Assembly (NCBI GenBank): GCA_036788695.1
Contig: DAIQMY010000001.1
Span: 150,792 to 214,791 of the forward strand
Length of the DNA: 64,000 nt
Direction of reading: 5' to 3'
From: Candidatus Levyibacteriota bacterium
Lineage (GTDB): Bacteria; Patescibacteriota; Microgenomatia; Levybacterales; GWA1-39-11
Shown piece by piece: positions 1 through 64,000 of this stretch. Positions within the stretch are counted from its first letter, which is position 1, and each line of letters begins with the position of its first letter. A program made the translations under genes and the position numbers. The notes under the pieces are model-generated. The model saw nothing but the letters and a program-made list of their open reading frames with translations. It did not search any database and was not told the DNA's origin.

Positions 1-2417
1 CAGGCGGGTGGAGGACCAAACGCTCCGCCGCAGTGCGCAATTAGATTGATTTGAAATAATCCTATACTGTAATCGGGGCATACCTTATTAGTAGCAAATG
101 GATCACTTCCACTTTCAAGGTTACAGATGAGTGAGGCAGTAAGTGCGAGGTCGGGTTGGTTATTAAAATATGGAAGGAGATGTTCATATGAGCAGTATCC
201 TGTTCCTTCTTTAGGTCTGGTGCAGGCATTGGGTGACTGGGAGCCTCCGGGTCCAGCTGTGGATGCGCTTGCTTGTGCCCAGGCAGAGTTTGTTATATTT
301 ATATCAGTTTTTACGGGAAGGACAGTAAAGGTAAATGATGATGCTGCGGCGTTTCCTGAATCTGAAAGATTCCATGACAGTGTGCGGTCAGTTGTGTCAA
401 GCGTATAATTTCCCGAAGTTTTATTATCAACAAGTATAGTATTTTCAGGAATTTGATCAAAAATAATAATATCCTCTTTCCTGACGGTTGAATCTGATGT
501 GAGGGTGTAGGAGATAGTATAGGTAATTTCTCCTATCTCAGCTAATTCTGTTTGTGAAACTGTTTTTTGTAGTGTGAAGCTTGGAATGGGGTTTTGCGTT
601 GGCGGCTGTCCCACGCCTCCCCCTCCCCCTGTCCCACCACCAATTGTGGAACTGCCTGAATTATCAGAGGCAATCGTGATTACAGTCATCACGAACACAA
701 TGAAGAGTAGAATTACGCATGATACGCCAACGGTTACCCCTCCTGCGGGCGTTTTAAGAAAAGTCAGAGCCACTTGACTTACTCCTTTTTTTGCAAGCTG
801 TTGCTCTCCTTTCTTTGCTGCAGATGATGCTGCTTTTTGTGCAGCCTTTTCTCTTAGGCTTTTTCCTAAGCTTCTATTCATGTTTGAAATAGTGGAAAAA
901 GGACTTCTGTCTCGCACGCCACTTCTAAGAATTCGTGATTGCATATGAGGCTGAGAAGTAGATTGGCTAGTTTTTCCTTCCTGTTTTTGTCTTTGTTCTC
1001 GCTGACGCTTATAAAAATCGTAGCTTACGGCTCCAAGTGGGGAGATGACATATCTTCCGTATTTCCAGGTCTTACTTTGCCAAACCTTTGCGTCTCTTAT
1101 TTTTCTTAGCAGCTCAAACCTATCAAAGCCATTTGCAGCAGCTTTTGTTAATATTTTATTGATCTCTATTTTTTGGTATTCCTTTGCAGTTTTTGGTTTT
1201 CTTGCCACCTGTTGCGGTTTATTTGGGGAAGCCGTTTTTTTGGGTAGTATTTTTTTAATTCCCACAACAAAAGAAGGCGGAATTAAATGTTTTGTTTTGC
1301 TATATAAAATCCCAAGAGGCGAATATTTATACACGTTTTTGTACCACTTGAGTGTGGTTGAGGCAGTTTTTTTTGTTGCGGCTAGTGTATTTGATTTTTT
1401 TTGCACTTTTTTTGTATGCAGACTGGTATTATTTTCCTCACTTTTTTCTGTTTTTTCTTTTTTTGAGATATTTCTGTCTGAAATCCCTGCCGCAATTTTT
1501 CGACCCAATTCCCATTCTTTTAAGCGAGGACTTAGTTTGCCCATGAGAAAGCCTAATGGAGTATACTTATATATATCCACATACCCCTTTGCCCCTTTTT
1601 TTGCAGCAGCCTTGAGTGTTTGTCCTGCTTTGGATGGAGTTTTTTTTGGAGTTGTAGGCGTGGGCGGTAACGGTTGTTTTATATTTTCCGGAGACGTGAT
1701 GTTTTTATCTAAATCTTGTGTGGAGGAATCCGTTTGTGAAATTGGTGTGGAGGGTGAATTTTCCGCGGGAGAACTTTGTGCAGATGCGATTTCTTGTGGT
1801 GAATTTGTTTGAGACTGATCAGATTTTGCCTCAGACTGGGCAGTCGTGGTATTAGGTGTGTTCGGGAGCGCTGCCTTTGCAATGGTCTGAGAAGTCTTGC
1901 CTATCTGTTCTTCGTAGTTTCGGTTTTCGTTTACCCTGAATGAGCTATCCTTTTCAAAGGATATAGATGAACTTTTACCAATCCCTCTTTCATTGGTTCC
2001 AGAAGATTCAGGGGGTGTCTTTGCTGATATATTTTCTTCACTTGCGTTTTCTTTTTTGTCTTCCCCATTTTCATTGTGTACCATGTGAACATTGCTATGT
2101 TCTGAGGCGTGCTCTCTCCCATGACCATCTTTCTTGTGGTCTTCTGTTTTTTGTTGGCTCGTTTCCTCCTCCTTTTTGTCTTCGGTATTTTCAGGTTCTA
2201 ACACAAGATTTTTGGTAGCTCGGGCTTTTTCTCTTTCTAGAATATTTATTTTCTTATGTATTTCTGTTTTCTGAGTTTCTCCTTCCTTTAGCGAAAGGGT
2301 ACCGTTTGTAACTGAATCCTCTATGTTGCGCTCGTTAGTCACAAGCTGCTTGATTGAGGAGTCTATATTTTTTATCTGATCCTCGGAAGTAGGGGGTGTA
2401 TCAGAATTGTTTGCCAT
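1..2417 (-). CDS. Partial (C-terminus runs off window edge) large membrane-anchored VirB1-like cell-wall hydrolase: N-terminal charged low-complexity region with three Y-x-Y-x-P-L-G repeats, one TM helix, DUF11-like conserved-repeat beta domain, C-terminal lysozyme-like/lytic transglycosylase motif
   Basis: Manually translated minus strand from ATG (complement of 2415-2417) down to position 1 with no stop (>805 codons). It is not in the ORF track because no stop lies inside the window. TM segment VALTFLKTPAGGVTVGVSCVILLFIVFVMTVITIA. C-terminal NLESGSDPFATNKVCPDYSIGLFQIN resembles the Glu-Ser catalytic and G-L-x-Q-I-N motifs of SLT/lysozyme-like folds. Start is 19 bp downstream of the VirB4 ATPase gene on the same strand. 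Confidence 0.5.
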   Translation of the reverse strand, partial: MANNSDTPPTSEDQIKNIDSSIKQLVTNERNIEDSVTNGTLSLKEGETQKTEIHKKINILEREKARATKNLVLEPENTEDKKEEETSQQKTEDHKKDGHGREHASEHSNVHMVHNENGEDKKENASEENISAKTPPESSGTNERGIGKSSSISFEKDSSFRVNENRNYEEQIGKTSQTIAKAALPNTPNTTTAQSEAKSDQSQTNSPQEIASAQSSPAENSPSTPISQTDSSTQDLDKNITSPENIKQPLPPTPTTPKKTPSKAGQTLKAAAKKGAKGYVDIYKYTPLGFLMGKLSPRLKEWELGRKIAAGISDRNISKKEKTEKSEENNTSLHTKKVQKKSNTLAATKKTASTTLKWYKNVYKYSPLGILYSKTKHLIPPSFVVGIKKILPKKTASPNKPQQVARKPKTAKEYQKIEINKILTKAAANGFDRFELLRKIRDAKVWQSKTWKYGRYVISPLGAVSYDFYKRQREQRQKQEGKTSQSTSQPHMQSRILRSGVRDRSPFSTISNMNRSLGKSLREKAAQKAASSAAKKGEQQLAKKGVSQVALTFLKTPAGGVTVGVSCVILLFIVFVMTVITIASDNSGSSTIGGGTGGGGGVGQPPTQNPIPSFTLQKTVSQTELAEIGEITYTISYTLTSDSTVRKEDIIIFDQIPENTILVDNKTSGNYTLDTTDRTLSWNLSDSGNAAASSFTFTVLPVKTDINITNSAWAQASASTAGPGGSQSPNACTRPKEGTGYCSYEHLLPYFNNQPDLALTASLICNLESGSDPFATNKVCPDYSIGLFQINLIAHCGGAFGPPPA

Positions 2418-2435
2418 ATGATAGTTTTAAAATAA

Positions 2436-4424
2436 TCATTCATTATTCACCTTGTTGTTATCTGTAACAGGAGACGTAATAGGCTGTTGTGTAATTGGTT
2501 GAGATGCCTGTGGAGTAGGTTTCATAGCGGGTTGCGTTAGAGGCGCTTCTGTAGGAGGAGCTTCCTGTTTTGCGTCTGCTTCTTTTATGAATTGTTCTGC
2601 TGCCTGCGTATTTGTTCGTTCTGCCTCATCCAAAATGTCTTGAGGTTTAGAGGTGACCAGTTGATACTCAAAGTTTGATGCCAAAAATTGAGCTGTTAAG
2701 TGGTTTTGCCCTGCAAAAAAAAGTCCCTCTCCAACCTGCGCTGTTAGCAGAAATTGCTTTTCACCTTCTGATAAGTTAAGGGTTGAGGCGAGCGTTTCTA
2801 CCTCAGATGAGTTTTGTTTTAACAGGACCTGCATAGAAGAATTAGATAAGATTGCCTTGCCATAGTCGGAAGACAGGAAATCTTCTATGTCTTGGGTAAG
2901 CGTTGTAACTCCCAGGTAATATTTTCGTGCTCGCTTTGCAATTCCTTGCAAGAATGCAGCAGAGTCAGGATTTTTCATAAGATACCATGCCTCATCTACT
3001 ATTAATATACGTTTTTTCAATTTAGTTCTTACTCTGTTCCAAATAAAATCTAATATTACCTGCATGGCGACTGGCCTAAGAGATTCTTCAAGCTGTTTTA
3101 TTGAAAAAACGGTAAGTTGATTTTTAACATCGTAGTTAGTCTGTGAGTTTAATAGTCCTGAGAACCCTCCTTTGATGTACTTTTCTAGTCTAAACGCAAG
3201 GTCCTTGGCATCTGTTTCTTCCATATTCAAAAGTGTTTTATATAAATCCTCAAGAATGGGTGGTTCATTGCCAAAAGTTGATGGGTCAGGGATTATCCCT
3301 TTTTGCTTGTAACACAAAACGAGCGCGCGGTCTAAAATTGCCTCCTGTGTTGGAGAGAATTCACCAAGCATAATCTTGAGAAGTGAGTGGAGGGATAAAA
3401 ACTTTATTCCAAGCTGCGCTTCTGATCTGTCATCTGAAAGAAGGGCAAACGGATTAATTTTTACCTCAGAGTCTTTTGAAAAAGATATGTATTCTCCATC
3501 GAGCGCATGGCAGAGTGCTTTATATTCATCCTCAGGATCTATGATGAGAATTTCTGTGTCAAACATCATTTGACGCAACACCTCAAGCTTAACTAGAAAT
3601 GATTTTCCAGAACCAGATTTCCCAAAGACAACAGAATTTGCATTCTCAAATGAGAAGCGATCCACAATGATAAGTGAATTATTTAGCGTGTTTACTCCAT
3701 AAAAAATACCGTTTGGTTGAGATATTTCATAGGATGTGAAGGGAAACGTTGAGGCAACGGATGTAGTATCCATGTTTCGGGTAATAAATAATTTATCCTC
3801 CCCCAGGGGGAGTGTTGTTTTAAATCCGTCCTCCATTTGAAGAGTAGCGGGTTTTATAACCAGCAAGTTTGAGGCAAGTAGGGAAGTGAGTTCATTCGTT
3901 TTCTTATCAAGTTCATCAACTGTTTTTGCTGAAAGTGTAACATAGAGTCCAAATTGAAAGAATCGTTCAAGTCCCCGCGCTAACTCTTCACGCAGGGCGA
4001 TCGCGTCCTCAAGGGATGCTCGAACCTTAGGATCAGGTTCTATGCCGTTTTTCATATCTGATTCAATCGTTGCTTCCATTTCTCCAATTTTGCGTTTCAA
4101 ATTGGAAAGAATATCCCGACTTTCAACTGGGTATATAAACATAGATACGTTCATGGTTTCCTTGTAGTCTATAAGTATAGAAAGCCAATTTGGAGAAACT
4201 TCGCGCGGATAGTCAATTACAATAAACGTTCGGTAGAAAGCGTCTCCTACGCGAATATATTTAAAATCTACCTCAACGGATGAGGGAGCAAGAAGATCTA
4301 TCAGAGACACAGACCCACTTTTTAATTTCCCAACATCGTGTGTGATTTGAGGTTGTGGTGCAGATTGAGCTGTTTGTGCAGGTGCACTTTTTTCTGTTTG
4401 TTTTTTCTTTCCTAGTCCTAGCAT
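2436..4424 (-). CDS. virB4: VirB4/TrbE/CagE-family T4SS ATPase, C-terminal ATPase portion (662 aa)
   Basis: Walker A VVFGKSGSGKSF and Walker B RILIVDEAWYL (the DEAW motif is typical of VirB4). N-terminal stretch LIDLLAPSSVEVDFKYIRVGD...YPREVSPNWLSIL resembles the VirB4 middle region. Own RBS AAAGGAG 9 nt upstream of ATG. Confidence 0.8.
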   Translation of the reverse strand: MLGLGKKKQTEKSAPAQTAQSAPQPQITHDVGKLKSGSVSLIDLLAPSSVEVDFKYIRVGDAFYRTFIVIDYPREVSPNWLSILIDYKETMNVSMFIYPVESRDILSNLKRKIGEMEATIESDMKNGIEPDPKVRASLEDAIALREELARGLERFFQFGLYVTLSAKTVDELDKKTNELTSLLASNLLVIKPATLQMEDGFKTTLPLGEDKLFITRNMDTTSVASTFPFTSYEISQPNGIFYGVNTLNNSLIIVDRFSFENANSVVFGKSGSGKSFLVKLEVLRQMMFDTEILIIDPEDEYKALCHALDGEYISFSKDSEVKINPFALLSDDRSEAQLGIKFLSLHSLLKIMLGEFSPTQEAILDRALVLCYKQKGIIPDPSTFGNEPPILEDLYKTLLNMEETDAKDLAFRLEKYIKGGFSGLLNSQTNYDVKNQLTVFSIKQLEESLRPVAMQVILDFIWNRVRTKLKKRILIVDEAWYLMKNPDSAAFLQGIAKRARKYYLGVTTLTQDIEDFLSSDYGKAILSNSSMQVLLKQNSSEVETLASTLNLSEGEKQFLLTAQVGEGLFFAGQNHLTAQFLASNFEYQLVTSKPQDILDEAERTNTQAAEQFIKEADAKQEAPPTEAPLTQPAMKPTPQASQPITQQPITSPVTDNNKVNNE

Positions 4425-4463
4425 GTTTTACAATAACTCCTTTTTGTCGTATGTAGCGTATTT

Positions 4464-5078
4464 CTACACAATAATATTTTTAACGTCACTTGTTGAAAAG
4501 TCCACATTCATGCTTGTCTGGTTGAAAAGTTCAAAAAATACTCGTCCTAACTCTTCAGCCTTAATGACTCTACTGGAAAGCCCTATTCGTTCAATTTGCG
4601 TCATAACATTTGTTCTCTTGCTAGCTATTGCATCCGCGGTGCGTGCTTCGTGCGTCTTTTTACTGCCTCCTGATGTTGGCCCTAGCTCGAGCGCATTAAA
4701 TGGGATTACCACATATGTTTTTTTATCTAGCAGCCCATCTTCTTTTATAAGTTCCTGGATGAAATCCTTGTAGAGCCTTAAGTGCTCAGCCACTCGTGCG
4801 TTTTGGGTAACGGTAATTTTGTGATCAAGAGATGAGACATATGATGAGAGATCAATTCTTTTGGAAACTATCACAATCTGGATTGCAAAAGAGAGAGAAT
4901 TTAAAAGCGACATATACCCATATATACGCGCGTTTTGTTCGTCTTGGGAAAGAAGAAAAAAGTTAACAGATGAAACTTCCAGGATAGAGCATGCATTTTT
5001 TCCTTTTAAAAATACCGTGTCATCCCGAATATCTTCGATCTCAATAAAGGATTGTGTTGTCGATTTAATTTTAGCCAT
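4464..5078 (-). CDS. Stand-alone VirB4 N-terminal (CagE_TrbE_VirB-like) domain protein, 204 aa
   Basis: IEIEDIRDDTVFLKGKNACSILEVSSVNFFLLSQDEQNARIYGYMSLLNSL resembles the N-terminal domain of Gram-positive VirB4 homologs (PrgJ/TcpF/TraE type). Sits directly upstream of the ATPase part on the same strand, separated by a TAG stop and a 39-nt spacer containing an RBS. Confidence 0.5.
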   Translation of the reverse strand: MAKIKSTTQSFIEIEDIRDDTVFLKGKNACSILEVSSVNFFLLSQDEQNARIYGYMSLLNSLSFAIQIVIVSKRIDLSSYVSSLDHKITVTQNARVAEHLRLYKDFIQELIKEDGLLDKKTYVVIPFNALELGPTSGGSKKTHEARTADAIASKRTNVMTQIERIGLSSRVIKAEELGRVFFELFNQTSMNVDFSTSDVKNIIV

Positions 5079-5086
5079 GGGCAGTT

Positions 5087-6154
5087 TTATAAAGTATTTT
5101 GTGCAACTCCAAACAATTCACGTCTTAATTTTTCGCGTTGGTCTACAGATATTACTTGAATAGGTTGAGCCACTGATCCATCAAGCGTTATTCTGGTATC
5201 TTGAAACTCTTGTTTTTTTAACGTGTCCTCAAGGTGCAGGGTATATGTTCCGCTTGGAAGTGGAGTTGCGGCTCTAAAAAAACCATTTGCGTCAGTTCGG
5301 AAGGTTCGGAGTGGAACGTTTTGCGTATCAAGCACTTCCACAATGATGTGGGGGAGCGGTTTTCCTCTTGGGTCAAGTATTTTGCCTTGTAAAATATTGG
5401 CTATGTCTATGCCTCCTACAGATACTTGAGAGGGTGCCACTGGAGGGGTTATCGGTTGCGTTTCAGCTACTGCATGAGGCGTAGGAGGAACAATTTGTGA
5501 TTGAGAAGCAGAAGATTCTGTTTGGCTTGTACTTTCCTGAACAGGAGGGACTGAAGTTTCCGTATGGGGAGCAGATAATTCCCCAGACGTTCCTTCTTGC
5601 GTGTGTATGGCAGAGGCTTGCGTTGTGGGAGTTTTTTCATCGGCCTTAATAACTCTATTCGTAAATCCGCCCTGCTGTGTTGTGCCATCTTTGAAGAGGT
5701 TGCTCACGTTTTCTACTTGAGACTTCTCATCAGCATCAGGCTTAAAATAAGAACTTGCAAGCTGATTAAAAAGTTTTGCTTTTTGTACTGCTGCGCTGTC
5801 TCCTGAATTTGAGTCAGTAACGTTAGTGTGCGACGGAGGGGTAAATGTAAAGTATGGCATTTGTACTCCGTGTTTTTTGTAAATATATTGATTTTCCGCG
5901 GGAATTGCCTTAAAGAAGTTAAAAAGCATCTTATCCATAGGTCTTCCATCAATAGGCACAAACGCAAGACAAAGCCCTACGCCTCCTGAGAGAAGCATAA
6001 AGGGAAGCTTTAGTAAAAACGGAATGGGGAAAAAATAGAACAAGAGTGCAAAAACCCCGCCACCTAAAAGATATAAAAATTGTTTTACCGTAACAGATCC
6101 TATAAGCCTAAATTTAAACCCTGTAACGTCTTGGGGGATAGGATGATTTTCCAT
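5087..6154 (-). CDS. VirB3/PrgI-like small T4SS membrane protein fused to a long Ser/Thr/Pro/Gln-rich linker and a C-terminal transthyretin/carboxypeptidase-regulatory-like beta-sandwich domain
   Basis: N-terminal FKFRLIGSVTVKQFLYLLGGGVFALLFYFFPIPFLLKLPFMLLSGGVGLCLAF gives two TM helices in the VirB3/PrgI arrangement. Position immediately upstream of VirB4 in the conserved VirB3-VirB4 order. C-terminal GKILDPRGKPLPHIIVEVLD...GTYTLHLEDTL resembles a prealbumin-like fold. Confidence 0.4.
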   Translation of the reverse strand: MENHPIPQDVTGFKFRLIGSVTVKQFLYLLGGGVFALLFYFFPIPFLLKLPFMLLSGGVGLCLAFVPIDGRPMDKMLFNFFKAIPAENQYIYKKHGVQMPYFTFTPPSHTNVTDSNSGDSAAVQKAKLFNQLASSYFKPDADEKSQVENVSNLFKDGTTQQGGFTNRVIKADEKTPTTQASAIHTQEGTSGELSAPHTETSVPPVQESTSQTESSASQSQIVPPTPHAVAETQPITPPVAPSQVSVGGIDIANILQGKILDPRGKPLPHIIVEVLDTQNVPLRTFRTDANGFFRAATPLPSGTYTLHLEDTLKKQEFQDTRITLDGSVAQPIQVISVDQREKLRRELFGVAQNTL

Positions 6155-6402
6155 ATATTAAAGGGTATAACGTGAAACATATGCTTTCAAGATTATCAAA
6201 ATAGGTCAAAAAAAAGACATTCTGTGCGTAACGTGAAAAGCGCTGTGCTTTCTTGACACGCGCTTATGTTTTGCCGTACCATAAATAAAGAGAATGTTGT
6301 AAGCAGTTTGTTATTTTGTAGTTAAGAAGAATAGTGAAAAGAAGCCTATAATGCGAGTAAGATAATGATAAAAGAAATACTTTCTAAAATTATTTCATAA
6401 CT

Positions 6403-6741
6403 ATGGAATTTACACCGGAAAAGAAAAAAACAGTAGAGAAAATGATAGTTGATTCAATGATAGACGCTGTAGGGGCAGGAATTGTTCCTGAAGAAGAGCT
6501 TACTAGTATCTCTGATTTTGTTTTAGCTCGAATAGATGCCATAAACAATGAAGATGAATTGGTTATTTTTCTTGTTGAACTTTCTCAAAAATGGTCATTT
6601 TTCTTACCGATTGAACGCTTCATTGAAGGTGAGGCGAAAGAGGCGGAAGATAAAAAGTCAGTAGATAAAGCAGAAAATCTTATAAAGGATGGACAAATAG
6701 ATCAAGCGCTGCAGGTTTTAAAGGCAGCAGAGGGAGCATGA
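6403..6741 (+). CDS. Small acidic hypothetical protein (112 aa), translationally coupled to the next gene
   Basis: ORF with ATG start; its stop overlaps the start of the 645-aa ORF (6741/6743). Highly acidic composition. Confidence 0.45.
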   Translation: MEFTPEKKKTVEKMIVDSMIDAVGAGIVPEEELTSISDFVLARIDAINNEDELVIFLVELSQKWSFFLPIERFIEGEAKEAEDKKSVDKAENLIKDGQIDQALQVLKAAEGA

Positions 6742-6742
6742 T

Positions 6743-8680
6743 ATGACAAAGAATATACAAACAGAGGCAGCAGCGCGTGCCATAACAAATAGAACAGAGC
6801 TAACTCCGGCTGAGCAGCAAGATAAACAAAAACAGCTCGCAGCAGGTGCTGCAAAAAGAAGTCTTGAAAAAAGACGTGAGGCCCTGGGTGGAGACGACCA
6901 TGGCTTTATGGAGGGAATGAGGAGTACAAAAAAAGAGACACTTGATGTGCCAACCGCAGATGATGCAGAGAAGGTAATTGAATCAGCCGCCAATACTCCT
7001 GAACAAAAAAGCGAAGCAAAAAAAATAGACGCAGTTTTGCGAGCAGTATTCTCAGGAGATAAAGCCTATCTTGAGGAACATCAGAATGCAACAAGTGACT
7101 CGTTAATTGCTCCTATTCGTGAAATGATGAGAAGGGACCCTGCCTTCAAAGAACTAGCAGATGCGATTGACAATAGTCCTGCTTCTTTCAATGAATGGGT
7201 TCAATTTGTGGCAGAGCAGTTAGATTCGGGGCGTAATCCAGGGGATAACAGGTTTGTGGACAATCTTCAGGCAAAGTATAAATCGTTTATGGAGAAGGAC
7301 AGAGAGGAATCGGGGGATAAGACGGCAATTCGAAGAAAGCTTGATATGCAAAAAGCAAAAGAAGACGCGCTAAACGATCAGTATCAGGCAAATATAAAAG
7401 AAGTTGAAGAAAATCGAGCACGAAAAGAATCTTTTTCTGATATGGATAACGGTGCGGGAAAAGAATTAAAGGAGATAACTGATACGGTTGCTAGTGAGGC
7501 TGAAGATCGGAAGCGGATAGAGGAGGAGATTGCGGAATTAAGAGTTGATAAAGCAAGAGTAGATGAAGATGCGCATAGCACTAATTTGTCAATAAGAAGA
7601 GAAGCCGAGCAAACACTGCGTCGATTGAGGACGAATATTTCTGATAAAGAAAAAGAGCTTGCCCCATTTAAAAAAAATATTGTTAAAAAAGAATCATTGA
7701 CTTCTGAAATGAAAGGATTAAATAATACGCACGAAAAACTTTTGCAAGATCAAGGAAGTCTTGCAACTCAAATTGAAACGATTCGTGAGGAGCGAACAAA
7801 GATAGAGAAACAATTAAATATCGGAGGCGGTAAGGATAAGGAGGACTTCGTAGGGGACCTGCGAGCTATTATGGGTGATGCTTTTCGGGACACTATGATT
7901 GCCAGATTTGATGCACAGCAGGCAGGCGTTAGTGAATCCTTTAAGGAGCTTATTGCGGAAGCACGCGATCCTCACGTTAAGGCAGCACTGGAGCAGCTGC
8001 AAGATAGTCATAATCGTTGGAAGGATTGGGATTCGGTCTGGAAAACAAAGCTGAAGGTTCCTTATGGTCGCAAGGAAGAGCCAAGTATGCAAAAGGATCT
8101 TATGAAGGAAGATGTAGACATTTTGCTTAAAGAGGGTCCTGAGAGTTTTATGAGAAGATTTCTTAGCCACAAGATGGATCCGGATACGAAAAACGCAGGT
8201 AATCCTCAGGGAATGATGTACTCTAAAGAAAAGATAGACGAACTCATTTCAGATAAAGACTTTATGGCTGCGGTACAGCCAAAGGCTGCCGGGTTATTAG
8301 TTCGCCAGGCAGTACAGACAAACGTATTGTCTGAGCGTCAAATGGCTGAGTTGAGAGATACAGAATGGGGAATGAGTGCGATTGAAAGTGCGCTGATGTT
8401 GGATAAGACTGCAGTTGAGAGCGGTAGAGCGCATCAGGCAATAGACTACATAAAGAAGCATCCAAAATTTGCGTGGTGGATGCTTCTTACGTTTTTATGG
8501 CCACCAGCAGGATTATTCGTTGCGGGAGTATACGCAGGTAAAGAGGTTGTGTCTGGAGTATTTCCGGGTAAAAATAAAGAGCATGCCGGAGGGCATGATA
8601 AAAAGCCTGTGAATGTTGAGCCTCCTCCATCACCTCACAATGAGCAGCAGTTTGCGCCTAGCCTCGCACCTGCGCATTAA
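6743..8680 (+). CDS. Large charged coiled-coil protein (645 aa) with a hydrophobic segment near the C-terminus (HPKFAWWMLLTFLWPPAGLFVAGVYAG); unknown function
   Basis: Long ORF with K/E/R/D/Q-rich, helical-looking sequence and a C-terminal TM helix. No recognisable catalytic motif. Confidence 0.55.
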   Translation: MTKNIQTEAAARAITNRTELTPAEQQDKQKQLAAGAAKRSLEKRREALGGDDHGFMEGMRSTKKETLDVPTADDAEKVIESAANTPEQKSEAKKIDAVLRAVFSGDKAYLEEHQNATSDSLIAPIREMMRRDPAFKELADAIDNSPASFNEWVQFVAEQLDSGRNPGDNRFVDNLQAKYKSFMEKDREESGDKTAIRRKLDMQKAKEDALNDQYQANIKEVEENRARKESFSDMDNGAGKELKEITDTVASEAEDRKRIEEEIAELRVDKARVDEDAHSTNLSIRREAEQTLRRLRTNISDKEKELAPFKKNIVKKESLTSEMKGLNNTHEKLLQDQGSLATQIETIREERTKIEKQLNIGGGKDKEDFVGDLRAIMGDAFRDTMIARFDAQQAGVSESFKELIAEARDPHVKAALEQLQDSHNRWKDWDSVWKTKLKVPYGRKEEPSMQKDLMKEDVDILLKEGPESFMRRFLSHKMDPDTKNAGNPQGMMYSKEKIDELISDKDFMAAVQPKAAGLLVRQAVQTNVLSERQMAELRDTEWGMSAIESALMLDKTAVESGRAHQAIDYIKKHPKFAWWMLLTFLWPPAGLFVAGVYAGKEVVSGVFPGKNKEHAGGHDKKPVNVEPPPSPHNEQQFAPSLAPAH

Positions 8681-8699
8681 GGAAAAGTGGGAAGTATGA

Positions 8700-9056
8700 T
8701 TAGAGTTTCTCTTCTGTTTTCGGAGGACTTGTGAGTTGGTTTAAGTCAACGCCCGTGAATTGAGACAAAAGGTTTATCATGACAAATGACATCATGATAA
8801 TAACTAGCCCAATAATTGCATAGGTAAGTCTTTTTCTGGCATTGTCCACTTTTTCTTTATCCCCTGAAGACGTTACATATTGGTAGCCTGAGTAAATGAT
8901 AAGAAATACGGCAACTACGCCGGATAGGACTAGTGCTGCATTAATTACATTTTGTAAGACAATCCATATGCAGGATATGGTAGCTACTCCTGTTGCATCT
9001 GGAATTCCCTCCAATGGTCTTACACATTCTCCCCAATCTTCTGTGAATAAATCCAT
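8700..9056 (-). CDS. T4SS pilin-like small membrane protein (VirB2/TrbC-type, T4SS_pilin family), paralog 3
   Basis: Two hydrophobic helices flanking the loop YVTSSGDKEKVDNARKRLTYAIIGLVII. The same architecture and motif recur in three neighbouring genes. Confidence 0.6.
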   Translation of the reverse strand: MDLFTEDWGECVRPLEGIPDATGVATISCIWIVLQNVINAALVLSGVVAVFLIIYSGYQYVTSSGDKEKVDNARKRLTYAIIGLVIIMMSFVMINLLSQFTGVDLNQLTSPPKTEEKL

Positions 9057-9121
9057 GTGCTATTAGCATAAAACAAATGTGAAAGATAATTCAAGAGGAA
9101 AGGTGTAAGTAGGCACCGTAC

Positions 9122-9577
9122 TTATTGGCTAGTATTCCGAAGTGTAGGTATTTCAAACCCAGAAGTAAGGTAATTACCGGTAAAGATGTAAAGGACTGCG
9201 TTTATGATAACGTAGGCTAATATAACTATGATAAGTCCTACAATTGCTGCAACTATTGTAGAGCGTGCAGTATCAATTTTTCCTTTATCTCCGCCTGAAA
9301 GAATCCATCGAACGCCTCCATACAAAAGGAAAATAAGGGATAAAACAATTCCGATAATTATAATAGCGTTTATAATAAAAGCAATCAGTTGATTTGGTGA
9401 CACGTCAATATTCCCGATTGATTTAGGTGACTTAATTATTATAGGTTCAATATTCTGAGCAAATGCAGGGGTCGCTAGAACGGACATAAGAAGTGAGCCA
9501 AATGATACTGAGGCGGTATTTATTATTTTTTGCAAACTCATATGATTAATTAGAACATGTTTTTTTTTGCATGTCAA
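9122..9577 (-). CDS. T4SS pilin-like small membrane protein, paralog 2, with an N-terminal Sec-type signal peptide
   Basis: Core IFLLYGGVRWILSGGDKGKIDTARSTIVAAIVGLIIVIL. The track start at 9577 is TTG. An in-frame ATG at 9541 gives MSLQKIINTASVSFGSLLMSVLATPAFA-QN, a classic signal peptide. Confidence 0.6.
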   Translation of the reverse strand: MTCKKKHVLINHMSLQKIINTASVSFGSLLMSVLATPAFAQNIEPIIIKSPKSIGNIDVSPNQLIAFIINAIIIIGIVLSLIFLLYGGVRWILSGGDKGKIDTARSTIVAAIVGLIIVILAYVIINAVLYIFTGNYLTSGFEIPTLRNTSQ

Positions 9578-9583
9578 TAAGCG

Positions 9584-9913
9584 TTATTGTTTTCCTATGT
9601 CTTGTAGGACTTGCGCGCCCAGGAGTAAGCCCACAATTCTTACAATGATAAAGGATAGGAGGATAATAATAAGCCCTACTATTGCGTACGTGATAGTGCG
9701 TCTTGCGCGGTCCAGTTTTGCCTTATCTCCTTGAGACGTAATCCATAAAACTCCCGCGTATAAAAGAAAAATAAGAGACGCAATAATGCCTATGGTAACG
9801 AACAGTCCTAATCCGAAGTTAATAATATCAGATGGGGCGTTTGCGCCTGATGGGATATTTTCAGGTGTTTGCACGTCTCCATATCCGGGTATTTTTAAAG
9901 ATAAGTATTTCAT
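9584..9913 (-). CDS. T4SS pilin-like small membrane protein, paralog 1
   Basis: Core IFLLYAGVLWITSQGDKAKLDRARRTITYAIVGLIIILL. Its ATG directly abuts the stop of the upstream pilin-like frame (TAATATG). Confidence 0.6.
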   Translation of the reverse strand: MKYLSLKIPGYGDVQTPENIPSGANAPSDIINFGLGLFVTIGIIASLIFLLYAGVLWITSQGDKAKLDRARRTITYAIVGLIIILLSFIIVRIVGLLLGAQVLQDIGKQ

Positions 9914-9914
9914 A

Positions 9915-10401
9915 TTATTGAAAGCCTGGTATTCGCAAAATGTTTATACCTATAAACTCAAGTATCGCAATTGAGAGAATAATAAATATTAGTCCAGTGA
10001 TTGCTGCGGTTATTTGTTCCCGTGCTTGACCCACTTTTTCTTTGTTTCCCGCAGATGTCATGATGGTATATCCTGCGCGGATAAAGAAAAGGAGAGCTGC
10101 AACTCCTCCGATTGAGAGTACTATGGTAAAAATATCACGTACAAAAAATTGAGGCTCTGTGCTGATCTTTATTCCAAGTGCTGTTGGAATTTTTTTGCAA
10201 TACCCAGTTGTCTGATCTATATCTTGCTTATCGCAAAGCGCTCGGGGTTGAGACCATGGAATTGCAACTCCTAACTCTTTGCCATATGGATCTTTTATTG
10301 CTGTGCCTATTGTTCCTGTTTCTCCGCCGCTTGCTATTGTAAGCGGAATAAAGTAGTAGGTGAAATCGTTTTGTTCGCAGGTAAAAGTGTTTCCATTTTT
10401 T
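9915..10401 (-). CDS. Fourth T4SS pilin-like domain in an open frame of ~160 codons that lacks any ATG/GTG/TTG start; likely the C-terminal domain of a fusion with the upstream secreted protein via a -1 shift at an A8 tract, or else a pseudogene
   Basis: Manual translation of the minus strand gives ...KKIPTALGIKISTEPQFFVRDIFTIVLSIGGVAALLFFIRAGYTIMTSAGNKEKVGQAREQITAAITGLIFIILSIAILEFIGINILRIPGFQ*, which matches the pilin paralogs. The frame stays open upstream to a TAA at about 10423 and overlaps the last 20 codons of the 419-aa ORF in the -1 frame. The only in-frame Met lies inside the TM helix. Confidence 0.45.
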
Positions 10402-11557
10402 TTAAGTCCCGGCCGTCTTTAATTTTAAGAAGATATTTTCCTTCTGTAAGGGTTCCAAATACATATCCGTCGGCATCTTTTGATTCTGAACTGAGGAACA
10501 TATCTATCTCTCCTGTTCCATCTTCGGGTTTGGGGTTTGCGTTTACAACTAAGCATCTAGGCGCACTCTTGTAATCATTATCCAACCCTTCAACCTGTAG
10601 CCAATAATCATTATAAATATTTGAGTCCTTGCCTGATTTTATGTTTCTACCTTTTAAAATAATGGGTAGGGTGAATCCATTTTTTGTACTATTTGTATTT
10701 AGATTTGTGACAGTTTCCGCTTTTGGCTTTATAATCTCAGGGTAAAAGTGAGTTACGTAAAATACCGCATCCGCCTTTACATCATCAGGGCTTACGCTTT
10801 TACTATCTTTCCCCTGCGATAAATATACATGGTATGTTTTTCCTGCGTGAAACCAATCTCCAGAAGTGAACTGATTCGTTTCAGTACAGTCTTCTTTAAG
10901 TGTTTTTTCTCCATCCCCACACAACTTGCTTAGTATAACTATTCCGTCTCTTGGTTGCGCTTCTTGCCAGTCATCCTCCCCACAATCTTGAGGTTTACTT
11001 TTGAGGCAGTAGAAATATTTTGCGTTTTTAGTAGGATTGGAAAGATTAATAAATCGAACAGAAATATAAGGAACGCTTTCATCTATAAATGCTTGATTCG
11101 TTTTTGGATTTTTTGGAAGTCCTCTTGTTGCGCCCAGTCCCTTACAGATATAGTAAGATTCAGTAGTAATGCAGTCACTCAGGTTTGGATTATTAACTTC
11201 ATCTAAAAATCTGTCTTCGTCAGTTTTTCCCTCCTCGTTTGCACATGTACTTTCTGTAAAAAGAGTTGAATCATCAATTGTAATGGTAGATGTTCCTAAA
11301 GGTTTTTGTATTTTGCGATTTTGTGCCGGAATATCAAAGTACCTGCATAAATTTGTGCAGATATTGTCATCAGGGGGGACAAATGAGATGTCCTTTAAGG
11401 GCACTTCTTTCCCTTTAATAGTTTTAGTTACCAATTTTTGGGAAGAACATTCGCTTAGGTCTTGTCCGCTGAATTGAACACCCGTGGCGTATGTTGTAGC
11501 TGTTGTGAAAATTAAAAATAAGAAGAAGACAGGCAATAGCAGGAAAGTTTTCTTCAT
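10334..11557 (-). CDS. Secreted Cys-rich protein (about 407 aa from the internal ATG; the track ORF starts at a TTG at 11593); candidate pilus-associated adhesin
   Basis: Signal peptide MKKTFLLLPVFFLFLIFTTATTYATG. Numerous Cys residues suggest disulfide-rich extracellular domains. The 3' end contains the A8 tract (plus-strand T run 10396-10403) where a -1 shift joins the downstream pilin frame. Confidence 0.55.
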   Translation of the reverse strand: MKKTFLLLPVFFLFLIFTTATTYATGVQFSGQDLSECSSQKLVTKTIKGKEVPLKDISFVPPDDNICTNLCRYFDIPAQNRKIQKPLGTSTITIDDSTLFTESTCANEEGKTDEDRFLDEVNNPNLSDCITTESYYICKGLGATRGLPKNPKTNQAFIDESVPYISVRFINLSNPTKNAKYFYCLKSKPQDCGEDDWQEAQPRDGIVILSKLCGDGEKTLKEDCTETNQFTSGDWFHAGKTYHVYLSQGKDSKSVSPDDVKADAVFYVTHFYPEIIKPKAETVTNLNTNSTKNGFTLPIILKGRNIKSGKDSNIYNDYWLQVEGLDNDYKSAPRCLVVNANPKPEDGTGEIDMFLSSESKDADGYVFGTLTEGKYLLKIKDGRDLKKMETLLPANKTISPTTLFRLQ

Positions 11558-11598
11558 ATAACTATCATAGGAGGTTTTTTGCTCTAAAGTCAAGAAAT

Positions 11599-12930
11599 TT
11601 ATGGAAGAAAGCGGTATCCTCTACCTTTTATAGTAGTAAGATGTGTCGGGTTGTTTGGGTCTTCTTCAATCTTTCGTCTGACTCTGTATATGATTTGATC
11701 AAGTGCTTGGTCGGTCACGCCCTCACGTGTCTTTTCATCTGACCATACAGACTCTATTATTTCCTCTTTTGTACACACCTTATCAGTGTTTTGAATTAAA
11801 AACCGTAACAGTTTAAATTCTGATGGTGAGAGTATATCCGTTAGCGACTCGTTCCCTGCTTTTATTTCTTGAGTATCTGTGTCAAATGTTATTTTCTCAG
11901 TTGCGGGGTGTGGAAAGTGGGACAGATTTTTTTCAAATAAAGGAATTTGAATTTCTCCGTTCTGAACAAGATAAGAGTATTGCAGAAAAGAATCTTTTGG
12001 AGTATCTTTTGGGGATTTGAGAAGTATTTTTTGCTCAATTGGTATAAGCGAATTCCATATTTCAGTCAAAGCTCCTTGAATTGCAGCTTTTGAAAGTAAA
12101 AAAGTTGCCATATCCGCGTGCTTTCCCTCTTGAGCAAGCACAGTTTCAAGGGCTATTCTGGATAATTTTCCATGTCCCCCTGTAAGTTTTATAATTTCTT
12201 TGTGCGTTGCAGGACTAACCGTTCTTCCGCTCGTTTTCTCAAGATAGGCAAAGCGGAAAGCATTCGCCTCAGCGTCACAAAGGGGAAGGAAAACGTGGTT
12301 TCCTACGACAAATTCATAGAAATCCCCGTATATGCTAGGTTCCAATAACTCCTCAAGCGGTCGTTCTAGGGAGAAAACGCAAGAAAATCTATATTTTGCC
12401 CTATTTCGTAAAACATGCAAATCTGTAAAAAAAGAAGAACTTATCTGTGGGAAATAGGTGTCAAATCTATCAAAGAGAAGAACTACGGTTAGCTCCCGCT
12501 CTATAGACAAATAGTCTATGGCACGTTTTAACGCCTGAAAAAGTATTAATTCATCCTGAAAAGAAATCGCCTCCTTGAGAATGTTGTTTACCGCCTCTTG
12601 TTCTTCCTCCATCTTCCGTTCTGAAAAAGAGTAGGAAAGGGAGATAAGAATAAATTTTATTAGTTCGTAAAAATTTCTTCCCTTAATCTCTGATAGATCC
12701 ATATAGACAAAGTGGTACCATTTATAGTTTTCTCCTAGGTGAAGAACGCGCAAGGGATTATTGTAGGCTAAAAGCCGCAAGACGTTTGAACGACCAACTC
12801 CAGGAAGGCCGACAACTTGCGCGGAGTTTCCCTTTTGAACGTATGAGAGAATTTTATCTATCTCATGTGTCCTGGAGGATGGAGGATAAAGAGAGTCAAA
12901 ATGCATGGGTTCTGAGGCTAAAGTAGTCAT
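11599..12930 (-). CDS. Putative transcriptional regulator: N-terminal P-loop NTPase-like domain (AAA/STAND-like) plus C-terminal OmpR/PhoB-type winged-helix DNA-binding domain
   Basis: P-loop-like VVGLPGVGRSNVL. C-terminus TKEEIIESVWSDEKTREGVTDQALDQIIYRVRRKIEEDPNNPTHLTTIKGRGYRF matches the trans_reg_C winged-helix signature (W...V.V.I.RLR.K...........I.TV.G.GYR). Confidence 0.55.
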   Translation of the reverse strand: MTTLASEPMHFDSLYPPSSRTHEIDKILSYVQKGNSAQVVGLPGVGRSNVLRLLAYNNPLRVLHLGENYKWYHFVYMDLSEIKGRNFYELIKFILISLSYSFSERKMEEEQEAVNNILKEAISFQDELILFQALKRAIDYLSIERELTVVLLFDRFDTYFPQISSSFFTDLHVLRNRAKYRFSCVFSLERPLEELLEPSIYGDFYEFVVGNHVFLPLCDAEANAFRFAYLEKTSGRTVSPATHKEIIKLTGGHGKLSRIALETVLAQEGKHADMATFLLSKAAIQGALTEIWNSLIPIEQKILLKSPKDTPKDSFLQYSYLVQNGEIQIPLFEKNLSHFPHPATEKITFDTDTQEIKAGNESLTDILSPSEFKLLRFLIQNTDKVCTKEEIIESVWSDEKTREGVTDQALDQIIYRVRRKIEEDPNNPTHLTTIKGRGYRFLP

Positions 12931-13003
12931 ATGTTAGTTAATTGTAAGCTTCTTATAAGGATAATATCAAGTTTGAAGGTGCATCTTCCCCTATACTTGC
13001 CTC

Positions 13004-16000
13004 ATGAATGAAAGATTTTTGCCACAAGAATTGACAGCAGGAAGGGTATCTTCTACACTTAATGTAAGGAGTACTATGCCAGAGCCACAAAAAGAAGAAC
13101 CTATTGTTCTCAAAAAAAATGAAGTGCATCCTCCCAGGATAAGTAATTCTCCACGACCAGAATCAATACAAGAGCTTATGCAAAGTCAGGCAGAACGTGA
13201 GGCGGCACGAGCCATAATGGAAGAGGCTCGGAAGCAAGGAAAAACATTATCTGAGGATGAAAAAAAAATGATTCTTGCTTCAGGAATTAAATTTCCTATT
13301 TTTGGAGGCGCTGATGTGCCAGAAAATGATTCTTATAATCCAGACAGTGAAGACAGTGAAGAAAACCAGGGCGGAGAGGTTATAAGAAGGGGTTTTGAGC
13401 TGCGACCCCCACGTGATCACGCCCATAACCCGCAACTCCTTGATGAGATAGAAAAATTTAATAGGGTAGCTGAGTTGGGTGTTGATTTTGATGATCTCAA
13501 ACGCGAGGCAGATAAAATCATGAATCTTCAGTCGTTAGACCCAAACAATCCGATTACATCTGAGCAAAGACAAGACCTTATAAGACAGCTTTCTAAGAAA
13601 GGACAAGAGATTGCGGAAGCAAGAATGAATAATCCAGACAGGTTTGGTTTTTACCTTGAAACCCAAGACTTACGAGAATTGGATGATGATCCTATAGCAT
13701 GGCTAGATTCTCAATTTGGTCAAATATACAATTTGTCTAGATTGGGGAATGAGTTAGATTCTCCCGCTTTGCAGCGTGCGCAGACAGAAGTACAAGAAGC
13801 ATCTGCATATCTCCTGAAGAGATTTGGAAAATTCAGAAAAGAGGGGATTAAAAATGCCAAAGACGTTGATCAGGCAAATCAGGATAGTAAGTTGTTGTTG
13901 GAATTTAATGAAACATTTATGATCAGGTTAAACCTCATTTTTGCCAGAACAGCAATTGATCAAAGAAATATGGAGCAAATACAGGGCGCAGTTGGAAGAC
14001 TAAGAACTTTAGGTTTTGCCGGAGCCCAAGCTTTTGACAATGGAGCAGTTGGTGCTATGTATAACCGTATGGAGGCGATGCTTGGGAATTTGCGGCTTGC
14101 AGAAGGTGGGCGTGAGCATCACCTTAATCCTATGTCTTTAAACAAGTTGCAGGAAAGAACTATAGACGAGCAGATAAAACTTGCAAAAGAAGGCGTAGGT
14201 ATATTTGCCGATAGATATAAGGATATCCTGTTGGATCCAAAGAAACGGTTGAATGCTGATGACGTATTAAAACGCGAGATAATCAGGTCTGTTAGAACAG
14301 CATACGATATTTTAGTTGTATCCCAGAGAGTAGCAATAGTTGCCGCTCGCGGTAATTATAGAGGAGACAGGCAGCAGTACTTCTCTGATAATGGTGGTGC
14401 TTTTGCTGTATTTAACTTGGAACAAATGACTATTAATAAGTGGGACCTATTAAATCATGAGGAGCAGGAGTTCTTTGATTTTCTCAAGCTTGACATGGCT
14501 ATTAATAATAAAAAAGGAGTAGATGTATCCGGGTTGACGCGTGAACAATTATTAGACTTAGGAGGAAGGCTATTTAGGGATCTGTATGTAGTTCCTGATT
14601 TTTATTCATCATCCTGGAGAATGAATGGAATGAGGGATCAGTTGGGGAGGGTAATTCAGTATAGGGCTGAAAACGACAAAATGATTGAGAAGTTGATAGA
14701 AGATCCTAATTTTACTCCCGCTGATGAAAGACTAGTGGAGTTGCAACGGCAAATGAGGGCAGACAAAGAAAGTTATATGAAGGCATGGGATGAGCGTAAT
14801 CCTTCAAATAGAATATTGCCGGGAGATCGCGAAATTGCGCAAAGACAATTTTCCCGCCAAATGTTTGAGAAAGTCTTAACCCGTGACCAAAGAGAGCTAT
14901 GCCTGAGAGTTCTGACACCGGACGACATGATGGATGTTATAAATGTTGCAATAAAAAAAGCCGGTACGCAGTTAGGAAAAGAGGTTGGAGACTTTGCTCT
15001 GTTTGTACAGTTGAAGCAAAGTTTGGGACATTTAGGACATCGCTCTGGATCACCGGAAGATATACGTAAAGAGACACGTAACTACAGGACTGAAGTTTGG
15101 GAAAAGATTCAAAAATTTAAAACAGAGGATGTTATACAGTTGATAAGAGGTCGGGCACGACCAGATATATACACGGAAGACTACAATAACTTGCGTGAGT
15201 TATATACGCTTTTTGAGAAAAATGATCCAGAATTGGGAGTACTAACTAATGAGCAGAAAGAATTGCAAAAAACGGGGGGCATAGAAGCATTTCATACATA
15301 TGATAGGTTTATTGAGAAATACGGTTCAGTAATTCAGGCAGTACGTCAAGACGCAATGCGAAACAGCTTAACTGGTCCAGAGCAGGTAGATATGACCAAT
15401 CTAAACCCTCGACAGATTGAAATGGTTAACAGAATGCTAGGGAATGGAGCAGCGGTTACTCTCCAAAATATCTATAAGGACATGAACAAATTTATAAATC
15501 GTCACGGTATTGTCAAGGAACTTGTGACAAGCCATAAGTACATAGATCTTTACAATAGAGTAATAAACGTAGAGGATGTAATGCTTGACACATTAGAATC
15601 AATACCTGAAAACGCGAGCTTCCAGAAGTTATCAGATTATTTCACTGCAGAGTCAGGAGCAGATGCCTTAAAACGAAACTTTAATGATATAGGAAATGCG
15701 GTGAATGCAGGGAACGCATTTATTAAATTTATCACAACTGAAGACAAGGAAGGAAGATTTAAAGAATCCAAAGTTATGAAAGGCGCTGTGGAGGCGTATA
15801 ATGGTCGCGGAAACGGTGCTGAAGTTATGCGATTTACCTATGGAACAGAATTATTATATTCTCTGCAGTACTATTGGGTTAATATGTTGCGTTTAGGTGC
15901 ACTTCCGTTAAGAAAGCCAACCTCAGTGAAGCAGGAGCATTATGGAATTGGAGCAAAATCCTTAACCAGAGAAGATGTCCGTGGAGATTTGGATCATCAC

Positions 16001-16195
16001 AAAACAGAATTTGTAGGACGAGGAGCAGATGCTGATCAGTGGTTTGTCCAATTAGAGGAGCTAACAGGGACAGATATGGAATCTACAATGAAGAGAAATG
16101 CGCTAACACTTCTGATATATGCGTTCTTGGGGATAGTGGTAGGAGCGCCGGTTGGGGCTGCGGCAGCAGCACTGGCAGGAGCGCAGAAAGGATAA
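13004..16195 (+). CDS. Very large hypothetical protein (1063 aa), charged and mostly helical, with an extreme C-terminal hydrophobic tail (LLIYAFLGIVVGAPVGAAAAALAGA); unknown function
   Basis: Uninterrupted 3.2 kb ORF with ATG start, divergent from the regulator gene. No recognisable enzymatic motif. Confidence 0.55.
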   Translation: MNERFLPQELTAGRVSSTLNVRSTMPEPQKEEPIVLKKNEVHPPRISNSPRPESIQELMQSQAEREAARAIMEEARKQGKTLSEDEKKMILASGIKFPIFGGADVPENDSYNPDSEDSEENQGGEVIRRGFELRPPRDHAHNPQLLDEIEKFNRVAELGVDFDDLKREADKIMNLQSLDPNNPITSEQRQDLIRQLSKKGQEIAEARMNNPDRFGFYLETQDLRELDDDPIAWLDSQFGQIYNLSRLGNELDSPALQRAQTEVQEASAYLLKRFGKFRKEGIKNAKDVDQANQDSKLLLEFNETFMIRLNLIFARTAIDQRNMEQIQGAVGRLRTLGFAGAQAFDNGAVGAMYNRMEAMLGNLRLAEGGREHHLNPMSLNKLQERTIDEQIKLAKEGVGIFADRYKDILLDPKKRLNADDVLKREIIRSVRTAYDILVVSQRVAIVAARGNYRGDRQQYFSDNGGAFAVFNLEQMTINKWDLLNHEEQEFFDFLKLDMAINNKKGVDVSGLTREQLLDLGGRLFRDLYVVPDFYSSSWRMNGMRDQLGRVIQYRAENDKMIEKLIEDPNFTPADERLVELQRQMRADKESYMKAWDERNPSNRILPGDREIAQRQFSRQMFEKVLTRDQRELCLRVLTPDDMMDVINVAIKKAGTQLGKEVGDFALFVQLKQSLGHLGHRSGSPEDIRKETRNYRTEVWEKIQKFKTEDVIQLIRGRARPDIYTEDYNNLRELYTLFEKNDPELGVLTNEQKELQKTGGIEAFHTYDRFIEKYGSVIQAVRQDAMRNSLTGPEQVDMTNLNPRQIEMVNRMLGNGAAVTLQNIYKDMNKFINRHGIVKELVTSHKYIDLYNRVINVEDVMLDTLESIPENASFQKLSDYFTAESGADALKRNFNDIGNAVNAGNAFIKFITTEDKEGRFKESKVMKGAVEAYNGRGNGAEVMRFTYGTELLYSLQYYWVNMLRLGALPLRKPTSVKQEHYGIGAKSLTREDVRGDLDHHKTEFVGRGADADQWFVQLEELTGTDMESTMKRNALTLLIYAFLGIVVGAPVGAAAAALAGAQKG

Positions 16196-16207
16196 AACAT
16201 AAAAATT

Positions 16208-17932
16208 TTATCTTCCAAGCATTCCTTTAAAGAATTTTTTCGCTCCTCCAATAGCTTCAGGTGTGGTTGATCCGGCTTTATATTCTGCCTTTGCTCCAAA
16301 CGCCATTTCTTTGACACCACTAATACCTTTTCCTCCTACTGCCTGGGAAGCGCCAAAGGATGTCCTAATATCTTTTAGTCCAAAGTCCATAGCGCCAACT
16401 GCCTTTCGGGTTCTATCAAGTATACTTGGCATGGATATGATAAAGCCAAAGCCTATAAATGCCGCTATAGCAGGACTTCCGCCGACCGCGTCACCTATAA
16501 GCGGAGGAGAGAAGAGCCCACCTTGACTTCCTACGTTGCTCATAATTGTTTTCCCAAGTAATATTACGCCAAACGCCATAGGAAAAACTGATAAATGGCC
16601 CATGAGATGCCGTATCCAACTAGAAAATCCTAATTTACTTCCCGGAAATATTCCAGCAGTTATCCAGAGGGGAGCAACTATTACATCTATGAGAACATAG
16701 ATAAAAGATTTTATAAGCGTAAACCATACGCGGAACAATGAGAATATAATAGCAATGAGTATTATTAAAAATGTAACAATAGTAAAAAGGCTGATAATCG
16801 CTGCCCTGAAGAACGATTCAACAAAATTACACCCTCCTCCCGCAAACAACCCTCCTATGGGCGTATCCCTTAGCCATCCTCCCAATCCTGGCACATATCC
16901 CAATGCTCCTACGCCCGCTGTGACCCCAATTTTCCCTAGATCTACGACTCCACACCCAATAGAGCTGACGGCATTAAAGGGGGTGAAGAAGACCTGGAAA
17001 AAAGATGAGATGGTAGACTCTAAAAAGTCTATTGAGATATTTCCTAAAACCTTGCTAATGCCCCAGGAAGTTTGCCCGGCGATCCCTATAATTCCGGGAA
17101 TATGATTTATACCGCTCAGATTTGGTGTGTCTATACTAAATGATTTGTTTACTACGCCAAATACGGTAGAGGAGGTGCTAACATTTGTTGGTATAAGACT
17201 ATTAAATGTTAGAATAACAAGATAAAGGGTCACATACATAAAATCTATAAGAAGTCCGGCGATTGCGTAAGAAAAAGTGACTAAAATAAGCGCTATTATC
17301 ATTTTGGGGATTTGGTTTTGAATACTCATAACCGTACGTGCATCAATTTTTACCCTGAACATAATTGCAAGTCCCACAATAGTAAACCCTAAAACAAAGG
17401 CGAGGTATGCAATATCTCTAAATCGTGCCCATATTCCAACAAGCGGTCGTAACCTGTCAAATCCTACTCCGTTTTCTTTAGGGTCATTCTCTGCGTAAGC
17501 GCTGCGTGCTACGCCAAAGTTTCCTGCCATATATGCTGCGTAGTCCACTCCGGATACTGGTAGAGTAAAGGTTTCACCTATAAGTCTTCCCATGACCTGT
17601 GTTGCTCCTCCTCCTTGGGCCTCATATCCTATTTGTCCACTTTTTAGATCTACCCCCAAACAGGTTTTTTTTGGGTCTAGAGGGTTATATCCTGAAAGCA
17701 CGCAGACTGTGCTTGCTAGTGTATTGATGAGTGTCGCTTGAGTAAGCGTATTAAGATTTTGAGGAACTTGAGGGTTAACATTTCCATACAGCATTTGATT
17801 ATTCATTGTTGCGACAGTTGGATAGGTAGTTGCAGAAGGAGTAATTATGGGTGCTTGAGCAAGAATGGGTTTTATACTGCTTGCAATAAGAAAGAAGACA
17901 AGAACGTACAGAATATGTTTTAGTTTTCTCAT
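16208..17932 (-). CDS. Polytopic membrane protein, VirB6/TrbL-like candidate, with a signal peptide and an N-terminal extracytoplasmic domain followed by at least six TM helices
   Basis: Internal ATG at 17932 gives signal peptide MRKLKHILYVLVFFLIASSIKPILAQA (the track start at 17977 is TTG). Multiple long hydrophobic helices and Gly-rich loops, and its position in a T4SS-like island. Family assignment is by architecture and context only. Confidence 0.4.
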   Translation of the reverse strand: MRKLKHILYVLVFFLIASSIKPILAQAPIITPSATTYPTVATMNNQMLYGNVNPQVPQNLNTLTQATLINTLASTVCVLSGYNPLDPKKTCLGVDLKSGQIGYEAQGGGATQVMGRLIGETFTLPVSGVDYAAYMAGNFGVARSAYAENDPKENGVGFDRLRPLVGIWARFRDIAYLAFVLGFTIVGLAIMFRVKIDARTVMSIQNQIPKMIIALILVTFSYAIAGLLIDFMYVTLYLVILTFNSLIPTNVSTSSTVFGVVNKSFSIDTPNLSGINHIPGIIGIAGQTSWGISKVLGNISIDFLESTISSFFQVFFTPFNAVSSIGCGVVDLGKIGVTAGVGALGYVPGLGGWLRDTPIGGLFAGGGCNFVESFFRAAIISLFTIVTFLIILIAIIFSLFRVWFTLIKSFIYVLIDVIVAPLWITAGIFPGSKLGFSSWIRHLMGHLSVFPMAFGVILLGKTIMSNVGSQGGLFSPPLIGDAVGGSPAIAAFIGFGFIISMPSILDRTRKAVGAMDFGLKDIRTSFGASQAVGGKGISGVKEMAFGAKAEYKAGSTTPEAIGGAKKFFKGMLGR

Positions 17933-18029
17933 AGGGCAGGTAGTTTTAGTATGGCTCAAAAAGCAACAAAAAGTCAAGGAATATATAAGTAGGGGTTTTT
18001 ATTGACAACTATATATAAAACAGGGTATC

Positions 18030-18596
18030 ATGCGACTAGGTATGAAAGTAAAAGTTTCCACCCTAATTTTTATAAGTTTCTTTTTTGTTTTTATAAGTGC
18101 AAAAACGGTTTCTGCGCAGGTGATAGAGCTTTCACCGACCATTCCTATATCAACACCTGCTGCAGCAGTTCAAACTGTAGATTACCAACTTCCATATCCG
18201 GGTCTTCTTCCAGACAACCCTTTATATGTGTTTAAGGCGGCGCGAGACAAGGTAGTAGAATTTCTTATTTCTGATCCGGTTAAAAAAGCTGAATTTTACC
18301 TACTTTCATCAGATAAAAGGGTAAACACAGGTTATTACCTTATTATAAAAGGAAAGCATGATATGGGAATGTTATATATCTCCAAAAGTAATAGCTACCT
18401 AAGTCTTGCAAATTCTGCCACTACACAAAGCGGTGAAAATGGGAAGAGCATTCGTGACAGGCTAGACTTGGCAGTAAAAAAACATATAGAGTTGCTTAAT
18501 TCTTTAACAAAGAGAATTGATAAAAAAAATAGCACAAAACTTGCAAATGAGATTAAGAGATTAGAGAAATTTCAAACGCTTATAAATAAGAAATAG
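18030..18596 (+). CDS. Secreted hypothetical protein with a DUF5667-like motif (LPYPGLLPDNPLYVFK)
   Basis: Signal peptide followed by the conserved LP.PG.LPD.P.Y motif, characteristic of a domain common in CPR-type genomes. Confidence 0.5.
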   Translation: MRLGMKVKVSTLIFISFFFVFISAKTVSAQVIELSPTIPISTPAAAVQTVDYQLPYPGLLPDNPLYVFKAARDKVVEFLISDPVKKAEFYLLSSDKRVNTGYYLIIKGKHDMGMLYISKSNSYLSLANSATTQSGENGKSIRDRLDLAVKKHIELLNSLTKRIDKKNSTKLANEIKRLEKFQTLINKK

Positions 18597-18807
18597 TCTT
18601 ATCTTCTCTCAGTCTTCGTTTCGTGTCTGGCATTCTCTTTAATCACACTTCGCACCGTATTATAAATGATCTGATTTTTTGAGTCTTATAGGCGTAACTA
18701 GAACACATAAAATACTCAGCAGAAAAGTGGAAATCTCTTCAAATTTCTTACATGAAAATAGTGAGGCTAAAAAAAGACCTGCATCTTTTTGATACAGTAA
18801 TTACCTG

Positions 18808-18836
18808 TTGACAGGATAAATATAGTGTCTTACCAT
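18808..18836 (+). promoter_or_regulatory. Candidate sigma70-type promoter for nrdR (TTGACA, 17 nt spacer, TACCAT) with an overlapping NrdR-box-like sequence AGGATAAATATAGTGT (18813-18828)
   Basis: -35 TTGACA at 18808-18813 and -10 TACCAT at 18831-18836. The 3' half of the overlapping 16-mer (ATATAGTGT) matches the NrdR box consensus half acaCwAtATaTwGtgt; the 5' half is degenerate (12/16 overall). Confidence 0.3.
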
Positions 18837-18923
18837 AGTTTTTGGCACTAAATATGGTTCAAGCCTATGATAGCCAAATAAGAAAGATCAATTAGGCAAA
18901 GAGTAAATTGAAAACAAAACAGA

Positions 18924-19373
18924 ATGCATTGTCCATATTGTACAAGTCAGGAAACGGAAGTAGTTGAAACGAGAGTAGGTGAGGATGGCACAAATATTAG
19001 GCGTAGAAGAACATGCGCTGCTTGTCAAAAACGTTTCACAACATACGAGCGGATAGAGAACATACCACTAATAGTCAAAAAAAAAGACGGGAAAAGGGAA
19101 CAGTTTGATCGGGATAAATTGCAGAAAGGAATGATCACGGCAACTCAAAAAACAACAGTTACCGTTGTAAACATAACACAAATAGTAGATGAGATTGAGC
19201 GAGAGCTGCGGGGAGGAGAAAGCGTTGAGATTGAAAGTAAAAAGATAGGGCAACTGGTTGCAGCGAAACTGAAAAAGATAGATAAGATAGCATATATTAG
19301 GTTTTCAAGTGTATTTAGACAATTTGTTGACCTAGAGGACTTTCAGAAAGAATTACAAAAATTAATTAAATAA
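18924..19373 (+). CDS. nrdR: Transcriptional repressor NrdR (zinc ribbon plus ATP-cone)
   Basis: MHCPYCTSQETEVVETRVGEDGTNIRRRRTCAACQKRFTTYERIE is the canonical NrdR N-terminus. Located immediately upstream of the ribonucleotide reductase gene. Confidence 0.9.
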   Translation: MHCPYCTSQETEVVETRVGEDGTNIRRRRTCAACQKRFTTYERIENIPLIVKKKDGKREQFDRDKLQKGMITATQKTTVTVVNITQIVDEIERELRGGESVEIESKKIGQLVAAKLKKIDKIAYIRFSSVFRQFVDLEDFQKELQKLIK

Positions 19374-19375
19374 TT

Positions 19376-21826
19376 ATGACAAAACAATTAGAAGGACTAT
19401 CACAAAAAGTATTTTTAGATCGTTATTCCCTAAAGGATAAAGATGGTAACCCTGTTGAGAAAACTCCAGATGAGATGTGGAAGCGGGTTGCCCGTGGAAT
19501 CGCCGAGGTAGAGCCCCAAGATAAAAGAGCTGAATGGAGAAAGAAATTCTACAATGTAATGCGAGACTTTAAGTTTCTGCCAGGAGGTCGTATTTTTGCG
19601 GGAGCAGGAACCGGGTATGATGTTACTTACTATAATTGTTTCGTTATCCCAAGCCCTAAAGATTCAAGAGACGGAATACTAGACAACCTTAAATCTATGA
19701 TTGAGATTATGGCGCGTGGCGGAGGTGTAGGTCTTAATCTTTCTTCTCTGCGCCCTCGGGGTGCTCGCGTTAAAAAAGTAAATGGATTCTCATCAGGTCC
19801 TATTAATTGGGCAGAATTATACTCACTTGCTACTAAAGATATCGTGCAGCAGGGTGGAAGCAGGCGCGGTGCTCTTATGCTTATGCTTCATGATTGGCAT
19901 CCTGATATAGAAGAGTTTATTACCGTAAAACAGGATTTAACCCGTATAAATGGTGCAAATCTTTCCGTTTGTGTTTCTGATGCGTTTATGGAGGCGGTGA
20001 AAAAAGACGCAGATTGGGATTTGGTTTACCCAGACCTAGATGATCCTCTTTATGATTCTCATTGGGATGGAAATCTTGATGAATGGAAGAAATTAGGGGG
20101 GAAGGTAAAAGTGCAGAAAACCATCAAGGCAGCAGAGTTGTGGAACCTCATTTGTGAAGCGGCTTGGCGATCAGCAGAACCAGGTCTTCATTTCTTGGAA
20201 AGATCAAATAAAAGATCAAATACCTATTATTTTGAGAAACTTATTGCGACTAATCCCTGCGGTGAGCAACCCCTATCTGCATGGGCGGTTTGTAATTTAG
20301 GCGCTATGAACTTAGTTTCTTATGTAAAAAATGAGAAATTTGATTATGAAACATTTGGTGAGGATGTAAAAGTTGCAATGCGATTTTTAGATGATGTTAT
20401 TGATTCAACATATTACTTTCTTCCCGAAAATGAAAAATGCGCAAAGGATATAAGGCGAACTGGACTTGGCATCATGGGGTTAGGAGATGCCTTAATCATG
20501 ATGAAGTTGCGATACGGTGCGGAAGAATCTCTTCCTGTAATTGAAAAAATCTTTAAAACTCTTCGGGATAACGCATATATTGCCTCGTCTGATATAGCAC
20601 GAGAAAAGGGATCATTCCCCATGTTTGATCGTGAAAAATACCTAGAGGGGTATCATATTAAAGCACTTCCAAAACAAATTCGTGATAGGATTGCAAAAAA
20701 TGGAATTAGAAACGCTGTACTACTAACAATTGCTCCAACAGGGACAACAAGTCTTCTAGCGGGAACAACATCCGGCATAGAGCCGGTGTATGAATTCGAA
20801 TTTATTAGACGTTCTAAGTTGGGAATTGATAAGCTCTATCATCCTCTTTATGACCAATGGAAAAAAGATCACCCAGAAGAGAAGCGTCCATCCTATTTTG
20901 TATCCGCAAATGACCTTGCCCCTATGGATCACGCTAAAGTTCAGGCAATAGCACAGCAATACATAGATTCTTCAATTTCAAAGACCGTAAATGCTCCTAA
21001 TGCACACACAATAGATGACGTAAAAACGCTTTATATGGCTGCATATGATTTGGGCATGAAAGGAATTACCTATATGAGAGACGGATCACGCCAGGGGGTG
21101 TTGCAGCGTGAAGAGAAAAAAGAAGACTTACCTGCAGGTGAGGCAGGGAAAAAAGAAGGAGCAGTATCAGTTCCTCCTGCAAAGTCTCCAATTCTTCGCC
21201 GTCCCATGGTGATGCGTGGACTAACCTATAAAACACAAACTCCGTTGGGGGATGCATTTGTGACCATAAATAGTGATGATAATAACAATCCATTTGAAAT
21301 GTTTGTAACTATTGGGAAATCAGGATCAGACGTTGCTGCTATGGCAGATGCTTTAGGCCGTATTATATCATTGGTATTGCGTCTTCAGAGTCCAGTTGAG
21401 TCGCGTGAACGTGTCAGGCAAATTATTGCGCAACTTTCAGGAATTGGTGGAGTGCGCTCTGTTGGATTTGGTCCTAATAGAGTTAGATCCGTTCCGGATG
21501 CTATGGCAAAAGTACTTGCTGAGGAGTTTGAATTTAAGGTAAATGGGAGAGTGGTAGATTCACCTAAAACTGCGACTCCTGCAGATGCGGTACCAACAGC
21601 AGTTAATGGTGGAGCAAGCCTAAGCGCTACCGGGACACCAGTTATTAATGCAGATGCTGTAAGTCAGACACCGCAAGACACAAAGACTGCAACAATTGAA
21701 CAATTACCACTTGAGGCAGTAGAAACTCATTCTCATGCAGATGTGTGCCCACAGTGTGGAGTTGCCTCATTTGTTCATGAAGAAGGATGCAGCAAGTGCT
21801 ACAGTTGCGGACATGCCGAGTGTTAA
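19376..21826 (+). CDS. nrdJ: Ribonucleotide reductase, probably class II adenosylcobalamin-dependent (NrdJ-like), with a C-terminal Cys-rich zinc-ribbon tail
   Basis: RNR active-site region TNPCGEQPLS, a single large polypeptide with no adjacent small subunit, an adjacent PduO-type adenosyltransferase, and a C-terminal CPQCG...CSKCYSCG. Confidence 0.8.
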   Translation: MTKQLEGLSQKVFLDRYSLKDKDGNPVEKTPDEMWKRVARGIAEVEPQDKRAEWRKKFYNVMRDFKFLPGGRIFAGAGTGYDVTYYNCFVIPSPKDSRDGILDNLKSMIEIMARGGGVGLNLSSLRPRGARVKKVNGFSSGPINWAELYSLATKDIVQQGGSRRGALMLMLHDWHPDIEEFITVKQDLTRINGANLSVCVSDAFMEAVKKDADWDLVYPDLDDPLYDSHWDGNLDEWKKLGGKVKVQKTIKAAELWNLICEAAWRSAEPGLHFLERSNKRSNTYYFEKLIATNPCGEQPLSAWAVCNLGAMNLVSYVKNEKFDYETFGEDVKVAMRFLDDVIDSTYYFLPENEKCAKDIRRTGLGIMGLGDALIMMKLRYGAEESLPVIEKIFKTLRDNAYIASSDIAREKGSFPMFDREKYLEGYHIKALPKQIRDRIAKNGIRNAVLLTIAPTGTTSLLAGTTSGIEPVYEFEFIRRSKLGIDKLYHPLYDQWKKDHPEEKRPSYFVSANDLAPMDHAKVQAIAQQYIDSSISKTVNAPNAHTIDDVKTLYMAAYDLGMKGITYMRDGSRQGVLQREEKKEDLPAGEAGKKEGAVSVPPAKSPILRRPMVMRGLTYKTQTPLGDAFVTINSDDNNNPFEMFVTIGKSGSDVAAMADALGRIISLVLRLQSPVESRERVRQIIAQLSGIGGVRSVGFGPNRVRSVPDAMAKVLAEEFEFKVNGRVVDSPKTATPADAVPTAVNGGASLSATGTPVINADAVSQTPQDTKTATIEQLPLEAVETHSHADVCPQCGVASFVHEEGCSKCYSCGHAEC

Positions 21827-21904
21827 GATTGAATTAAGACTTATGAATTTAGAAGTAAATTTTTGTTTCAGAATTCCTAGATCTTAATAATTTGTTAACG
21901 TTGG

Positions 21905-22027
21905 TAACTTGGGTGGAATTCCCGGCCTGTGCCGCAACTGTTATAGACAGAAAACTTCGTTGACCGGTTCCGCTCGAGCAAGCTTTTTTATGGCCTTCTC
22001 GAGTACCGAGGAGGCTTTTTTCGTTTT
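21905..22027 (+). promoter_or_regulatory. Putative cobalamin (AdoCbl) riboswitch with an intrinsic-terminator expression platform, upstream of the PduO-type adenosyltransferase
   Basis: 21911-21942 GGGTGGAATTCCCGGCCTGTGCCGCAACTGT resembles the conserved aptamer core GGUG..AAUCC...GC.G.CCCGC.ACUGU. Downstream hairpin CCTTCTCG-AGTAC-CGAGGAGG (21994-22014) is followed by T6 (22016-22021). A duplicated CTCGAG element (21973-21978 and 21999-22004) could form an alternative antiterminator pairing. Confidence 0.45.
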
Positions 22028-22037
22028 TAAAACACAT

Positions 22038-22586
22038 ATGGTGATTTATACAAAAACTGGAGACCGCGGAAAGACAGCGCTTTTTTCCGGGAAAAGAGTA
22101 TGGAAGGATGACACCCGGATAGATGCTTATGGGACACTAGATGAGCTAAATTCTGTGATTGGAATAATACTGTCCTTTAATACTAAAAAGACAAAAGAGA
22201 ATAAATATATTGTTCGCATTCTTTTATCTATTCAAGTGGCAATTTTTCCAATCTGTTCATATCTGGCAGACCTTCCAGATACGCTTTCTGATGTAGATCT
22301 TGAACTAGAAACAAAAAAATTGGAAAAAGAGATAGACAAAATGACAAAAAAAATGCCAGAACTTTCTAATTTTATTCTACCGGGTGGAGGAGTGGTAGGT
22401 GCGAATTTACATTTAGCAAGAACAGTAAGCAGGCGGGCAGAGCGGAAAATTATAAAACTTCATAAAAAAGAAAAAGTAGATATTTGCGTAATCCAATATG
22501 TAAATAGACTCTCAGATGTGTTTTTTACCCTGGCCCGATACGCAAATTATCTAGAGCATAAAAAGGAGACCATTTGGGAGAGATAA
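22038..22586 (+). CDS. pduO: ATP:cob(I)alamin adenosyltransferase, PduO/MMAB type
   Basis: MVIYTKTGDRGKTALFSGKRVWKDDTRIDAYGTLDELNSVIG matches the PduO-type ATR N-terminus. The true start is probably the ATG at 22038 rather than the track start at 21909. Confidence 0.8.
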   Translation: MVIYTKTGDRGKTALFSGKRVWKDDTRIDAYGTLDELNSVIGIILSFNTKKTKENKYIVRILLSIQVAIFPICSYLADLPDTLSDVDLELETKKLEKEIDKMTKKMPELSNFILPGGGVVGANLHLARTVSRRAERKIIKLHKKEKVDICVIQYVNRLSDVFFTLARYANYLEHKKETIWER

Positions 22587-22588
22587 TC

Positions 22589-23929
22589 ATGAGTGAATTT
22601 CTTTTGCCCCAACAAAAAAACCACTTACCCCCTTTTTTCGTAGAGACAGAAGCAACACCAGTTATTCCCTCAATGGCTTTTGATGTTGCAAGAATTAAGA
22701 GAAGCGGGGAGGAAGACCTTTACGGTTTAAAAGATACTGGTTTTCAGGTGAAGACACAAATTGACCTATTGCTTGAGAATTATAAAAATGGGATTCCCCT
22801 CTCAAACTCATTTCAACAATTAGAACAGGACATCCAAGGTTTTAAGACAGAATACCTGGTTGAACTTCCTGTGTTTCCTATTGTTTTAGAGAAAGCATTA
22901 TATAAGGGAGAAATGAGATTAGTGGGGAAACTGTATGGAGGAAAGCCTGTAGTAGATGCGACTGATGATAAGGAAAGACATGGAGCGGTTAAGAAGTCTA
23001 TTAAAAAGATAGAAGAAAAGTTAATTGATGCGCCGGCAGGAACTATGGCTGTTATGACTAGTCCCAAGGGATGGAGTGGGTATGAAGGGATAACATATCC
23101 AGATTCTCAAACGTATTGTTTTGAAGTTCAAGAGGATGGTGGGATAAGAGGTTTTACCTTAAAAACAGACATGAGTCTTTCTCAAAACAAAGAACTTTTA
23201 ATGAATTTAGGAGTACCTAAAAATGATTTTAAGGAGGAAAAAGATGCAATAAGCAGCATAAAAGAAGTGGTAAGCAATGTAGCATTTATACCTTCAGAAA
23301 ATGGTAAAAAGATTGAAGATATAGTGCAAATAATAAAGCATATAAAAGGTGACGAATCAGCTTATAAGGATAGTAGTGGGAAAAGTAGGACTTTTAACGA
23401 GATGATAAATCACTTAAAAAACCCGGAACACTTGTGGACCTTAGACTCAAAAACAAGAAGATTAATAGATGATTTTAGGGAATACGCATCATACCGCTTT
23501 GCAACTAAAGACAGTCTGTTAAGGCAGGACTTGGGAACTGGTTTAGGATACACTGTTTTAAAGCTTATGCATGAGATAAGAATGCCCCAAATAAAAGGTA
23601 AATATATGGAAAAGGGTAAGGTCTATGATCCGGCTCAAAAAGTTGTGGTTCCCTTTAATGCACGGGATACTCTTGAGAATTTGAAAAAAATTGGTGGATG
23701 CGCGGGTGGAGGAAATAAAAATAAAATAGGTGATCCAGTTAAGCAAATTATTAACTCCATAACGCCTCGGTTAGGATCTACAAATTTGTTTGAAGATGAA
23801 GGGCAGGAGTGGTTTACGTGCCCTAAATGTAGTTTTAAGGCAGACGGTCCGGTAGGGAATCAGTGCCCAGGATGTAAAATTACCATGGAGGAATACGCTC
23901 AGGAAGAAGGAGCAGTAGTTTGCGCATAA
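22589..23929 (+). CDS. Hypothetical protein (about 446 aa) ending in a CxxC...CxxC zinc ribbon; unknown function
   Basis: ATG at 22589 lies 2 nt after the pduO stop with GGGAGAG 6 nt upstream (the track start at 22574 is TTG). C-terminal WFTCPKCSFKADGPVGNQCPGCK. No recognisable enzymatic motif. Confidence 0.5.
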   Translation: MSEFLLPQQKNHLPPFFVETEATPVIPSMAFDVARIKRSGEEDLYGLKDTGFQVKTQIDLLLENYKNGIPLSNSFQQLEQDIQGFKTEYLVELPVFPIVLEKALYKGEMRLVGKLYGGKPVVDATDDKERHGAVKKSIKKIEEKLIDAPAGTMAVMTSPKGWSGYEGITYPDSQTYCFEVQEDGGIRGFTLKTDMSLSQNKELLMNLGVPKNDFKEEKDAISSIKEVVSNVAFIPSENGKKIEDIVQIIKHIKGDESAYKDSSGKSRTFNEMINHLKNPEHLWTLDSKTRRLIDDFREYASYRFATKDSLLRQDLGTGLGYTVLKLMHEIRMPQIKGKYMEKGKVYDPAQKVVVPFNARDTLENLKKIGGCAGGGNKNKIGDPVKQIINSITPRLGSTNLFEDEGQEWFTCPKCSFKADGPVGNQCPGCKITMEEYAQEEGAVVCA

Positions 23930-23931
23930 AT

Positions 23932-24087
23932 ATGGATAGCAATATATGTGAGGTTTGTTTTAAAATAAAATGTAGAGGGTGCGGGTGGGAGCCGGATTAC
24001 AATCAGGTAGTTCTTATCCAAAAAGAAATCCTCACCGCCTGTCCTGATTGTGGCTGGAAACCAGGGGAATCTATCACTACCTCTTGA
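23932..24087 (+). CDS. Small Cys-rich zinc-ribbon protein (51 aa), not in the ORF track
   Basis: Manual translation gives MDSNICEVCFKIKCRGCGWEPDYNQVVLIQKEILTACPDCGWKPGESITTS*. Three CxxC-like pairs; the start is 2 nt after the preceding stop. Confidence 0.35.
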   Translation: MDSNICEVCFKIKCRGCGWEPDYNQVVLIQKEILTACPDCGWKPGESITTS

Positions 24088-24105
24088 ACATGGTACAATC
24101 CACAT

Positions 24106-24537
24106 ATGCCTCAGAAGTTACCTTTAAATGAATTCCTGAAAACCTTTGAAAAAGTTCCTCGCGTTGCAATAAGTCTTTTTATAAAAAACAGCAGCCATGA
24201 AATTCTTTTAACAAAGCGTCTAATTGAACCTGGTAAAAACACATGGCATCTTCCCGGAAGCTTTATTTTAAAAGGAGAACGGATAGAGGAGTGTATAGCA
24301 CGTATTTTAAAAACTGAACTTGGATCAGAGAGTAGTTTTCGTGCCTATGTAGAAAATGTATTTGAGGATTTAGAAAAAGACCCACGCGGTCACATAGTAG
24401 AGATGATTTATAGAGTAGAGGGGGATATAACTCCTCATGCTACAGAAGAGACTGCGGAATCATGTTATTTCAGTGTCTTGCCTAGGGATATAGGATTTAA
24501 CCATAAAGAAGTCCTCCGGGTTTTAGGGTACAAATAA
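24106..24537 (+). CDS. NUDIX hydrolase
   Basis: Nudix box GSFILKGERIEECIARILKTELG (G x5 E x7 R E x2 E E x G). Confidence 0.8.
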   Translation: MPQKLPLNEFLKTFEKVPRVAISLFIKNSSHEILLTKRLIEPGKNTWHLPGSFILKGERIEECIARILKTELGSESSFRAYVENVFEDLEKDPRGHIVEMIYRVEGDITPHATEETAESCYFSVLPRDIGFNHKEVLRVLGYK

Positions 24538-24696
24538 GTACTATTTAGCCTCAAAATGAATAGAACAACCTGTAGTAAACACCATAAAATGTGGATAAAA
24601 GGTTTATAAGATAAAAGAGTAGACCTGTAGTATGTATTTAAGATAAATAAAACTTGTGAGTACTACTACTTCTACGAAGATTATATACTTATATCT

Positions 24697-25401
24697 ATGC
24701 CAAGCTTCATTTTAGACTTTTTATTTCCAAAAAAATGCATAAGTTGTAAAAAATTCGGGTCTTATATATGTGATGCATGCTTTTCTTCTATAGAGCCGTT
24801 TGACCAATATGTGTGTCCTATGTGTCTTAAGCACTCAATTACCGGTGAAACGCATCCAGGTTGCGTTACCCCTTTTTCTCTGGATGGGTTAATATGCGGA
24901 GTGGTATATAAAGGGGTTATGAAAAAAATGATTTTTAGACTCAAATATAGCCCTTATGTTTTGGATATAGGCACAATTATGGGAGAAATAGCAGTTGATG
25001 TTTTGAGTCAAAATGAGCTTTTTTCTAGAGTACTCTCCTCCCATCCTATAGTTGTGGAAGTGCCTCTCTCTTCTTATAAATTGAAAAAAAGAGGTTATAA
25101 TCAGGCAGAAATCCTGAGCAAATTTTTGGCAAATGAATTAAATATATCTTTTACGAAGGAAATATTAGTAAGAATTAAATCAACAAACCCTCAATTTAAG
25201 TTAGATAAAAAAGAACGACAAAAAAATGTGTTGGGGGCTTTTGAAATAAACAAAAAATATAAAAACATAACAAAAAACAAAACGGTAGTTTTAGTAGATG
25301 ACCTTTCTACTTCATGTGCTACCTTACGGGAATGCGCAAAAGTGTTAAAACGAGCCGGTGCAAAAAAGGTATATGGTGTAACTTTTGCCAGGGAACTGTA
25401 A
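24697..25401 (+). CDS. comF: ComF/GntX-family protein (double zinc ribbon plus phosphoribosyltransferase domain)
   Basis: N-terminal CISCKK...CDAC...CPMC zinc fingers and C-terminal PRTase motif VVLVDDLSTSCATLRECAKVLKRAGAKKVYGVTFAR. Confidence 0.8.
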   Translation: MPSFILDFLFPKKCISCKKFGSYICDACFSSIEPFDQYVCPMCLKHSITGETHPGCVTPFSLDGLICGVVYKGVMKKMIFRLKYSPYVLDIGTIMGEIAVDVLSQNELFSRVLSSHPIVVEVPLSSYKLKKRGYNQAEILSKFLANELNISFTKEILVRIKSTNPQFKLDKKERQKNVLGAFEINKKYKNITKNKTVVLVDDLSTSCATLRECAKVLKRAGAKKVYGVTFAREL

Positions 25402-25525
25402 GTATCAGCTCGAAGAATACCAATATGTACGGTATAATACCTATATACGAATTTTTAATAAGCCTTGCATCCTACGGTATTTTAGAGGAAGTATGTTTTG
25501 AGGTTCTTAAAAACGTTTATATAGT

Positions 25526-25972
25526 ATGAAAATTTTTAATAAACAAGCACCAGGAAATTTTAATGTTGAAGAGAGATATGAGGCGGGAATTGTTCTTCAG
25601 GGTCAAGAGGTGAAAGCCATAAAATTAGGGCATGCGGATCTAACCGGATCATACGTAAAACTTTTGGGATCTGAGGCGTATCTTATAAATTCCCGTATAT
25701 TCCCTTATGAATATGCGCGAGCGCAAGGTTATCAAGAGACAAGAACTAGAAAATTATTACTTCATAAAAAAGAATTATTAAAGTTAAAAAATAAACTTTC
25801 TGAAGGGAAACATACTTTAGTTGGTCTTTCTCTTTATGATACGAAAACAGGACTTGTAAAGATAGAGATTGGGCTTTCAAAAGGGAAAAAGAAACATGAG
25901 CGGGAAAAGGACGTAAGGCGCAGAGAATTAGACCTGCAATCCGAAAGGGAGTTTAAAGAAAAAAACTACTAG
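25526..25972 (+). CDS. smpB: SsrA-binding protein SmpB
   Basis: EAGIVLQGQEVKAIKLGHADLTGSYV and overall SmpB-like sequence. The tmRNA gene lies immediately downstream. Confidence 0.9.
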   Translation: MKIFNKQAPGNFNVEERYEAGIVLQGQEVKAIKLGHADLTGSYVKLLGSEAYLINSRIFPYEYARAQGYQETRTRKLLLHKKELLKLKNKLSEGKHTLVGLSLYDTKTGLVKIEIGLSKGKKKHEREKDVRRRELDLQSEREFKEKNY

Positions 25973-26058
25973 AATAGCCTCAAAACTGGACATTCAGCCT
26001 CAGATTTGGTATACTACATGTAATCTTTTCGAGGCCAGGAACGCTTCGAAAAGACTCT

Positions 26059-26459
26059 GGGGATGCAATGCATCGACAGGAATTGCTCTTTTACAACTGC
26101 AAGCCGGCGATGGTTCACAGCCGTAAAATAGGACCAAAAATACACGGTAAGTTTAATCTTACCCAGGGTCTCAAACGCGTTTTCGCGGATAGAGACATGT
26201 TTAAAGTAGGGCAACCTGCTTTTAACTTCGCTTAATAGCGCCTTGCTTACGCCCTTTCTTTTCTTAACGGATAAGCGTAGGTAAAAACCTTGTTAAGATA
26301 GGATTCAAGAAGTGATTAAACTTGAATTAGAAAAATTAGATCTTGGAACTGTTTCCCCTGTCAATTGGGTCAGAAATAGTTCGACAACAAAAAATTGACT
26401 ACGCTTGTAGATGTTTTAAAAAGTAGTTTTTGGACGGGAGGTCAAACTCCCCATCTCCA
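26059..26459 (+). ncRNA. ssrA: tmRNA (ssrA), about 401 nt, one-piece
   Basis: 5' GGGGATGCAATGCATCGACAGG (tRNA-like 5' end). 3' GGACGGGAGGTCAAACTCCCCATCTCCA (T-arm plus acceptor strand complementary to the 5' GGGGATG). Candidate tag ORF GCG GAT ... GCT TAA TAG (26185-26238) encodes ADRDMFKVGQPAFNFA followed by a double stop. Confidence 0.75.
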
Positions 26460-26466
26460 CACTTTA

Positions 26467-26491
26467 AGCCCTCAAAACCTGAGGGCTTTTT
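26467..26491. terminator. Rho-independent terminator (bidirectional position between ssrA and the convergent minus-strand gene)
   Basis: AGCCCTCA-AAACC-TGAGGGCT hairpin followed by TTTTT. Confidence 0.6.
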
Positions 26492-26496
26492 CGTAT

Positions 26497-28281
26497 TTAG
26501 TAGTCTACTGAATACACTTTGTTTTCAGAGACTACATATATTTTTTTCTCTTTCTCGTCTGCTGCGATTGATTTTGGAGCTTTCATGCCGGAAAGAGGTA
26601 TGCTTAACACAAGATTTCCGTTTTTATCTACAACATATACGATCTTTTTTTCAGGATCGAGTATATATAAATTTGCATAGTCTATATCTGTATATATGCG
26701 GGAGTTAGTAGATAATGCTTTGCCTTTATAGCTGAAGCTGTCTTCCTTTCCTCTGGTATATTTTTTTATAGACCCATTTTCTATCACATAAATTGATGCG
26801 TCTATTGCAAGGCTTGAAGGATTTTGAATTGTTGTATCACCTGTAAAATACGCAGCCTTTCCAAAACTTTCCGGGAGATATTTGTAAATTGTTTTATCAG
26901 TTTTTGAAAGAAGGTAGATATTCCCTCCAAACGTATCGATTGAAATAGGATTTGCCTGTTTTTCAATTATCGTTTCTATTTCTCCATTAGATTTTGTGAC
27001 TCGCTCAACTGTTTCTCCGGTTAGAATATAGACATTTTTTTCATCTGCCGTAATTCCATAAACGGAGCCCACTCCATTAAACGTAGAGACTACTGATCCG
27101 TCAGATGTTAATAATCCTCCCTTTGAACTTCCAATCACCGCAATCTCTCCTCCCTTTGCTGTTATATATACAATGTTTGGAATTTCGGTGTTTTTTCTAG
27201 CATCAAAAAAAACATTTATTTTTGATTTCCTGCCTGAGGCATCTTCGCCCAATGATTTGTTCACGCTTTCTAAGAATACACCAAGTGATTTTCGAGCATT
27301 ACTTTCCGGCGGGAATTGTGAGATTTTACTTTCAACATTTGATTTTATTTCAGATAGCTCTTCTATCGCAAGACTCTTATTCAGGCTCATAAGTGCTATA
27401 GCGTCTTCATACTTTTGTTTATTTTCAGAAAGAATTAATTGTGCTTGTTCATTAAGGTGAGCATTTTCTCTTCCTGTTTTTTCAAGAAATATAGCTATCG
27501 CCAGAACAACAAGTAAAACTAAAACGCAAATAACAATAAGTTGTTTTTTTGAAAAATTTCTCAGTGATGGAAGTTTTATTTTTTTGATTATCCCTTCCAA
27601 ATGGAATTTGGGTATATGTACTACTTTCTCTTTTTCCTCTGTGTTTGTCAGGTCAAGCGTGTCGTTGTCAGGCGCCGCTTCATCTTCTTCAGCTACTTTT
27701 CTTTCTCCGATCATGCTCCATATGAGTGCGGCTTCTTTTCCTGTTGGGTTATCATGAATGAATGGGGCAATAGATTCACTAATATTGTGAGGGGTGCCTG
27801 CGCTCAATGATTTTTCAATTTCATCAGATGATACAGTTGTGAGTAAGCCTTCCGTTGCGACTAAAATAATATCTTCTGGTTCAACAATTCCTGAAAAACC
27901 AGTTGTTGTATTGGGTTCGCCAGTTGCAATAATTATTGTTTTTCCACCGCGCCGCAATAAAACGCTACCCGAATGAGCAATTATTATGTAAAGTGTTGAA
28001 TTAACTATTGTTGTGAGAACAAGTGATAATGACACGTTTTTAGAGAGTTCGCCCACAACTGTTTCAACAGCCCTCTTCAGTGTCTCTAGATTTTTTTCGT
28101 CCAGAGCAAAAAACTCTCTTTGTAGGCGCTCCAGAGTATCTTTCCCTAGTGATGCGATTGTTTCCTTACCTTCCTCACAAAGACTTACGACAAGGTGTAG
28201 CTTGCCTGCGCTATAAGCCTGCGCCCAAGAAGAGGAAGTAGCAGTAGCGACAACTTTGGCAACGGGAGAAGAATGTTCCAT
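26497..28281 (-). CDS. PP2C-family protein phosphatase-like domain, one TM helix, and a C-terminal beta-propeller-like repeat domain
   Basis: N-terminal AHSGSVLLRRGGKTIIIATGEP and EPEDIILVATEGLLTTVSSDEI resemble PPM/PP2C motifs. Mid-protein TM LIVICVLVLLVVLAIAIFL. The C-terminal region has repeated hydrophobic-Tyr beta-strand motifs. Likely start is the ATG at 28281 (the track start at 28296 is TTG). Confidence 0.5.
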   Translation of the reverse strand: MEHSSPVAKVVATATSSSWAQAYSAGKLHLVVSLCEEGKETIASLGKDTLERLQREFFALDEKNLETLKRAVETVVGELSKNVSLSLVLTTIVNSTLYIIIAHSGSVLLRRGGKTIIIATGEPNTTTGFSGIVEPEDIILVATEGLLTTVSSDEIEKSLSAGTPHNISESIAPFIHDNPTGKEAALIWSMIGERKVAEEDEAAPDNDTLDLTNTEEKEKVVHIPKFHLEGIIKKIKLPSLRNFSKKQLIVICVLVLLVVLAIAIFLEKTGRENAHLNEQAQLILSENKQKYEDAIALMSLNKSLAIEELSEIKSNVESKISQFPPESNARKSLGVFLESVNKSLGEDASGRKSKINVFFDARKNTEIPNIVYITAKGGEIAVIGSSKGGLLTSDGSVVSTFNGVGSVYGITADEKNVYILTGETVERVTKSNGEIETIIEKQANPISIDTFGGNIYLLSKTDKTIYKYLPESFGKAAYFTGDTTIQNPSSLAIDASIYVIENGSIKKYTRGKEDSFSYKGKALSTNSRIYTDIDYANLYILDPEKKIVYVVDKNGNLVLSIPLSGMKAPKSIAADEKEKKIYVVSENKVYSVDY

Positions 28282-28288
28282 AACTCCA

Positions 28289-28531
28289 TTATACAAAAAT
28301 TGTTACAAGAAGCAGTAGTAATGTTCCAAAAATAACGCTATATGCTATAAATTTAAGAACAGGAGAGAATGAAACCTGATTAACAAGTTTTGTAAGGGAT
28401 GAGATTTGACGCGTTAAAACTATGGTGAATAGTAAAAATAGCAACTCTAATAACACCAGAGCAATTTTTATGAAAACATCAGGTGAGTTTAAAAAATTAG
28501 TAACGTTTGTAATTATATCTTCTAGGCTCAT
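28289..28531 (-). CDS. Small membrane protein, hypothetical
   Basis: Short ORF with two hydrophobic helices. The internal ATG at 28531 is the probable start. Confidence 0.35.
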   Translation of the reverse strand: MSLEDIITNVTNFLNSPDVFIKIALVLLELLFLLFTIVLTRQISSLTKLVNQVSFSPVLKFIAYSVIFGTLLLLLVTIFV

Positions 28532-28535
28532 ATTG

Positions 28536-29213
28536 TTATACGGGTTTATCAACTACTAATTCGCCGATTATTTTTCTTACCAGGTTGGGATTCGGTGCGC
28601 GGTCGTATTCAATATTTTGATGAATACCCTCTGTTTGTATGAATATATCTCCATAATCAAAAAAACTTCTGATCCCGCCTGCTTGAGTAAATGATACGTC
28701 TACAATACTTGGAAGGCGAGCTTCAGAAATCATTTTTACAAGAATATTTGGTACATCTATGTCCATTGCTCGTTTGTTAGTGACTATCCCTACGTTAAAA
28801 TACCAAATTGCGAAATTTAATAATATAAAAGCAAAAACTATCAAATAGTAAAACAATGTAGAAAGTATTAAAAGGATTGGGGATATAATTATTGCGGGAA
28901 AAAAGATTGGTGCAAAGAAAAAAATTACGGGGGGGACAAAAAGAAGAAGTATAGATGAGAGAGTCCAGGGTACATTCGTGATGAAGTCTCGTCTCACTAA
29001 TAGTACCACATCCTCATCTGCCTCCTGATTTTGGAATGTTACACCGTCAGGGTAAACAGACATAGAAGAATAAAACTTAGGTTTTTTGTGTTCGTGATGA
29101 TGGACAAGAAGCTCTGATTTTGGATCTTTTTCCTGTGCATTTTCCTGATGTTTTTCTGAAATTTCTTTCTGTTGGCTTAAGATAAACTCACCTTTTAATT
29201 TTTCATTATCCAT
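28536..29213 (-). CDS. Membrane protein with a bacterial PH-like (bPH_2/YdbT-like) domain
   Basis: Two TM helices followed by ...GIVTNKRAMDIDVPNILVKMISEARLPSIVDVSFTQAGGIRSFFDYGDIFIQTEG, resembling the bPH_2 fold found in YdbS/YdbT proteins. Confidence 0.45.
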   Translation of the reverse strand: MDNEKLKGEFILSQQKEISEKHQENAQEKDPKSELLVHHHEHKKPKFYSSMSVYPDGVTFQNQEADEDVVLLVRRDFITNVPWTLSSILLLFVPPVIFFFAPIFFPAIIISPILLILSTLFYYLIVFAFILLNFAIWYFNVGIVTNKRAMDIDVPNILVKMISEARLPSIVDVSFTQAGGIRSFFDYGDIFIQTEGIHQNIEYDRAPNPNLVRKIIGELVVDKPV

Positions 29214-29263
29214 AATATAAGAATTCGTTTGTTTTTTACAATTCAAGTAATTATAGCAGACTG

Positions 29264-31018
29264 CTACTGTTTTTCGACGTTATAGAGAGGTCCTACTATC
29301 TGCAGGTTTGCGGGTGCACGAAGGTTGAAGTATGTTTTAAAGTCCGCAGCAGAAAATGTTTTTGATCCACCGTCTCCGTTAAAGGTTATGGAAGTGGTTC
29401 TTCCGCTTCCTTTATCCCAATCAACTGATGCGCCTGACACTGAATTAAATGGTGTACCACCCCTACTTGAAAGTTCCTGTCTCACGCGTGCCGCATCCCA
29501 CGTTTCAGTCCCGGCGGGATTTGGTTTATCAGGTTGGTATAGATGTTCGTGAGTGCTTGAATCTTTTTGTGCAAGCATTAAAACATTCACTATATCTCCC
29601 ACTTCCTCACTCTTCATCCACGCGGTACCACTATAAGCACTTCTTGATCCCCAGTCACAGTAAAACCACGGAGATGCCTTATCATAGGCGCTATTTTTTA
29701 AGTCATCAAATGAATTTATTGTGTCTGTGGTTGTGTCTTTTGCATTTTTTGTATATGGGGTACTATTCCATCCGATATCACTTGATGTGTAAACGTACCC
29801 TCCATGTGTTGATGAGAACCATGCTTTAATTGGATTGCCTCCATTTGTGAGGACTTGTCCTGCTGTTGCATTCACAGCGTCTATCCAGGATTGAGCATTG
29901 AGCTCTTTTTTAACAACTTGGCATGATTGAGAAGGACAGATAGTGCCGCTGCCATTATTTGTATAGGCAAGAGCATATGAGCGTGCGGCTATAGCTTGAG
30001 CCTTTAATGCTTCAGATGGCCAGCCTGACGGTACTTCGTAAACATGCTTAACATATTCTTCTATATTCCATGTATCATCAAATGATTGACCATATTCATT
30101 TGTCCCCGTAACATGAATGGATGCTCCCTGATTATATCCAGATGTGAGATCGGCATTATAATATGATTTTAATATCTGCTCTGCGTTCTGTCCCGCCTCA
30201 GCCCTTCCCTTAGCTCCATATTGATTTAGTCCAACTCTGTTTGGTACCCCAAAAGTAAAAAATCCAAAACGGGGAGAAAACCCAGGATCTTTACCATTTG
30301 TTAAGTCAGAAGAGCACCCTCCACCAATTCCCGCGTATGCTGATTGGGGAATGTTTAAGCTCGCAAGTCTTTGTGACAAAATAGACTGTTGCTTTGCTGA
30401 AAGTTCAGCAATCTGTGAGGTAAGGGTTGCTTGATATGCACGTGCACCGTCCACTAATTTTTGTACATCTGCCTTTTGTGTATCAACCTGTTTTTTTATT
30501 GAGGCGAGCTTTACTTGTTCTTCCTCGAGCGCTTTTTTTCGATCCTCAAGATCAATTATTTTTAATGCAATTGATGTAATAATTGCTTTATCTTCATCTT
30601 GACCTTTTTTTTGGTATGCAATTATTTTCGTTGCGTCTTGCGCGTCTTTTGATGATAAAAATATAAGCAAAGGAGAGAATACATAATTTTTTATGTAATA
30701 GTCACGTACTGCTTTGTTAAAAACAGCTCGCTGTTCCCCTAAATCTATATAGCCCTGGGCAATGTTTTTTTTCTTTTCAGCAATATCTGATTCAATGCCG
30801 ACAACTTGGGCGGTTATTGCGTCCAACTGTTTTTTCATGCTTACCAATTGTGATTCAAACGGAGCTGTTGCGCGTTGAGATGATGAGAGTGAACTTTGGA
30901 GCTCCGCAATTTTACGGCTAATATCATCAAGCTCATCAGAATATGCTTGGGATTTTATAAAAAAGATTGAAGAAATTAAAAAAAGGATAACTACAACAAG
31001 ACTTAAAAGTTTTCTCAT
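29264..31018 (-). CDS. SpoIID/LytB-domain peptidoglycan hydrolase with signal peptide and N-terminal coiled coil
   Basis: EEYVKHVYEVPSGWPSEALKAQAIAARSYALAY closely matches the SpoIID signature (EEYL.GVVP.EMP.SWP.EALKAQAVAARTYAL); GLNQYGAKGRAEAGQNAEQILKSYY matches a second SpoIID motif. Confidence 0.75.
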   Translation of the reverse strand: MRKLLSLVVVILFLISSIFFIKSQAYSDELDDISRKIAELQSSLSSSQRATAPFESQLVSMKKQLDAITAQVVGIESDIAEKKKNIAQGYIDLGEQRAVFNKAVRDYYIKNYVFSPLLIFLSSKDAQDATKIIAYQKKGQDEDKAIITSIALKIIDLEDRKKALEEEQVKLASIKKQVDTQKADVQKLVDGARAYQATLTSQIAELSAKQQSILSQRLASLNIPQSAYAGIGGGCSSDLTNGKDPGFSPRFGFFTFGVPNRVGLNQYGAKGRAEAGQNAEQILKSYYNADLTSGYNQGASIHVTGTNEYGQSFDDTWNIEEYVKHVYEVPSGWPSEALKAQAIAARSYALAYTNNGSGTICPSQSCQVVKKELNAQSWIDAVNATAGQVLTNGGNPIKAWFSSTHGGYVYTSSDIGWNSTPYTKNAKDTTTDTINSFDDLKNSAYDKASPWFYCDWGSRSAYSGTAWMKSEEVGDIVNVLMLAQKDSSTHEHLYQPDKPNPAGTETWDAARVRQELSSRGGTPFNSVSGASVDWDKGSGRTTSITFNGDGGSKTFSAADFKTYFNLRAPANLQIVGPLYNVEKQ

Positions 31019-31078
31019 GGGAGTAATAATAATAACAATTTTTACCTATGCTTACAACCCGGGGAAGGAGGTTGTGGG

Positions 31079-31150
31079 TGGGCGCGGCAGGATTTGAACC
31101 TGCGACCAATTGTGTATAAGACAACCGCTCTACCACTGAGCTACACGCCC
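31079..31150 (-). tRNA. tRNA-Ile with anticodon UAU (decodes AUA), 72 nt
   Basis: Reverse complement GGGCGTG-TA-GCTC-AGTGGTA-GAGC-G-GTTGT-CTTATAC-ACAAT-TGGTC-GCAGG-TTCAAAT-CCTGC-CGCGCCC-A. Clean cloverleaf with a 7-bp acceptor stem, U33, anticodon TAT, A37 and discriminator A. Confidence 0.7.
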
Positions 31151-31205
31151 AAAAACGAAACTGTGGTAAATTATAGCACGAGAAAGGTAAATATTCGATT
31201 CGTAA

Positions 31206-33638
31206 TTATACAAGGCCGCCGTTGCCGCCACCTAGTTTATCTTCTCCCGGGTTACCAAATGGGTCCTCACCGCCAGGGCCCAGGTCACCAAACACCTCAA
31301 AGAGTTTAGATCGTTTTGCAATTTCTGCTTCTACCAATTCCTTGGGTTTTCCGTACTTTAGTCTGGATAATTCTTTAACTAGTTCAGCGACCCGAGGGTT
31401 TGCCATCCTTCGTTCTGCTTCAATATCCCGTGTAAGATCCATTGAAAATGGGGGAGCTGGTTCATTTTTTATAACAGTTTTTACATAAGCGTGACGAGCT
31501 TCAATATTTATTAAATCAGCTTCGGTAAAGGTAGGTTGGAATTCATGCTGAAGATAATTTGCGTCAGATACACCTACTCGGAAGGATACAATGGTTCCAA
31601 CATTTCCAAAGATAGCATTTTTAATTTCCTCTTCAATCTGTCCTATGAACTGGTTTGCAACTATCAAGTTCAATCTATATTTTCTTGCCTCAGAGAGTAT
31701 TTGTGCAAAATCAGGTGTTGCAAAGTTTTGGAACTCGTCAACATAGAGGAAAAAATCGCGTCTTTGTTCTTGTGGAATATCTTGTCTACTCATGGCAGCA
31801 ACGAGTATTTTAGGAACGAGTATAAGCCCAAGAAAGTTTGAGTTTTCTTCACCTATTTTCCCTTTGGCAAGAGAGATAAGAAGAATTTTACCCTCATCCA
31901 TTGAGCGTCTAAAATTAAAGGAGGAATCAGATTGACCAATCATATTTCTCATCATAGTGTTTGTAACAAATCGTCCAAATTTTGAGGTAATATAATCCAG
32001 TACTTCAGATTTATGAAAATCTGATGTCTGAGCAATCTGGTCAGTCCAGTAACGTCTAATAATAGGATCTTTTACTTTGGGAAGAAGTTCTTGAACAAAA
32101 TTTTGATCAGTTAAAACACGCATAACCTCTACAAAGGTGTTCCCTGGCTCCGACATAACAGTAAGCATAGCGTTTCTTACAGCGTGTTCAAATCGAGGTC
32201 CTATGATACCTGTTTGGTGTGGGTCAAAGAGTTTATACATGAGCCCTATAATAGATGTTACAACCAAATGTTTTTGTTCTTCGGTTTGTGCTTCAAGCAT
32301 GTTTAACCCCATGGGGCGTTCTGTGTCTGATGGGTCAAAAAGTATTACGTCTTCCGCGCGTTCAGGTGGGATAAGCGGTAAGATTAAGTCTATTGTGTCA
32401 TGAGGATCAATAAAGCAAACTCCGTGACCGGCCTTAATATCTTGCAGTATCATATCTTTTAGAAATTCAGACTTTCCGACCCCCGTTTTTCCAACTATAT
32501 ACATATGCCGTCTCCTGTCATCTTCTCCTATGTATATAGGCTTGGAATTTCCTCTGTATTCACTTTTCCCTATGTAGAGTCCGGTTGTTGGAATACTTGC
32601 GGGCGCAGGCGCGCTGCGGGCAGCCAACCAGTGGATATGTGGGCTTTCAACTGATTTATTTGGAAAGTGGAAAATAGTTGCGAGTTCATCAACTGAAAGT
32701 ACAGAACCTTTCTTCAGAAGAGGGAGCGTTCTGTAGATAAAATCCACCATGAACATCCCTTTAAAATACTTCATTTTTTCCTTGGAGAAAGAATTATATG
32801 AGGAGAATTGTGTAAATGAGGTCACCATATTTTCTAAGTGCGCATTTGCTGCTTCTTTTGAGGAAGATGAGACAACAAGTCTAATATAGGTATTAAATGC
32901 GGGTTTTGACAGTTTTCCTTCAATTGCTTCTAGTTCTTTTTGGTCGACTGAATATTTTGCTGTCTCAGGATTTGCTTCTCGTTTTTTAATACCGGTGATA
33001 TGTGCTCTCCCTTGCTTTTTCCATTTCCCGTCAGTAGGGGTGATAAGTATTTGAATAGCAGCAGACTCCCCTTCCTGCATTTTTCCAAGAGTTGAAACCA
33101 TAGTTGACATTGGATCAACAGGAAGTTGCTGAAATGACTTGATCGGGATATAAGGCGAAGACTTAAGAACCAGTCCTGCAAATGCTACCTTGCTTTCATC
33201 CGTAAAAATATCATATTCCTCAGCAGGTGAAATGTTTGCGTCGGGATATGCTCCGTGGATTTGTTTCTCAACCATATCCTCCAATTTTTTAGGAATTGAT
33301 ACATAAAACCTGATATCTCCTGGTTTTGCGACTATTTCAAACGCGATATAATCAGGTACTTTTGAAAATCCAAGTAGTCCTTTTGCGCCTTTTATTCCAG
33401 AAAAGGCTGAAAACATTTGTTCTGCTGCATCTATCTTTATCTCATTTTCGCGAGGTAGCTGTACCTCAAGCAAGACCATATCAAGAGCCTTTTTCTGTCT
33501 TTCTCGGTTTTTTTTCCAGAAAAGATAAGCAATATACGCTCCTAGGACCGCAAACACAATTATGCTGGTGAGAAGAATCCCTATTGCAAGAACAAAAAGA
33601 AGCGTGATGATGTTGTTTACTACGTCTATTCCTGTCAT
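31206..33638 (-). CDS. VirD4/TraG/TraD-like type IV coupling protein candidate (membrane-anchored P-loop ATPase, 810 aa)
   Basis: N-terminal TM region. Walker A HMYIVGKTGVGKSEF. Walker B FFLYVDEFQNFA (the DEFxN motif is typical of T4CPs). Followed by ARKYRLNLIVANQFIGQI, which is like the T4CP xxQSxxQL motif. HerA/FtsK-like alternatives cannot be excluded from sequence alone. Confidence 0.5.
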   Translation of the reverse strand: MTGIDVVNNIITLLFVLAIGILLTSIIVFAVLGAYIAYLFWKKNRERQKKALDMVLLEVQLPRENEIKIDAAEQMFSAFSGIKGAKGLLGFSKVPDYIAFEIVAKPGDIRFYVSIPKKLEDMVEKQIHGAYPDANISPAEEYDIFTDESKVAFAGLVLKSSPYIPIKSFQQLPVDPMSTMVSTLGKMQEGESAAIQILITPTDGKWKKQGRAHITGIKKREANPETAKYSVDQKELEAIEGKLSKPAFNTYIRLVVSSSSKEAANAHLENMVTSFTQFSSYNSFSKEKMKYFKGMFMVDFIYRTLPLLKKGSVLSVDELATIFHFPNKSVESPHIHWLAARSAPAPASIPTTGLYIGKSEYRGNSKPIYIGEDDRRRHMYIVGKTGVGKSEFLKDMILQDIKAGHGVCFIDPHDTIDLILPLIPPERAEDVILFDPSDTERPMGLNMLEAQTEEQKHLVVTSIIGLMYKLFDPHQTGIIGPRFEHAVRNAMLTVMSEPGNTFVEVMRVLTDQNFVQELLPKVKDPIIRRYWTDQIAQTSDFHKSEVLDYITSKFGRFVTNTMMRNMIGQSDSSFNFRRSMDEGKILLISLAKGKIGEENSNFLGLILVPKILVAAMSRQDIPQEQRRDFFLYVDEFQNFATPDFAQILSEARKYRLNLIVANQFIGQIEEEIKNAIFGNVGTIVSFRVGVSDANYLQHEFQPTFTEADLINIEARHAYVKTVIKNEPAPPFSMDLTRDIEAERRMANPRVAELVKELSRLKYGKPKELVEAEIAKRSKLFEVFGDLGPGGEDPFGNPGEDKLGGGNGGLV

Positions 33639-33650
33639 ATGTGTATTTCT

Positions 33651-34172
33651 TTAAGCAGCTTTTTTACCACCTAGAATTTTAGGTAATTTCCCCCATTTTA
33701 AAATTTTCCACCTGTCGTGAGTGGCTTTATTAAGAACTTTCCCATCTCCTGTCCCAAACGGTTTAGAATTCAGTACGTTAAAATCAGAAATTGTAGGAAT
33801 ATTTTGATCTAGGGATACGTTGTTGCCAGATATGCCTTCCACGGGGTGAATATGCCCAGTTACTTCAGCTTGTGTTCCATCAAGCGCCTGTACGGTTTCC
33901 TGTGCAGTTAGGTGTTCACTTGTAGGCTGAACAAATTTGACTACATCCTCAGAAACCTTTGGGTCGATAGATTCTTTGGCAGCTTCAATATTAGGGGAAG
34001 TTTCAAGTGTTTTTTCAATTGCTGCATCAGATACAGCATTACTTGTTATCTCTTTTTCAACTTCTACTGCCTCTTCTGTGGCAATTTCATTTGAGAGCCC
34101 TGTATCTTTTCCCTGTGCTGACAGTTCTGGGTTAAGAGATGTATTTTTAACTTCGTTTTGTGCTTGACCCAT
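33651..34172 (-). CDS. Acidic hypothetical protein (173 aa)
   Basis: ORF with ATG start. Low-complexity acidic sequence with no recognisable motif. Confidence 0.35.
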   Translation of the reverse strand: MGQAQNEVKNTSLNPELSAQGKDTGLSNEIATEEAVEVEKEITSNAVSDAAIEKTLETSPNIEAAKESIDPKVSEDVVKFVQPTSEHLTAQETVQALDGTQAEVTGHIHPVEGISGNNVSLDQNIPTISDFNVLNSKPFGTGDGKVLNKATHDRWKILKWGKLPKILGGKKAA

Positions 34173-34253
34173 GCATCCATGATATCACCTATGCATTCTT
34201 TTGGCAATTTCACAAACCTAACAGAAGAGTAACAAGATGAAACGAGTAATATG

Positions 34254-34345
34254 CGGAGGAGACAGGATTTGAACCTGCGCGAGCCTGTTTAAGGGGCTCA
34301 GGGGGTTAGCAACCCCCCGCAATGGACCAACTATGCGACTCCTCC
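34254..34345 (-). tRNA. tRNA-Ser (anticodon GCU), class II with long variable arm
   Basis: Reverse complement GGAGGAG-TC-GCA-TAGTTGGTCCAT-TGC-G-GGGGG-TTGCTAA-CCCCC-(variable arm GAGCC...GGCTC)-GCAGG-TTCAAAT-CCTGT-CTCCTCC-G. Confidence 0.85.
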
Positions 34346-34411
34346 AAGCCTTGCAATTATACCATGAGGAAGTAGAAATATGGCTTGTTACATGATATAG
34401 TCTGAATGTGA

Positions 34412-34496
34412 GGAGAGGTCGCATAGTGGTCTAGTGCAGCGGTTTACTAAACCGCCGTATCGCAAGATACCGAGAGTTCGAATCTCTCCCTCTCCG
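34412..34496 (+). tRNA. Class II Ser-type tRNA with apparent anticodon ACU (atypical); paralog of the tRNA-Ser(UGA) at 35456
   Basis: GGAGAGG-TC-GCA-TAGTGGTCTAG-TGC-A-GCGGT-TTACTAA-ACCGC-(variable arm GTATC-GCAA-GATAC)-GAGAG-TTCGAAT-CTCTC-CCTCTCC-G. The 5-bp GC-rich anticodon stem forces a TTACTAA loop, giving positions 34-36 as ACT. Confidence 0.55.
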
Positions 34497-34519
34497 CATT
34501 ATTATAATTCTCTTCTTTT

Positions 34520-34530
34520 TGGTATAATTC
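34520..34530 (+). promoter_or_regulatory. Extended -10 promoter element TGGTATAAT, 8 nt upstream of the ATG of the 142-aa gene (short or absent leader)
   Basis: TGgTATAAT at 34520-34528; ATG at 34537. Confidence 0.3.
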
Positions 34531-34536
34531 CCCTTC

Positions 34537-34965
34537 ATGAGTATTATTGAAGCAGCAACATCTATATTTGAAGATAAAATTCAAAGAACAGCCGCAAGGG
34601 AAATGAATATGCGATATAAAAAAGGGGAGGAGCTGATACTGGATACAGCAAGAGACGCGCGGTGGATTGTTTCAGAAAGTGGATTTTCAGATATTTTAAT
34701 GGTTCAGGATTCGCTTCGGGCATTTGTAGATATAGGAATTAGGAAAAGAGATTTGCAGATTGCAGACGATACAAGGTTGGCTTTTCTAAATATTCCAAGC
34801 CCTATGGTACAAAAAGCTATATTGAGGGGAGCTTGTCGGGAGGCAATCTTGTTTTGGGATGAAAAACTGCGTGAACCTGATGCATTATATGAAGTTGTAC
34901 AATATGGTCCTGAGAGGATTGATTTTTTTAATTTTCAACTTGCCAACCTACAACAAAAGACGTAA
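34537..34965 (+). CDS. Hypothetical protein (142 aa)
   Basis: ORF with ATG start and a promoter-like element immediately upstream. Confidence 0.4.
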   Translation: MSIIEAATSIFEDKIQRTAAREMNMRYKKGEELILDTARDARWIVSESGFSDILMVQDSLRAFVDIGIRKRDLQIADDTRLAFLNIPSPMVQKAILRGACREAILFWDEKLREPDALYEVVQYGPERIDFFNFQLANLQQKT

Positions 34966-35053
34966 AGAGGCGCAGTTACTTGTCTTACCGTATTCTCACA
35001 GTTTTCATATAGACTTTTTGTGTAGTCCGGCAGTATACTGTATATAATAAGGT

Positions 35054-35365
35054 ATGCTAGCACTACTATTAATAATTCTTATTGCCCTATGGTTTTTAGG
35101 ATATATTCACATTGCAGGGTATATTCCTAACTTTCCCTTATTTTCTATTAATAATCACAGTGTTTCTTTGTGGGACATTTTAATTCTTTTGGCAATTGGG
35201 TGGGCAATAGGAATTCTCCCAAGCCCTCTTCGTCAAATAGCTGCGGCACTCCTTATTATTTGGATTCTTGCAACGCTTGGAATAATCGCTATTGGAGGAC
35301 TTGCACAAATAATAGTTCTTGCTATTATCGCGGGAGTGATCCTTGCGCTTCTAGATGTTGTGTAG
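35054..35365 (+). CDS. Small hydrophobic membrane protein (103 aa), hypothetical
   Basis: ORF composed almost entirely of hydrophobic helices. Confidence 0.35.
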   Translation: MLALLLIILIALWFLGYIHIAGYIPNFPLFSINNHSVSLWDILILLAIGWAIGILPSPLRQIAAALLIIWILATLGIIAIGGLAQIIVLAIIAGVILALLDVV

Positions 35366-35455
35366 CTTCATATTAGACCCCAAATACGTTATAATACATA
35401 AACTTGGAGAGATCGTGTAAGGAACTTTATAGACCTTGTTTGACTCTCCATATAT

Positions 35456-35542
35456 GGAGAGGTCGCATAGTGGTTTAGTGCGAAGGTCTTGAAAACCTTT
35501 ATGGGGGAAACCTCATCGGGGGTTCGAATCCCCCCCTCTCCG
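35456..35542 (+). tRNA. tRNA-Ser (anticodon UGA), class II
   Basis: GGAGAGG-TC-GCA-TAGTGGTTTAG-TGC-G-AAGGT-CTTGAAA-ACCTT-(variable arm)-GGGGG-TTCGAAT-CCCCC-CCTCTCC-G. Confidence 0.85.
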
Positions 35543-35650
35543 CATAAGGTCGTTGATGTGCCAAGCTTGGCTGTGAAATAACGGAAATCCTATTGATTTG
35601 TTCTGTCTCCTCTGTTAAGAATTTATTAATTTCTCAATACCAAAAAAATT

Positions 35651-36697
35651 ATGAAAAAAAAATTAACCGTTCTTACATCTTTAATAGGTATAGTGGTTAT
35701 CGCGGGATTTTTTTACCTTCAGAAAAATGAAAAAATGGTAAGTCCATTAGAAATGTTGAAGCCAACTCCAACCCCAAAACCTTTGCTTGTCTATACATTT
35801 AACAATCTTAGGAAAACGTCTTTTCTGAAAACACAAATCACCATGGGGAGAATAATTGATGAGACAGATGATTCTATCTCTCAAATGTTTTATTATAAAG
35901 TACCAACACGCCCTAGCTCTCAAAATGTAAAAACGGTAAGTGGGCTTGCAAACATACCCAAAAAACCTGGCGAGTACCCGGTAATTGTTATGTTGCGGGG
36001 ATTTGTACCTAGTGAATTATTTTTTTCTGGAGTAGGGACACAGCCTTCTGCGACTCAACTAGTGAAGAATGGGTACATAACACTTGCTCCTGATTTTTTA
36101 GGTTTTGGGGAATCAGATACATTTGCGTCTGACTCATTTGAGAATAGGTTCCAAACATACACAACTACGCTTTCACTTTTTTCATCTATTCCCACATTGA
36201 ATGAAGGGTTATCCGCAAGTTATTCTGGAACTATTACGGCAGATACTACAAAGATAGGATTATGGGGGCATAGTAATGGGGGGCATATAGCTCTCTCAAC
36301 ACTTGCCATAAGTGGAGCAAAATACCCTACTGTTTTATGGGCACCTGTTTCAAAATCATTTCCGTATTCAATTTTATACTACACGGATGAATCAGATGAT
36401 CAAGGTAAAACATTACGATGGGTTTTAGCTCAATTTGAAAAAGCATATGACACTTATGATTTTTCTCCTGAAAGATACTACCAATGGATTAAGGCACCAA
36501 TTCTTATAAATCAAGGGGGGGCAGATCAGGAAGTTCCATATTGGTGGAGTGATGAGCTTATGGAAGATTTAAAAGAAAAAAAAGTAGACGCTGTTGCAAC
36601 GATATATCCTGGAGCGGATCACAACATGCGACCCCTAGAAGCTTGGAATCAGGCAGTTGGAGCAACTATAGAGTTTTATAATACTCACTTAAAATAA
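35651..36697 (+). CDS. Secreted alpha/beta-hydrolase-fold enzyme (esterase or peptidase-like)
   Basis: Signal peptide. Nucleophile elbow GLWGHSNGGHIA (G-H-S-x-G) and a downstream Asp/His-containing region (GADHNM). Confidence 0.65.
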   Translation: MKKKLTVLTSLIGIVVIAGFFYLQKNEKMVSPLEMLKPTPTPKPLLVYTFNNLRKTSFLKTQITMGRIIDETDDSISQMFYYKVPTRPSSQNVKTVSGLANIPKKPGEYPVIVMLRGFVPSELFFSGVGTQPSATQLVKNGYITLAPDFLGFGESDTFASDSFENRFQTYTTTLSLFSSIPTLNEGLSASYSGTITADTTKIGLWGHSNGGHIALSTLAISGAKYPTVLWAPVSKSFPYSILYYTDESDDQGKTLRWVLAQFEKAYDTYDFSPERYYQWIKAPILINQGGADQEVPYWWSDELMEDLKEKKVDAVATIYPGADHNMRPLEAWNQAVGATIEFYNTHLK

Positions 36698-36784
36698 AAG
36701 AATTTGAATTATTTAGTCTAGGTAGTTATAATCCTTTCATGGTAAGAAAAGAAGATAAATTAAGTGGATTGGTAGCTAATTTCC

Positions 36785-37294
36785 ATGAGTAAGATGATTG
36801 AAAGAGTTACATTAAGATTTGAAACAAAGAGAAAAGAGCAGCATGAAAAGGGGGAAGGTGATTTAGCTAAGACATGGGGGAAACTAATGAAGGATAAGAA
36901 ACAAGAAGCAGGAGATCTCCCTTCCCGTTTTGCATTTAAATACTCTTCGGCAACGGAACGGTCTTATTATACTTTTGTAGAGCATGATAACACAAAGCTA
37001 GTATTTGATGACATTGATAGAGATCAAAATACTGGAGTAAGACAGTGTGTTGTTTTACATGATGGGGACGTTACTCTTTTAGCTACAGTTAAGCCGGTAG
37101 GTTGGGATGGAAGAGATAAGCATAGGTGGGAAGTCGTTGCTGATAGTCAGTTACAAAAGCTACTTCTTGAAAGCATTTATGGAAGTTTTAAAAATGCACC
37201 AGTTTTTGACCCAAAAGGAAAATTTCCCTGGAAAGGACTTTATCCAGATACCACAGAAGTTTTAAAAATATTACGCTCTGAAGGTAAGATGTAA
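36785..37294 (+). CDS. Hypothetical protein (169 aa)
   Basis: ORF with ATG start. No recognisable motif. Confidence 0.35.
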   Translation: MSKMIERVTLRFETKRKEQHEKGEGDLAKTWGKLMKDKKQEAGDLPSRFAFKYSSATERSYYTFVEHDNTKLVFDDIDRDQNTGVRQCVVLHDGDVTLLATVKPVGWDGRDKHRWEVVADSQLQKLLLESIYGSFKNAPVFDPKGKFPWKGLYPDTTEVLKILRSEGKM

Positions 37295-37489
37295 GTTATA
37301 GATTGTAAGATGAGCACAATCTGGATAAGAGTAGTTGGGACTACTTTTTTTTATCTTTCTTCTGCTTTTTTTTCTCCTTTTTTGCGTGAGAATGTCTTTC
37401 AGCCATATATTAATAGTAGACGAGTCTTTTACAAAATTCAAGAGACATATTCTGCCCACCCTATGGAAATAAAAAAAGCACCTAAAAGT

Positions 37490-38332
37490 CTACTTAATCT
37501 TCTGGGCTTTTATAACTACATTATTTACTTCCCACCTATTGGTAAAGATTTTAGCTAAAAGCTTTTTAAAAGTATAAAATGTTTTAAAAGCATGAAATGT
37601 ATGTACTTCTAAAATTTTAAACCCACTTATTTCAAGCTCCATTTTTAAAATATCAATAGAGTAGTCTCTTACGTGCCCACTTAGATTTATTTTGTTTTTA
37701 CGAAGGTGCTCGTTTAATGGAGTTGAGATTAAGAATATTCCATGAGGGTTTAGACTTTTATTAACATCGCTTAAAAAAATGAGTATTTTTTTTGGGGAGA
37801 TATGTTCAAGCACTTCAATTGCTAGAATCACATCAAATTTACTTTTATTAAATATTCTTGACATGTTAAGAATGTCGCCCACAACAAAGTGACCCTTAAA
37901 TTTTTTCCTTGCCCTATCAACTACAGTTTTTGAGATATCAAGTCCAAACATATTTATCTTTTTTCCTTTTTTCTTTGCTAATTCTTCGAGATACCCCTGT
38001 CCAAAACCAAGATCAAGAAAGGGACCTTCTGTTTGTGGGAGTAAAGAGAATATTTTGTATATTTTATCTTTTGTCATTCGATCCTGATCGCTAAAGGAAA
38101 GCTCTTTTTTAAAATGGTTATTCCAAAAAAGTCCAGAATTTCTATTCGGGATTTCTTTAAGTTTTTTTTCATACAACTTCTTAAAAATATCCCGATTTTT
38201 ATCAGAAGCTGCAAGTTTTCTTGCGTCTTCAACTATAAAAGGGTTCTTGTTGCATTCTGAACAAAGCAATTCATTTTTTGTTTTTTGTTTGCAAAAATAA
38301 CAGAGAAAATTCACTTGACTTTTATTATCCAT
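37490..38332 (-). CDS. Class I SAM-dependent methyltransferase with an N-terminal Cys4 zinc ribbon
   Basis: CYFCKQ...CSEC zinc ribbon. Motif I FLDLGFGQGYL, and motif-II/III-like DVILAIEVLEHI. Confidence 0.65.
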   Translation of the reverse strand: MDNKSQVNFLCYFCKQKTKNELLCSECNKNPFIVEDARKLAASDKNRDIFKKLYEKKLKEIPNRNSGLFWNNHFKKELSFSDQDRMTKDKIYKIFSLLPQTEGPFLDLGFGQGYLEELAKKKGKKINMFGLDISKTVVDRARKKFKGHFVVGDILNMSRIFNKSKFDVILAIEVLEHISPKKILIFLSDVNKSLNPHGIFLISTPLNEHLRKNKINLSGHVRDYSIDILKMELEISGFKILEVHTFHAFKTFYTFKKLLAKIFTNRWEVNNVVIKAQKIK

Positions 38333-38350
38333 TTTTTCTAATAATATACT

Positions 38351-40552
38351 ATGCTTAGAATAGCGTTCTTGCTACGAGTTATTTTACCAGTAATCGTACT
38401 ATTTTCGTACTGCTATTTTTATGTAAATAATACCTACGCTAGCGATTTTTCGAACGACCCTTGGGTTAATTCTCCTATTGCTCTTAACGTCGGGCTAGCA
38501 AGTCATAATTTATTTACATTTGGGAACAAAATATACGTATTAGGAGGAGCAAACACAGACGATTATAACTCTGTGTATTCAACGGTTAGTAATAATGATG
38601 GATCAATTTCAAATTTGAGTTTTGTGAATAATCTTCCAGAGACAAGGTATTGGTCAGCTTTGGCAAAAACAAATAAAAAAGTATATCTTCTTGGAGGAGC
38701 GAAATTTGATGCAGGCGAATATTTTAAGGACACTGTTTATGGTGCTAATATTTTGGATGGTGGAGGAATTTCCACTTGGGATGCATTGGAACCTTTACCA
38801 ATTCCACTCGGGCAAGGAGGGTCAACGGTAGTAGGGAATTGGATATATTACTTAGGTGGGAAAAATAGTGACAGCGTTAAAGATAAAGTCTATTACTCTC
38901 ATATTAATGAAGATGGAAGTATTGAGAATTGGAATACTAGTCTTGTCAGCCTTCCTCATCCTATGACTGGAATGGGAGTAGTATCCTACAAGAATAATAT
39001 TATTGTGGTAGGGGGTGTTGTTTCCGGTATGGTGACAAACAAAGTATATAAGGCAGCAGTTGATCCTGCAAACGGCACTATCTCTGAATGGCAAGAGCTC
39101 ACGGATTTACCATCTCTTTTCAATGGAACAAATCAAGCAATCGTTGTAGAAAATAAATTAATAACAGTAGGGGGTGGGGATAGTAACGGTCCCACAGATA
39201 AAGTCCTATATACAACTATTAATCCTGATGGAACTATTCAGGATTGGGTGGAAAGCGCTAATGTTTTGCCTCAGCCAGTAGGGGGAGGAGCAATAGGATA
39301 TGTAGATGGTTATTTATATAGTATAGGCGGATATAATAATGGATATTTAAATAATGTCTATTACAGTAAGATCAGTATAGATAAAGTCTTAGACGTTCCT
39401 TTATTAAAACAGACCGATCCTTTTTGGGGGGACTTAGTGTATGATTCAGCAAATGTTTGGTCGCCACAGGATCCATCAATTGCTAGCTGGGGATGCGCTT
39501 TAACGTCTGCCGCCATGATCTTTAATTATCATGGCATTACTACCTTACCAAATGATCTCCCTCTTACTCCAAAGAGGTTGAATGAATGGTTAAAGAGTGA
39601 GGCTGATGGGTATGTTGGGAGCGGACTTGTTAACTGGCTTGCGTTATCTAGGCTGTCTAGAGAGGCTAAAGATAAAAACCCCAATTTCTCATACGATGCG
39701 TTGGAATATACTAGAACCGGATTTAATTCAATAACCCTGAAAGATGATTTGAAAAACAACCTCCCTTTAATTTTAGAGGTGCCGGAGCATTTTATTGTAG
39801 CGCAAGGAAGTACGAATGATACATTTTATATAAATGATCCGTATTACTCAAAAACATTACTTTCAGACTACGGTAATACCGCACTCTCAATGGGTAAATT
39901 TACTCCCTCAAATACTGATCTTTCCTACGTTATGTTAGTTGTAGATGATGGAGTAAATCTTTCTGTTTTTCAAAAATTCGGACCCTTAAGTATTCCTGTT
40001 GGATCAGGATTCCTTCAGCAACCACTAGTAAAAGAGGAGGGAACTGAAAAAAGTGGACCTCCTATGAATTTTCACTATATCCCAAAACCAACAGATGGTG
40101 GAGATTTTTTAGTAAATGTTTCTTCAAATATGACAAAACCATATACCCTCAAAGCCTACTTTTATGACATAAACGGAAACGTAAGGATAGAAACTATAAA
40201 AGGAATTGCAGGGGGTGATGTTCCAGAAAGTTATATAATATTATTTAATAAACAAAACCTTGAGAGTTCTACAATTTCCAAAAAATACTCATTCGATTCG
40301 TTAATTGCAGATTTAGACAGATTCTATAAAGATAAACAGATTACAAATACAAAAATATATAAAGCTTTGAGGTTAGATGTTGTTGAGGCAAAGAAGCTTT
40401 CTGTTAAACAAAAGAAATTATCCAGAGCACTTTTAGGCACATTTATTATTATGCTTGATACAAGTCATAAACTTTTCATAAAGAAAGATGCGTATCAAGT
40501 GCTCAGACCGCAGGCAGTTTTTCTCTATAACTCACTAAAAACTACAAATTAA
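38351..40552 (+). CDS. Secreted Kelch-repeat beta-propeller protein fused to a C39-like papain-fold cysteine peptidase/transglutaminase-like domain
   Basis: Repeated Kelch-like blocks (IYVLGGANTDD, VYLLGGAKFDAGEY, WIYYLGGKN, IIVVGGVVSG, LITVGGGDSNG, YLYSIGGYNNG). Downstream WSPQDPSIASWGCALTSAAMIFNYHG resembles the C39-family catalytic Cys region. Confidence 0.5.
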   Translation: MLRIAFLLRVILPVIVLFSYCYFYVNNTYASDFSNDPWVNSPIALNVGLASHNLFTFGNKIYVLGGANTDDYNSVYSTVSNNDGSISNLSFVNNLPETRYWSALAKTNKKVYLLGGAKFDAGEYFKDTVYGANILDGGGISTWDALEPLPIPLGQGGSTVVGNWIYYLGGKNSDSVKDKVYYSHINEDGSIENWNTSLVSLPHPMTGMGVVSYKNNIIVVGGVVSGMVTNKVYKAAVDPANGTISEWQELTDLPSLFNGTNQAIVVENKLITVGGGDSNGPTDKVLYTTINPDGTIQDWVESANVLPQPVGGGAIGYVDGYLYSIGGYNNGYLNNVYYSKISIDKVLDVPLLKQTDPFWGDLVYDSANVWSPQDPSIASWGCALTSAAMIFNYHGITTLPNDLPLTPKRLNEWLKSEADGYVGSGLVNWLALSRLSREAKDKNPNFSYDALEYTRTGFNSITLKDDLKNNLPLILEVPEHFIVAQGSTNDTFYINDPYYSKTLLSDYGNTALSMGKFTPSNTDLSYVMLVVDDGVNLSVFQKFGPLSIPVGSGFLQQPLVKEEGTEKSGPPMNFHYIPKPTDGGDFLVNVSSNMTKPYTLKAYFYDINGNVRIETIKGIAGGDVPESYIILFNKQNLESSTISKKYSFDSLIADLDRFYKDKQITNTKIYKALRLDVVEAKKLSVKQKKLSRALLGTFIIMLDTSHKLFIKKDAYQVLRPQAVFLYNSLKTTN

Positions 40553-40613
40553 TTTTCCGATTTCAAAAGTATGGGTTGAAGAATGCTACAGTTCTCCTGC
40601 ATAATAGGAGAGT

Positions 40614-41435
40614 ATGGTAAGCTTAAAGGTTGTAAAAAGAAACGGAGATCTTGAGCCGTATAGTGAAGAAAAGGTGATTCATACCATGAACCGTGTAGGC
40701 GTCCCTCCTCAGATTCAACCAGATGTTCTGAATCATGTACGCGAGCAGTTTGCGGGGGATTATATTACAACAGATGAAATATTTAAGCACGTATTTGAAT
40801 ATCTAAAAAAAATTGATAAAAAGGCAAGCCTTCGGTTGAATTTAAGAAGAGCTATTACTGATTTAGGTCCAACAGGATTTCCATTTGAAAAATACCTCGC
40901 CCGCATCTTCCAGGATCAAGGTTATAAGACTACGGTAGACGCACACTTAAAGGGAGAATGTGTTAATCATGAGATAGACATTATTTTAGAGAAGGAAGGA
41001 AAGCGGGATATAGTTGAGGTAAAGTTTCATAATGATCTTCAGGGAAAAACAGATCTTCATGTAGCACTCTACACATATGCTCGATATTTAGATCTTAAAA
41101 CAAAGCACCAAATTGATAACGTTTGGGTTATTACAAATACAAAATTGAGTCAGGATGCAGTTATCTATGCGCAATGTAAAAAAATGAAGATTTTGGCATG
41201 GAATTATCCATCGGAAAATCACTTACAACACTTTGTGGAATCTCCCAAAATGTACCCGGTCACTATTCTTACAGACTTAACAAGAGAAGAAAAACTAAGA
41301 CTTATTGAGGATAATTTAGTATTATGTAGGGACCTTCTTGCATTATCAGAGCAAGAGGTGGAAAGCTTTCCTTTTATAAAGCGATCACATCTAATACGAG
41401 CGCGGGAAAACGCAAGGTTACTACTGAATACGTAA
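40614..41435 (+). CDS. ATP-cone domain fused to an Mrr-like PD-(D/E)xK restriction endonuclease domain
   Basis: N-terminal VVKRNGDLEPYSEEKVIHTMNRVG (ATP-cone). Downstream HEIDIILEKEGKRDIVEVKF (E/D...EVK nuclease core). Strong RBS ATAGGAGAG upstream. Confidence 0.55.
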   Translation: MVSLKVVKRNGDLEPYSEEKVIHTMNRVGVPPQIQPDVLNHVREQFAGDYITTDEIFKHVFEYLKKIDKKASLRLNLRRAITDLGPTGFPFEKYLARIFQDQGYKTTVDAHLKGECVNHEIDIILEKEGKRDIVEVKFHNDLQGKTDLHVALYTYARYLDLKTKHQIDNVWVITNTKLSQDAVIYAQCKKMKILAWNYPSENHLQHFVESPKMYPVTILTDLTREEKLRLIEDNLVLCRDLLALSEQEVESFPFIKRSHLIRARENARLLLNT

Positions 41436-41498
41436 TTGCTTATTTATGTATTTATCATTGACATAGACAGGCATTCATACTAGGATTAAATTAAGAAG

Positions 41499-41960
41499 AT
41501 GTTAAATTTTTTGAAGATATCATTTCCTTATGCTGTAGCTCATGCCCACTGTGATATTCCCTGTGGAATATACGACCCAAACGGTGCCCAGTTAGCGGCG
41601 CATACTGTGCTTAGGATGACACAGTTACTATCTGAGAAAACTGAGACCCATGACGTAGCAAGAATTACTCATGTTAAAGAGGAACATGGTGAGGCAATTG
41701 AAGAAGAGTTGGGTACGCTTGAAAATGATTATTTTAAACCAGAACACTTTGAGCAATTTCCGGAATTAAAAGGTCTTCTTTCTGATTCAGTGAAGTTATC
41801 TATTGAAACCCGGCAGCACATAGATATTCAAAAAGCTGAAGAGCTACTTGAGAAAGTCTTACAAATTTCAGAGATATTTTATAAAACAAAGAATGTAACT
41901 CCAGTAAGGGTTTCTTCTGTTTATCCAACAAAAGGAGAGATTGTAGCCTATACCGCATGA
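41499..41960 (+). CDS. sodN: Nickel-containing superoxide dismutase precursor (NiSOD)
   Basis: Leader MLNFLKISFPYAVAHA followed by HCDIPCGIYDP, the Ni-hook (His1, Cys2, Cys6 of the mature protein). Confidence 0.85.
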   Translation: MLNFLKISFPYAVAHAHCDIPCGIYDPNGAQLAAHTVLRMTQLLSEKTETHDVARITHVKEEHGEAIEEELGTLENDYFKPEHFEQFPELKGLLSDSVKLSIETRQHIDIQKAEELLEKVLQISEIFYKTKNVTPVRVSSVYPTKGEIVAYTA

Positions 41961-42241
41961 TTCTAGGTATCTTCAAAATAACAGGTCACAGTATGGAGCC
42001 TACGATTAAAAATGGTGATAGTGTTCTTGCGGTGGGCATGTTTTCCATCAAAAAAGGGGATGTGATTGTATTCCAGAATGACTCTAAATATTTTGTAAAG
42101 CGGGTAGCCGCAATAATTGGGGATAAGGTGAAAGTTTTAGGAGATAACCCGGAAGATAGTTTTGACAGCCGTAATTTTGGAGAAATTGAAAAAGATGTTA
42201 TTATTGGGAAAGTAATAAAAAAATTTAAATGGTTTTTTTAA
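41957..42241 (+). CDS. sodX: NiSOD maturation peptidase SodX (S24/S26 signal-peptidase-like)
   Basis: GHSMEPTIKNGDSVL catalytic Ser motif. Overlaps the sodN stop (ATGA). Confidence 0.75.
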   Translation: MILGIFKITGHSMEPTIKNGDSVLAVGMFSIKKGDVIVFQNDSKYFVKRVAAIIGDKVKVLGDNPEDSFDSRNFGEIEKDVIIGKVIKKFKWFF

Positions 42242-42741
42242 TAGCATTTATACTCATCGTTATCTTGCTCCTCTTGCTTTCGGCAGTTTGGCCGCCGGAT
42301 TCACCTTGGAGTCCATGGTGGAAAACATACAAAAAAGCAGGACTTGCCGCGATTAGGCTTGCAGATATAACATCAAAAGATAAAGTATATGAATTAGGTT
42401 CAGGGGACGCAGAATTTTTGCTTCTCGTGGCAAAAGAAACTGGTGCTGCTTGCGTAGGTATTGAGATTGACCCGCTTCGTCACATAGTAGCCTTGTTCAG
42501 GGTGAGGATGAATGGTCTAGGATCATACATTACGCTCAAGAAAAAATCTTTTTACCATGAAGATATTTCTTCTGCTACTGTGATTTATATGTATCTCATA
42601 CCAAGAGTTCTTAAAAAGATTACTCCAAAGCTGCAAAAGGAACTAAAAAAAGAAACACGCATTATTTCTTATAAATACAAGATGGATCTACCACTTATAA
42701 AAGAAGATAAGAATCGTAAGCTGTATATGTACCACATATGA
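42229..42741 (+). CDS. Small membrane-anchored class I SAM-dependent methyltransferase-like protein
   Basis: N-terminal TM, then VYELGSGDAEFLLLVAKETGAACVGIEID (motif I-like). Confidence 0.45.
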   Translation: MVFLIAFILIVILLLLLSAVWPPDSPWSPWWKTYKKAGLAAIRLADITSKDKVYELGSGDAEFLLLVAKETGAACVGIEIDPLRHIVALFRVRMNGLGSYITLKKKSFYHEDISSATVIYMYLIPRVLKKITPKLQKELKKETRIISYKYKMDLPLIKEDKNRKLYMYHI

Positions 42742-42774
42742 TTTGCGTAAAGGTGCTATACTATTAGAGTTATT

Positions 42775-43041
42775 ATGGAATCGCCCCGATGTCAGAGTTG
42801 TGGGCAACCACTCTCTATTACTAACTTCGGTACAAATGCAAGTGGTACTTATAATGAAGAGTACTGTAGTATGTGTTTTCAGAAAGGACAGTTTACGGAT
42901 TCGGACATCACGCTTTCCCAAATGATGCAAATATCCGTGAATCATATGGTAAATGCGCTTCACATGAATGAGAATGAAGCAAGAAGTACTGTTTTAGAAG
43001 TAATACCAAAACTTAAAAGATGGAAAAATGTGAGAACTTAA
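42775..43041 (+). CDS. Zinc-ribbon domain protein (88 aa)
   Basis: CQSCGQ...CSMC pairs. Confidence 0.4.
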   Translation: MESPRCQSCGQPLSITNFGTNASGTYNEEYCSMCFQKGQFTDSDITLSQMMQISVNHMVNALHMNENEARSTVLEVIPKLKRWKNVRT

Positions 43042-44081
43042 AGTTTCTTTTTAAGGCTTAAAAGACTCCATCTTACTTTATCTGCAACTTTAATAAATTC
43101 ATACATTACTGGGTTTATTATCAGGTCATAACTTCCTACGTATTCTGTAAGAGTTGCGCCGTATCCTTGTTTGAATTTGTGGAAGCCATACCATGGATCT
43201 TTTGTGTTGGGATCAGGGTTTAGTGCGCCCCACATATCAAACTTTTTCAATTTTTCTTTTTTCCCAAAACGGATTGCTTCCCACATTATTAAATTGTTTG
43301 CCATCATTTCCCTGTGTTCCCTGGAAGACGCGCCATAGGGATAGTAAAGAGTATCATGAAACGAGAAAAGTACCCAAGAAGTCAGTATCTTTTCAGTTTC
43401 ATCAACGTTGACTGATGCATGGAACAGGTGGTATGAAAGTGCGGAGGTTTTTTTAGATAATTCTTCCCAGAGTTTTCTGTGATAAGAACGTGTATGAGCA
43501 TAAAATTTTTGTCGTGTAGTTGTTTCTTCATATAGTTTTAAAAATGATAAAAATCCTTTCTCTGAGTTGTCCTCTTTAATTTCTACATTATGCTTTAGGG
43601 CAATTTTTATATTGTAGCGGGTCTTTGGATGCATACCTGATAGAAGGCTTTCTTCTCCAGGAGTTAAATCTAGAACAAATGAATACTTAGTGAAGAGTGG
43701 GCGGAAGGAGTATTTTAGTGGGATATTTTCATTTAGTATCAATTGTTCAATTTCAAACGTACCGGCTGAGGCAGTAATATTTGGTTCAAGTTGTATGTAT
43801 ATACAATTATGTTTTTTTGCCTGCTCAGCAATATCTGCTAGAAGTTTAGTATTTGGAAGATTTCCCTTTGGAAGATAGCCAATAGTATATGGTAATTTCG
43901 GAATTTTGTGAATAGTCATGGTGTAGCAATTTGTAATATTTTTCTTTTCCCCAATTTCGCCACGTCTTACAATTTTGACCCCAGTACTTTTCCTAAATTC
44001 ACCCCATTCATATGACTGAAGAGGGTGTGTAACTGCCTTATTATATTCCTCTTTATAATTGTTTGTGATATCTGTAAACAT
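43038..44081 (-). CDS. FemAB-family peptidoglycan interpeptide-bridge aminoacyltransferase candidate
   Basis: N-terminal LQSYEWGEFRKSTG resembles the FemAB N-terminus (SWEWGEF). Length and alpha/beta pattern are consistent. Confidence 0.55.
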   Translation of the reverse strand: MFTDITNNYKEEYNKAVTHPLQSYEWGEFRKSTGVKIVRRGEIGEKKNITNCYTMTIHKIPKLPYTIGYLPKGNLPNTKLLADIAEQAKKHNCIYIQLEPNITASAGTFEIEQLILNENIPLKYSFRPLFTKYSFVLDLTPGEESLLSGMHPKTRYNIKIALKHNVEIKEDNSEKGFLSFLKLYEETTTRQKFYAHTRSYHRKLWEELSKKTSALSYHLFHASVNVDETEKILTSWVLFSFHDTLYYPYGASSREHREMMANNLIMWEAIRFGKKEKLKKFDMWGALNPDPNTKDPWYGFHKFKQGYGATLTEYVGSYDLIINPVMYEFIKVADKVRWSLLSLKKKL

Positions 44082-44113
44082 ACAAAATTGGTACTGATTA
44101 TAAGTATGTACCT

Positions 44114-45967
44114 TTATAAAAATGGTGGTGCACCGTTTTCAATTATCTCTGTATTATTATCTAATACTTCTTGCGGTAATTCAAAGATGAATCTTGAAAC
44201 AGAATTTGTTACTCTCTGTCCAAAGAAAAGTCTTCTTCTGGCAAATGTTAAATAAAGCTTTTCTTTAGCACGTGTAATTCCTACATATGCAAGTCTTCTC
44301 TCTTCCTCAATGCTTTCTGATTCTAAAATTGATTGTGCGTGAGGAAATAACCCTTCTTCCATTCCAATTAAGAAAACCATTTTAAACTCTAAACCTTTTG
44401 CTGCGTGGATTGTCATTAAGGTGATTGCGTTTTTTTCCGCATTTTTGTCTTTCGTTTCCGGAACGTACTCTTGCTCAACTAGTGCAATATTCTCTAAAAA
44501 GTCAACTACGTTTGGAAATTCTATAGCAACTGATCGTAATTCTTTTATGTTCTCAAGTCTACTTCTGTCTTCCGGATCATTCTCATCATACATCTTTAAA
44601 TAATTTGTATGAGATAAAACTTCATCCAATATATCAATAGTTGGAGCATCATGTATTTTCCCAAGTGCTATAGATTTTTCAAGATATGCAGTAAAAAGAC
44701 TCAGTCTTTTTTTCCCAAGTTTTTCAATTCTTTTATATGCGACCTTATCCTTCTGATTTACAAGAAATGATAGAAATGAAATTGCATCTTTTACTTCTTT
44801 TCTTGAATAAAACCTTGTTCCGCCTACTAAAACGTAAGGGATACTGTGATGAAGAAAAGTTTCCTCAAGTGCACGGGACTGCGCATTTGTTCTGTATAAA
44901 ACTGCCACGTCTTTTAGATGAAACGATGTATCATGTGACCTTTTTTGTAGTACTTTTTGAATGATAAATTCGGCTTCATTGTGTTCACTATCTGCTAGAA
45001 ACAACTCTATGTTTTCCCCAACTTTTTTATCAGTCCAGAGTGATAAAACTGGATGGGTGGTATTATGTGATATAACTGAAAATGCTGCGTCTAGAATCGG
45101 TTGTGTTGATCTATAATTTTGCGACAAGGATAACTCTTTAGTTTCAGGAAAATCTATCTTAAATTTTTCTAAATTTTTGTAGTCTGCTCCTCTAAATGAA
45201 TAAATACTTTGTGAAAAATCTCCTACTATGCATATATTTCTATGTTTTCCTGACAAGAATTTAGTTAATAGATATTGTGCAGGATTTGTGTCTTGATATT
45301 CATCAACTAATATATATGAAAATTGATTTTGGAAAATGGACAGAATATCAGAGTTGCTTTTGAATAATTCAATTGTTTTAAGCATTAAATCATCAAAATC
45401 TACCGCATCTTGTTCTTGAAGTAATTTTTGATAGACACTATATACCGCAGCGACTCCTTTTTGAAAATTTCCCCGTGCTATTGATGCATAGGTTTCAGGG
45501 TCAATCATTTGGTTTTTTGCATCAGAGATGGTATGAAGCGCACTTTTTGGTTTTATGTCTTTTGGGGAAAAATCCAATATTTCAAAGGCTTGTTTAACCA
45601 CATCTAACTGATCTTCAGTATCATATATACGAAAGGAATGTGATAAAGAAACATGGTTGCCATATTTTCTGAGTATTCTTGCGCACAGAGAGTGAAAAGT
45701 TCCAACAATTGGCAGCTCACTATTTTGTAAATGATAAGCCATGGCGGACTTTATTCGTTCTTTCATTTCGGACGCAGCTTTATTTGTGAAAGTAACCATG
45801 AGAATGTTTTCACCCTTGATATGTTTCTCCTGCATAAGATAGAGAACTTTATGAATGAGAACCCGCGTCTTTCCGGACCCAGCACCTGCTAGCACTATGA
45901 GTGGTCCGTCAGTTGTAGTGACTGCATTTCTTTGTTCGGAGTTTAATGTATTGAGAATGTCTTGCAT
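44114..45967 (-). CDS. pcrA: UvrD/PcrA/Rep-family ATP-dependent DNA helicase
   Basis: LNSEQRNAV, Walker A AGAGSGKTRVL, and a series of SF1 helicase motifs (VDEYQDTN, TFHS, TIHAAKGLEF, VGITRAK). Confidence 0.85.
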   Translation of the reverse strand: MQDILNTLNSEQRNAVTTTDGPLIVLAGAGSGKTRVLIHKVLYLMQEKHIKGENILMVTFTNKAASEMKERIKSAMAYHLQNSELPIVGTFHSLCARILRKYGNHVSLSHSFRIYDTEDQLDVVKQAFEILDFSPKDIKPKSALHTISDAKNQMIDPETYASIARGNFQKGVAAVYSVYQKLLQEQDAVDFDDLMLKTIELFKSNSDILSIFQNQFSYILVDEYQDTNPAQYLLTKFLSGKHRNICIVGDFSQSIYSFRGADYKNLEKFKIDFPETKELSLSQNYRSTQPILDAAFSVISHNTTHPVLSLWTDKKVGENIELFLADSEHNEAEFIIQKVLQKRSHDTSFHLKDVAVLYRTNAQSRALEETFLHHSIPYVLVGGTRFYSRKEVKDAISFLSFLVNQKDKVAYKRIEKLGKKRLSLFTAYLEKSIALGKIHDAPTIDILDEVLSHTNYLKMYDENDPEDRSRLENIKELRSVAIEFPNVVDFLENIALVEQEYVPETKDKNAEKNAITLMTIHAAKGLEFKMVFLIGMEEGLFPHAQSILESESIEEERRLAYVGITRAKEKLYLTFARRRLFFGQRVTNSVSRFIFELPQEVLDNNTEIIENGAPPFL

Positions 45968-46020
45968 ATTGCTATAATGGAGTATTCCCTATCATATGGG
46001 AATACTATTATAACTGCAAT

Positions 46021-46698
46021 ATGGAGAAAAAACGGATAATAGCGAATTGGAAATCATATAAGACAGCAGAGGAAACTGTGCTTTTTCTAGATTCGTTGAA
46101 AGCAGCTTGGGACGAATTACCATTGGAGAATAAGGAAATAATAATTCTCCCTTCCTATATGTCTCTTTCGACTGCGTACGTTTATAAAGAGACAGAGAGT
46201 TTACCTATTTTTATAGGGGCGCAAGATATTTCAACATATGATGAGGGGCCATATACCGGTGAGGTAAGCGGGAGGCAGATTTCGGAGTTTTGTCAATTTG
46301 TGCTTATTAACCACTCAGAAAGAAGAAGATACAATCATGAAGGAGACCAAGAGGCAAGAGCAAAAGTTCTTCAAACACTCAAATATAATTTAACACCCCT
46401 GTATTGTGTTCAGGATGAGAACGCTGCAGTACCTGATAATGTATTTGAAATTGTGTATGAGCCTCCTTCCGCAATTTCAACATTCCAGGAAGGAGCAAGA
46501 GTACAAGATGTAGCAGAAATAGAGCGGGTCTTTAGTGTTTTGGGTAAACGGTATCCGCAGGCAAAACTATATTATGGAGGAAGTGTTGATGCAGAGAGTA
46601 TTAAGAATCTAGTGCTTTTACCTCATATTGCAGGATTTTTGGTAGGAAGCGCAAGCTTAAGCCCTGAAAGTTTTGCAAAAATATTAATGGCATGGTAA
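46021..46698 (+). CDS. tpiA: Triosephosphate isomerase (divergent)
   Basis: ANWKSY, GAQD, YTGE, INHSERR, YEPPSAIST, YGGSV and GSASL correspond to the TIM signature blocks (NWK, GAQN, FTGE, GHSERR, YEPVWAIGTG, YGGSV, GGASL). Confidence 0.75.
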   Translation: MEKKRIIANWKSYKTAEETVLFLDSLKAAWDELPLENKEIIILPSYMSLSTAYVYKETESLPIFIGAQDISTYDEGPYTGEVSGRQISEFCQFVLINHSERRRYNHEGDQEARAKVLQTLKYNLTPLYCVQDENAAVPDNVFEIVYEPPSAISTFQEGARVQDVAEIERVFSVLGKRYPQAKLYYGGSVDAESIKNLVLLPHIAGFLVGSASLSPESFAKILMAW

Positions 46699-47834
46699 TA
46701 AATAAAAAAATAGCAATTGGTGTAGGCTTTGTTATTTTAATCATTTTTCTTTTGATTATACTCAAGACACTGCCCATATTTTGGGGAGTATTTATTGATA
46801 AAAAAATTAATGTTAAAAAAAGTGAAAATGGAAACATAAATATATTACTGCTAGGTATTGGAGGGGCAAAACATGATGGGCCAGATTTAACTGACACAAT
46901 TATTTTAGCAAGTATAAATCCTCAGAAAAATATTGTTCACCTGGTTTCAATACCCCGAGACTTATATGTGGATAGTCTACAAAGTAAGATAAATGCAGCA
47001 TATGCAAATGGACAGGAAAAAGGTGGGAAAGGTATATTGCTTGCACGTTCAACTGTTGCCTCAATAACCGGGATAAGGCCGGACTACGTATTTGTATTAG
47101 ATTTTTCTGGGTTTATAAAATTAGTGGATTTGATAGGGGGGATTGATGTGCCTGTTCAAAACACTTTGGATGATTATGCATACCCTGAAGAGGGGAAGGA
47201 GAACGAATTGTGTGGTGTAACAGATGATGGACTTGCTTCTTTTTCTGCGCAAATCGCAACGGGAAGTGCAACAGAATTTGATTTATTTCCTTGTAGATTT
47301 TTACATTTACATGTTCCTGCAGGGGTACAACATATGGATGGTGAGTTAGCATTAAAATTTGTACGCTCAAGGCATGCGCTTGGGCAAGAGGGGTCAGACT
47401 TTGCAAGAAGTAAGCGGCAGCAGTTAGTTATAAACGCAGTAAGAGACAAAATATTATCCCTTGGAACACTTGCGAATCCGGTTAAGTTGATAGGAATAGT
47501 TGGGATATTGGGAGACAATATACGTACGGACATACCAGAAGGGCAATTTGATGATTTTATAAAGCTCGCGCAAAAAATGAAAGGTGCAAAAATTGAAAGC
47601 ACGGTAATAGATGAAGGAGATCTGGGGCAAGAAAGATATGGGTTATTAATAAACCCTCCGCTTCAAGAATATAATGGTCAATGGGTTTTAGCTCCTAGAG
47701 CAGGGCGTGGTAACTATTCAGAAATAAAGACTTATCTTTCATGCGTCTTGAAGGGTGGGAAGTGCTTGATTACAAAAGATAGTGTTGAAATAGTGAAGGC
47801 ACCGCCTAGCGTGACTCCAAGTTCTCATAAGTAA
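46692..47834 (+). CDS. LytR-CpsA-Psr (LCP) family cell-wall glycopolymer transferase
   Basis: N-terminal TM, then NILLLGIGGAKHDGPDLTDTIILASINPQKNIVHLVSIPRDLYV (the LCP core motif). Confidence 0.8.
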   Translation: MVINKKIAIGVGFVILIIFLLIILKTLPIFWGVFIDKKINVKKSENGNINILLLGIGGAKHDGPDLTDTIILASINPQKNIVHLVSIPRDLYVDSLQSKINAAYANGQEKGGKGILLARSTVASITGIRPDYVFVLDFSGFIKLVDLIGGIDVPVQNTLDDYAYPEEGKENELCGVTDDGLASFSAQIATGSATEFDLFPCRFLHLHVPAGVQHMDGELALKFVRSRHALGQEGSDFARSKRQQLVINAVRDKILSLGTLANPVKLIGIVGILGDNIRTDIPEGQFDDFIKLAQKMKGAKIESTVIDEGDLGQERYGLLINPPLQEYNGQWVLAPRAGRGNYSEIKTYLSCVLKGGKCLITKDSVEIVKAPPSVTPSSHK

Positions 47835-50025
47835 TTTTAAAAATTGTAGTTTTCCCGTTTTTACTTTTAAAAATGCGTCGTCCAAGAAGATTAAAGTTAT
47901 TGATATTTAACCCCGAATATTTGCTTTTTTCAAGCTCTCCAACGATTACATATGAGATGTTATACTTTTTAATAATCTGCTTTGCTTCATCATATGTTCC
48001 CGCGTAAGCTTTTCGGATTTCTTCAATTCTTGGTGCGGGCACATCATATGTTCCGCGCCACAACCATTCATGTACTGTCCACCCTAAAATAGTTGGTAAT
48101 CCAGTGTTTGCTGATATTCTTGCAAAGTCCGTATAAGAATCTCCTTGAGCCTCTAGGATAACTGGCTGTCCGTAAACATTTTTTTGCAGAAAATCTATTG
48201 CTTCAAGATCTCCTGGGTATAAATTCACAAGATAGCTAGTTCCATCTAAGCCAGAATAGGTTTTAAAATCACCATAGTATGATTTTATAGCAAAGAATGG
48301 ATAGGTAAGAACAAGAGTAAGTAAGAAAAGGCTAGTAAGTAAGAAAAGTATTTTTAATAGTTTTCTTCGAATTGATATGAGAAGAAAAATGATTATATAG
48401 CCACTTGCTATCCCTAACATGATAAAGGACTGATAAACAAGTTTAAACATGGTATTTGCCCGGTAATGTTGAGGATAAATATCTTTAGCATATAGTATCT
48501 CAGGGAGGAGAATTAAGAGAGTTGATAGGAGAATGAGTATGAGAATAAATAGATTTCTACGCCCAGTTTCTTCAGAAAATGATAAATAGGAAAAATATTT
48601 CTTCCTGTTTTTAGTCTGTATGTTCACGTTTTTTGCAAAAAATAAAAATACAAAGAATACAAAAGCAAAGAAGTAGAAAAATCCATAAAGAATTAACAAC
48701 TGATAAAGTGGAGAGTGCTGGCAGTGGTCCGCCTCAAAAAGAAAGGGTCCAAGTTTTTGTAGATTGGGATAAATGTTAGATACACATAAAACTCCGATTC
48801 CTGAGACGAAAGGTTTGAAAAAGAGACTAAAAGGGATGGTAAAAACAGCATATAGCAATACAGTGATTCCTGCTTCTAATATAAATTTTTCAAAAGCCTG
48901 CTTTAATCCCAGAATTTTTTTAATTGGGAAATACCCTTTTGTTTTCTTAAGCGCTATTTTTACATGGGTAAGACTAAGAGCAAGAAATACAAAAAAGGTT
49001 AGTAGCATATAAATAATTCCATCCCATACATTTGTCATATACATAATGGCAAGCAGAAAAGATAAAAAAACAATTTGTGTTTTTAATAGTTTTTTTGAGT
49101 TAATGATTCCATACAGTAAGGCAATTATGGTAAGTACAAATGGGATATCTGCTACATGCCCATGAAGATCTGATACGACAAATGAATAAAGTGGGAATTC
49201 ATGGATGGTAAATGGAATAAATCTGGTCGCGTTTGGATACCAATAGCTATTTGGAAACAAGTGAGGAGTAAAAGATAAAAGCCATGGAGGCACAGGATTT
49301 TCACCTTTGTATGCTGTAAAAAATGCATAAAGTGTATGTAGGTTTCCTGAGAGTGATATGAGTGTTCCGCCTAATATTCCTCCTAGAACTGAAATCTTTT
49401 TGCCGTATTTATAAAACATACTGTAAAGAATTGAGAAACCCCCAGTGAATGTGAATGCGAAAAGCGTTGCTATCATAAGGTTATAGCTTATGTTTGAAGG
49501 AACTCCTGAAAGTCGTGTTAATACTGCTGCTGTTAAATGCCCAAAAAAGTAATAGTTTATGGAGAAGGGAGCAAGCCAGATATCTTTAGGCGGAAAGTAT
49601 GAGGAGCGAAGTATTGAATTAACAAATCCATAATCCATAAACTTCTCAAGCCCATGGATGCTTGGTTCGTGCGATCGTATATATGCCCAAATGATAATAC
49701 ACAGAAAGAAAAGCACTTCTTGAAGCATAATAATACCTGTATTCTTGAAAGAAAAAGAATAAAAATATTTTTTAAATAGTATAAAATTTATGATTCCTGA
49801 AGCAGTTATGAGAGCAAGGAGTGAATATAGGTGAAATGGTAATACGTGAAGCGTTCCTAGAAGAAGTGATCCGTAAGACAAGATACCAATTCCTACTATT
49901 TTAGAAAAAATATAATATCTGTTTTTTGTATCCTGGAATAAGTACTTCGTGAAGGGTAAAAAAATTATACCAATAATAAAAAGAGTTACCCACCACCTCA
50001 ATATAAAAATAAAATCATTTATCAT
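47806..50025 (-). CDS. Large polytopic membrane protein of the DUF2298/YYY-type (putative glycosyltransferase-associated), 739 aa
   Basis: More than 15 hydrophobic helices. A C-terminal soluble domain with LEAQGDSYTDFARISANTGLPTILGWTVHEWLWRG resembles the conserved C-terminal block of DUF2298 proteins. Confidence 0.45.
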   Translation of the reverse strand: MINDFIFILRWWVTLFIIGIIFLPFTKYLFQDTKNRYYIFSKIVGIGILSYGSLLLGTLHVLPFHLYSLLALITASGIINFILFKKYFYSFSFKNTGIIMLQEVLFFLCIIIWAYIRSHEPSIHGLEKFMDYGFVNSILRSSYFPPKDIWLAPFSINYYFFGHLTAAVLTRLSGVPSNISYNLMIATLFAFTFTGGFSILYSMFYKYGKKISVLGGILGGTLISLSGNLHTLYAFFTAYKGENPVPPWLLSFTPHLFPNSYWYPNATRFIPFTIHEFPLYSFVVSDLHGHVADIPFVLTIIALLYGIINSKKLLKTQIVFLSFLLAIMYMTNVWDGIIYMLLTFFVFLALSLTHVKIALKKTKGYFPIKKILGLKQAFEKFILEAGITVLLYAVFTIPFSLFFKPFVSGIGVLCVSNIYPNLQKLGPFLFEADHCQHSPLYQLLILYGFFYFFAFVFFVFLFFAKNVNIQTKNRKKYFSYLSFSEETGRRNLFILILILLSTLLILLPEILYAKDIYPQHYRANTMFKLVYQSFIMLGIASGYIIIFLLISIRRKLLKILFLLTSLFLLTLVLTYPFFAIKSYYGDFKTYSGLDGTSYLVNLYPGDLEAIDFLQKNVYGQPVILEAQGDSYTDFARISANTGLPTILGWTVHEWLWRGTYDVPAPRIEEIRKAYAGTYDEAKQIIKKYNISYVIVGELEKSKYSGLNINNFNLLGRRIFKSKNGKTTIFKITYENLESR

Positions 50026-50098
50026 TGAATTGAATTATTATACTATATTCTATGTGGATTGAGCGTTTTTCCCAGGAAAGATAGATCAAGTAAGTTTT

Positions 50099-51499
50099 TT
50101 ACCAATTTACCTGTGGAGATTTAAGGCAGGAAGATATATTTTCAAAACCAAATAATTGCATTGTTATTCTATCATTTTTAGGATCAGGGAAAAGTACTTT
50201 ACATTCAGAGAATGGTACAGGGGTGTCATTATCTTTATACCATTTTAGTCTCATTGTTCTACTTCTCGACGCGAAAAGAAATTGTATATTGTATGTAGCT
50301 CCATCATTCCCCGAAATTGTTTTCTCTGTGTTATATATCTTTTGCCCAAAGTACATGTGTGTTCCCCAAATATGCTTTCCTATGATATCAGTTGAAAAAA
50401 ATAAACCTACAATTAAAAACATAAAAAATATATATAAAAAAAATAGCTTTACATATTTGTTTTTTATAGTCCAAATTGCTGTCAGGGATAAAAATAGAAG
50501 AAAAGGGATAATGGGGAGTTCATATCGCGGAATTGTAAAAGTTTGAAATGTTAATATACAAAGAGTATATATTGCCGAAAATAAAAACATAAAAAGAAAG
50601 AGCCTTGAATTTTTACTTCCAGAAGTAATAAAAAGTTTGAAATTTTGTCTATTTTTCCCTACGATTAAATAACGAAATAGGAAAAAAAATGTGATTAGAA
50701 GTAGAACCCATAGAAAATTTAAAAATAAAACTTGAAGAGCGTGAGTTAGGAAAAAGAAATTGATAAATTTAAAGAATAATAGATTGTTTATTATAGTATA
50801 AAAGGAGCCGTGCTGGGCAGTTTCTGAAAATATATAATCTTTCCACGCACTTTTTCCGGATATATGCAAAAATAAAGACCATAAGAGATACGCACTAGCA
50901 GGTAAACCGTACGGAAAGAGAAAGGAAAGATTTTTTAGAAAAGTTTTTTTAATGGGGAAAGTATCTATTATAAAAAAGCTAAGAAGAGCAATAAGACCTG
51001 TTTCCTTTGTTAAAATAAGAAGCGTGAGAGAGAGTGAAAATAAAAACCGTTTCTTTGCCAAAAATAATGCGCAACAAAGTAGCAAAAAACATGTTAGTAG
51101 ATAATCTGTTAAGGCAAAAACTGCCGTTGAGATAAATAGTGGTTGGATTGAAAGAGCTACTGAGAAGAAAATTGCAAATGTTTTATCTATCATGCGCTTT
51201 CCAATATAATAAGCAGATATTATTCCTATAATTCCAGTTATATATCCGAGCAGACTATACGTAACACTATGAACACCTGCGATTTGGAAGATGAGAGCAG
51301 AAATGACCTCTTTTAGAGGAGGATGAATGGAGTTGAATTGAGAAAAGTAAAGCGGAAATCCTCCCTTTAAAAAATAATAAGATTTGACAAAGTCTATGTT
51401 ACCGTCACGTAAAGGAATAACAGTTACAAATGGAATTATTAAAATGGTAAATATAAATAGTGGGATGAGAATATATATATTTTTATATAATATTTTCAT
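50099..51499 (-). CDS. GT-C fold glycosyltransferase (family 39/83-like, ArnT/PMT type)
   Basis: Polytopic membrane protein with an LTKETGL-type loop motif and the overall GT-C topology. 4-nt overlap with the upstream gene. Confidence 0.5.
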   Translation of the reverse strand: MKILYKNIYILIPLFIFTILIIPFVTVIPLRDGNIDFVKSYYFLKGGFPLYFSQFNSIHPPLKEVISALIFQIAGVHSVTYSLLGYITGIIGIISAYYIGKRMIDKTFAIFFSVALSIQPLFISTAVFALTDYLLTCFLLLCCALFLAKKRFLFSLSLTLLILTKETGLIALLSFFIIDTFPIKKTFLKNLSFLFPYGLPASAYLLWSLFLHISGKSAWKDYIFSETAQHGSFYTIINNLLFFKFINFFFLTHALQVLFLNFLWVLLLITFFFLFRYLIVGKNRQNFKLFITSGSKNSRLFLFMFLFSAIYTLCILTFQTFTIPRYELPIIPFLLFLSLTAIWTIKNKYVKLFFLYIFFMFLIVGLFFSTDIIGKHIWGTHMYFGQKIYNTEKTISGNDGATYNIQFLFASRSRTMRLKWYKDNDTPVPFSECKVLFPDPKNDRITMQLFGFENISSCLKSPQVNW

Positions 51500-53139
51500 T
51501 TCGTTAGGATACCCATAATTTCTTGAGAAGAATAATGTTTTATATTTTTAAAAATAATAATTTTTGGATGGTCGTAGACCTGAAATGATTCCTCTGATGC
51601 ATCATCGTTTATTTCAAGCCCAAATAAAGAGGGATACGAGGAGAACTCCGCTACTTTTTTATATCCCAATTTTTCGGCAAAAAGATATTTATAATACTTA
51701 CTTGTTGTAGGATAACTTTCTGGTAAATGGATGAGTGAACCATGAAGTCGTCTTGTCGTAAGACTTATATAGTCAGCAGATGAGAGCATGGTGGCCAAAT
51801 ATTCTCCTTTGTTGCTAAATTCATTATCATAAATTGTAAGCTGTCTAGTGGTAAATGGAGTATCCTTTCCTGGAATATATATAGGGAGTCCGTCATCCCA
51901 GTGTTCTGTAAGCACTATTTCACCTGGCTTAATATTTTCTAACATCCAAAGTGAGGCAGTATATCTTGTCTGCGGTTTTGAGTAAATTGACATATATGAA
52001 ACTGCCCAGAGGACTGTAGCTAGTAAAAATATCCAAAGCATTATCTTCCCAATAAAATTATGTTTTTTTAAAAAAAATGAAAGAGTAAAGGCAGCATAAA
52101 GTGAGAAGAACGGCAAAAGAGGAGTCATATATCTTATAAATTTTGCGTGCCATGAAGCAGCATACAGAAAATAAATAACAGGGAATACGAGAATAAAAAG
52201 ATATGAAACCTGTTTTTTTTTAAAAGTAAAATAAAAGACAAGACCAAATCCTATAATTGATAGAGCAAAAACAGGTCCCATTTGCCAAAACAGATTATAT
52301 ATTTCATACAGATAAGAAATTGTTTTATCAAATTGATGGGTATATGGAACAATTATTCTTCCGGTTGCGACCCCGGTCTCATAATTCATCGATTGTAAAA
52401 ATTTGTGATAAGAAAAGAAAGTATATGGAGAAAAAAGAAAAAAAGTAACAAAGGTCAGTATGACAAAAAACACTAGTTTAAAAATAAAAGAAATAATTTT
52501 TTTCCCCCGACTTTGAAAATCTATTAGAAGAAAACTCAAAAAAGGAATCATCAGAAAAGATAATGCCGTAGTCTTGGCTGCGATCCCTAGTCCAGAAATA
52601 ATAGCGAGTGCGGCAAGCACGAGTGTTTTAGGTTTCTCATAATAACACAAGGAAAGATAGACAAGAAGCGTAATTGTCAAAATAAGAAAGCTTTCAGTGG
52701 TTGCAAAATGTGCTATCTGTATGGAAGAAACAGTAAATGCAAAAATAAAACTTGCAATAATTCCCGTTGTTTTATTGAATAGTTTTTTGCCAAGTAAAAA
52801 TAAAATCAAAATTGTGAGAGTTGAAAAAAATGCAGAAAAAGTTCTTCCAACTTGATTTATATGCCCCCATTCAGTAGTCCAAATGTTTGTTTGCTGTAGG
52901 GAGTTCATAATTTCCCCCGTACTTTTATAGAGATATACAGGCAAGCCCCCATAGGCAAAAAAGTCAGGGTCAAGTTGTGATACAAATTGAACCTTTGTAA
53001 CAGCGTTATCTATATTTCGTTCATCTGGGTGGAAAATTTGATAATTATCCCAATTTGTATTGTAGAAACGCATATATCCACCTATTAAAATAATGAATAC
53101 CACAAGAAGTAATTGAGAGTGTTTTTTAAAAATATTCAT
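51496..53139 (-). CDS. GT-C fold glycosyltransferase (family 39-like, PMT_2 type)
   Basis: First extracytoplasmic loop HPDERN (DE catalytic motif of GT-C enzymes) after TM1. At least 11 TM helices. Confidence 0.55.
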   Translation of the reverse strand: MNIFKKHSQLLLVVFIILIGGYMRFYNTNWDNYQIFHPDERNIDNAVTKVQFVSQLDPDFFAYGGLPVYLYKSTGEIMNSLQQTNIWTTEWGHINQVGRTFSAFFSTLTILILFLLGKKLFNKTTGIIASFIFAFTVSSIQIAHFATTESFLILTITLLVYLSLCYYEKPKTLVLAALAIISGLGIAAKTTALSFLMIPFLSFLLIDFQSRGKKIISFIFKLVFFVILTFVTFFLFSPYTFFSYHKFLQSMNYETGVATGRIIVPYTHQFDKTISYLYEIYNLFWQMGPVFALSIIGFGLVFYFTFKKKQVSYLFILVFPVIYFLYAASWHAKFIRYMTPLLPFFSLYAAFTLSFFLKKHNFIGKIMLWIFLLATVLWAVSYMSIYSKPQTRYTASLWMLENIKPGEIVLTEHWDDGLPIYIPGKDTPFTTRQLTIYDNEFSNKGEYLATMLSSADYISLTTRRLHGSLIHLPESYPTTSKYYKYLFAEKLGYKKVAEFSSYPSLFGLEINDDASEESFQVYDHPKIIIFKNIKHYSSQEIMGILTK

Positions 53140-54416
53140 GAGGAAGATGCGATGTCAGCAATTTTTTGACCTAACTCAACTGCATAATTTGTTCCCCTAT
53201 CCCATGGGTATACCTGTTCAATATTTGCAAGATACACCTTTTTAAAAGGCGTATAGAATGAAGGTATAAATCTGGAATAGTTTGGTGGAATAATAGGCTG
53301 CGCAAAAGGTGCACGAAAAACTTTAAAGGAAATAATATCTTTGTAATACTCTGGATTAATTTTTTTGAGCCATGGGTCATATAACTTTAATAATTTATTC
53401 TCATCCAGGGTAAATCTTGGGTCTGATGTTTCCATGTAGTTTCCGACATATAGTAAATGTTCATTATTATAGTGTTTTTTATCCATAAAATTAGTATGTT
53501 CAACTATAGCAAGTATAGGTGACTTGAGGTCACACATAGAAAGCCAATATGTTCCGTTTGAGAAGAATGGTTTTTTAAGTCGTAACACCAGATTCATAGC
53601 CGCGATGCCCTTGAGTTTTCCGAGTGAATCTTTGTAATCTTCAGGAAGTTGATTGGCAATTTTTTTAAATAAAAATGAAGGAGTTGTGACAATAACTGAG
53701 TCAAATTTTTTTACATACTCTTTTCCACGAGTTACGTATTTTATTGTAACATTATCATCTGATGAGAGATGAGTTACTTCTGTTTTAAAATAAAATGTAC
53801 CTCCCTTTTTTTCTATAACATCTTGTAGATGGGTTGCAAATTCTAAAAAACCTCCTTCAGGGTACGCAAGATTTGAAGTTCTTTTATAAATTCTTGCCCA
53901 AAACCAGGATAATGAAACTTGCCTTGAATATTTTCCTAATTTGTTCACCATTAACGGTTCCCATAATTTCTTATAAGCATTTTCTCCCATACTTTTCATA
54001 AGATAAGGTTCTGCTTTAAATTTTTCGAGAGGTTTCCATAGTGGGTTATATCTAAGTAATGCAAGAGATATTCCCATCCGAAAACGATCAATAATATTTA
54101 ATTTTGGAAATTTTAAAACTGAAAGTGGGGAATCAAGTTGATATATATCATCCTCTACGAAAGAGCAGGTAATTGGACGTTTAACAAGAACTTTGTGGCC
54201 TATCTCGTGTGCCAGGGCTAAAACGCTTTTATCGTTTGTGAACCAGTGGTGATAGTGATATTCAAGTGACCAGTCCCACCCTTTTTCTTTATAGCCAATT
54301 GCAAGCCCGCCAGGCTTAGTATCTAACTCAAAAATGGTAACGGTATGCCCTTTTTTTGTTAAATAATAGGCAGCAGATAATCCTGTGAATCCAGAGCCAA
54401 CAATTGCAATATTCAT
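53136..54416 (-). CDS. FAD/NAD(P)-dependent oxidoreductase (amine-oxidase/PPOX-like Rossmann fold)
   Basis: N-terminal IAIVGSGFTGLSAAYYL...TIFE...GG dinucleotide-binding motif. Confidence 0.6.
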   Translation of the reverse strand: MNIAIVGSGFTGLSAAYYLTKKGHTVTIFELDTKPGGLAIGYKEKGWDWSLEYHYHHWFTNDKSVLALAHEIGHKVLVKRPITCSFVEDDIYQLDSPLSVLKFPKLNIIDRFRMGISLALLRYNPLWKPLEKFKAEPYLMKSMGENAYKKLWEPLMVNKLGKYSRQVSLSWFWARIYKRTSNLAYPEGGFLEFATHLQDVIEKKGGTFYFKTEVTHLSSDDNVTIKYVTRGKEYVKKFDSVIVTTPSFLFKKIANQLPEDYKDSLGKLKGIAAMNLVLRLKKPFFSNGTYWLSMCDLKSPILAIVEHTNFMDKKHYNNEHLLYVGNYMETSDPRFTLDENKLLKLYDPWLKKINPEYYKDIISFKVFRAPFAQPIIPPNYSRFIPSFYTPFKKVYLANIEQVYPWDRGTNYAVELGQKIADIASSS

Positions 54417-54438
54417 AAATAAATTTGAGAAAAAGCCT

Positions 54439-55809
54439 TTATAGTATAAGCAACAATATAGATCCTGACACTATAAAAAGAATTGAGATGGATGTCAAGA
54501 AAATGCTTTGACTGACGCTTCCCGTTGGTGGCAGGGGCGGAGGAGAAGTAGGTGTTATTGCAGTTGCTGTCGGGATAGGGGTCTGTGTAGGGGCTAGGGT
54601 TGGGGTAGAGGACGATGTAGGAGTAGGAGTCGTTGTAAGGTTAATAGTAGGAAGGGCCGTGACGGTTGGTGTGGGTGCTAGTACTTGGGTAGGGGTAGGC
54701 TTTGCGGATGGTGTCGCGTCTTCAGCAATTTGTGAGCCAGATGCAAGAATTGTGAAGGAGCTTGCGACAGTTTTTGTTGCGCCGTTTGCGTCAGCAGCTT
54801 GTAGCTTTATTGTATATGCCCCTTGTGTCAGTGAAACAGCAGGTCTATACGCCCAGTTTCCATTTGGATCAGTTCTTACTTGTACATTTATTAAATCAGG
54901 TTCTGTAGATAGTGCTATAAGCGAATTTGGGAATGCAGTACCTTTGAATTGAGGCTTCTCATCAGTATATGTTTGACCATTTCTAGGTGAAATAATTAGA
55001 ATTTGTGCAGTTTTTTTACCAGTAGGGATTGCAAGAAGGCTTGATTGTGAGCTGAGGTTTTCCTCATCAGTACTAGCAATAAATGAATAGTTGCTAGATA
55101 AGGTAATCGTGGGTATCTCTGTGGATGGGGAATATGTGTATAGTATGTCAGATGTAAGATCCCCTTTTTTTGCGGAGAGGGAAATATGTGTATTAGGCAC
55201 GAGTGTTAGTATTTGGTCATGAGAAGTATTTCGTATAAGGTATGTTGGTATAGAATATTTTCCTTCAGAATTTGTAACAGCAGATATTGGGGCAGCATTC
55301 GGTATTTTAATATCTAATAAAACATCATTTGCGTTTTCGCCATTAGGTAAAATAACTTTTCCTGAAAGTGCATACGTGTTTCCTGAAGAAGGAGCATCTC
55401 CGTCAGCAGTTGTCGTGGTATAGAAGGTTCCATTATCCGTATACTCGTCCCCATTTGACAGGAGTGTGAATTTATATTGTGTATTTGGTTTCAGATTTGT
55501 AACTGTTATGAAATGGTTTATATATGATTGATTTCCCTGAGCGTCTCTGACATCAAATACAACAGAAGGAGAATCCGGATTATTGATTTGTACTGCTGAT
55601 AAGGTGGGGTCAAGCGTTGTAAAAGTTACAGTAAATGAACTATTTGTGATGTTTGATATGGACACGTTTTGTGGTTTTTCGTTAGGAGTTGCTTGGCTTG
55701 ATTTGAACACTCCAATTTGTACTAAAAATGCAGTTACAAAAAGTCCAGAAATAAGTATTATGAATGCAAAAACTGTAGGAATTCTTTTCTGGAATAAGTT
55801 TTTTTTCAT
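54439..55809 (-). CDS. Cell-surface protein with FN3/Ig-like domains, a Pro/Thr-rich stalk and a C-terminal LPPTG motif followed by a hydrophobic segment
   Basis: Signal peptide. FTVTFTTLDPT and other beta-sandwich-like segments. A long PT-repeat. C-terminal PPLPPTGSVSQSIFLTSISILFIVSGSILLLIL. Confidence 0.5.
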   Translation of the reverse strand: MKKNLFQKRIPTVFAFIILISGLFVTAFLVQIGVFKSSQATPNEKPQNVSISNITNSSFTVTFTTLDPTLSAVQINNPDSPSVVFDVRDAQGNQSYINHFITVTNLKPNTQYKFTLLSNGDEYTDNGTFYTTTTADGDAPSSGNTYALSGKVILPNGENANDVLLDIKIPNAAPISAVTNSEGKYSIPTYLIRNTSHDQILTLVPNTHISLSAKKGDLTSDILYTYSPSTEIPTITLSSNYSFIASTDEENLSSQSSLLAIPTGKKTAQILIISPRNGQTYTDEKPQFKGTAFPNSLIALSTEPDLINVQVRTDPNGNWAYRPAVSLTQGAYTIKLQAADANGATKTVASSFTILASGSQIAEDATPSAKPTPTQVLAPTPTVTALPTINLTTTPTPTSSSTPTLAPTQTPIPTATAITPTSPPPLPPTGSVSQSIFLTSISILFIVSGSILLLIL

Positions 55810-55814
55810 ACTAG

Positions 55815-56153
55815 TTATATTTCCGGGATAGATATCTCATTCGGGTTGTCTATGCTTGTTGTAGGAGTAGGTAATAGTATTGATTGTGATTGAGTTGGCG
55901 TTGGTAAAGGTGGGGTAGGCGTAGGTGACGCGCTTTGTGTGGCAATATTTTGACCCAAATCCACCGGTATCTGAAGTCGTGATCTGAGGTCTTCAATTGT
56001 CTGATTATTAAAATTTGGTGAAATAGGAATAATTTGCTCAGTTACATTACTGTTAATCGTTGACGCGTTGAAAATGTTATAGATAGTCAATGATATCCAC
56101 ACGAGAACTACAAACGTTGTAAATACTGCAAGGTATGCTAAATTTTTTAACAT
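55815..56153 (-). CDS. Membrane-anchored Pro/Thr-rich small protein (112 aa), hypothetical
   Basis: N-terminal TM helix followed by a PTPTPPLPTPTQ low-complexity region. Confidence 0.35.
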   Translation of the reverse strand: MLKNLAYLAVFTTFVVLVWISLTIYNIFNASTINSNVTEQIIPISPNFNNQTIEDLRSRLQIPVDLGQNIATQSASPTPTPPLPTPTQSQSILLPTPTTSIDNPNEISIPEI

Positions 56154-56165
56154 AGATATATTTGT

Positions 56166-56771
56166 TTATTCTTTTGCAAAGTACGCTTTGCCTGAAAACG
56201 ATAGTTCTAATTGTCCTTTGTCTGTTTTTCCAGTTGTAATTTTTTGAATACTAATTATTCTTTGGAAATTCGTTACGTTTTCAATAAACGTATTAACATT
56301 TTGTTCGCTTCCTGTTACATCAACTGTTATTGCATATCCGTATAACTTCCCACCTGCTTCAAGTGGATAATATTGAAGGGGAGACACGGTTAGCGACCCA
56401 AGTTCAACCTGATTTCTAGATGCCAATGTTTCAATTTGTCGAGTTAGTGTTGGAATATCTGGTATTACTGGAATTGCATTATATATTAATGGCAAATCCG
56501 GCTTGATTTGTGAATACTCAGCATCAAGACTCTGAAGTGCTGCAAGTTTTTTCTGCAAAGCAACATAAACATTCTTATTGTCCTCAAGTTTTTTTTGTAG
56601 ATTAGTAATAGTAGAAATAGCAGGTCGGAGAATAAAAAACCCAAAGAAAGATACTGAAAAAAGAGTGAACACTATGTATAAATAAGCGCCTGTTTCCTTT
56701 CTGGTTTTGACGCGTAAAAATTCCTGACGTAGCCAATATACTGGTTGTTTCTTTTTTTGTTCCGTGTTCAT
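56166..56771 (-). CDS. PilO-like type IV pilus assembly protein candidate
   Basis: Short cytoplasmic N-terminus, one TM, a coiled-coil segment (LQKKLEDNKNVYVALQKKLAALQSL) and a C-terminal alpha/beta domain. 4-nt overlap with the upstream PilN-like gene. Confidence 0.45.
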   Translation of the reverse strand: MNTEQKKKQPVYWLRQEFLRVKTRKETGAYLYIVFTLFSVSFFGFFILRPAISTITNLQKKLEDNKNVYVALQKKLAALQSLDAEYSQIKPDLPLIYNAIPVIPDIPTLTRQIETLASRNQVELGSLTVSPLQYYPLEAGGKLYGYAITVDVTGSEQNVNTFIENVTNFQRIISIQKITTGKTDKGQLELSFSGKAYFAKE

Positions 56772-57322
56772 AGTGAAATATCTGTTTGTTGTAAAGTAGT
56801 AACGAGTTTAAATCTAATCCCTTGATCAAGGCTCGTTAGTTCCTCGATAGATATGGAAACAACAGATGGATTTTTCTTTAACTTATCAATAAGTGTATTA
56901 AGCGTAAATATGGAGTAAGTCTGACCATCAATTGCAATACTGGTATCAGAAACATTTAAATTGCTTGTTAAAAATTCAGAGGTATTAAGATAGCTTACTA
57001 ATTCGCTTAGAAAAACCACTTTTTTTTGAGTATCGTTCTCAATTGTTTTAATTGTAGATAGCCTATTCTGAAGATTTCTATATTTTTTTTCGTTTACTGC
57101 TTGGGCTTCGATAAAAATTTGAGATTTTCGTATTTGGTCATTAAGGTCAACTATCTGTCGGTCAATAATAAATCTATAGCCTAGTGCGGCAAGCGTTAAA
57201 AGTTCAACCCCCACAATAATTACTCTCCCAGTATTTATTGTCCACTTGATGAATAGGCTAGAAGTTGATTCTGTATCTTTTCTGCCAAGGTTAATAGATA
57301 GGCGCTGTGCGTCATTTTGCAT
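56768..57322 (-). CDS. PilN-like type IV pilus assembly protein candidate
   Basis: N-terminal RLSINLGRK (like the PilN INLLP motif), one TM (VIIVGVELLTLAALGYRFII) and a periplasmic coiled coil. Confidence 0.45.
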   Translation of the reverse strand: MQNDAQRLSINLGRKDTESTSSLFIKWTINTGRVIIVGVELLTLAALGYRFIIDRQIVDLNDQIRKSQIFIEAQAVNEKKYRNLQNRLSTIKTIENDTQKKVVFLSELVSYLNTSEFLTSNLNVSDTSIAIDGQTYSIFTLNTLIDKLKKNPSVVSISIEELTSLDQGIRFKLVTTLQQTDISL

Positions 57323-57384
57323 GATTTAAGTGTAATGCGTTTTCGTGTGTTTGTCAAAGAAAAAAAGATGGGGTTTTGGTAAAA

Positions 57385-57705
57385 TTACTTACTTTTTTTT
57401 GAGGGTGCTTTTTTAACTGCGGGTTTTGCTTTCTTTGCTACAGATACTTTTTTTGCCTTTATATCTGCCCCTACAGCTTTTTTCGTAACGAGTGCTGACT
57501 TAATTCTTGATCCTTTATTTTTGTGAATCAAATGTTTTTTAACAGCCTTATCGATTACTGAGAAGGCACTGGAGATATCTTTATCGCTTTTAGATTTCTT
57601 CGCGGCTCGAACAACTGTTTCAAGCTTATTGCGGAAGAGTTCATTTTCAATAGCGACCTTTTTATCTCTTCGTAGTTTTTTTATTGCTGATTTAATAACT
57701 GGCAT
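57385..57705 (-). CDS. rpsT: 30S ribosomal protein S20 with a Lys/Ala-rich C-terminal extension
   Basis: MPVIKSAIKKLRRDKKVAIEN...KHLIHKNKGSRIKSAL matches S20. The probable start is the ATG at 57705 (the track ORF begins at a TTG at 57753). Confidence 0.8.
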   Translation of the reverse strand: MPVIKSAIKKLRRDKKVAIENELFRNKLETVVRAAKKSKSDKDISSAFSVIDKAVKKHLIHKNKGSRIKSALVTKKAVGADIKAKKVSVAKKAKPAVKKAPSKKSK

Positions 57706-57876
57706 AATAAATAATAGTTCTTTAGAAAACCTTGTTTTCCTAAAGACAGACAATATTGTACCATGCTATACTTGAAAAATAAAGCCCAGGGTAGAATTTT
57801 TTAGTATTGCCACAAGATGTAGGAAATAGTGATTTTGCAGTTGTAGTGTTATTTTTAAAGTTATTAAGATAGAAAA

Positions 57877-59520
57877 ATGAAAGAAATCTTCCAAAAAAGC
57901 ATAAATGCGCTTATTTCAAAACAAACAAACATTTTTTCCGCTGCTCTTTTTATTATTCTAACTACAGTAATATCTCAGTTATTAGGACTTTTTAAATATA
58001 GAATACTCGTTTCCTTATTTGGTGCATCAACAGAGCTTGGTGTTTTTTTCGCAGCCTTTAGAGTACCAGATTTTATTTTTCAGGTTGCTATAGCGGGTGC
58101 ATTATCAACGGCATTTATACCAGTATTTACTGAATATGTGGTACATGGAAAGAGAAGGGAAGCAGATTCTTTTACTTCATCACTTCTTACCATTGGTGTA
58201 ATTTTTTATGTTCTGGTAAGTATTATTGTTATTTTATTCTCTTATCAACTCGCGGAGTTAGTTGCTCCAGGTTTTTCCCCTCATGAGCTGAGATTGATGG
58301 CCCAGTTTATGATTATTATTCAACTTGCTCAAATGTTTTTTATTTTGGGTACAGTTGCAACAGCCGTCCTTCAGTCTTTGCAGCATTTTTTGATTCCTGG
58401 GATAGCAACAGCCGCATATAACTTGGGAATAATTTTAGGGCTTGTTGTTTTTGTCCCCTTTATAGGTTTCTATTCGGCAACTGTAGGTGTAGTTATAGGT
58501 TCTGTTTTATTTTTTATTGTGCAGCTTCCTCTTCTTATCCATTCAGGGTTTGTATATAAACCAACTATAGATTTAAAGAACGGTACGTTAAAAGTCATTC
58601 ATCTTATGGTTCCCAGATCAGCTACATTGATTGTAACGCAGCTTGCGATAACTGGTAACGTTTTTTTTGCGTCTTTTTTAGGGGCAAGAAGTTTAGTTGT
58701 TTTTGACCTAGCTCAAACGCTTGTTATGGCACCGGTGTTATTATTCGGTCAGTCTATCGCACAAGCATCATTCCCTGCTTTATCTCAGAAAAAAAATGAT
58801 AAAAAAACATTTGATTCAATTTTTATCTCCTCATTTAATCAGATATTATATTTAACGCTTCCATTGTCTGTATTATTTATTGTTTTAAGAATTCCACTCA
58901 TTCGACTTTTTTTTGGTGCTTCTCGATTTGACTGGACTGCTACAGTAGACACAGGAAGAACTCTTGCGTATTTTTCCGTATCTATCGCAGCTCAATCTCT
59001 GATATATCTATTGGCTAGGGGATTTTATGCTCATAAAGACACGAAAACTCCCTTTTTTGTGACTATTTTTGCAGTCTGTATAAATATCAGCATTTCATAC
59101 GTTTTTGTTCTTATTTATCACCTTCCCATATTTTTTCTTGCGCTAGCGTTCTCGATCTCAAATATACTTGCCTGCATTATCCTTTTTTTACTTTTAGACA
59201 AAAAAATACATTTACCAAAAAGAAGTATTATCATAACAAGCACAAAAATTCTTTTTGCAACCTTAATTATGGGAATTGCCTTGTATATTCCCATAAAATT
59301 GCTTGATCAGTTGGTTTTTGATACCACAAAAACAATAAATCTGATTCTTTTAACGGGTATTGCGTCTTCTGCCGGGTTAATTACATATATACTCTTTACA
59401 TGGCTGTTTAATATCCAAGAAGCAAGGTATGTGGTAGAAGTCGTAAAGAAATTTAAAAATGGGAAAAAATTATTACAAGACATGGGGGAATTAATAAACG
59501 GTCCAAAGCCTACGTTGTAG
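57877..59520 (+). CDS. murJ: Lipid II flippase MurJ (MviN family)
   Basis: More than 12 TM helices. N-terminal region LGASTELGVFFAAFRVPDFIFQVAIAGALSTAFIPVFTEY is characteristic of MurJ. Confidence 0.8.
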   Translation: MKEIFQKSINALISKQTNIFSAALFIILTTVISQLLGLFKYRILVSLFGASTELGVFFAAFRVPDFIFQVAIAGALSTAFIPVFTEYVVHGKRREADSFTSSLLTIGVIFYVLVSIIVILFSYQLAELVAPGFSPHELRLMAQFMIIIQLAQMFFILGTVATAVLQSLQHFLIPGIATAAYNLGIILGLVVFVPFIGFYSATVGVVIGSVLFFIVQLPLLIHSGFVYKPTIDLKNGTLKVIHLMVPRSATLIVTQLAITGNVFFASFLGARSLVVFDLAQTLVMAPVLLFGQSIAQASFPALSQKKNDKKTFDSIFISSFNQILYLTLPLSVLFIVLRIPLIRLFFGASRFDWTATVDTGRTLAYFSVSIAAQSLIYLLARGFYAHKDTKTPFFVTIFAVCINISISYVFVLIYHLPIFFLALAFSISNILACIILFLLLDKKIHLPKRSIIITSTKILFATLIMGIALYIPIKLLDQLVFDTTKTINLILLTGIASSAGLITYILFTWLFNIQEARYVVEVVKKFKNGKKLLQDMGELINGPKPTL

Positions 59521-59600
59521 ATATGAGTATTTTTTTAAATTAATGCTAATCTGTTTTATAAGTCACAAAATATATCCTCTTTTTTTCTTTATTAAAAATA

Positions 59601-61028
59601 ATGGAAGATAGACTACGTCATAAATGTGGAGTATTTGGTGTATTTGGTAAAGGACTTGACGTATCAAAAATAACATATTTCGGTTTATACGCATTGCAAC
59701 ATAGAGGTCAAGAGAGTTCCGGAATTGCAGTATCAAATGGTAAAAAAATTTCATCCCACAAGGGCGCAGGTCTAGTTGCCCAAATATACACAGAACAGAT
59801 ATTAAAAAAATTAAAAGGAAATATTGCAATTGGTCATAATAGGTATTCCACATCCGGTGGAGCTCATGGCGCGCATACGCAGCCTGTTTGTGTGAAAGGG
59901 GATAAGATGGCACTTGCACACAATGGAAATCTTCCAGTATTGGAAAAGTTAGAAAATTTTTTGACCGCAAAGGGGTTAAAAACTCAAGGGCATAATGATT
60001 CAGAGCTTATGCATATGGCAATTTCTTATTATCTTAAAAAAGGTGAAAGCATTGAGAATGCCGTACGTCTGTCATTCCCATTATTTACTGGATCATTTTG
60101 TTTATTAATAATGACAAAGGATAAATTAGTTGCAGTGAGAGATGCTTTTGGAATCCGTCCATTATCTTTAGGTAAAACGAAAGAAGGGTATATTGTATCT
60201 TCTGAAACATGTGCAATTGACACGGTATCCGCAGAATATCTGCGAGACGTGAATCCCGGAGAGATGGTTGTCATTTCTCAAAATGGTCTTCGTTCATACA
60301 AGCTTGAAAACGCATCGCAAAAACTTGATATTTTTGAACTTGTGTATTTTGCAAGACCAGACAGCATACTATTGGGTAAGCGCGTACACAACATAAGAAG
60401 AAGATTGGGGCAAGAATTGGCTCGTGAGGTAAAGATTGATGCTGACGTTGTCATTCCTGTACCTGATTCCGCTATTCCTGCTGCTATTGGATACGCGGCT
60501 GCATCAGGTATTCCTTTTGATTTTGGGCTCGTTAAAAATAGATACATTGGAAGAACATTTATATTGCCTGAACAAAGACTTCGGGAGAATAGTGTTCAAA
60601 TGAAATTGAATCCCATTCACGATATTATTGACGGAAAGAAGGTGATAGTTATTGACGATTCAATTGTGAGAGGCACAACCTTAAGAAAACTAGTTGAACT
60701 CCTGAAAAAAACAGGAGCAAAGGAAGTGCATGTGCTAAGCAGTTCACCTCCTGTGGTTTATCCGGACTTCTATGGTATTGACACTCCTGATCAGAAAGAA
60801 TTAATTGCATTTCATAAGACAATACAGCAAATACAAGAATATATTGGTGCTGATTCTCTACACTATTTATCATATGATGGGCTGATTAAGGCGACTGACC
60901 TTTCTGAAGATTTGTTTTGCATGTCTTGTTTTACCGGGGAATACCCAATTGATATAGGAGAAAACTACAAATCTATTGGTGTACCAAAGGCAAGAGGTAA
61001 AGGAGTAAGAATAAAAACAAAAGATTAG
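59601..61028 (+). CDS. purF: Amidophosphoribosyltransferase (PurF) with an N-terminal propeptide
   Basis: Propeptide followed by CGVFGVFG (N-terminal nucleophile Cys), plus PRTase motif VIVIDDSIVRGTT. Confidence 0.9.
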   Translation: MEDRLRHKCGVFGVFGKGLDVSKITYFGLYALQHRGQESSGIAVSNGKKISSHKGAGLVAQIYTEQILKKLKGNIAIGHNRYSTSGGAHGAHTQPVCVKGDKMALAHNGNLPVLEKLENFLTAKGLKTQGHNDSELMHMAISYYLKKGESIENAVRLSFPLFTGSFCLLIMTKDKLVAVRDAFGIRPLSLGKTKEGYIVSSETCAIDTVSAEYLRDVNPGEMVVISQNGLRSYKLENASQKLDIFELVYFARPDSILLGKRVHNIRRRLGQELAREVKIDADVVIPVPDSAIPAAIGYAAASGIPFDFGLVKNRYIGRTFILPEQRLRENSVQMKLNPIHDIIDGKKVIVIDDSIVRGTTLRKLVELLKKTGAKEVHVLSSSPPVVYPDFYGIDTPDQKELIAFHKTIQQIQEYIGADSLHYLSYDGLIKATDLSEDLFCMSCFTGEYPIDIGENYKSIGVPKARGKGVRIKTKD

Positions 61029-61034
61029 TCTTAT

Positions 61035-61634
61035 ATGAAAAAACTTGTAGTTCTCATCTCTGACACTGGAAAAGGAAGTAACATGCGCTCATTGATTGAT
61101 GCATGCATGAGTGGCTTATTACGCGCGGAGATAGTACAAGTAATTTCTGACACAGAAAATGCAAAAGGACTTGCGTATGTTAGGGAAAATAATATTCCGT
61201 ATAGTATAGTCCCAAATAAAAATGATTTATTGAGTAAGCTACAAGTGTATACACCTGATTTTATTTGTCTATCTGGATGGAAGCAGTTTATTGTTGGGGA
61301 AGTAATTGATGAATTTCAGGGTAAAATTACAAATTTACATCCTGGAATTATTCCAGAAACTATAAACGGTGAATATGAAAATCCTGACGGAACAAAAGCG
61401 TTATGGAATAGAGGAAAACTTACTGGGGCTGCAATTCAGAATGTTTTGAATTCTCACGCAACATATGCAGGTTCGTCAATTCACATCTTAACGCATGAGT
61501 TTGATTTTGGACCGGTTCTTGGCAGGTGTTTTGAGAAAGTCATACCTCAGGATACGGTAGAGTCTTTATATACAAGGCTAAAAACAAAAGAAAACAAATT
61601 ATACCAGGAGGTAATGATTCAACTATGTCACTAA
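61035..61634 (+). CDS. purN: Phosphoribosylglycinamide formyltransferase (PurN-like)
   Basis: LISDTGKGSNMRSLIDAC, NLHPGIIPE and HILTHEFDFGPVL correspond to the PurN blocks (SGxGSNL, NIHPSLLP, HxVxExxDxGxII). Confidence 0.65.
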   Translation: MKKLVVLISDTGKGSNMRSLIDACMSGLLRAEIVQVISDTENAKGLAYVRENNIPYSIVPNKNDLLSKLQVYTPDFICLSGWKQFIVGEVIDEFQGKITNLHPGIIPETINGEYENPDGTKALWNRGKLTGAAIQNVLNSHATYAGSSIHILTHEFDFGPVLGRCFEKVIPQDTVESLYTRLKTKENKLYQEVMIQLCH

Positions 61635-62947
61635 AAAACATTCTTATATTGGGATCCGGTGGACGTGAACATGCGCTTGCTGATGCATATTCTAAAGATA
61701 AAAAAGTAAAAATGGTATATGTCGCGCCTGGGAACCAATTTATGAGTTTTAAAAATAAAAAAATAATTCCGCTCTTGCATGTTCCGGCAACTAATTTTAA
61801 AGAAATATATAACGCGTGTAAGAACTATAAAATTAATCTTGTAGATGTTGCCCAAGATGAACCTATATCTCTTGGCTTTATTGATCTTCTCAAGAAAGAA
61901 GGAATACCTTGTTTTGGCCCATCACAAGCAGCTTCAGAAATTGAATGGAACAAAGAATGGTCGCGTTCGTTTATGAAAAAGTACAACCTTCCGATTCCTC
62001 AGTTTTCAATTTTTACGAATGAAAAGAAAGCAATAGAATATATTACTCACAAAAAAGATCAACCTCTTTACATAAAAGCGTCTGGTTTGGCTCAGGGAAA
62101 GGGAGCTATATTTGCAGTCAATAAAAAAGAGGCAATTCAGGCTGTTTTGAAAATGAAGGAGTTTGGTTTAGCGGGTGCCACTTTTTTAGTAGAGGAATGT
62201 ATGGTGGGGGAGGAGTTTTCATTATTTGTAATTTGCGATGGTGAAGATTACAAAATAATAGGTGCAGCCCAGGATCACAAGACGGTATTCAATAAAGGCT
62301 TGGGGAAGAACACTGGAGGCATGGGATGTGTTTTCCCCTCTACTCTAGTTGATAAAAAAATAATCCTTGAGACAGAAAAGAAGATTATAACCCCTTTTTT
62401 AAAAGGAATGGTTCAGGAAGAAAGAAGATATTCAGGCATACTATATGTTGGTTGTATGATTACAGAAAAAGGAGTTAAAGTTGTAGAATTTAATTCGCGT
62501 TGGGGAGATCCTGAAGCAGAGGTTATTCTTCCCGCAATAAGAACTGACTATCTGAAAATTGTTGAAAGTGTACTTCGGGGGGAATTAAAACAGCTCTCAG
62601 TTGTACTTGATAAAAATACGAGGGTGAGTGTTGCCGGATGCGCACATGGGTATCCTGAAAATTACAGTAAGACACGGGGGAAGAAGATATTTGGACTTGA
62701 AGAGAAAATACCTGGAATAAAAATATTTGGATCAGGAATAGACAAAAAGGGAGATGAGTTTATTGTATCAGGAGGTAGAATATTTCATGTAATGGGTGTT
62801 GGGAAAAATATTACTGAGGCAAGAAAAAGAGCATACGGAGCAATAGCGGGCATGTATGTAGAGGATAATAATTTACATTACAGAACAGATATTGGTTTTA
62901 AGGACATCGAAAGAGAAATTAAAAATAGAGAAAAAATGAGAATTTAA
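61625..62947 (+). CDS. purD: Phosphoribosylamine-glycine ligase (PurD)
   Basis: ILILGSGGREHALA at the N-terminus and an ATP-grasp core. Confidence 0.9.
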   Translation: MSLKNILILGSGGREHALADAYSKDKKVKMVYVAPGNQFMSFKNKKIIPLLHVPATNFKEIYNACKNYKINLVDVAQDEPISLGFIDLLKKEGIPCFGPSQAASEIEWNKEWSRSFMKKYNLPIPQFSIFTNEKKAIEYITHKKDQPLYIKASGLAQGKGAIFAVNKKEAIQAVLKMKEFGLAGATFLVEECMVGEEFSLFVICDGEDYKIIGAAQDHKTVFNKGLGKNTGGMGCVFPSTLVDKKIILETEKKIITPFLKGMVQEERRYSGILYVGCMITEKGVKVVEFNSRWGDPEAEVILPAIRTDYLKIVESVLRGELKQLSVVLDKNTRVSVAGCAHGYPENYSKTRGKKIFGLEEKIPGIKIFGSGIDKKGDEFIVSGGRIFHVMGVGKNITEARKRAYGAIAGMYVEDNNLHYRTDIGFKDIEREIKNREKMRI

Positions 62948-62979
62948 ATCTCCTGTTATCTTCTTGGATGCGTGCTTCA

Positions 62980-62988
62980 TGGTATAAT
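62980..62988 (+). promoter_or_regulatory. Extended -10 promoter element TGGTATAAT, 6 nt upstream of the lepA ATG (leaderless-type transcript possible)
   Basis: TGgTATAAT at 62980-62988; ATG at 62995. The identical TGGTATAAT also occurs at 34520. Confidence 0.3.
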
Positions 62989-62994
62989 CTTTGG

Positions 62995-64000
62995 ATGAAT
63001 CAAAGAAACATTCGAAATTTTGCGATAATTGCGCATGTGGATCATGGAAAATCTACGTTAGCTGACAGGCTTCTTGTATTGACAGGCACGATTAGAAAAG
63101 AAGAAATCGGAGAGCAGTTTTTAGACTCAAGCCCAATCTCAAGAGAACGGGGGATAACAATTAAGCTTGCACCAGTACGCATGAATTACAATTTGGATGG
63201 TGAAGATTATATTTTAGATCTAATAGATACCCCTGGACATGTTGACTTTTCTTATGAGGTAGTGAGGACACTATATGCGTGTGAGGGTGCAGTGTTGTTA
63301 GTAGATGCTACAAAAGGAATTCAAGCCCAAACCGTGGCAAATTATAACTACGCCAAAAAAATTGGGCTGAAAGTAATACCTGTTATTAATAAAATTGATC
63401 TCCCCATGGCAAGAGTCGATGAAGTGGAGAAGCATATGATAGATTCTTTAGGCTTTGAGAAATCTGAAATTCTTTACATATCTGCTAAAACTGGTGAAGG
63501 GGTTGAAGACTTATTAAGAGTAATTATAGAAAGAGTTCCTTCTCCATCTGGATCATCTGATGTGCCAACTCAAGCATATATTTTTGACTCAATATATGAT
63601 GAGCACCGCGGTATCGTTATCTTTGTACGAATTGAAAATGGGATTATAAAAAAGGGTGATGAAATCGTTTTTTTATCAGACAATTCACGCGCGCAGGTTA
63701 TGGATATAGGTTTTATGAGACCAACCTTTAATTCAAGCATAGAAATTGCAAACGGTGAGGTGGGTTATGTAATTACGAATGTGAAAGATATAACTCAGGC
63801 TAAGGTTGGGGATACCATGACTACTGTTAAAAACCCAGGAGAAGCTCTTCCCGGATTTTTACCTTTGAAGCCATTTGTTTATTTATCCATCTATCCATCT
63901 AGCAACAGTGAGTTTCAAGCTTTACGAAAAGCAATTTACAAATTAAAGTTAAACGATGCAGCACTTACTATTTCCCCTGAACACTCAACGATTTTTGGAC
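62995..64000 (+). CDS. lepA: Elongation factor 4 (LepA), N-terminal part; continues beyond the window
   Basis: MNQRNIRNFAIIAHVDHGKSTLADRLL (G1 motif) and DTPGHVDF (G3). No stop before the window end. Confidence 0.85.
   Translation, partial: MNQRNIRNFAIIAHVDHGKSTLADRLLVLTGTIRKEEIGEQFLDSSPISRERGITIKLAPVRMNYNLDGEDYILDLIDTPGHVDFSYEVVRTLYACEGAVLLVDATKGIQAQTVANYNYAKKIGLKVIPVINKIDLPMARVDEVEKHMIDSLGFEKSEILYISAKTGEGVEDLLRVIIERVPSPSGSSDVPTQAYIFDSIYDEHRGIVIFVRIENGIIKKGDEIVFLSDNSRAQVMDIGFMRPTFNSSIEIANGEVGYVITNVKDITQAKVGDTMTTVKNPGEALPGFLPLKPFVYLSIYPSSNSEFQALRKAIYKLKLNDAALTISPEHSTIFG

Follow-up and report, generated by a model that had tools for sequence, protein, structure and literature searches.

A probable pilus-bearing, relaxase-less type IV secretion cluster kept beside the replication origin by ultrasmall Patescibacteria

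[quoted passage not shown] The preliminary description, all of whose open reading frames (ORFs) are present where it placed them, had seen a T4SS-like island with a Gram-positive-type component set and lineage-specific additions. Our analysis indicates that the region is, in all likelihood, a chromosomal, origin-proximal T4SS typical of Patescibacteria, here Candidatus Levybacteria (Microgenomatia), and not a mobile island. This class of T4SS is already published (Wang 2023; Quinonero-Coronel 2025), while several conserved accessory genes of the locus are still undescribed.

Searches with hidden Markov models supported the VirB4, TrsD-like, PrgI, pilin and OmpR-type winged-helix assignments; the VirB1-like and VirB6-like ones were weakly supported and fell below threshold (Table 1). 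VirB4 has 7720 relatives, and the best matches listed are 70-99% identical and bear Levybacteria/Patescibacteria source names; exact matches to proteins of the locus are assigned to Candidatus Levybacteria in NCBI. Its best plasmid matches are 'CD1110 family' ATPases of Bacillota/Actinomycetota, with 29-37% identity. The 662-aa ATPase spans roughly residues 207-784 of a full-length clostridial VirB4, and the TrsD-like protein, which also has a precomputed PF26593 TraC-like match, aligns with residues 51-193 of the same protein (E=5e-7). On these alignments the proposed split of VirB4 into two polypeptides is real, and the TrsD-like gene lies between prgI and virB4 in 71 of 80 loci. The PrgI/VirB3-like assignment was likewise upheld; the protein has two transmembrane (TM) segments and, after a linker rich in S/T/P, ends in a CarboxypepD_reg-like beta-sandwich. 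Such long forms, mostly of 270-480 aa, are the rule among related loci. Homology identifies the core as an inner-membrane machine of monoderm origin (MPF_FATA-derived). The Gram-positive-type component set is borne out, and the gene order resembles that of a clostridial conjugative plasmid.

Table 1. Features of the T4SS locus and the distant coupling-protein homologue (window positions)
Feature	Position	Strand	Evidence
VirB1-like bitopic protein	1..2417	-	SLT_3 E=0.011, below cut-off; motifs by eye
VirB4-type ATPase, 662 aa, lacking first N-terminal sub-domain	2436..4424	-	P-loop_TraG 5.9e-37 and AAA_10 2.2e-16, above curated cut-offs; DUF87
TrsD-like protein, 204 aa, split-off VirB4 N-terminal domain	4464..5078	-	NCBIfam VirB4_plasma 2.3e-10, TrsD 1.1e-5
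PrgI/VirB3-like protein, 355 aa	5087..6154	-	PrgI 9e-8, 33 bits (cut-off 27); CarboxypepD_reg 5.1e-9
Conserved non-coding block upstream of prgI	6155..6260	-	Sequence conservation across loci
Small acidic protein, 112 aa, pI 4.35	6403..6741	+	
Charged helical or coiled-coil protein, 645 aa, one C-terminal hydrophobic segment	6743..8680	+	Weak SMC-like coiled-coil match only
VirB2-like pilin, 118 aa	8700..9056	-	T4SS_pilin 5.8e-12; two-TM hairpin
VirB2-like pilin, 139 aa from ATG, signal peptide	9122..9541	-	T4SS_pilin 5.6e-7; gene call in L001
VirB2-like pilin, 109 aa	9584..9913	-	T4SS_pilin 2.1e-6
Fusion gene, 547 aa when intact	9915..11557	-	T4SS_pilin at residues 473-535, 1.2e-8
One-component regulator, 443 aa	11599..12930	-	Trans_reg_C 6.7e-21, above curated cut-off; weak AAA_16 0.0034
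Giant all-alpha protein, 1063 aa, C-terminal TM	13004..16195	+	AF2 model; positional conservation
Polytopic membrane protein, 574 aa from ATG, candidate VirB6 equivalent	16208..17932	-	
VirD4/TraG-like coupling-protein homologue, 810 aa, N-terminal TM	31206..33638	-	TraG-D_C 26 bits (cut-off 22), TrwB_AAD_bind 24.1 bits (cut-off 20.5)

The conserved block upstream of prgI consists of a TTTTCACG box, about 61 nt, and then TTTGACCyAyTTTGATAATCTTGmAA-N8-TTTTTCACGTTATAy, 10-45 nt ahead of the ATG. In 1.3 Mb of loci TTTGATAATCTTG occurred 16 times against 0.04 expected, at least 10 of the 16 being upstream of prgI. The block gave no Rfam match and no consensus RNA structure, and its presence showed no correlation across loci with that of the regulator gene. 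The block is a candidate promoter and operator of the prgI-trsD-virB4 operon.

The VirB1-like ORF is real, but its C-terminal end is cut off by the left edge of the window, which contains 805 of the 863 codons; the full gene is present in L001. A basic low-complexity region of about 550 aa at the N-terminus is followed by one TM segment (residues 553-588), a linker rich in Gly, a beta domain and, at the C-terminus, a lysozyme-like domain; LESGS and GLFQIN motifs were read by eye. Family support for the putative lysozyme/transglycosylase comes from the SLT_3 match, below statistical threshold. Sequence homologues occur in only 3 of 80 loci, and a bitopic gene of 420-1330 aa was found downstream of VirB4 in 12 of 12 more distant long loci inspected. 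At the other end of the cluster, the polytopic protein has a signal or anchor segment, an ectodomain of about 130 aa with conserved Cys and about six TM helices. Its predicted fold retrieves TrwI first, with similarity below significance; this divergent protein probably takes the place of VirB6, although the assignment is below statistical threshold.

No relaxase, oriT or replication gene had been reported as visible, which is correct for 1-17977. The 7.5 kb examined past the left edge, however, contain dnaN and dnaA at a distance of about 2 kb, and the coupling-protein (T4CP) homologue lies 13 kb from the cluster. T4CP homologues (E ~1e-118 to 1e-129) are located directly upstream of prgI in three loci (L143, L149, L159). 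Since the genome holds such a homologue, transfer of DNA or nucleoprotein is conceivable. The called genes of 71 kb (the window and the 7.5 kb to its left) gave no match to relaxase, integrase or replication-initiator Pfam families, and no oriT-like repeat stands out.

Four T4SS_pilin (PF18895) domains were detected (28-46 bits, cut-off 26.6), in agreement with the four tandem pilin paralogs described, but the fourth has no start codon of its own and belongs to the 547-aa fusion gene. In the window, a 1-nt deletion at 10402 splits this gene into a 407-aa ORF and the start-less pilin frame. An otherwise identical ENA contig carries one extra base at this position (TTTTTTCTT vs T8), giving a single gene, and all relatives read through the site. 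A separate fourth pilin and a stand-alone secreted Cys-rich adhesin were thus rejected. The intact protein consists of a signal peptide, a Cys-rich variable ectodomain of about 440 aa and the C-terminal pilin domain. It has a match at this position in 64 of 80 loci, with a hypervariable N-domain, and the fusion proteins with a recognisable start all carry a signal peptide. The fusion pilin also matches a mycoplasma ICE family in NCBIfam (2.1e-5), far below the family cut-off.

In the regulator, an N-terminal P-loop NTPase-like domain (GxPGVGRS; hhhhDRF) precedes an OmpR/PhoB winged helix at the C-terminus; the 443 aa contain no receiver domain. PDB matches cover residues 328-443 only and are to response-regulator DNA-binding domains. 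The protein is present in 58 of 80 loci (E ~1e-120 to 1e-180, motifs conserved), for which 'lineage-specific' is too strong a term, and its gene has its own conserved TTGATA-N17/18-TACAAT promoter. The giant gene is divergent from the regulator gene and convergent at its 3' end with the VirB6-like gene. Its product gave no family or PDB match and no signal peptide; the AF2 model contains 44 helices (pLDDT 61.5), and Foldseek returned only generic alpha-solenoids (probability <=0.2). Homologues numbered only 8 by word index, and 112 representative clusters among 1.84e9. Nevertheless, an opposite-strand ORF of 770-1730 aa occupies this position in all 68 loci with both flanking genes, counting L033, where it is split by a run of N; 67 of these ORFs form one family at E<1e-10. 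The gene diverges fast, yet its neighbours are always the VirB6-like gene on one side and, on the other, the regulator or, in loci that lack it, the pilin-fusion gene. To say that the giant proteins have no described counterparts was an overstatement, as Southlakia SEML1_0006-0019 holds hypothetical proteins of 998-1113 aa.

The 112-aa acidic family was found in 21 of 80 loci, and in 17 of these 21 it is directly followed by a co-oriented ORF of 380-814 aa, whatever the position of the pair within the locus. In the window this ORF encodes the 645-aa protein (34% charged residues; homologues in 13 of 80 loci), which shows no similarity to the 1063-aa protein and may be a variable cargo-like partner of the acidic protein. 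Neither Wang 2023 nor Quinonero-Coronel 2025 mentions the very conserved ATPase-winged-helix regulator, the giant all-alpha protein, the hypervariable domain with a signal peptide and a pilin fused at its C-terminal end, the small-acidic plus large-protein cassette or the conserved DNA block; in a text search, the latter paper (PMC12102498) yielded nothing on the regulator, the giant proteins, pilin fusions or a cis element.

The order VirB6-like, giant, regulator, fusion pilin, pilins, PrgI, TrsD, VirB4 recurs among the 80 GTDB loci, each part wherever the contig reaches. PrgI-TrsD-VirB4-(0.3-5 kb)-dnaN-dnaA was found in 41-48 of 80 metagenome loci, including nearly all long ones, and NrdR-RNR flanks the other side in about 22 of 80 Levybacteria loci. 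The same order and flanks extend across Levybacteria and related lineages. VirB4 shows 55-75% identity where DnaA shows 48-60%, indicating that it is as conserved as DnaA. Since gene order and the adjoining dnaN-dnaA are conserved in this way, the cluster is not the island first described: it is a relaxase-less T4SS cluster kept at the origin.

The VirB4 lineage, which stems from monoderm conjugation systems, the VirD4/TraG-like ATPase 13 kb away and a GC content of ~0.40 in 1-18 kb, somewhat higher than in the rest of the window (0.31-0.39), might instead denote an integrative conjugative element (ICE) or its remnant, a mobile DNA-transferring island with relaxase and oriT elsewhere on the chromosome. 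We consider this extremely unlikely, given a gene order and flanks fixed by dnaN-dnaA and NrdR-RNR in many species-level genomes, a VirB4 evolving as slowly as DnaA, and the absence of integrase, relaxase and Rep families and of flanking tRNA or direct repeats. In a published survey, relaxases occur in only 103 Patescibacteria genomes, seldom near virB4 (PMC12102498). It is also very improbable that the locus is decaying and non-functional. The deletion at 10402 does break a frame kept in relatives and truncates the protein to 407 aa, but only in the NCBI TPA MAG; Logan and ENA assemblies hold the intact protein in 3 contigs. It is the sole difference from the independent ENA assembly over 14.4 kb, the A8 run that it produces in the coding strand is typical of assembly/polishing error or population heterogeneity, and every other gene is intact.

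A machine for DNA uptake or release, like ComB or the Neisseria GGI T4SS, would feed a nucleotide-auxotrophic cell. CPR cells lack nucleotide synthesis, NrdR-RNR adjoins the locus in about 22 cases, T4SS loci of ABY1-class Patescibacteria co-localise with comF, recG and radA (PMC12102498), and a T4CP-like ATPase is present. We nevertheless regard this role as unlikely: in Southlakia, competence requires comEC together with type IV pili, and comEC deletion leaves viability unaffected whereas the T4SS is essential (review PMC12857230). No competence genes were found in the locus, and the NrdR-RNR adjacency may merely mirror origin-proximal housekeeping genes. The non-conjugative, host-interaction role proposed for the clade (PMC10633639; PMC12102498), in line with the preliminary description, fits the Levybacteria system by analogy.

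In such a system, pilins would enter the membrane as hairpins of two helices, the basic loop lying on the inner side; VirB4, TrsD and PrgI would pull them out of the membrane and build from them, on the VirB6-like platform, a pilus crossing the wall opened by the VirB1-like hydrolase. The product of the first array gene would expose its Sec-exported domain, hypervariable and Cys-rich, at the N-terminus of the pilin domain, which faces outwards, and so serve as a host-binding tip or minor subunit that stands in functionally for VirB5 or adhesins. The machine may move proteins or other macromolecules between epibiont and host, with no DNA conjugation. We infer that the ATPase-winged-helix protein acts as a one-component regulator dedicated to the locus, and that the giant protein and the small-acidic/645-aa pair are substrates with chaperone, or cytoplasmic accessory parts.

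The VirB4 clade of Quinonero-Coronel et al. 2025 (PMC12102498) is described as accompanied by TrsD and PrgI, by 2-11 VirB2 genes in an array, by a nearby dnaA and only very rarely by a relaxase. Our locus fits its MPF_FATA-related VirB4, adjoining TrsD and PrgI, VirB2 array, relaxase absence, T4CP away from virB4 and dnaA/dnaN proximity. In that survey VirB6 is scarce in Microgenomatia, and VirB3 and VirB1 are seldom linked to virB4 there, whereas here PrgI adjoins, and the locus has candidates for VirB6 and VirB1 that have diverged too far for HMMs to recognise. The Southlakia epibionticum ML1 T4SS (SEML1_0006-0019; Wang et al. 2023, PMC10633639), indispensable for epibiotic growth and without recognisable relaxase or coupling proteins, is also chromosomal and origin-proximal. 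It shares a hydrolase of the lysozyme type, VirB4, a PrgI-family protein that is likewise long (300 aa), a small protein encoded between these two, six PF18895 pilins in an array and several ~1000-aa hypotheticals, a likeness by published description, not sequence, between Saccharimonadia and Microgenomatia. In Southlakia a single 1088-aa chain that includes an ARM-repeat part makes up the VirB6-like protein, in contrast to the 574-aa membrane protein and separate 1063-aa alpha-helical neighbour here; its cluster listing has no ATPase-winged-helix regulator or adhesin-pilin fusion, and its NTF2-like (VirB8-like) protein has no counterpart identified at our locus.

Monoderm conjugative systems of the CTn2/CD1110 type (e.g. 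Clostridium botulinum pCDC3875), pGO1 Trs and pCF10 Prg provide the 29-37% identical VirB4. The clostridial plasmid order is VirB6-PrgI-x-VirB4-x-large bitopic SLT hydrolase, of which PrgI-x-VirB4-x-bitopic hydrolase is mirrored here, and pGO1 has a TrsD-type protein. These plasmid systems are mobile, with adjacent VirD4, a MOBP relaxase, no pilins and VirB4 as one chain of 797 aa, whereas the Levybacteria locus is fixed in the chromosome, with pilins, a split VirB4 and no relaxase. Mycoplasma ICE proteins gave NCBIfam matches to the fusion pilin (Mbov_0395 pilin-like, 2.1e-5) and the TrsD-like protein (Mbov_0397 VirB4, 2.3e-10), with scores far below family cut-offs; both groups are monoderms, wall-reduced or ultrasmall, and have pilin-like T4SS proteins, but the mycoplasma systems lie on mobile ICEs and transfer DNA. 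The Gram-negative VirB2/VirB5/VirB6 stalk and pilus (R388 Trw, PDB 7o3v/8rt9) has similar two-helix pilins with a basic loop and a platform protein, TrwI, that the predicted VirB6-like fold may resemble. Unlike R388 Trw, the locus has no VirB5, VirB7, VirB9 or VirB10 and no outer membrane to cross, and the adhesin function appears to reside in a pilin fusion in place of a VirB5.

The proteins of the cluster at window 1-17977 were compared with family profiles and with individual relatives, and the resulting gene layout is collected in the table below. Homology searches showed that the locus contains a VirB4/TrsD/PrgI motor and VirB2-type pilins. The VirB4 and pilin assignments of the preliminary description, made from the sequence alone, were both supported by HMM: the 662-aa protein through its P-loop_TraG match, and the pilins through four PF18895 domains, each scoring above the gathering threshold in a Pfam search. 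The exact window proteins are recorded in NCBI as belonging to a Candidatus Levybacteria MAG, a TPA assembly with the entries HMS22277-HMS22284. Among the matches listed for VirB4, the best relatives (70-99% identical) bear Levybacteria or Patescibacteria source names, and the closest plasmid relatives are VirB4 proteins of the CD1110 family, with 29-37% identity. The 204-aa TrsD-like protein aligned with residues 51-193 of a clostridial VirB4 that forms a single chain, and the 662-aa protein with residues 207-784, approximately, of the same chain. As the two proteins align to successive parts of VirB4, the ATPase is truly split, as first proposed and as in TrsD-containing systems.

Gene layout of the T4SS locus (positions counted from the start of the window)
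Feature	Position	Strand	Basis or remark
ORF cut by the left window edge	1-2417	-	VirB1-like
VirB4-type ATPase, 662 aa	2436-4424	-	P-loop_TraG 5.9e-37
TrsD-like protein, 204 aa	4464-5078	-	NCBIfam VirB4_plasma 2.3e-10, TrsD 1.1e-5
PrgI plus CarboxypepD_reg-like domain, 355 aa	5087-6154	-	family search
Acidic protein, 112 aa	6403-6741	+	pI 4.35
645-aa protein	6743-8680	+	partner of the 112-aa protein
Three short ORFs, T4SS_pilin	8700-9056, 9122-9541, 9584-9913	-	PF18895
Open pilin frame without start codon	9915-10343	-	overlaps 3' end of Cys-rich ORF
Cys-rich ORF	10334-11557	-	ORF call
Regulator, 443 aa	11599-12930	-	Trans_reg_C 6.7e-21 and weak AAA_16
Giant protein, 1063 aa	13004-16195	+	ORF call
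Membrane protein, 574 aa	16208-17932	-	ORF call

The Cys-rich ORF and the pilin frame that lacks a start codon were found to be interrupted halves of one gene. A 193-kb ENA contig, which otherwise carries the same DNA, has an extra base at window position 10402, where it reads TTTTTTCTT against T8 here; this is the single 1-nt difference in 14.4 kb, and the deletion leaves an A8 run on the coding strand. The extra base merges the two frames into one protein of 547 aa, with a signal peptide, an ectodomain of about 440 aa containing 14 Cys residues, and the T4SS_pilin domain at C-terminal residues 473-535. This intact fusion is present in the Logan and ENA assemblies, and the NCBI record holds a truncation of 407 aa. 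In relatives, the frame runs uninterrupted across the site, through a conserved CExNDFTYYFIPFTI...KDPYGK segment. An error of assembly, or else a minor variant, is the most likely cause of the break at 10402. The four pilins plus adhesin described initially have to be redrawn: the pilin domains were all confirmed, but since the restored base joins two of the frames, the genes are three pilins and one adhesin-pilin fusion. The fusion protein could be a tip or minor adhesin of the pilus, because the pilin N-terminus faces outward and a Sec signal is carried only by the long form.

We next consider whether the locus is a mobile element. On the ENA contig, the left-edge ORF is followed by three small exported proteins and then by dnaN and dnaA, the latter two at 4.2-6.8 kb downstream from virB4. 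The locus sits at the replication origin. The absence of replication genes noted at first holds within 1-17977, and no Rep family was found in 71 kb, but dnaN and dnaA follow beyond the left edge. Searched with the family of the 574-aa membrane protein, GTDB yielded 395 species genomes, almost all of them from Levybacteria. Gene order did not vary among the 80 loci analysed: the membrane protein comes first, then an oppositely oriented giant ORF, the regulator, the fusion pilin, two to five pilins, PrgI-like, TrsD and VirB4, with DUF5667-NrdR-RNR upstream in about 22 of the 80. Many of the GTDB records with a Levybacteria-type locus (L005, L007, L008 and others) are titled "uncultured Gammaproteobacteria bacterium", evidently a placeholder or wrong label. 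A metagenome scan with VirB4, of which 80 loci were examined, had PrgI, TrsD and VirB4 together in 70-71; dnaN-dnaA stood 0.3-5 kb downstream in nearly all long loci (41-48/80 overall). Order and flanks are fixed across species, next to dnaN-dnaA and NrdR-RNR, and the locus is not an island.

Identity to the window proteins was, in falling order, 55-75% for VirB4, 48-60% for DnaA, 45-63% for the regulator, 37-62% for TrsD, 30-54% for the membrane protein and 35-62% for the pilins. The N-terminal domain of the fusion and the giant protein reached about 30%, over part of their length only, and the 645-aa and VirB1-like proteins were at or near the detection limit in relatives. The locus has a core motor that evolves slowly and a periphery that evolves fast, and its inheritance is vertical.

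A conjugative element (an ICE or plasmid of type MPF_FATA) was tested as an alternative to a chromosomal T4SS. No relaxase, integrase or Rep family was detected by Pfam among the called genes over 71 kb. Repeats resembling oriT or island borders were sought in 1-18.6 kb, where only short pairs turned up, as expected by chance, and no tRNA was found at the locus borders. The earlier observation that relaxase and oriT-like repeats are missing was thereby borne out. An 810-aa VirD4/TraG-like ATPase (TraG-D_C / TrwB_AAD_bind) is encoded at 31206-33638 (-), 13 kb from the T4SS genes and adjoining a tRNA-Ile gene, and its homologue lies directly upstream of prgI in three loci from more distant Patescibacteria (L143, L149 and L159). 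With neither relaxase nor oriT in 71 kb, no integrase, and fixed synteny and flanks, a conjugative element is very unlikely, and a chromosomal T4SS is favoured.

Housekeeping genes fill the remainder of the window, with NrdR-RNR, SmpB and tmRNA, tRNAs, purine synthesis and type IV pilus parts. The SmpB gene is directly followed by a full-length tmRNA (25526-26462, Rfam 105.8 bits). ARAGORN identified tRNA-Ile with anticodon TAT and tRNA-Ser with anticodon ACT at 31075-31151 and 34412-34497, the latter next to an opposite-strand tRNA-Ser GCT; neither the TAT nor the ACT anticodon is usual in bacteria. A gene for nickel superoxide dismutase (Sod_Ni) precedes a short S24/S26-type peptidase gene at 41499-42241 (+), and the peptidase is presumably the maturation protease of Sod_Ni. 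Part of a locus for type IV pili, the other host-contact machine of Patescibacteria, lies at 54439-57322 (-): PilN-like and PilO-like genes, an ORF of 112 aa and an fn3/Big_13 surface protein of 456 aa.

Two further components had been assigned from the sequence alone. The ORF at the left edge is complete on the ENA contig, where it encodes an 863-aa bitopic protein with a TM segment at residues 553-588. Its VirB1-like designation stands in part: LESGS and GLFQIN motifs are visible by eye in a C-terminal lysozyme-like domain, but SLT_3 scored 16.6 bits (E=0.011) against a cut-off of 27, and the domain had no PDB sequence match. Between this gene and dnaN, the contig carries three small signal-anchored proteins of 155, 198 and 157 aa (L001 14602-16139); in other loci, proteins of 470-774 aa encoded downstream of virB4 end in a domain of the 198-aa type.

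The VirB6-like designation of the 574-aa protein likewise stands in part. The protein is polytopic, in keeping with the at least five TM helices of the VirB6 / TrbL / PrgH family, with about seven hydrophobic segments (an N-terminal signal or anchor and about six long TM helices), and it holds a conserved position at one end of the locus in the GTDB loci. Its family has at least 854 members, all annotated "hypothetical" and none with a Pfam domain, and shows invariant Cys residues in the ectodomain. However, no comparison by sequence or profile linked it to VirB6, TrbL or CD1112: there was no Pfam or NCBIfam match, neither phmmer nor a profile search found a PDB entry, and hhalign against CD1112 gave a probability of 0.2%. 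Its position, its topology and a fold signal that is weak but specific make the 574-aa protein a probable VirB6 equivalent, not a demonstrated member of the family. The candidate matters slightly, since VirB6 is reported to be scarce in Microgenomatia (PMC12102498); published HMM surveys could barely detect VirB6, VirB3 or VirB1 near virB4 in this group.

The giant protein matched no family and no PDB sequence. Its model is all-alpha (44 helices, pLDDT 61.5), and Foldseek with this model returned only generic HEAT/ARM-like solenoids at a probability of 0.2 or less, so that no fold family was assigned. Relatives numbered eight by word index and 112 representative clusters among 1.84 billion. 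In all 68 Levybacteria loci with both flanking genes, including L033, whose ORF is split by a run of N, a single opposite-strand ORF of 770-1730 aa occupies the giant's place. These positional giants carry no signal at the N-terminus and have a tail that is hydrophobic or amphipathic, and one family at E<1e-10 covers 67 of the 68. Giants of more distant Patescibacteria classes stand in the same place as positional analogues only, homology with the Levybacteria giant being undetectable. The 645-aa and 1063-aa proteins were considered as paralogues, which hhalign ruled out. The claim that the giant proteins have no described counterparts is overstated, as the Southlakia cluster includes essential hypothetical proteins of 998-1113 aa, among them a VirB6-like one that contains an ARM-repeat part (PMC10633639).

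The 112-aa acidic family is followed by a large, variable same-strand ORF of 380-814 aa in 17 of 21 cases, at differing places in the locus. Some genomes have the pair between pilins and prgI, others upstream from the gene of the VirB6-like protein (L005-L084), and it resembles a movable two-gene cassette, the window copy being at 6403-8680. By analogy, the arrangement of the 112-aa and 645-aa proteins may recall chaperone-substrate pairs.

The regulator resembles OmpR/PhoB response regulators in its C-terminal winged-helix Trans_reg_C domain, residues 328-443 matching 55 response-regulator DNA-binding domains in the PDB, whereas a receiver with a phospho-acceptor Asp was not found: residues 1-340 matched no REC model and gave a weak AAA_16 hit only. 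This N-terminal part carries conserved GxPGVGRS and hhhhDRF motifs. The motif pair and the missing REC indicate an ATPase-wHTH one-component protein rather than a response regulator. P-loop NTPases normally carry Lys where the Walker-A-like GxPGVGRS (residues ~41-49) has Arg, a substitution conserved in most of 54 homologues, which suggests that the regulator may bind nucleotide instead of hydrolysing it. Its gene, present in 58/80 loci, has its own conserved promoter, TTGATA-N17/18-TACAAT.

A strongly conserved DNA block was also found upstream of prgI (window 6155-6260, -), consisting of TTTTCAC(G/A), ~61 nt, then TTTGACCyAyTTTGATAATCTTGmAA-N8-TTTTTCACGTTATAy, at the same position in about 26 of the 61 loci that could be tested. 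That it serves as operator of the 443-aa regulator was unsupported: the motif occurs in 15 of the 36 loci that carry the regulator and in 11 of the 25 that do not, and as its presence does not track the gene, the two cannot be linked. An RNA leader or riboswitch was likewise discarded, RNAalifold predicting 0 pairs and Rfam nothing. Being also found in loci with no detectable regulator gene, the block may be a promoter or operator common to these lineages. Promoter-like sites overall were not more numerous than in shuffles (50 vs 44.6).

We infer that the locus assembles a pilus, with a putative wall hydrolase and a putative VirB6-like platform taking part, and that protein or other macromolecules would be transferred to or from the host, not by conjugation. 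A more elaborate reading comprises three functional modules that have not been described before. A Sec-exported hypervariable adhesin domain, fused to the N-terminus of a VirB2 pilin, would prime or cap the pilus, replacing VirB5 or PrgB-type adhesins. The giant, together with the cassette of a small acidic chaperone and a large tail-anchored protein, would supply T4SS effectors or host-membrane inserters, not structural parts. An ATP-binding OmpR-type one-component regulator would switch the T4SS on. As a whole we consider this reading rather unlikely; if true, the locus would be an organelle for host targeting, complete in itself, in which a layer of host contact and effectors diversifies on top of a slowly evolving motor. 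The pilin-fused variable domain is a candidate for host recognition, and the ATPase-wHTH regulator and conserved promoter block are candidates for control. Cargo or accessory functions may fall to the giant protein and the acidic cassette.

Much of bacterial diversity belongs to the Patescibacteria, whose T4SS is, to our knowledge, the only one essential for its carrier bacterium; Saccharibacteria are genetically tractable. Epibiotic growth of Southlakia, a Saccharibacterium, requires a Gram-positive-like T4SS that lies near the start of the genome, bears pilins and lacks a relaxase, a requirement shown by Tn-seq for Southlakia only (PMC10633639). The Patescibacteria VirB4 clade is described as lacking a relaxase and as having TrsD, PrgI and arrays of VirB2, T4CPs encoded at a distance and a position close to dnaA (PMC12102498), a picture repeated in a 2025 review. 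The regulator, the fixed giant family, the adhesin-pilin fusion, the acidic cassette and the promoter block are unmentioned in the text of PMC12102498 and in the Southlakia tables of PMC10633639. With the chromosomal T4SS of this clade, the locus shares an MPF_FATA-related VirB4, TrsD- and PrgI/VirB3-like genes beside virB4, a divergent VirB2-like pilin array, no relaxase in 71 kb, and dnaA/dnaN nearby. Since every testable defining feature is shared, and the relaxase, oriT and mobility features of conjugative elements were not found in 71 kb, the locus belongs to the known Patescibacteria T4SS; it adds no new kind of system and provides a clean map for Levybacteria (Microgenomatia).

Follow-up and report, generated by a model that had tools for sequence, protein, structure and literature searches.

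A predicted membrane-anchored wall-cutting enzyme with a repeat-bearing cytoplasmic scaffold in a type IV secretion locus of Candidatus Levybacteria

In surveys of patescibacterial type IV secretion systems (T4SSs), VirB1 homologues were rarely found next to virB4, and the identity of the wall-breaching enzyme was left open (PMC12102498). The closest described counterpart is PrgK of the Enterococcus faecalis plasmid pCF10, a DELTA-class VirB1-like hydrolase of a Gram-positive T4SS, which combines a long Lys-rich intracellular N-terminus that is poorly predicted by AF2, a single transmembrane (TM) helix and extracellular wall-degrading domains (LytM, MUR and CHAP). Its lysozyme-like 'SLT' domain turned out to be a muramidase (PMC11323569). 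EtgA of the EPEC T3SS and VirB1 are soluble periplasmic enzymes of diderms that lack an anchor, a stalk and a cytoplasmic domain, whereas the protein described here is predicted to have all three.

The locus described below has the same layout as the Saccharibacteria T4SS locus of Candidatus Southlakia epibionticum ML1, where dnaA and dnaN are accompanied by genes for small exported Ig-like proteins and hydrolases, for a large protein encoded directly downstream of VirB4, for a TrsD-like protein and for PrgI. SEML1_0007 of this organism is 1113 aa long, with residues 951-1105 at the very C-terminal end forming a wall-peptidase domain (PMC10633639), and both SEML1_0006 and SEML1_0007 are essential for epibiotic growth (PMC10633639; PMC12102498). 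The C-terminal domain of SEML1_0007 has a Hedgehog/DD-peptidase fold, whereas that of the present protein is lysozyme-like; the two are likened by locus layout and published description.

The gene and its type IV secretion locus

The window, the whole 64,000-nt stretch of Candidatus Levybacteria DNA analyzed here, opens with a minus-strand coding sequence (1..2417) that specifies residues 1-805 of a protein of 863 aa. From the ATG at 2417 to the window edge the frame (translation 2417..1) runs for 805 codons with no stop. The start is supported by the MANN N-terminus, which is kept in all four of the first homologs, and lies 18 nt from the VirB4 stop codon. The remaining 58 C-terminal residues lie beyond the window, while both candidate catalytic residues fall within it. 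The plus-strand ORFs at 127-408, 1045-1812 and 1967-2218 are antisense shadows rich in F/L; the first-pass annotation had already called such ORFs spurious. The gene itself is missing from the ORF list because that list leaves out ORFs that run off the end of the window. The further statement that it was unannotated is incorrect: an identical protein (100% identity across 805 aa; P0153 in our set, its own-genome contig being L008) is deposited in GenBank as HMS22272.1 (863 aa), labelled 'hypothetical protein'. When the whole target protein was scanned against Pfam, NCBIfam, PHROGs and PDB sequences, no match appeared; signals came from isolated domains alone. The gene is genuine and encodes a predicted membrane-anchored wall-cutting enzyme in the type IV secretion locus of an ultra-small Candidatus Levybacteria bacterium.

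As first described, the gene sits directly downstream of VirB4. The VirB4-like ATPase (2436..4424, minus strand) belongs to the CD1110 family (NCBIfam NF045971 at 426 bits, with the cutoff at 325; Pfam P-loop_TraG). Upstream of it on the same strand are a separate TraC-like/TrsD-like protein (4464..5078) resembling the N-terminal part of VirB4 models (VirB4_plasma positions 100-232; TrsD, NCBIfam), a PrgI/VirB3-like protein with a CarboxypepD_reg domain (5087..6154; Pfam PrgI 33 bits, CarboxypepD_reg 36.8 bits) and an array of three genes for VirB2-like T4SS pilins (8700..9913; PF18895, Pfam). PF26593 (TraC-like) was found in related loci. The order PrgI-like, TraC-like, VirB4, hydrolase is common to loci L001-L006 and L008-L010, and the gene keeps its slot straight after VirB4 in all loci, even where identity falls to ∼25-30%. 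In the Levybacteria lineage, this slot holds a predicted membrane-anchored, divergent lysozyme overlooked by standard profiles. The chromosomal locus lies beside dnaA and dnaN.

The window also contains tmRNA and tRNA genes. An origin from a phage or ICE was considered and rejected, given the lack of PHROG matches, BFVD SLT matches that were weak and generic, these RNA genes and the adjacent dnaA and dnaN. The neighbourhood of the hydrolase gene showed neither an integrase nor phage genes.

The protein is a positional and, by its predicted membrane orientation, a topological counterpart of PrgK; it is a PrgK-type VirB1 analogue with a new tail. Both genes come directly after those for PrgI (VirB3-like) and a CD1110-family VirB4, and the pCF10 order prgI-prgJ-prgK is that of the Levybacteria locus. 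Both proteins share the long Lys-rich intracellular N-terminus poorly predicted by AF2, the single TM helix and the extracellular wall-degrading part. They differ in the ectodomain, where PrgK has its LytM, MUR and CHAP domains and the target has DUF11 and one SLT_3-type domain, with a peptidase in a separate downstream gene. They also differ in the cytoplasmic domain, which measures 557 aa in the target and 253 in PrgK; YKY[TS]PLG repeats and a conserved helical module occur in the target but not in PrgK. A BLAST comparison of the target with PrgK was not significant (E 0.16). A candidate cytoplasmic homology (hhalign 73%, E 3e-5, over the juxtamembrane and TM stretch, with an LK[TN]P..W match) was rejected, and homology to the PrgK tail could not be shown, because the unrelated control VAMP2 scored better (84%, E 7e-6); the target profile also matched VAMP2 in PDB. 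The initial label 'VirB1-like' stands for the position in the T4SS cluster, the predicted single TM anchor and a lysozyme-like fold with a conserved Glu, but not for detectable sequence homology to PrgK, TraG or VirB1.

Predicted membrane anchor, probable stalk and lysozyme-like domain

A single TM helix is predicted at residues 558-583 (669..746, minus strand), the only segment with a Kyte-Doolittle mean above 1.4 (peak 2.96). The charge asymmetry around it is marked, with 10 K+R and 2 D+E in the 50 preceding residues and 1 K+R and 4 D+E in the 50 that follow. All cysteines outside the helix are C-terminal to it, the N-terminus is hydrophilic, and no N-terminal signal peptide was found in the target. 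The single hydrophobic segment and the positive-inside bias agree with the first-pass placement of the repeats on the cytoplasmic side, and the helix is predicted to act as a signal anchor of a type II (N-in, C-out) single-pass membrane protein.

The helix is followed by a Gly/Ser-rich stretch, probably a flexible linker (residues 584-606; 600..668, minus strand), whose G-rich part is kept in relatives, and by a DUF11 (PF01345) beta-sandwich (residues 607-725; 243..599, minus strand) that is a probable stalk or spacer. The DUF11-like beta domain noticed in the sequence was recovered by Pfam when isolated (29.9 bits, E 7.4e-7, gathering score 24.6), and its strands were modelled by AF2 at a pLDDT of ∼60-76. 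It went unreported in whole-protein scans at E ≤ 0.01 (window product) and at E ≤ 10 (P0001).

The C-terminal domain (residues 726-863, of which 726-805 are encoded at 1..242 on the minus strand) is lysozyme-like, of SLT_3 type, and resembles C-type lysozymes. The ESGSDPF...YSIGLFQIN motif lies within this fold, and the proposal that the region would prove lysozyme-like was borne out. Against Pfam PF18896 (SLT_3) the target domain scores 20.7-20.8 bits (E 5e-4), under the gathering score of 27. Automatic annotation therefore leaves the domain blank, and its SLT_3 membership rests on transitive homology: all but one of the 63 aligned domain sequences match SLT_3 at E ≤ 0.01 (best E 3.5e-13), and the target domain is 39-93% identical to its 62 domain relatives (alignment A2). 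PF00062 (Lys) gave no match for the target and reached E ≤ 0.01 for 7 of the 63 relatives. Pfam SLT (PF01464) gave the target only 11.7 bits (E 0.2), a CHAP domain is absent, and a literature search on PF18896/SLT_3 found nothing relevant.

The best profile and fold matches are animal C-type (GH22) lysozymes, at profile-to-PDB E-values of 4.5e-6 to 5e-3 that mark a distant relationship only. E768 (codon at 114..116, minus strand), in the ES motif that is invariant in alignment A2 (E43-S44), is the candidate catalytic general acid and aligns with E35 of HEWL and human lysozyme. D782 (codon at 72..74, minus strand), in the DY.IGLFQIN motif and conserved in at least 90% of alignment A2, is the candidate second catalytic residue and aligns with HEWL D52. 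Both GH22 lysozymes and the target have eight cysteines in ∼130 residues, a pattern that is partly shared: C765, C796, C806 and C860 align with the HEWL disulfide cysteines C30, C64, C76 and C115, while the other four do not. Identity to the GH22 enzymes is 17-24%; unlike them, the target domain is bacterial and forms the C-terminal module of a predicted membrane protein. Its Glu/Asp pair and cysteine pattern suggest that it is a bacterial relative of the animal C-type enzymes, which bears on the choice between muramidase and lytic transglycosylase. Because the Glu/Asp pair is present, the putative activity is probably that of a hydrolytic muramidase rather than a lytic transglycosylase.

The predicted cytoplasmic scaffold

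On sequence comparison, the 557 cytoplasmic residues are a lineage-specific conserved scaffold, made up of a hairpin, a disordered linker, a basic region with three YKY[TS]PLG motifs, a helical module and a juxtamembrane helix. The N-terminal helical hairpin (residues 11-72; 2202..2387, minus strand), a predicted cytoplasmic coiled coil, was modelled by AF2 as helices 11-37 and 43-72 (pLDDT ∼77-88), and alignment shows that it and the MAxN start are kept in most scaffold-bearing relatives. It is followed by a low-complexity linker rich in S/T/P/E/K (residues 73-270; 1608..2201, minus strand), probably disordered from its composition and a pLDDT of 24-36. The linker is the fastest-evolving part of the protein, with 44% and 19% identity to P0002 and P0003, compared with 84-93% for the ectodomain.

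The three Y-x-Y-x-PLG repeats first noticed in the sequence are present at residues 279-294, 359-374 and 452-467. In 20,000 residue shuffles, a count of three or more Y.{0,1}[ST]PLG matches never arose. Repeat 1 (residues 273-301; 1515..1601, minus strand; KKGAKGYVDIYKYTPLGFLMGKLSPRLKE), found by a repeat HMM, is the best-conserved copy; its G293 does not vary among 19 divergent relatives, and the consensus reads GK.Y[KM]YT.P.GF..GK...R.KER. Repeat 2 (residues 354-380; 1278..1358, minus strand; TTLKWYKNVYKYSPLGILYSKTKHLIP) was located by motif scan and repeat HMM. Repeat 3 (residues 447-474, ...VISPLGAVSY...) forms the last part of a conserved helical module (residues 405-474; 996..1205, minus strand; KPKTAKEYQ...GFDRFELLRKIRDAKVWQSKTWKYGRY), supported by the repeat HMM and by alignment A3, where the block reads KTAKEYQ..WN...L.KA...GYDRF.LL.KIRD.K.W.S..WKYGKY..SP.GA. 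Relatives down to ∼25-29% identity keep the repeats, in 1-5 copies apiece, and the motif positions and the 70-residue helical module are conserved down to ∼22-25% identity. The basic juxtamembrane segment (residues 503-557; 747..911, minus strand; N..LG...R......AAKKG.QQLAKK....FLKTP) has invariant N514, G518 and P557. Residues 271-575 as a whole carry a net charge of +46, with 22.6% K+R.

A full-length AF2 model from a 4-sequence alignment (mean pLDDT 40.9) was usable only for the hairpin at the N-terminus and, to a lesser degree, for DUF11. The cytoplasmic region is without structural support, because it was modelled at a pLDDT of only ∼25-45 from that alignment.

Exchangeable modules and possible roles

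An exhaustive profile search uncovered the family; word-index homology searches with the C-terminal domain alone and with scaffold alignment A4 gave no matches, apparently because K-rich words swamped the candidates. A genome scan with alignment A1 found three loci among 185,579 species genomes. About 21 representative clusters have the cytoplasmic scaffold in common and define a new scaffold family, marked by a repeated motif and by catalytic heads that can be swapped. As far as sequences can tell, the C-terminal catalytic module is exchangeable, one scaffold carrying at least four different modules among relatives; the alternative types B, C and D gave sub-threshold SLT matches or none. The next hydrolase gene also varies among close relatives, with CHAP, M23, M23+YkuD or an unclassified domain. 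The hydrolase protein evolves much faster than VirB4, being 59-69% identical where VirB4 is 92-95% and ∼30% where VirB4 is 80%, and most of the divergence sits in the cytoplasmic linker (ectodomain 83-93% identical).

The protein is likely to be a dedicated T4SS peptidoglycan glycosidase, combining a predicted type II anchor, a probable DUF11 stalk, a lysozyme-like domain, a lineage-specific cytoplasmic scaffold and an exchangeable catalytic module. It would serve the chromosomal, oriC-adjacent T4SS of a Candidatus Levybacteria (Patescibacteria/CPR) bacterium. Outside the membrane, the Gly-rich linker and the DUF11 beta-sandwich would hold the putatively disulfide-rich lysozyme-like domain, which would cut glycan strands of the wall locally and open a passage for a pilus or channel. 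Inside, the short conserved islands within a fast-evolving low-complexity region would behave like multivalent docking motifs and may fasten the enzyme to cytoplasmic or membrane components of the machine (VirB4, the TraC-like protein, PrgI), confining wall cutting to the assembly site. Coupling of the putative hydrolase to the VirB4 ATPase, as the first-pass annotation suggested, is plausible. The conserved motifs offer concrete residues and an interaction through which the role of the intracellular domain could be approached. A bolder version, which we regard as improbable, treats the scaffold as an inside-out control element: three to five YKY[TS]PLG islands and the helical module would bind the VirB4/TraC-like ATPase multivalently, so that the extracellular C-type-lysozyme-like muramidase is placed, and perhaps activated, solely at sites where an energised T4SS assembles. 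Swappable cassettes here and on the neighbouring hydrolase gene would fit the chemistry of the wall, possibly the host's, and the bitopic protein might take a VirB8-like role where no VirB8 homologue is detectable.

The same scaffold admits an unlikely reading without ATPase docking, as a basic disordered binder of anionic lipids or nucleic acid, with the PLG motifs as interfacial membrane-binding hairpins, or as a coiled-coil self-association or retention element. The strong positive charge of residues 271-575 and the Tyr/Phe/Leu-rich motifs with flanking Lys are consistent with such a binder, as are the low AF2 confidence and the likewise Lys-rich, poorly predicted intracellular domain of PrgK; self-association would fit the confidently modelled, coiled-coil-like hairpin. 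However, the conservation of motif positions and of the helical module to ∼22-25% identity is more specific than composition-driven binding needs.

Patescibacteria live as epibionts, and the enzyme might also be aimed at the wall of a host bacterium rather than the producer's own. A lysozyme tethered to the membrane and borne on a stalk at the zone of contact could breach the host wall to let the T4SS pilus through or to take up nutrients, with module swaps tracking host wall chemistries. The variety of C-terminal modules on one scaffold, the domain swaps in the next hydrolase gene, divergence much faster than that of VirB4 and the requirement for the T4SS and adjacent hydrolases in epibiotic growth of S. 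epibionticum (PMC10633639) all point that way. We nevertheless consider this unlikely: the protein is anchored in the producer's membrane with a reach of ∼25 linker residues and one ∼120-aa DUF11 domain, and its own wall would have to be crossed first. The divergence lies mostly in the cytoplasmic linker rather than the ectodomain, and an epibiotic lifestyle is an assumption for the Levybacteria lineage. Chance placement of a housekeeping autolysin, a cell-division hydrolase or a prophage/ICE lysin beside T4SS genes is highly improbable. The lysozyme-like fold is common to many autolysins and phage lysins and the chromosomal locus adjoins dnaA and dnaN, but the invariance of the slot after VirB4 over such identity distances argues against chance placement, as does the match to the prgJ-prgK order of pCF10.

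Gene model and T4SS locus

Translation of the minus strand from the ATG at 2417 to the window edge (2417..1) gave 805 stop-free codons, in agreement with the open frame described in the first-pass annotation. The gene was missing from the ORF list because that list omits ORFs crossing a sequence end, which is why only plus-strand ORFs had been seen here; all three of these (127-408, 1045-1812 and 1967-2218) are F/L-rich antisense shadows, and were rightly dismissed as spurious. The ATG at 2417 is the true start, on the basis of the MANN N-terminus, found in 4/4 first-found homologs, and the 18-nt spacing from the VirB4 stop codon. Over its whole length of 805 residues, the window product is 100% identical to a full-length public copy (GenBank HMS22272.1, 863 aa), which is entered there as a "hypothetical protein". 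The gene is therefore already called in public data but uncharacterised, so that the earlier term "unannotated" holds only in the latter sense, and the window falls short of only the last 58 residues, the C-terminal part recovered through this entry. A relative at 59% identity carries the public label "FlxA-like family protein", which we take to mirror its N-terminal coiled coil only.

As previously noted, the gene lies directly downstream of VirB4, here a CD1110-family member (2436-4424, minus strand). Further upstream on the same strand are genes for a separate TraC/TrsD-like protein of 204 aa (4464-5078), a PrgI/VirB3-like protein (5087-6154) and three PF18895 pilins (8700-9913). L008, a near-identical contig (99.992% identity over 12.4 kb), reaches past the left edge of the window, where it carries (L008 12595-17649) three small ORFs (155, 198 and 157 aa), then, on the opposite strand, dnaN and dnaA, and beyond these a DsbA/thioredoxin gene. 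In L008 the T4SS locus thus borders the replication origin, and two related loci (L009 and L010) are arranged alike; a DsbA gene adjoins the locus in three related genomes. The block comprising PrgI-like, TraC-like, VirB4, target, small ORF, second hydrolase, dnaN and dnaA genes was present in all related loci examined, and its order is kept also in relatives at about 25-30% identity. One species-representative genome carries the label Candidatus Levyibacteriota.

This layout matches the published description of Patescibacterial T4SS, with a chromosomal site close to dnaA, arrays of pilin genes and the lack of a relaxase (PMC12102498), and the target fills a stated gap in their parts list. It also matches the essential T4SS locus of S. 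epibionticum, where VirB4 is SEML1_0008. Immediately downstream of it, SEML1_0007 encodes 1113 aa and ends in a wall peptidase fold, and SEML1_0006 has lysozyme-like and cysteine-protease domains (PMC10633639).

Topology, scaffold and lysozyme-like ectodomain

Residues 558-583 form the sole segment with a Kyte-Doolittle mean above 1.4. By hydropathy, no signal peptide was found in the first 60 residues, because this N-terminus is hydrophilic (maximum KD(15) -0.36). Of the residues flanking the TM helix, the 50 that precede it contain 10 K+R and 2 D+E and the 50 that follow it 1 K+R and 4 D+E, and there are 0 cysteines in the 557 N-terminal residues and 8 in the C-terminal domain. Taken together, hydropathy, charge bias and cysteine distribution predict a type II membrane protein with its N-terminus in the cytoplasm and its C-terminus outside. 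The single hydrophobic segment and the charge bias agree with the earlier proposal of one TM helix with the repeats on its cytoplasmic side.

The predicted cytoplasmic part comprises a helical hairpin (residues 11-72, pLDDT about 77-88), a low-complexity S/T/P/E-rich linker (73-270) and a basic region (271-557) that holds all three of the spaced YKY[TS]PLG-type repeats reported previously; the net charge of residues 271-575 is +46. At least three motifs were reached in 0/20000 shuffles, so the repeats are, on this sequence test, not a chance pattern, and they are kept in relatives as distant as 25-29% identity, with 1-5 copies per relative.

This conserved cytoplasmic scaffold bearing a repeated motif is a new element. 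Its HMM, built from an alignment of relatives (A4), spans the full length in about 21/152 representatives. Members share a MAxN start and helical hairpin, a first repeat (GK.Y[KM]YT.P.GF..GK...R.KER..AKK) and further repeat copies, a helical module (KTAKEYQ..WN...L.KA...GYDRF.LL.KIRD.K.W.S..WKYGKY..SP.GA), an LN..LGR..G motif and a basic juxtamembrane helix with an invariant Pro at its end; beyond the scaffold proper they share the TM helix, a G-rich linker and DUF11. Matches to the repeat HMM were confined to scaffold-bearing proteins, and many relatives combine the TM helix, DUF11 and SLT_3 with a short, or long and unrelated, N-terminus.

The isolated beta domain (residues 607-725) scored 29.9 bits against DUF11, above the gathering score of 24.6, which confirms the proposed DUF11-like assignment. 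The target's C-terminal domain fell below the threshold of Pfam SLT_3 ("Lysozyme like domain"; 20.8 vs 27 bits). An exhaustive profile search yielded 448 representatives at E <= 1e-3, and a domain of about 135 aa was common to 87/152 retrieved representatives. In the alignment of 63 such sequences, E-S is invariant and D-Y nearly so, and a G-L-x-Q-x-N motif and cysteines are conserved; 62/63 match SLT_3, 15/63 SLT and 7/63 the C-type lysozyme family. Against the PDB, the domain profile matched C-type lysozymes best (shrimp lysozyme 6ukc, E 4.5e-6; human lysozyme, E about 1e-3). The AlphaFold2 model built from this alignment (mean pLDDT 95.2, pTM 0.89) returned only C-type lysozymes or lactalbumins among the top 50 Foldseek matches, placing the lysozyme/SLT-like motif read earlier from the sequence within a predicted lysozyme-like fold.

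Residue-level profile alignment placed E768 and D782 on HEWL E35 and D52, and C765, C796, C806 and C860 on C30, C64, C76 and C115. The codons of both catalytic candidates fall within the window, on the minus strand (E768 at nt 116-114, D782 at nt 74-72). This candidate pair resembling C-type lysozyme, also new, suggests that the predicted activity is that of a hydrolytic muramidase rather than a lytic transglycosylase. The DsbA neighbour fits a disulfide-rich secreted lysozyme domain.

The scaffold carries at least four kinds of C-terminal module (in order, SLT_3-like, CESGY..GLFQMN..YWxCW, WQxLAGxH and KTES); types B and D gave weak SLT signals only, and type C gave no SLT signal. The second hydrolase gene beside the target also differs in catalytic domain among close relatives: CHAP in L001 (13066-13710), an unclassified Cys/His-rich domain in L008, the window's own genome (13066-13662), Peptidase_M23 in L009 (6938-7579) and M23+YkuD in L010 (10334-11455). 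The L008 and L001 proteins are alike only over residues 1-40, which comprise the signal peptide and QFRTDSNT.TTKVGNP, so their catalytic portion has been swapped like a cassette. Cassette-like exchange of catalytic heads is likewise new. The target itself evolves much faster than its neighbour genes, being 59-69% identical in relatives whose VirB4 is 92-95% identical and about 30% identical where VirB4 is 80%. The divergence sits mainly in the disordered linker (19-44% identity, vs 83-93% in the ectodomain).

Comparison with PrgK and proposed role

Gram-positive VirB1-like hydrolases are membrane-anchored, and PrgK, the wall hydrolase of Enterococcus faecalis plasmid pCF10 (DELTA class), has an intracellular N-terminal domain that gives a poor AlphaFold model, a TM helix (254-274) and three ectodomains, of which the "SLT" domain is in fact a muramidase (PMC11323569; PMC12857230 section 10). 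The pCF10 gene order, PrgI, CD1110-family VirB4, PrgK, is that of the window locus. Because predicted architecture and gene order both agree, the target has, by analogy, a clear precedent in PrgK; the occupation of the PrgK slot by a DUF11 plus SLT_3 ectodomain is new.

Unlike the target, PrgK is without PLG repeats, and BLAST gave no significant match between the two. In hhalign, the scaffold profile matched the PrgK N-terminus over the juxtamembrane and TM stretch (73% probability, E 3e-5), but it also matches synaptobrevin in the PDB, and synaptobrevin (VAMP2) scored higher in the same test (84%, E 7e-6). The likeness thus reflects a general pattern, a basic helix with a TM helix after it, and scaffold-PrgK homology was dropped. 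For the still unexplained intracellular domains of PrgK-type enzymes, the finding provides a point of entry.

The reading with the best support is a T4SS wall glycosidase of the PrgK type on a DUF11 stalk. Such an enzyme would be dedicated to the machine, with the stalk holding the catalytic domain outside the membrane, and local cutting of glycan strands would let the T4SS pilus or channel through. The first-pass interpretation is supported as to hydrolase, topology and T4SS. Its further step, a possible coupling of the enzyme to VirB4 through the cytoplasmic region, is favoured by the invariant VirB4 adjacency and by short conserved stretches within a basic, low-complexity region that evolves fast, the typical form of multivalent docking motifs; on a rival reading, the highly basic region would bind lipid or nucleic acid. 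Module swapping suggests a host-directed role, against which stand the membrane anchor, the short reach of the ectodomain and its conservation. Synteny with T4SS genes makes an unrelated autolysin or phage lysin unlikely, as do the lack of PHROG matches for the target and viral fold matches that are generic only. The finding leaves current expectations standing.

Other genes of the window

VirB4 itself seems to be split in two: the separate 204-aa TraC-like/TrsD-like protein (4464-5078) corresponds to the N-terminal portion of VirB4 models (VirB4_plasma positions 100-232), and their remainder is matched by the 662-aa ATPase (2436-4424). Between the pilin array and PrgI, two adjoining plus-strand genes run opposite to the T4SS genes, encoding a 112-aa protein (6403-6741) and a conserved one of 645 aa (6743-8680) in which SMC/coiled-coil similarity is weak. 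Both are present in all close relatives, and the L008 homologue of the former has a sub-threshold DUF2150 match. Heading the pilin/T4SS block, and kept in L001 and L008, is a 443-aa protein (11599-12930, minus) that begins with an AAA_16-like part and ends in Trans_reg_C, a winged helix of the OmpR/PhoB type; it is a candidate for regulating the locus.

Relative to L008, a single-base deletion in a poly-A tract at about nt 10402 (AAGAAAAAA to AAAAAAAA) frameshifts a 547-aa gene (9915-11593, minus; L008 860-2503) whose product has a C-terminal T4SS_pilin domain (residues 473-535), leaving a 419-aa ORF (10334-11593) without it; possible causes are an error of assembly, variation between strains and phase variation at the homopolymer. 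A 589-aa ORF (16208-17977, minus) contains about seven TM-like segments, has no Pfam match and could supply the missing polytopic subunit of the VirB6-like kind. A 1063-aa ORF (13004-16195, plus) has a single, C-terminal hydrophobic segment and no family match. The window also carries a tmRNA gene (26059-26462) with four tRNA genes clustered near it, among which ARAGORN called tRNA-Ser (ACT) and tRNA-Ile (TAT), both with unusual anticodons, at 34253-35543 and 31075-31151.

Follow-up and report, generated by a model that had tools for sequence, protein, structure and literature searches.

A TrsD-like protein and a short VirB4 ATPase as colinear equivalents of one VirB4 in a chromosomal T4SS of Candidatus Levybacteria

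Is a VirB4 gene that is divided by a stop codon a broken gene, a recoded gene, or two genes whose products make up one motor? A 64,000-nt stretch of a Ca. Levyibacteriota assembly (GCA_036788695.1, contig DAIQMY010000001.1, positions 150,792 to 214,791; hereafter the window) raises this question, since its initial annotation described a VirB4 encoded as an N-terminal domain protein plus an ATPase protein. We found that the locus is a chromosomal T4SS of a Ca. Levybacteria bacterium (Patescibacteria/CPR) with PrgI, a TrsD-like protein, VirB4 and a pilin array. The gene run lies on the minus strand and begins with a 355-aa PrgI-family (VirB3-like) membrane protein (5087..6154), which matches Pfam PrgI (E 9e-8), carries a C-terminal CarboxypepD_reg domain (E 5e-9) and has transmembrane-like segments. 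Only 8 nt separate the end of this gene from the 204-aa ORF (4464..5078), which is followed by a 39-nt spacer (4425..4463) and the 662-aa ORF of the short VirB4 ATPase (2436..4424). The next gene of the run (1..2417) starts with an ATG 18 nt past the VirB4 stop, is cut by the window start and gave no family match; it encodes 863 aa in the related locus L005. Part of the same T4SS neighbourhood is an array of VirB2-like pilins on the minus strand (8700..10061; 118, 151 and 109 aa plus a 48-aa partial ORF), which match Pfam T4SS_pilin (PF18895) with E 6e-12, 6e-7, 2e-6 and 3e-3; such arrays have been described in Microgenomatia (PMC12102498). A T4CP-like ORF of 810 aa with a TraG-D_C match lies far from virB4 (31206-33638), and no relaxase was seen among the scanned window ORFs. 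The order PrgI, TrsD-like protein, VirB4 recurs in related loci (L001, which adjoins dnaN, L005-L013 and L016/L017), in pCBG and in pSK41, where TrsC takes the place of PrgI.

At the junction, the 204-aa ORF ends in TAG (4466-4464), a spacer of exactly 39 nt follows (4463-4425), and the motif AAAGGAG (4443-4437) precedes an ATG at 4424-4422, in line with the initial description; the distance from the end of this motif to the ATG is 12 nt rather than the 9 nt given before. The two ORFs share one frame in the window, and a further in-frame stop (TAA, 4430-4428) lies within the spacer; hence, neither a frameshift nor a single read-through could join them. With assembled contigs as a proxy for raw reads, the exact 204-aa product and the same 39-nt junction recur on at least 20 contigs whose assemblies and sequencing runs are independent (including ENA ERZ794922 and Logan SRR32119618, SRR12762304 and SRR32380200). 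Across independent assemblies, the junction is identical or near-identical. Hence, it is not an assembly error, a frameshift or a pseudogene, and the earlier reading of a genuine two-gene arrangement holds. A relative at 94% identity has a 37-nt spacer and one at 59% identity a 121-nt spacer; with lengths of 13, 37, 39 and 121 nt, the relative frame of the two ORFs is not conserved. Each gene has its own stop, Shine-Dalgarno motif and ATG, and the N-terminus MLGLGKKK is conserved. A promoter and terminator scan of the coding strand in and around the spacer found nothing above chance and no terminator-like site. These sequence features point to separate translation of the two genes.

The 204-aa protein had been called a CagE/TrbE-type N-terminal domain; the Pfam model of that name (CagE_TrbE_VirB, PF03135) does not match it. 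Similarity to VirB4 N-terminal domains was nevertheless found when sought, so that the underlying claim of homology to the N-terminal part of VirB4 stands: the protein matches positions 100-232 of 894 in the NCBIfam model VirB4_plasma (E 2.3e-10), and by BLASTP it aligns to residues 4-174 of the 754-aa Carboxydocella VirB4 (E 1e-17). It also matches the NCBIfam TrsD/TraD model NF041427 over positions 13-200 of 201 (E 1.1e-5) with 25.4 bits, against a curated cut-off of 200; it is thus homologous to, yet outside, the narrow Firmicutes subfamily named by that model. It belongs to PF26593 ('TraC-like'): database records assign this family to the identical product (E <= 1e-5, not marked as weak) and to nearly all of its homologues. 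Searches of a Pfam set without PF26593, of PHROGs and of PDB sequences gave nothing useful, and the absence of PF26593 from that set accounts for the zero local Pfam matches. The hhalign comparison of the window family with pSK41 TrsD gave a probability of 81% (E 1.2e-5, 171 columns), and the layout is that of TrsD/TraD, a small soluble protein whose gene has a VirB3-like gene before it and a short VirB4 gene after it. A paper on TraC/TraD of the pELF plasmid was set aside as a source, its TraD being VirD4. In the PDB, the top 14 matches of the AlphaFold2 model (pLDDT 75.5) are all TrwK/VirB4 chains (E 2e-4 to 5e-3, probability 1.0), and the next have E > 0.09. The protein is TrsD-like, the counterpart of the first ~180-200 residues in single-chain VirB4.

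The 662-aa ORF consists of a disordered lead-in (residues 1-39), a second N-terminal module (residues ~40-250), a C-terminal ATPase domain up to residue ~595 and a disordered P/Q/T-rich tail. It carries Walker A GKSGSGKS at residues 268-275 (window 3600-3623) and a DEAW motif. We found that it is a VirB4 ATPase of the CD1110 type (MPF_FATA-related): it matches NCBIfam conju_CD1110 with 426 bits (cut-off 325) over positions 169-731 of 752, Pfam P-loop_TraG (E 6e-37) and AAA_10, and the VirB4 C-terminal domain in PDB 4ag5 (E 2e-46); Foldseek gave a target-normalised TM-score of 0.82 to the same fold in 4ag6. The Pfam CagE_TrbE_VirB model reaches only 20.4 bits against a threshold of 21 (E 5e-4, residues 153-206), and it is recorded for several close VirB4 homologues. 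A 100%-identical protein of a Ca. Levybacteria MAG is named 'ATP-binding protein' at NCBI. The proposal that membrane-interaction and ATPase modules are made separately is not supported: transmembrane-like segments are absent from both products (over 19 residues, hydropathy peaks at 1.47 in the 204-aa and 1.18 in the 662-aa product, versus 2.03 in the neighbouring PrgI protein), and ~210 residues of the N-terminal domain remain on the ATPase polypeptide. The separate gene holds only the first of two N-terminal modules.

In one and the same NCBIfam VirB4 model, the 204-aa product covers positions 100-232 and the 662-aa product positions 292-892. Residues 40-594 of the 662-aa ORF align to residues 183-744 of the Carboxydocella VirB4 (E 8e-74), so that the two products lie in order along a single-chain VirB4 and do not overlap. 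Compared with each other they show no similarity; hence, they are not a duplication. By these alignments, the pair is the colinear equivalent of one canonical VirB4, with no overlap between its two parts. A model of the two products as one chain (pLDDT 72, with a disordered linker at residues 190-241) superposed on full-length TrwK with a TM-score of 0.60-0.68 over ~890 alignment columns, a predicted fit that has to be read with the proximity that one chain forces on the two parts, which counts against taking it as pair assembly. In the hhalign comparison of the fused family with single TrwK, the alignment began only at the end of the second N-terminal module; hence, TrsD residues were mapped to TrwK by extrapolation, and on that basis TrwK residues ~1-200 have no counterpart in the 662-aa ORF. 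In the model, secondary-structure elements follow one another in a similar order in both N-terminal modules, and since a fold match alone cannot pick the TrwK module, the assignment of the 204-aa protein rests on colinearity. An origin of the VirB4 N-terminal domain by tandem duplication of a TrsD-like module is a possibility; hhalign between the two modules gave a probability of 4.5% (E 0.009, 45 columns), and we did not adopt the idea for lack of significant sequence support.

We found 391 Levybacteria homologues of the 204-aa protein (200-227 aa, E down to 1e-115) and 2,623 representative clusters of homologues, which places the feature far beyond chance. Codon comparison with an orthologue at 94% identity gave 70 synonymous and 12 non-synonymous differences, and the arrangement is conserved under purifying selection. 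None of the best 120 VirB4 homologues contains a TrsD-like module. Natural single-chain fusions of TrsD and VirB4 (780-900 aa) occur in Ca. Amesbacteria; one of them (P0393) was found on at least 24 contigs, at the same PrgI-linked locus beside HepT/MNT genes. The split form (217 + 641 aa) is retained in Amesbacteria relatives with 78-88% identity in the VirB4 part. The working alignment comprises the natural full-length fusions only, as MAFFT misaligned mixtures of the concatenated window products with separate TrsD and VirB4 homologues.

The split had also been judged uncommon, and this does not fit the published record, in which it is the standard layout in Patescibacteria and also occurs in pGO1/pSK41-type Gram-positive systems and pCBG; being usual and already published there, it is ordinary. 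Quiñonero-Coronel et al. (2025, PMC12102498) reported 2,272 TrsD homologues (1,664 of these adjoining virB4) in 2,221 of 3,035 assemblies, remote homology of TrsD to the VirB4 N-terminus, and TrsD as the most abundant T4SS component in Patescibacteria; they do not discuss exact colinear complementarity, TrsD-VirB4 fusions or inteins. The term "TrsD" is absent from the main text of Guglielmini et al. (2014, PMC4027160), which the 2025 paper cites for the TrsD-VirB4 homology. The Patescibacteria T4SS (PMC12102498; Wang et al. 2023, PMC10633639) has the same set of VirB4, TrsD, PrgI/VirB3 and pilin arrays, with TrsD adjoining virB4, the T4CP-like gene far off and a chromosomal location. It does not differ essentially from the window, which is one case of what the 2025 survey covers.

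The pSK41/pGO1 systems (MPF_FATA, pGO1 subclass) share with the window the order of a VirB3-like protein (TrsC or PrgI), a soluble protein of ~200-230 aa and a VirB4 of ~660-670 aa. The pSK41 proteins TrsD and TrsE have 227 and 672 aa, compared with 204 and 662 aa here, and residue 35 of TrsE aligns to residue 42 of the 662-aa ORF, which is the same split point; TrsD and the window protein are very remote, at 20% identity. Moreover, pSK41 is a conjugative plasmid without pilins, whereas the window is chromosomal and has a VirB2-like pilin array. The pair TraD and TraE of pIP501 is placed with the TrsD and TrsE family by NCBIfam name, and Clostridium botulinum pCBG has the same layout as the window. 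Single-chain forms include R388 TrwK (823 aa), CTH_10029 of Carboxydocella pCCELLA01 (754 aa) and the fused Amesbacteria proteins (~790 aa); the two window products together cover the whole of such a protein in order, as two polypeptides with ~40 disordered residues starting the ATPase, where the fused forms have a short linker. The VirB3-VirB4 fusions of some conjugative systems, cited in PMC12102498, show that the series VirB3, VirB4 N-terminus and VirB4 core is modular with unchanged gene order; they join VirB3 to VirB4, whereas the window separates within VirB4 and keeps PrgI apart.

Two ORFs in the same frame, 39 nt apart, would fit a VirB4 gene broken by a recent nonsense mutation, or by a sequencing or assembly error. 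Against this stand the two in-frame stops, the identical junction on at least 20 contigs from independent runs, the strong purifying selection on the small ORF, the same split point in pSK41, and the persistence of the split, with varying spacer length, down to 54% identity in hundreds of genomes; the conservation data have already refuted this explanation, and we give it practically no weight. The shared frame would also suit programmed read-through or recoding that yields one fused VirB4, which we regard as extremely improbable: both TAG and TAA would have to be suppressed, the 37-nt and 121-nt spacers of relatives place the ORFs out of frame, the junction stop of L001 is TAA, and all three stop codons (TAG, TAA, TGA) terminate ordinary window ORFs, while a conserved Shine-Dalgarno motif and ATG stand before a conserved N-terminus.

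A more serious alternative, unlikely in our judgement, is that the TrsD-like protein works independently, in an accessory or regulatory capacity, and merely shares ancestry with the VirB4 N-terminus, without structurally completing the short VirB4; it might serve as adaptor, assembly chaperone or regulator and possibly act through disordered tails. Many homologues do have long low-complexity tails (300-700 aa in total length), and disordered tails of 100-500 residues count against a sole role in completing VirB4 and hint at roles beyond it. In Gracilibacteria, moreover, TrsD homologues mostly do not adjoin virB4 (PMC12102498), which counts against reading the two proteins as a pair. An accessory factor would leave unaccounted for a short VirB4 that lacks exactly the segment TrsD supplies, the natural covalent fusions at the orthologous locus, the superposition of the one-chain model on full-length TrwK and the tight synteny across phyla.

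We therefore prefer, as very probable, a two-gene VirB4 motor, in which the TrsD-type protein of 204 aa and the 662-aa core rejoin non-covalently. The two genes would be co-transcribed and each translated on its own, the first product carrying the first N-terminal module of VirB4 and the second carrying the second module and the ATPase domain. The two polypeptides would then associate into a VirB4-like protomer, with the TrsD-like module probably at the membrane-proximal end of the motor, where it would contact the VirB3-like PrgI encoded upstream or join the contacts that N-terminal domains make between VirB4 subunits. N-terminal domains alone form the interface of the VirB4 dimer in the R388 structure, and VirB3 wraps around this domain of VirB4 (PMC9259494). 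It is also conceivable, if rather doubtful, that the joint between the first module and the rest of VirB4 is evolutionarily labile, having been fused and split repeatedly within Patescibacteria, and that a separate subunit, often with a long disordered tail, may tune docking of the VirB4 motor on PrgI/VirB3 or its stoichiometry; if true, such tuning would give these cells a level of regulation that single-chain systems lack.

The split VirB4 locus is thus real and already known: the Gram-positive prototype of TrsD beside VirB4 dates back to pGO1, and both the adjacency of TrsD and virB4 in Patescibacteria and the homology of TrsD with the VirB4 N-terminus appeared in print in 2025. What is added here is only the exact colinearity and the recurrent fusion and fission. 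The public names 'hypothetical protein' and 'ATP-binding protein' would be better replaced by TrsD-type N-terminal and core subunits of VirB4. In structural models and constructs of the Patescibacteria T4SS, the TrsD-like subunit should go with VirB4 and PrgI, and a single-chain design is at hand in the natural Amesbacteria fusions. In the one organism tested, epibiotic growth requires the Patescibacteria T4SS, and PMC12102498 lists the TrsD homologue of Ca. S. epibionticum as essential.

We found that VirB4 is encoded by two separately initiated, co-oriented genes on the minus strand, whose products together equal one VirB4. The first encodes a 204-aa TrsD-like protein (4464-5078) and stops with TAG at 4466-4464; the ATG of the second, which encodes a 662-aa VirB4 (2436-4424), is at 4424-4422, leaving a spacer of exactly 39 nt. 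The spacer contains AAAGGAG at 4443-4437, and 12 nt separate the end of this Shine-Dalgarno (SD) motif from the VirB4 ATG, not the 9 nt of the initial annotation. Both genes belong to a tightly packed run, with a 355-aa PrgI-family protein (5087-6154, minus) stopping 8 nt ahead of the 204-aa ORF and another ORF (1-2417, minus; cut by the window start) starting 18 nt past the VirB4 stop. In a promoter/terminator scan, there was no terminator-like site between the two genes on the coding strand, and promoter-like matches there were at chance level only. The ORF at 1-2417 (at least 805 aa in the window, 863 aa in the related locus L005) has no Pfam match and lies directly 3' of VirB4 in all related loci; it could be a T4SS component not yet recognised as such. 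At its C-terminus the PrgI/VirB3-like protein has a CarboxypepD_reg (Ig-like) domain, and in two Amesbacteria contigs the PrgI region (L016, 3385-4337; L017, 3396-4337) is annotated either as a single protein of 313 aa or as a pair of 172 and 110 aa, which is a further split/fused pair or an assembly difference.

Frameshift, read-through of a stop, assembly error and duplication are all rejected as explanations of the arrangement. The two ORFs do share one frame, and the spacer adds an in-frame TAA (4430-4428) to the TAG; hence, they could not be connected by a frameshift or by reading through one stop, in line with the initial annotation's view that this is no simple frameshift. Independent assemblies and sequencing runs supply at least 20 contigs with the identical 204-aa product, each with the VirB4 gene 39 nt on, and stop, SD and ATG are all kept in the junction alignment despite SNPs close by. 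A VirB4 of 100% identity is also present in NCBI, from a Ca. Levybacteria MAG. In relatives, the spacer is 37 nt in a 94%-identical orthologue (GCA_017992235), 121 nt with a TAA stop in a 59%-identical orthologue, and 13 nt in an Amesbacteria relative; hence, the two-gene state is conserved and the relative frame is not. The small ORF differs from the 94% orthologue by 70 synonymous and 12 non-synonymous codons, and its 391 homologues, annotated mostly as Candidatus Levybacteria, are about 200-227 aa long. The domain of the small protein is absent from all of the top 120 VirB4 homologues. The two-gene junction is thus not an artefact. As for duplication, the two window proteins show no similarity to each other, which indicates that VirB4 has been divided.

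Along the single-chain VirB4 of Carboxydocella pCCELLA01 (754 aa), the 204-aa protein aligned with residues 4-174 (E 1e-17) and residues 40-594 of the 662-aa protein with residues 183-744 (E 8e-74). By these alignments, the pair divides one VirB4 colinearly. When 1.84 billion representatives were searched with a small-protein profile, 2,623 clusters were returned; most are of stand-alone proteins, and long disordered Q/P/T/S-rich tails are frequent among them. Many TrsD-like homologues of other Patescibacteria (e.g. P0133, P0154, P0178, P0215, P0257) carry 100-500-residue disordered C-terminal tails beyond the ~200-aa domain; in the window, comparable low-complexity stretches are found at the two ends of the VirB4 ORF instead. 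Among the clusters, P0140 (787 aa) genuinely fuses the two parts, its residues 209-776 matching window VirB4 residues 41-605. Used as a query, P0140 led to a family of natural fusions from Candidatus Amesbacteria, 56-100% identical and 780-900 aa long, with PF26593 plus P-loop_TraG; one Amesbacteria fusion, P0393, lies directly after PrgI on at least 24 contigs. Relatives with a VirB4 part 78-88% identical are still split at that locus, into proteins of 217 and 641 aa, and the same HepT/MNT pair adjoins fused and split loci. When genes are fused at an orthologous locus, this is a classical indication that the parts function together.

The 662-aa ORF is, by its profile matches, a VirB4: it scored 426 bits with NCBIfam conju_CD1110 (cut-off 325), covering only positions 169-731 of 752, and matched Pfam P-loop_TraG and AAA_10. 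Its Walker A motif, GKSGSGKS, is at residues 268-275, and its C-terminal domain matched PDB 4ag5 (E 2e-46). CagE_TrbE_VirB and TraC_F_IV were matched weakly by residues 128-207, at the ends of both N-terminal-domain models; hence, this polypeptide retains the later portion of VirB4's N-terminal domain, whereas roughly the first 170-200 residues are missing. The CagE/TrbE label initially given to the 204-aa ORF therefore belongs with the larger ORF. The 204-aa ORF had no match in the local Pfam copy and is PF26593 'TraC-like' by precomputed annotation; it matched NCBIfam TrsD/TraD (positions 13-200 of 201, E 1.1e-5) and VirB4_plasma (positions 100-232 of 894, E 2.3e-10), a model whose positions 292-892 are matched by the 662-aa ORF. 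PrgI has transmembrane-like segments and neither VirB4 product has one, so the earlier idea of a separately made membrane-interaction module is not demonstrated. VirB4 homologues of 1,158-1,215 aa in Patescibacteria (P0428, P0429, P0432, P0438, P0439, P0480, P0482, P0491, P0507) contain PF14890 Intein_splicing and PF14528 LAGLIDADG_3, suggesting genes interrupted by inteins.

For the 204-aa protein, AlphaFold2 gave a model with pLDDT 75.5 from an alignment of 75 sequences; its best 14 PDB matches were all R388 T4SS TrwK/VirB4 chains (probability 1.0, E 2e-4 to 5e-3, TM-score 0.42-0.49 when query-normalised), and every other match had E > 0.09. A one-chain model of both products, with the natural fusions as alignment (pLDDT 72; linker residues 190-241 disordered), superposed on full-length TrwK with TM-scores of 0.60-0.68 over about 890 alignment columns. 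With ~730 residues ordered in the model, we judge such scores difficult to attain without the first module lying approximately where it does in TrwK, and we infer this placement. In this model (m865e10f775dd), residues 1-190 and 245-410 (662-aa ORF residues 41-206) have nearly the same secondary-structure order, namely three strands, then strand-helix-helix-strand-helix-strand-helix, which suggests an ancient tandem duplication inside the VirB4 N-terminal domain; profile-profile comparison of the two modules, which aligned 45 columns at equivalent positions, did not reach significance (probability 4.5%, E 0.009).

Elsewhere in the window, a tandem array of three VirB2-like pilin genes (118, 151 and 109 aa; PF18895) lies at 8700-10061 (minus); its 48-aa ORF at 9915-10061 (minus) covers just the C-terminal half of the pilin model and may be a truncated copy or have a mis-called start. 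Between the array and a nearby 443-aa protein (11599-12930, minus) stands a 419-aa ORF; the 443-aa protein has an OmpR-type winged-helix DNA-binding domain at its C-terminus (Trans_reg_C, E 7e-21) and an AAA_16/STAND-like NTPase region that scores weakly, below threshold. No Pfam match was obtained for two large ORFs next to the T4SS genes (13004-16195, plus, 1,063 aa; 16208-17977, minus, 589 aa). ARAGORN called tRNA-Ile(TAT) at 31075-31151 (minus) and tRNA-Ser(ACT), adjoining tRNA-Ser(GCT), at 34412-34497 (plus), and Rfam confirms a tRNA at each position; these anticodons are unusual for bacteria. A T4CP-like 810-aa ORF (31206-33638, minus; TraG-D_C, E 1e-5) may be a VirD4-like coupling protein, its ~27 kb distance from virB4 being as reported for other Patescibacteria. 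The pilin array, this distant ORF and the chromosomal context (RNR, UvrD, MurJ, tmRNA, tRNAs) fit the picture of Quiñonero-Coronel et al. (PMC12102498).

The initial observation is real once its strand, SD spacing and domain label are corrected, and reading it as a genuine two-gene VirB4 is correct in substance. The split had been supposed to be uncommon, but such arrangements are widespread and have been described before: TrsD is the most abundant Patescibacteria T4SS component (2,272 homologues in 2,221 assemblies), 1,664 being associated with virB4 (PMC12102498). That survey assigns TrsD no function, lists a homologue as essential in Ca. Southlakia epibionticum, and does not mention TrsD-VirB4 fusions, exact complementarity or inteins, which are small additions to the published picture. 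In pSK41, TrsC (VirB3-like), TrsD (227 aa) and TrsE (VirB4, 672 aa) follow the window order with a 14-nt spacer; TrsD aligns with the window family (hhalign E 1.2e-5, 171 columns), and TrsE starts at the same point of the VirB4 fold as the 662-aa ORF. In C. botulinum pCBG, PrgI is accompanied by a 257-aa 'TraC family protein' and an ATPase of 620 aa.

The two products would assemble non-covalently into a VirB4-like protomer, the TrsD-like module taking the place of TrwK residues ~1-200. The order VirB3-like, TrsD-like, VirB4 is common to Levybacteria, Amesbacteria, pCBG and pSK41, which fits a small subunit that may dock the ATPase onto PrgI or mediate VirB4-VirB4 contacts.
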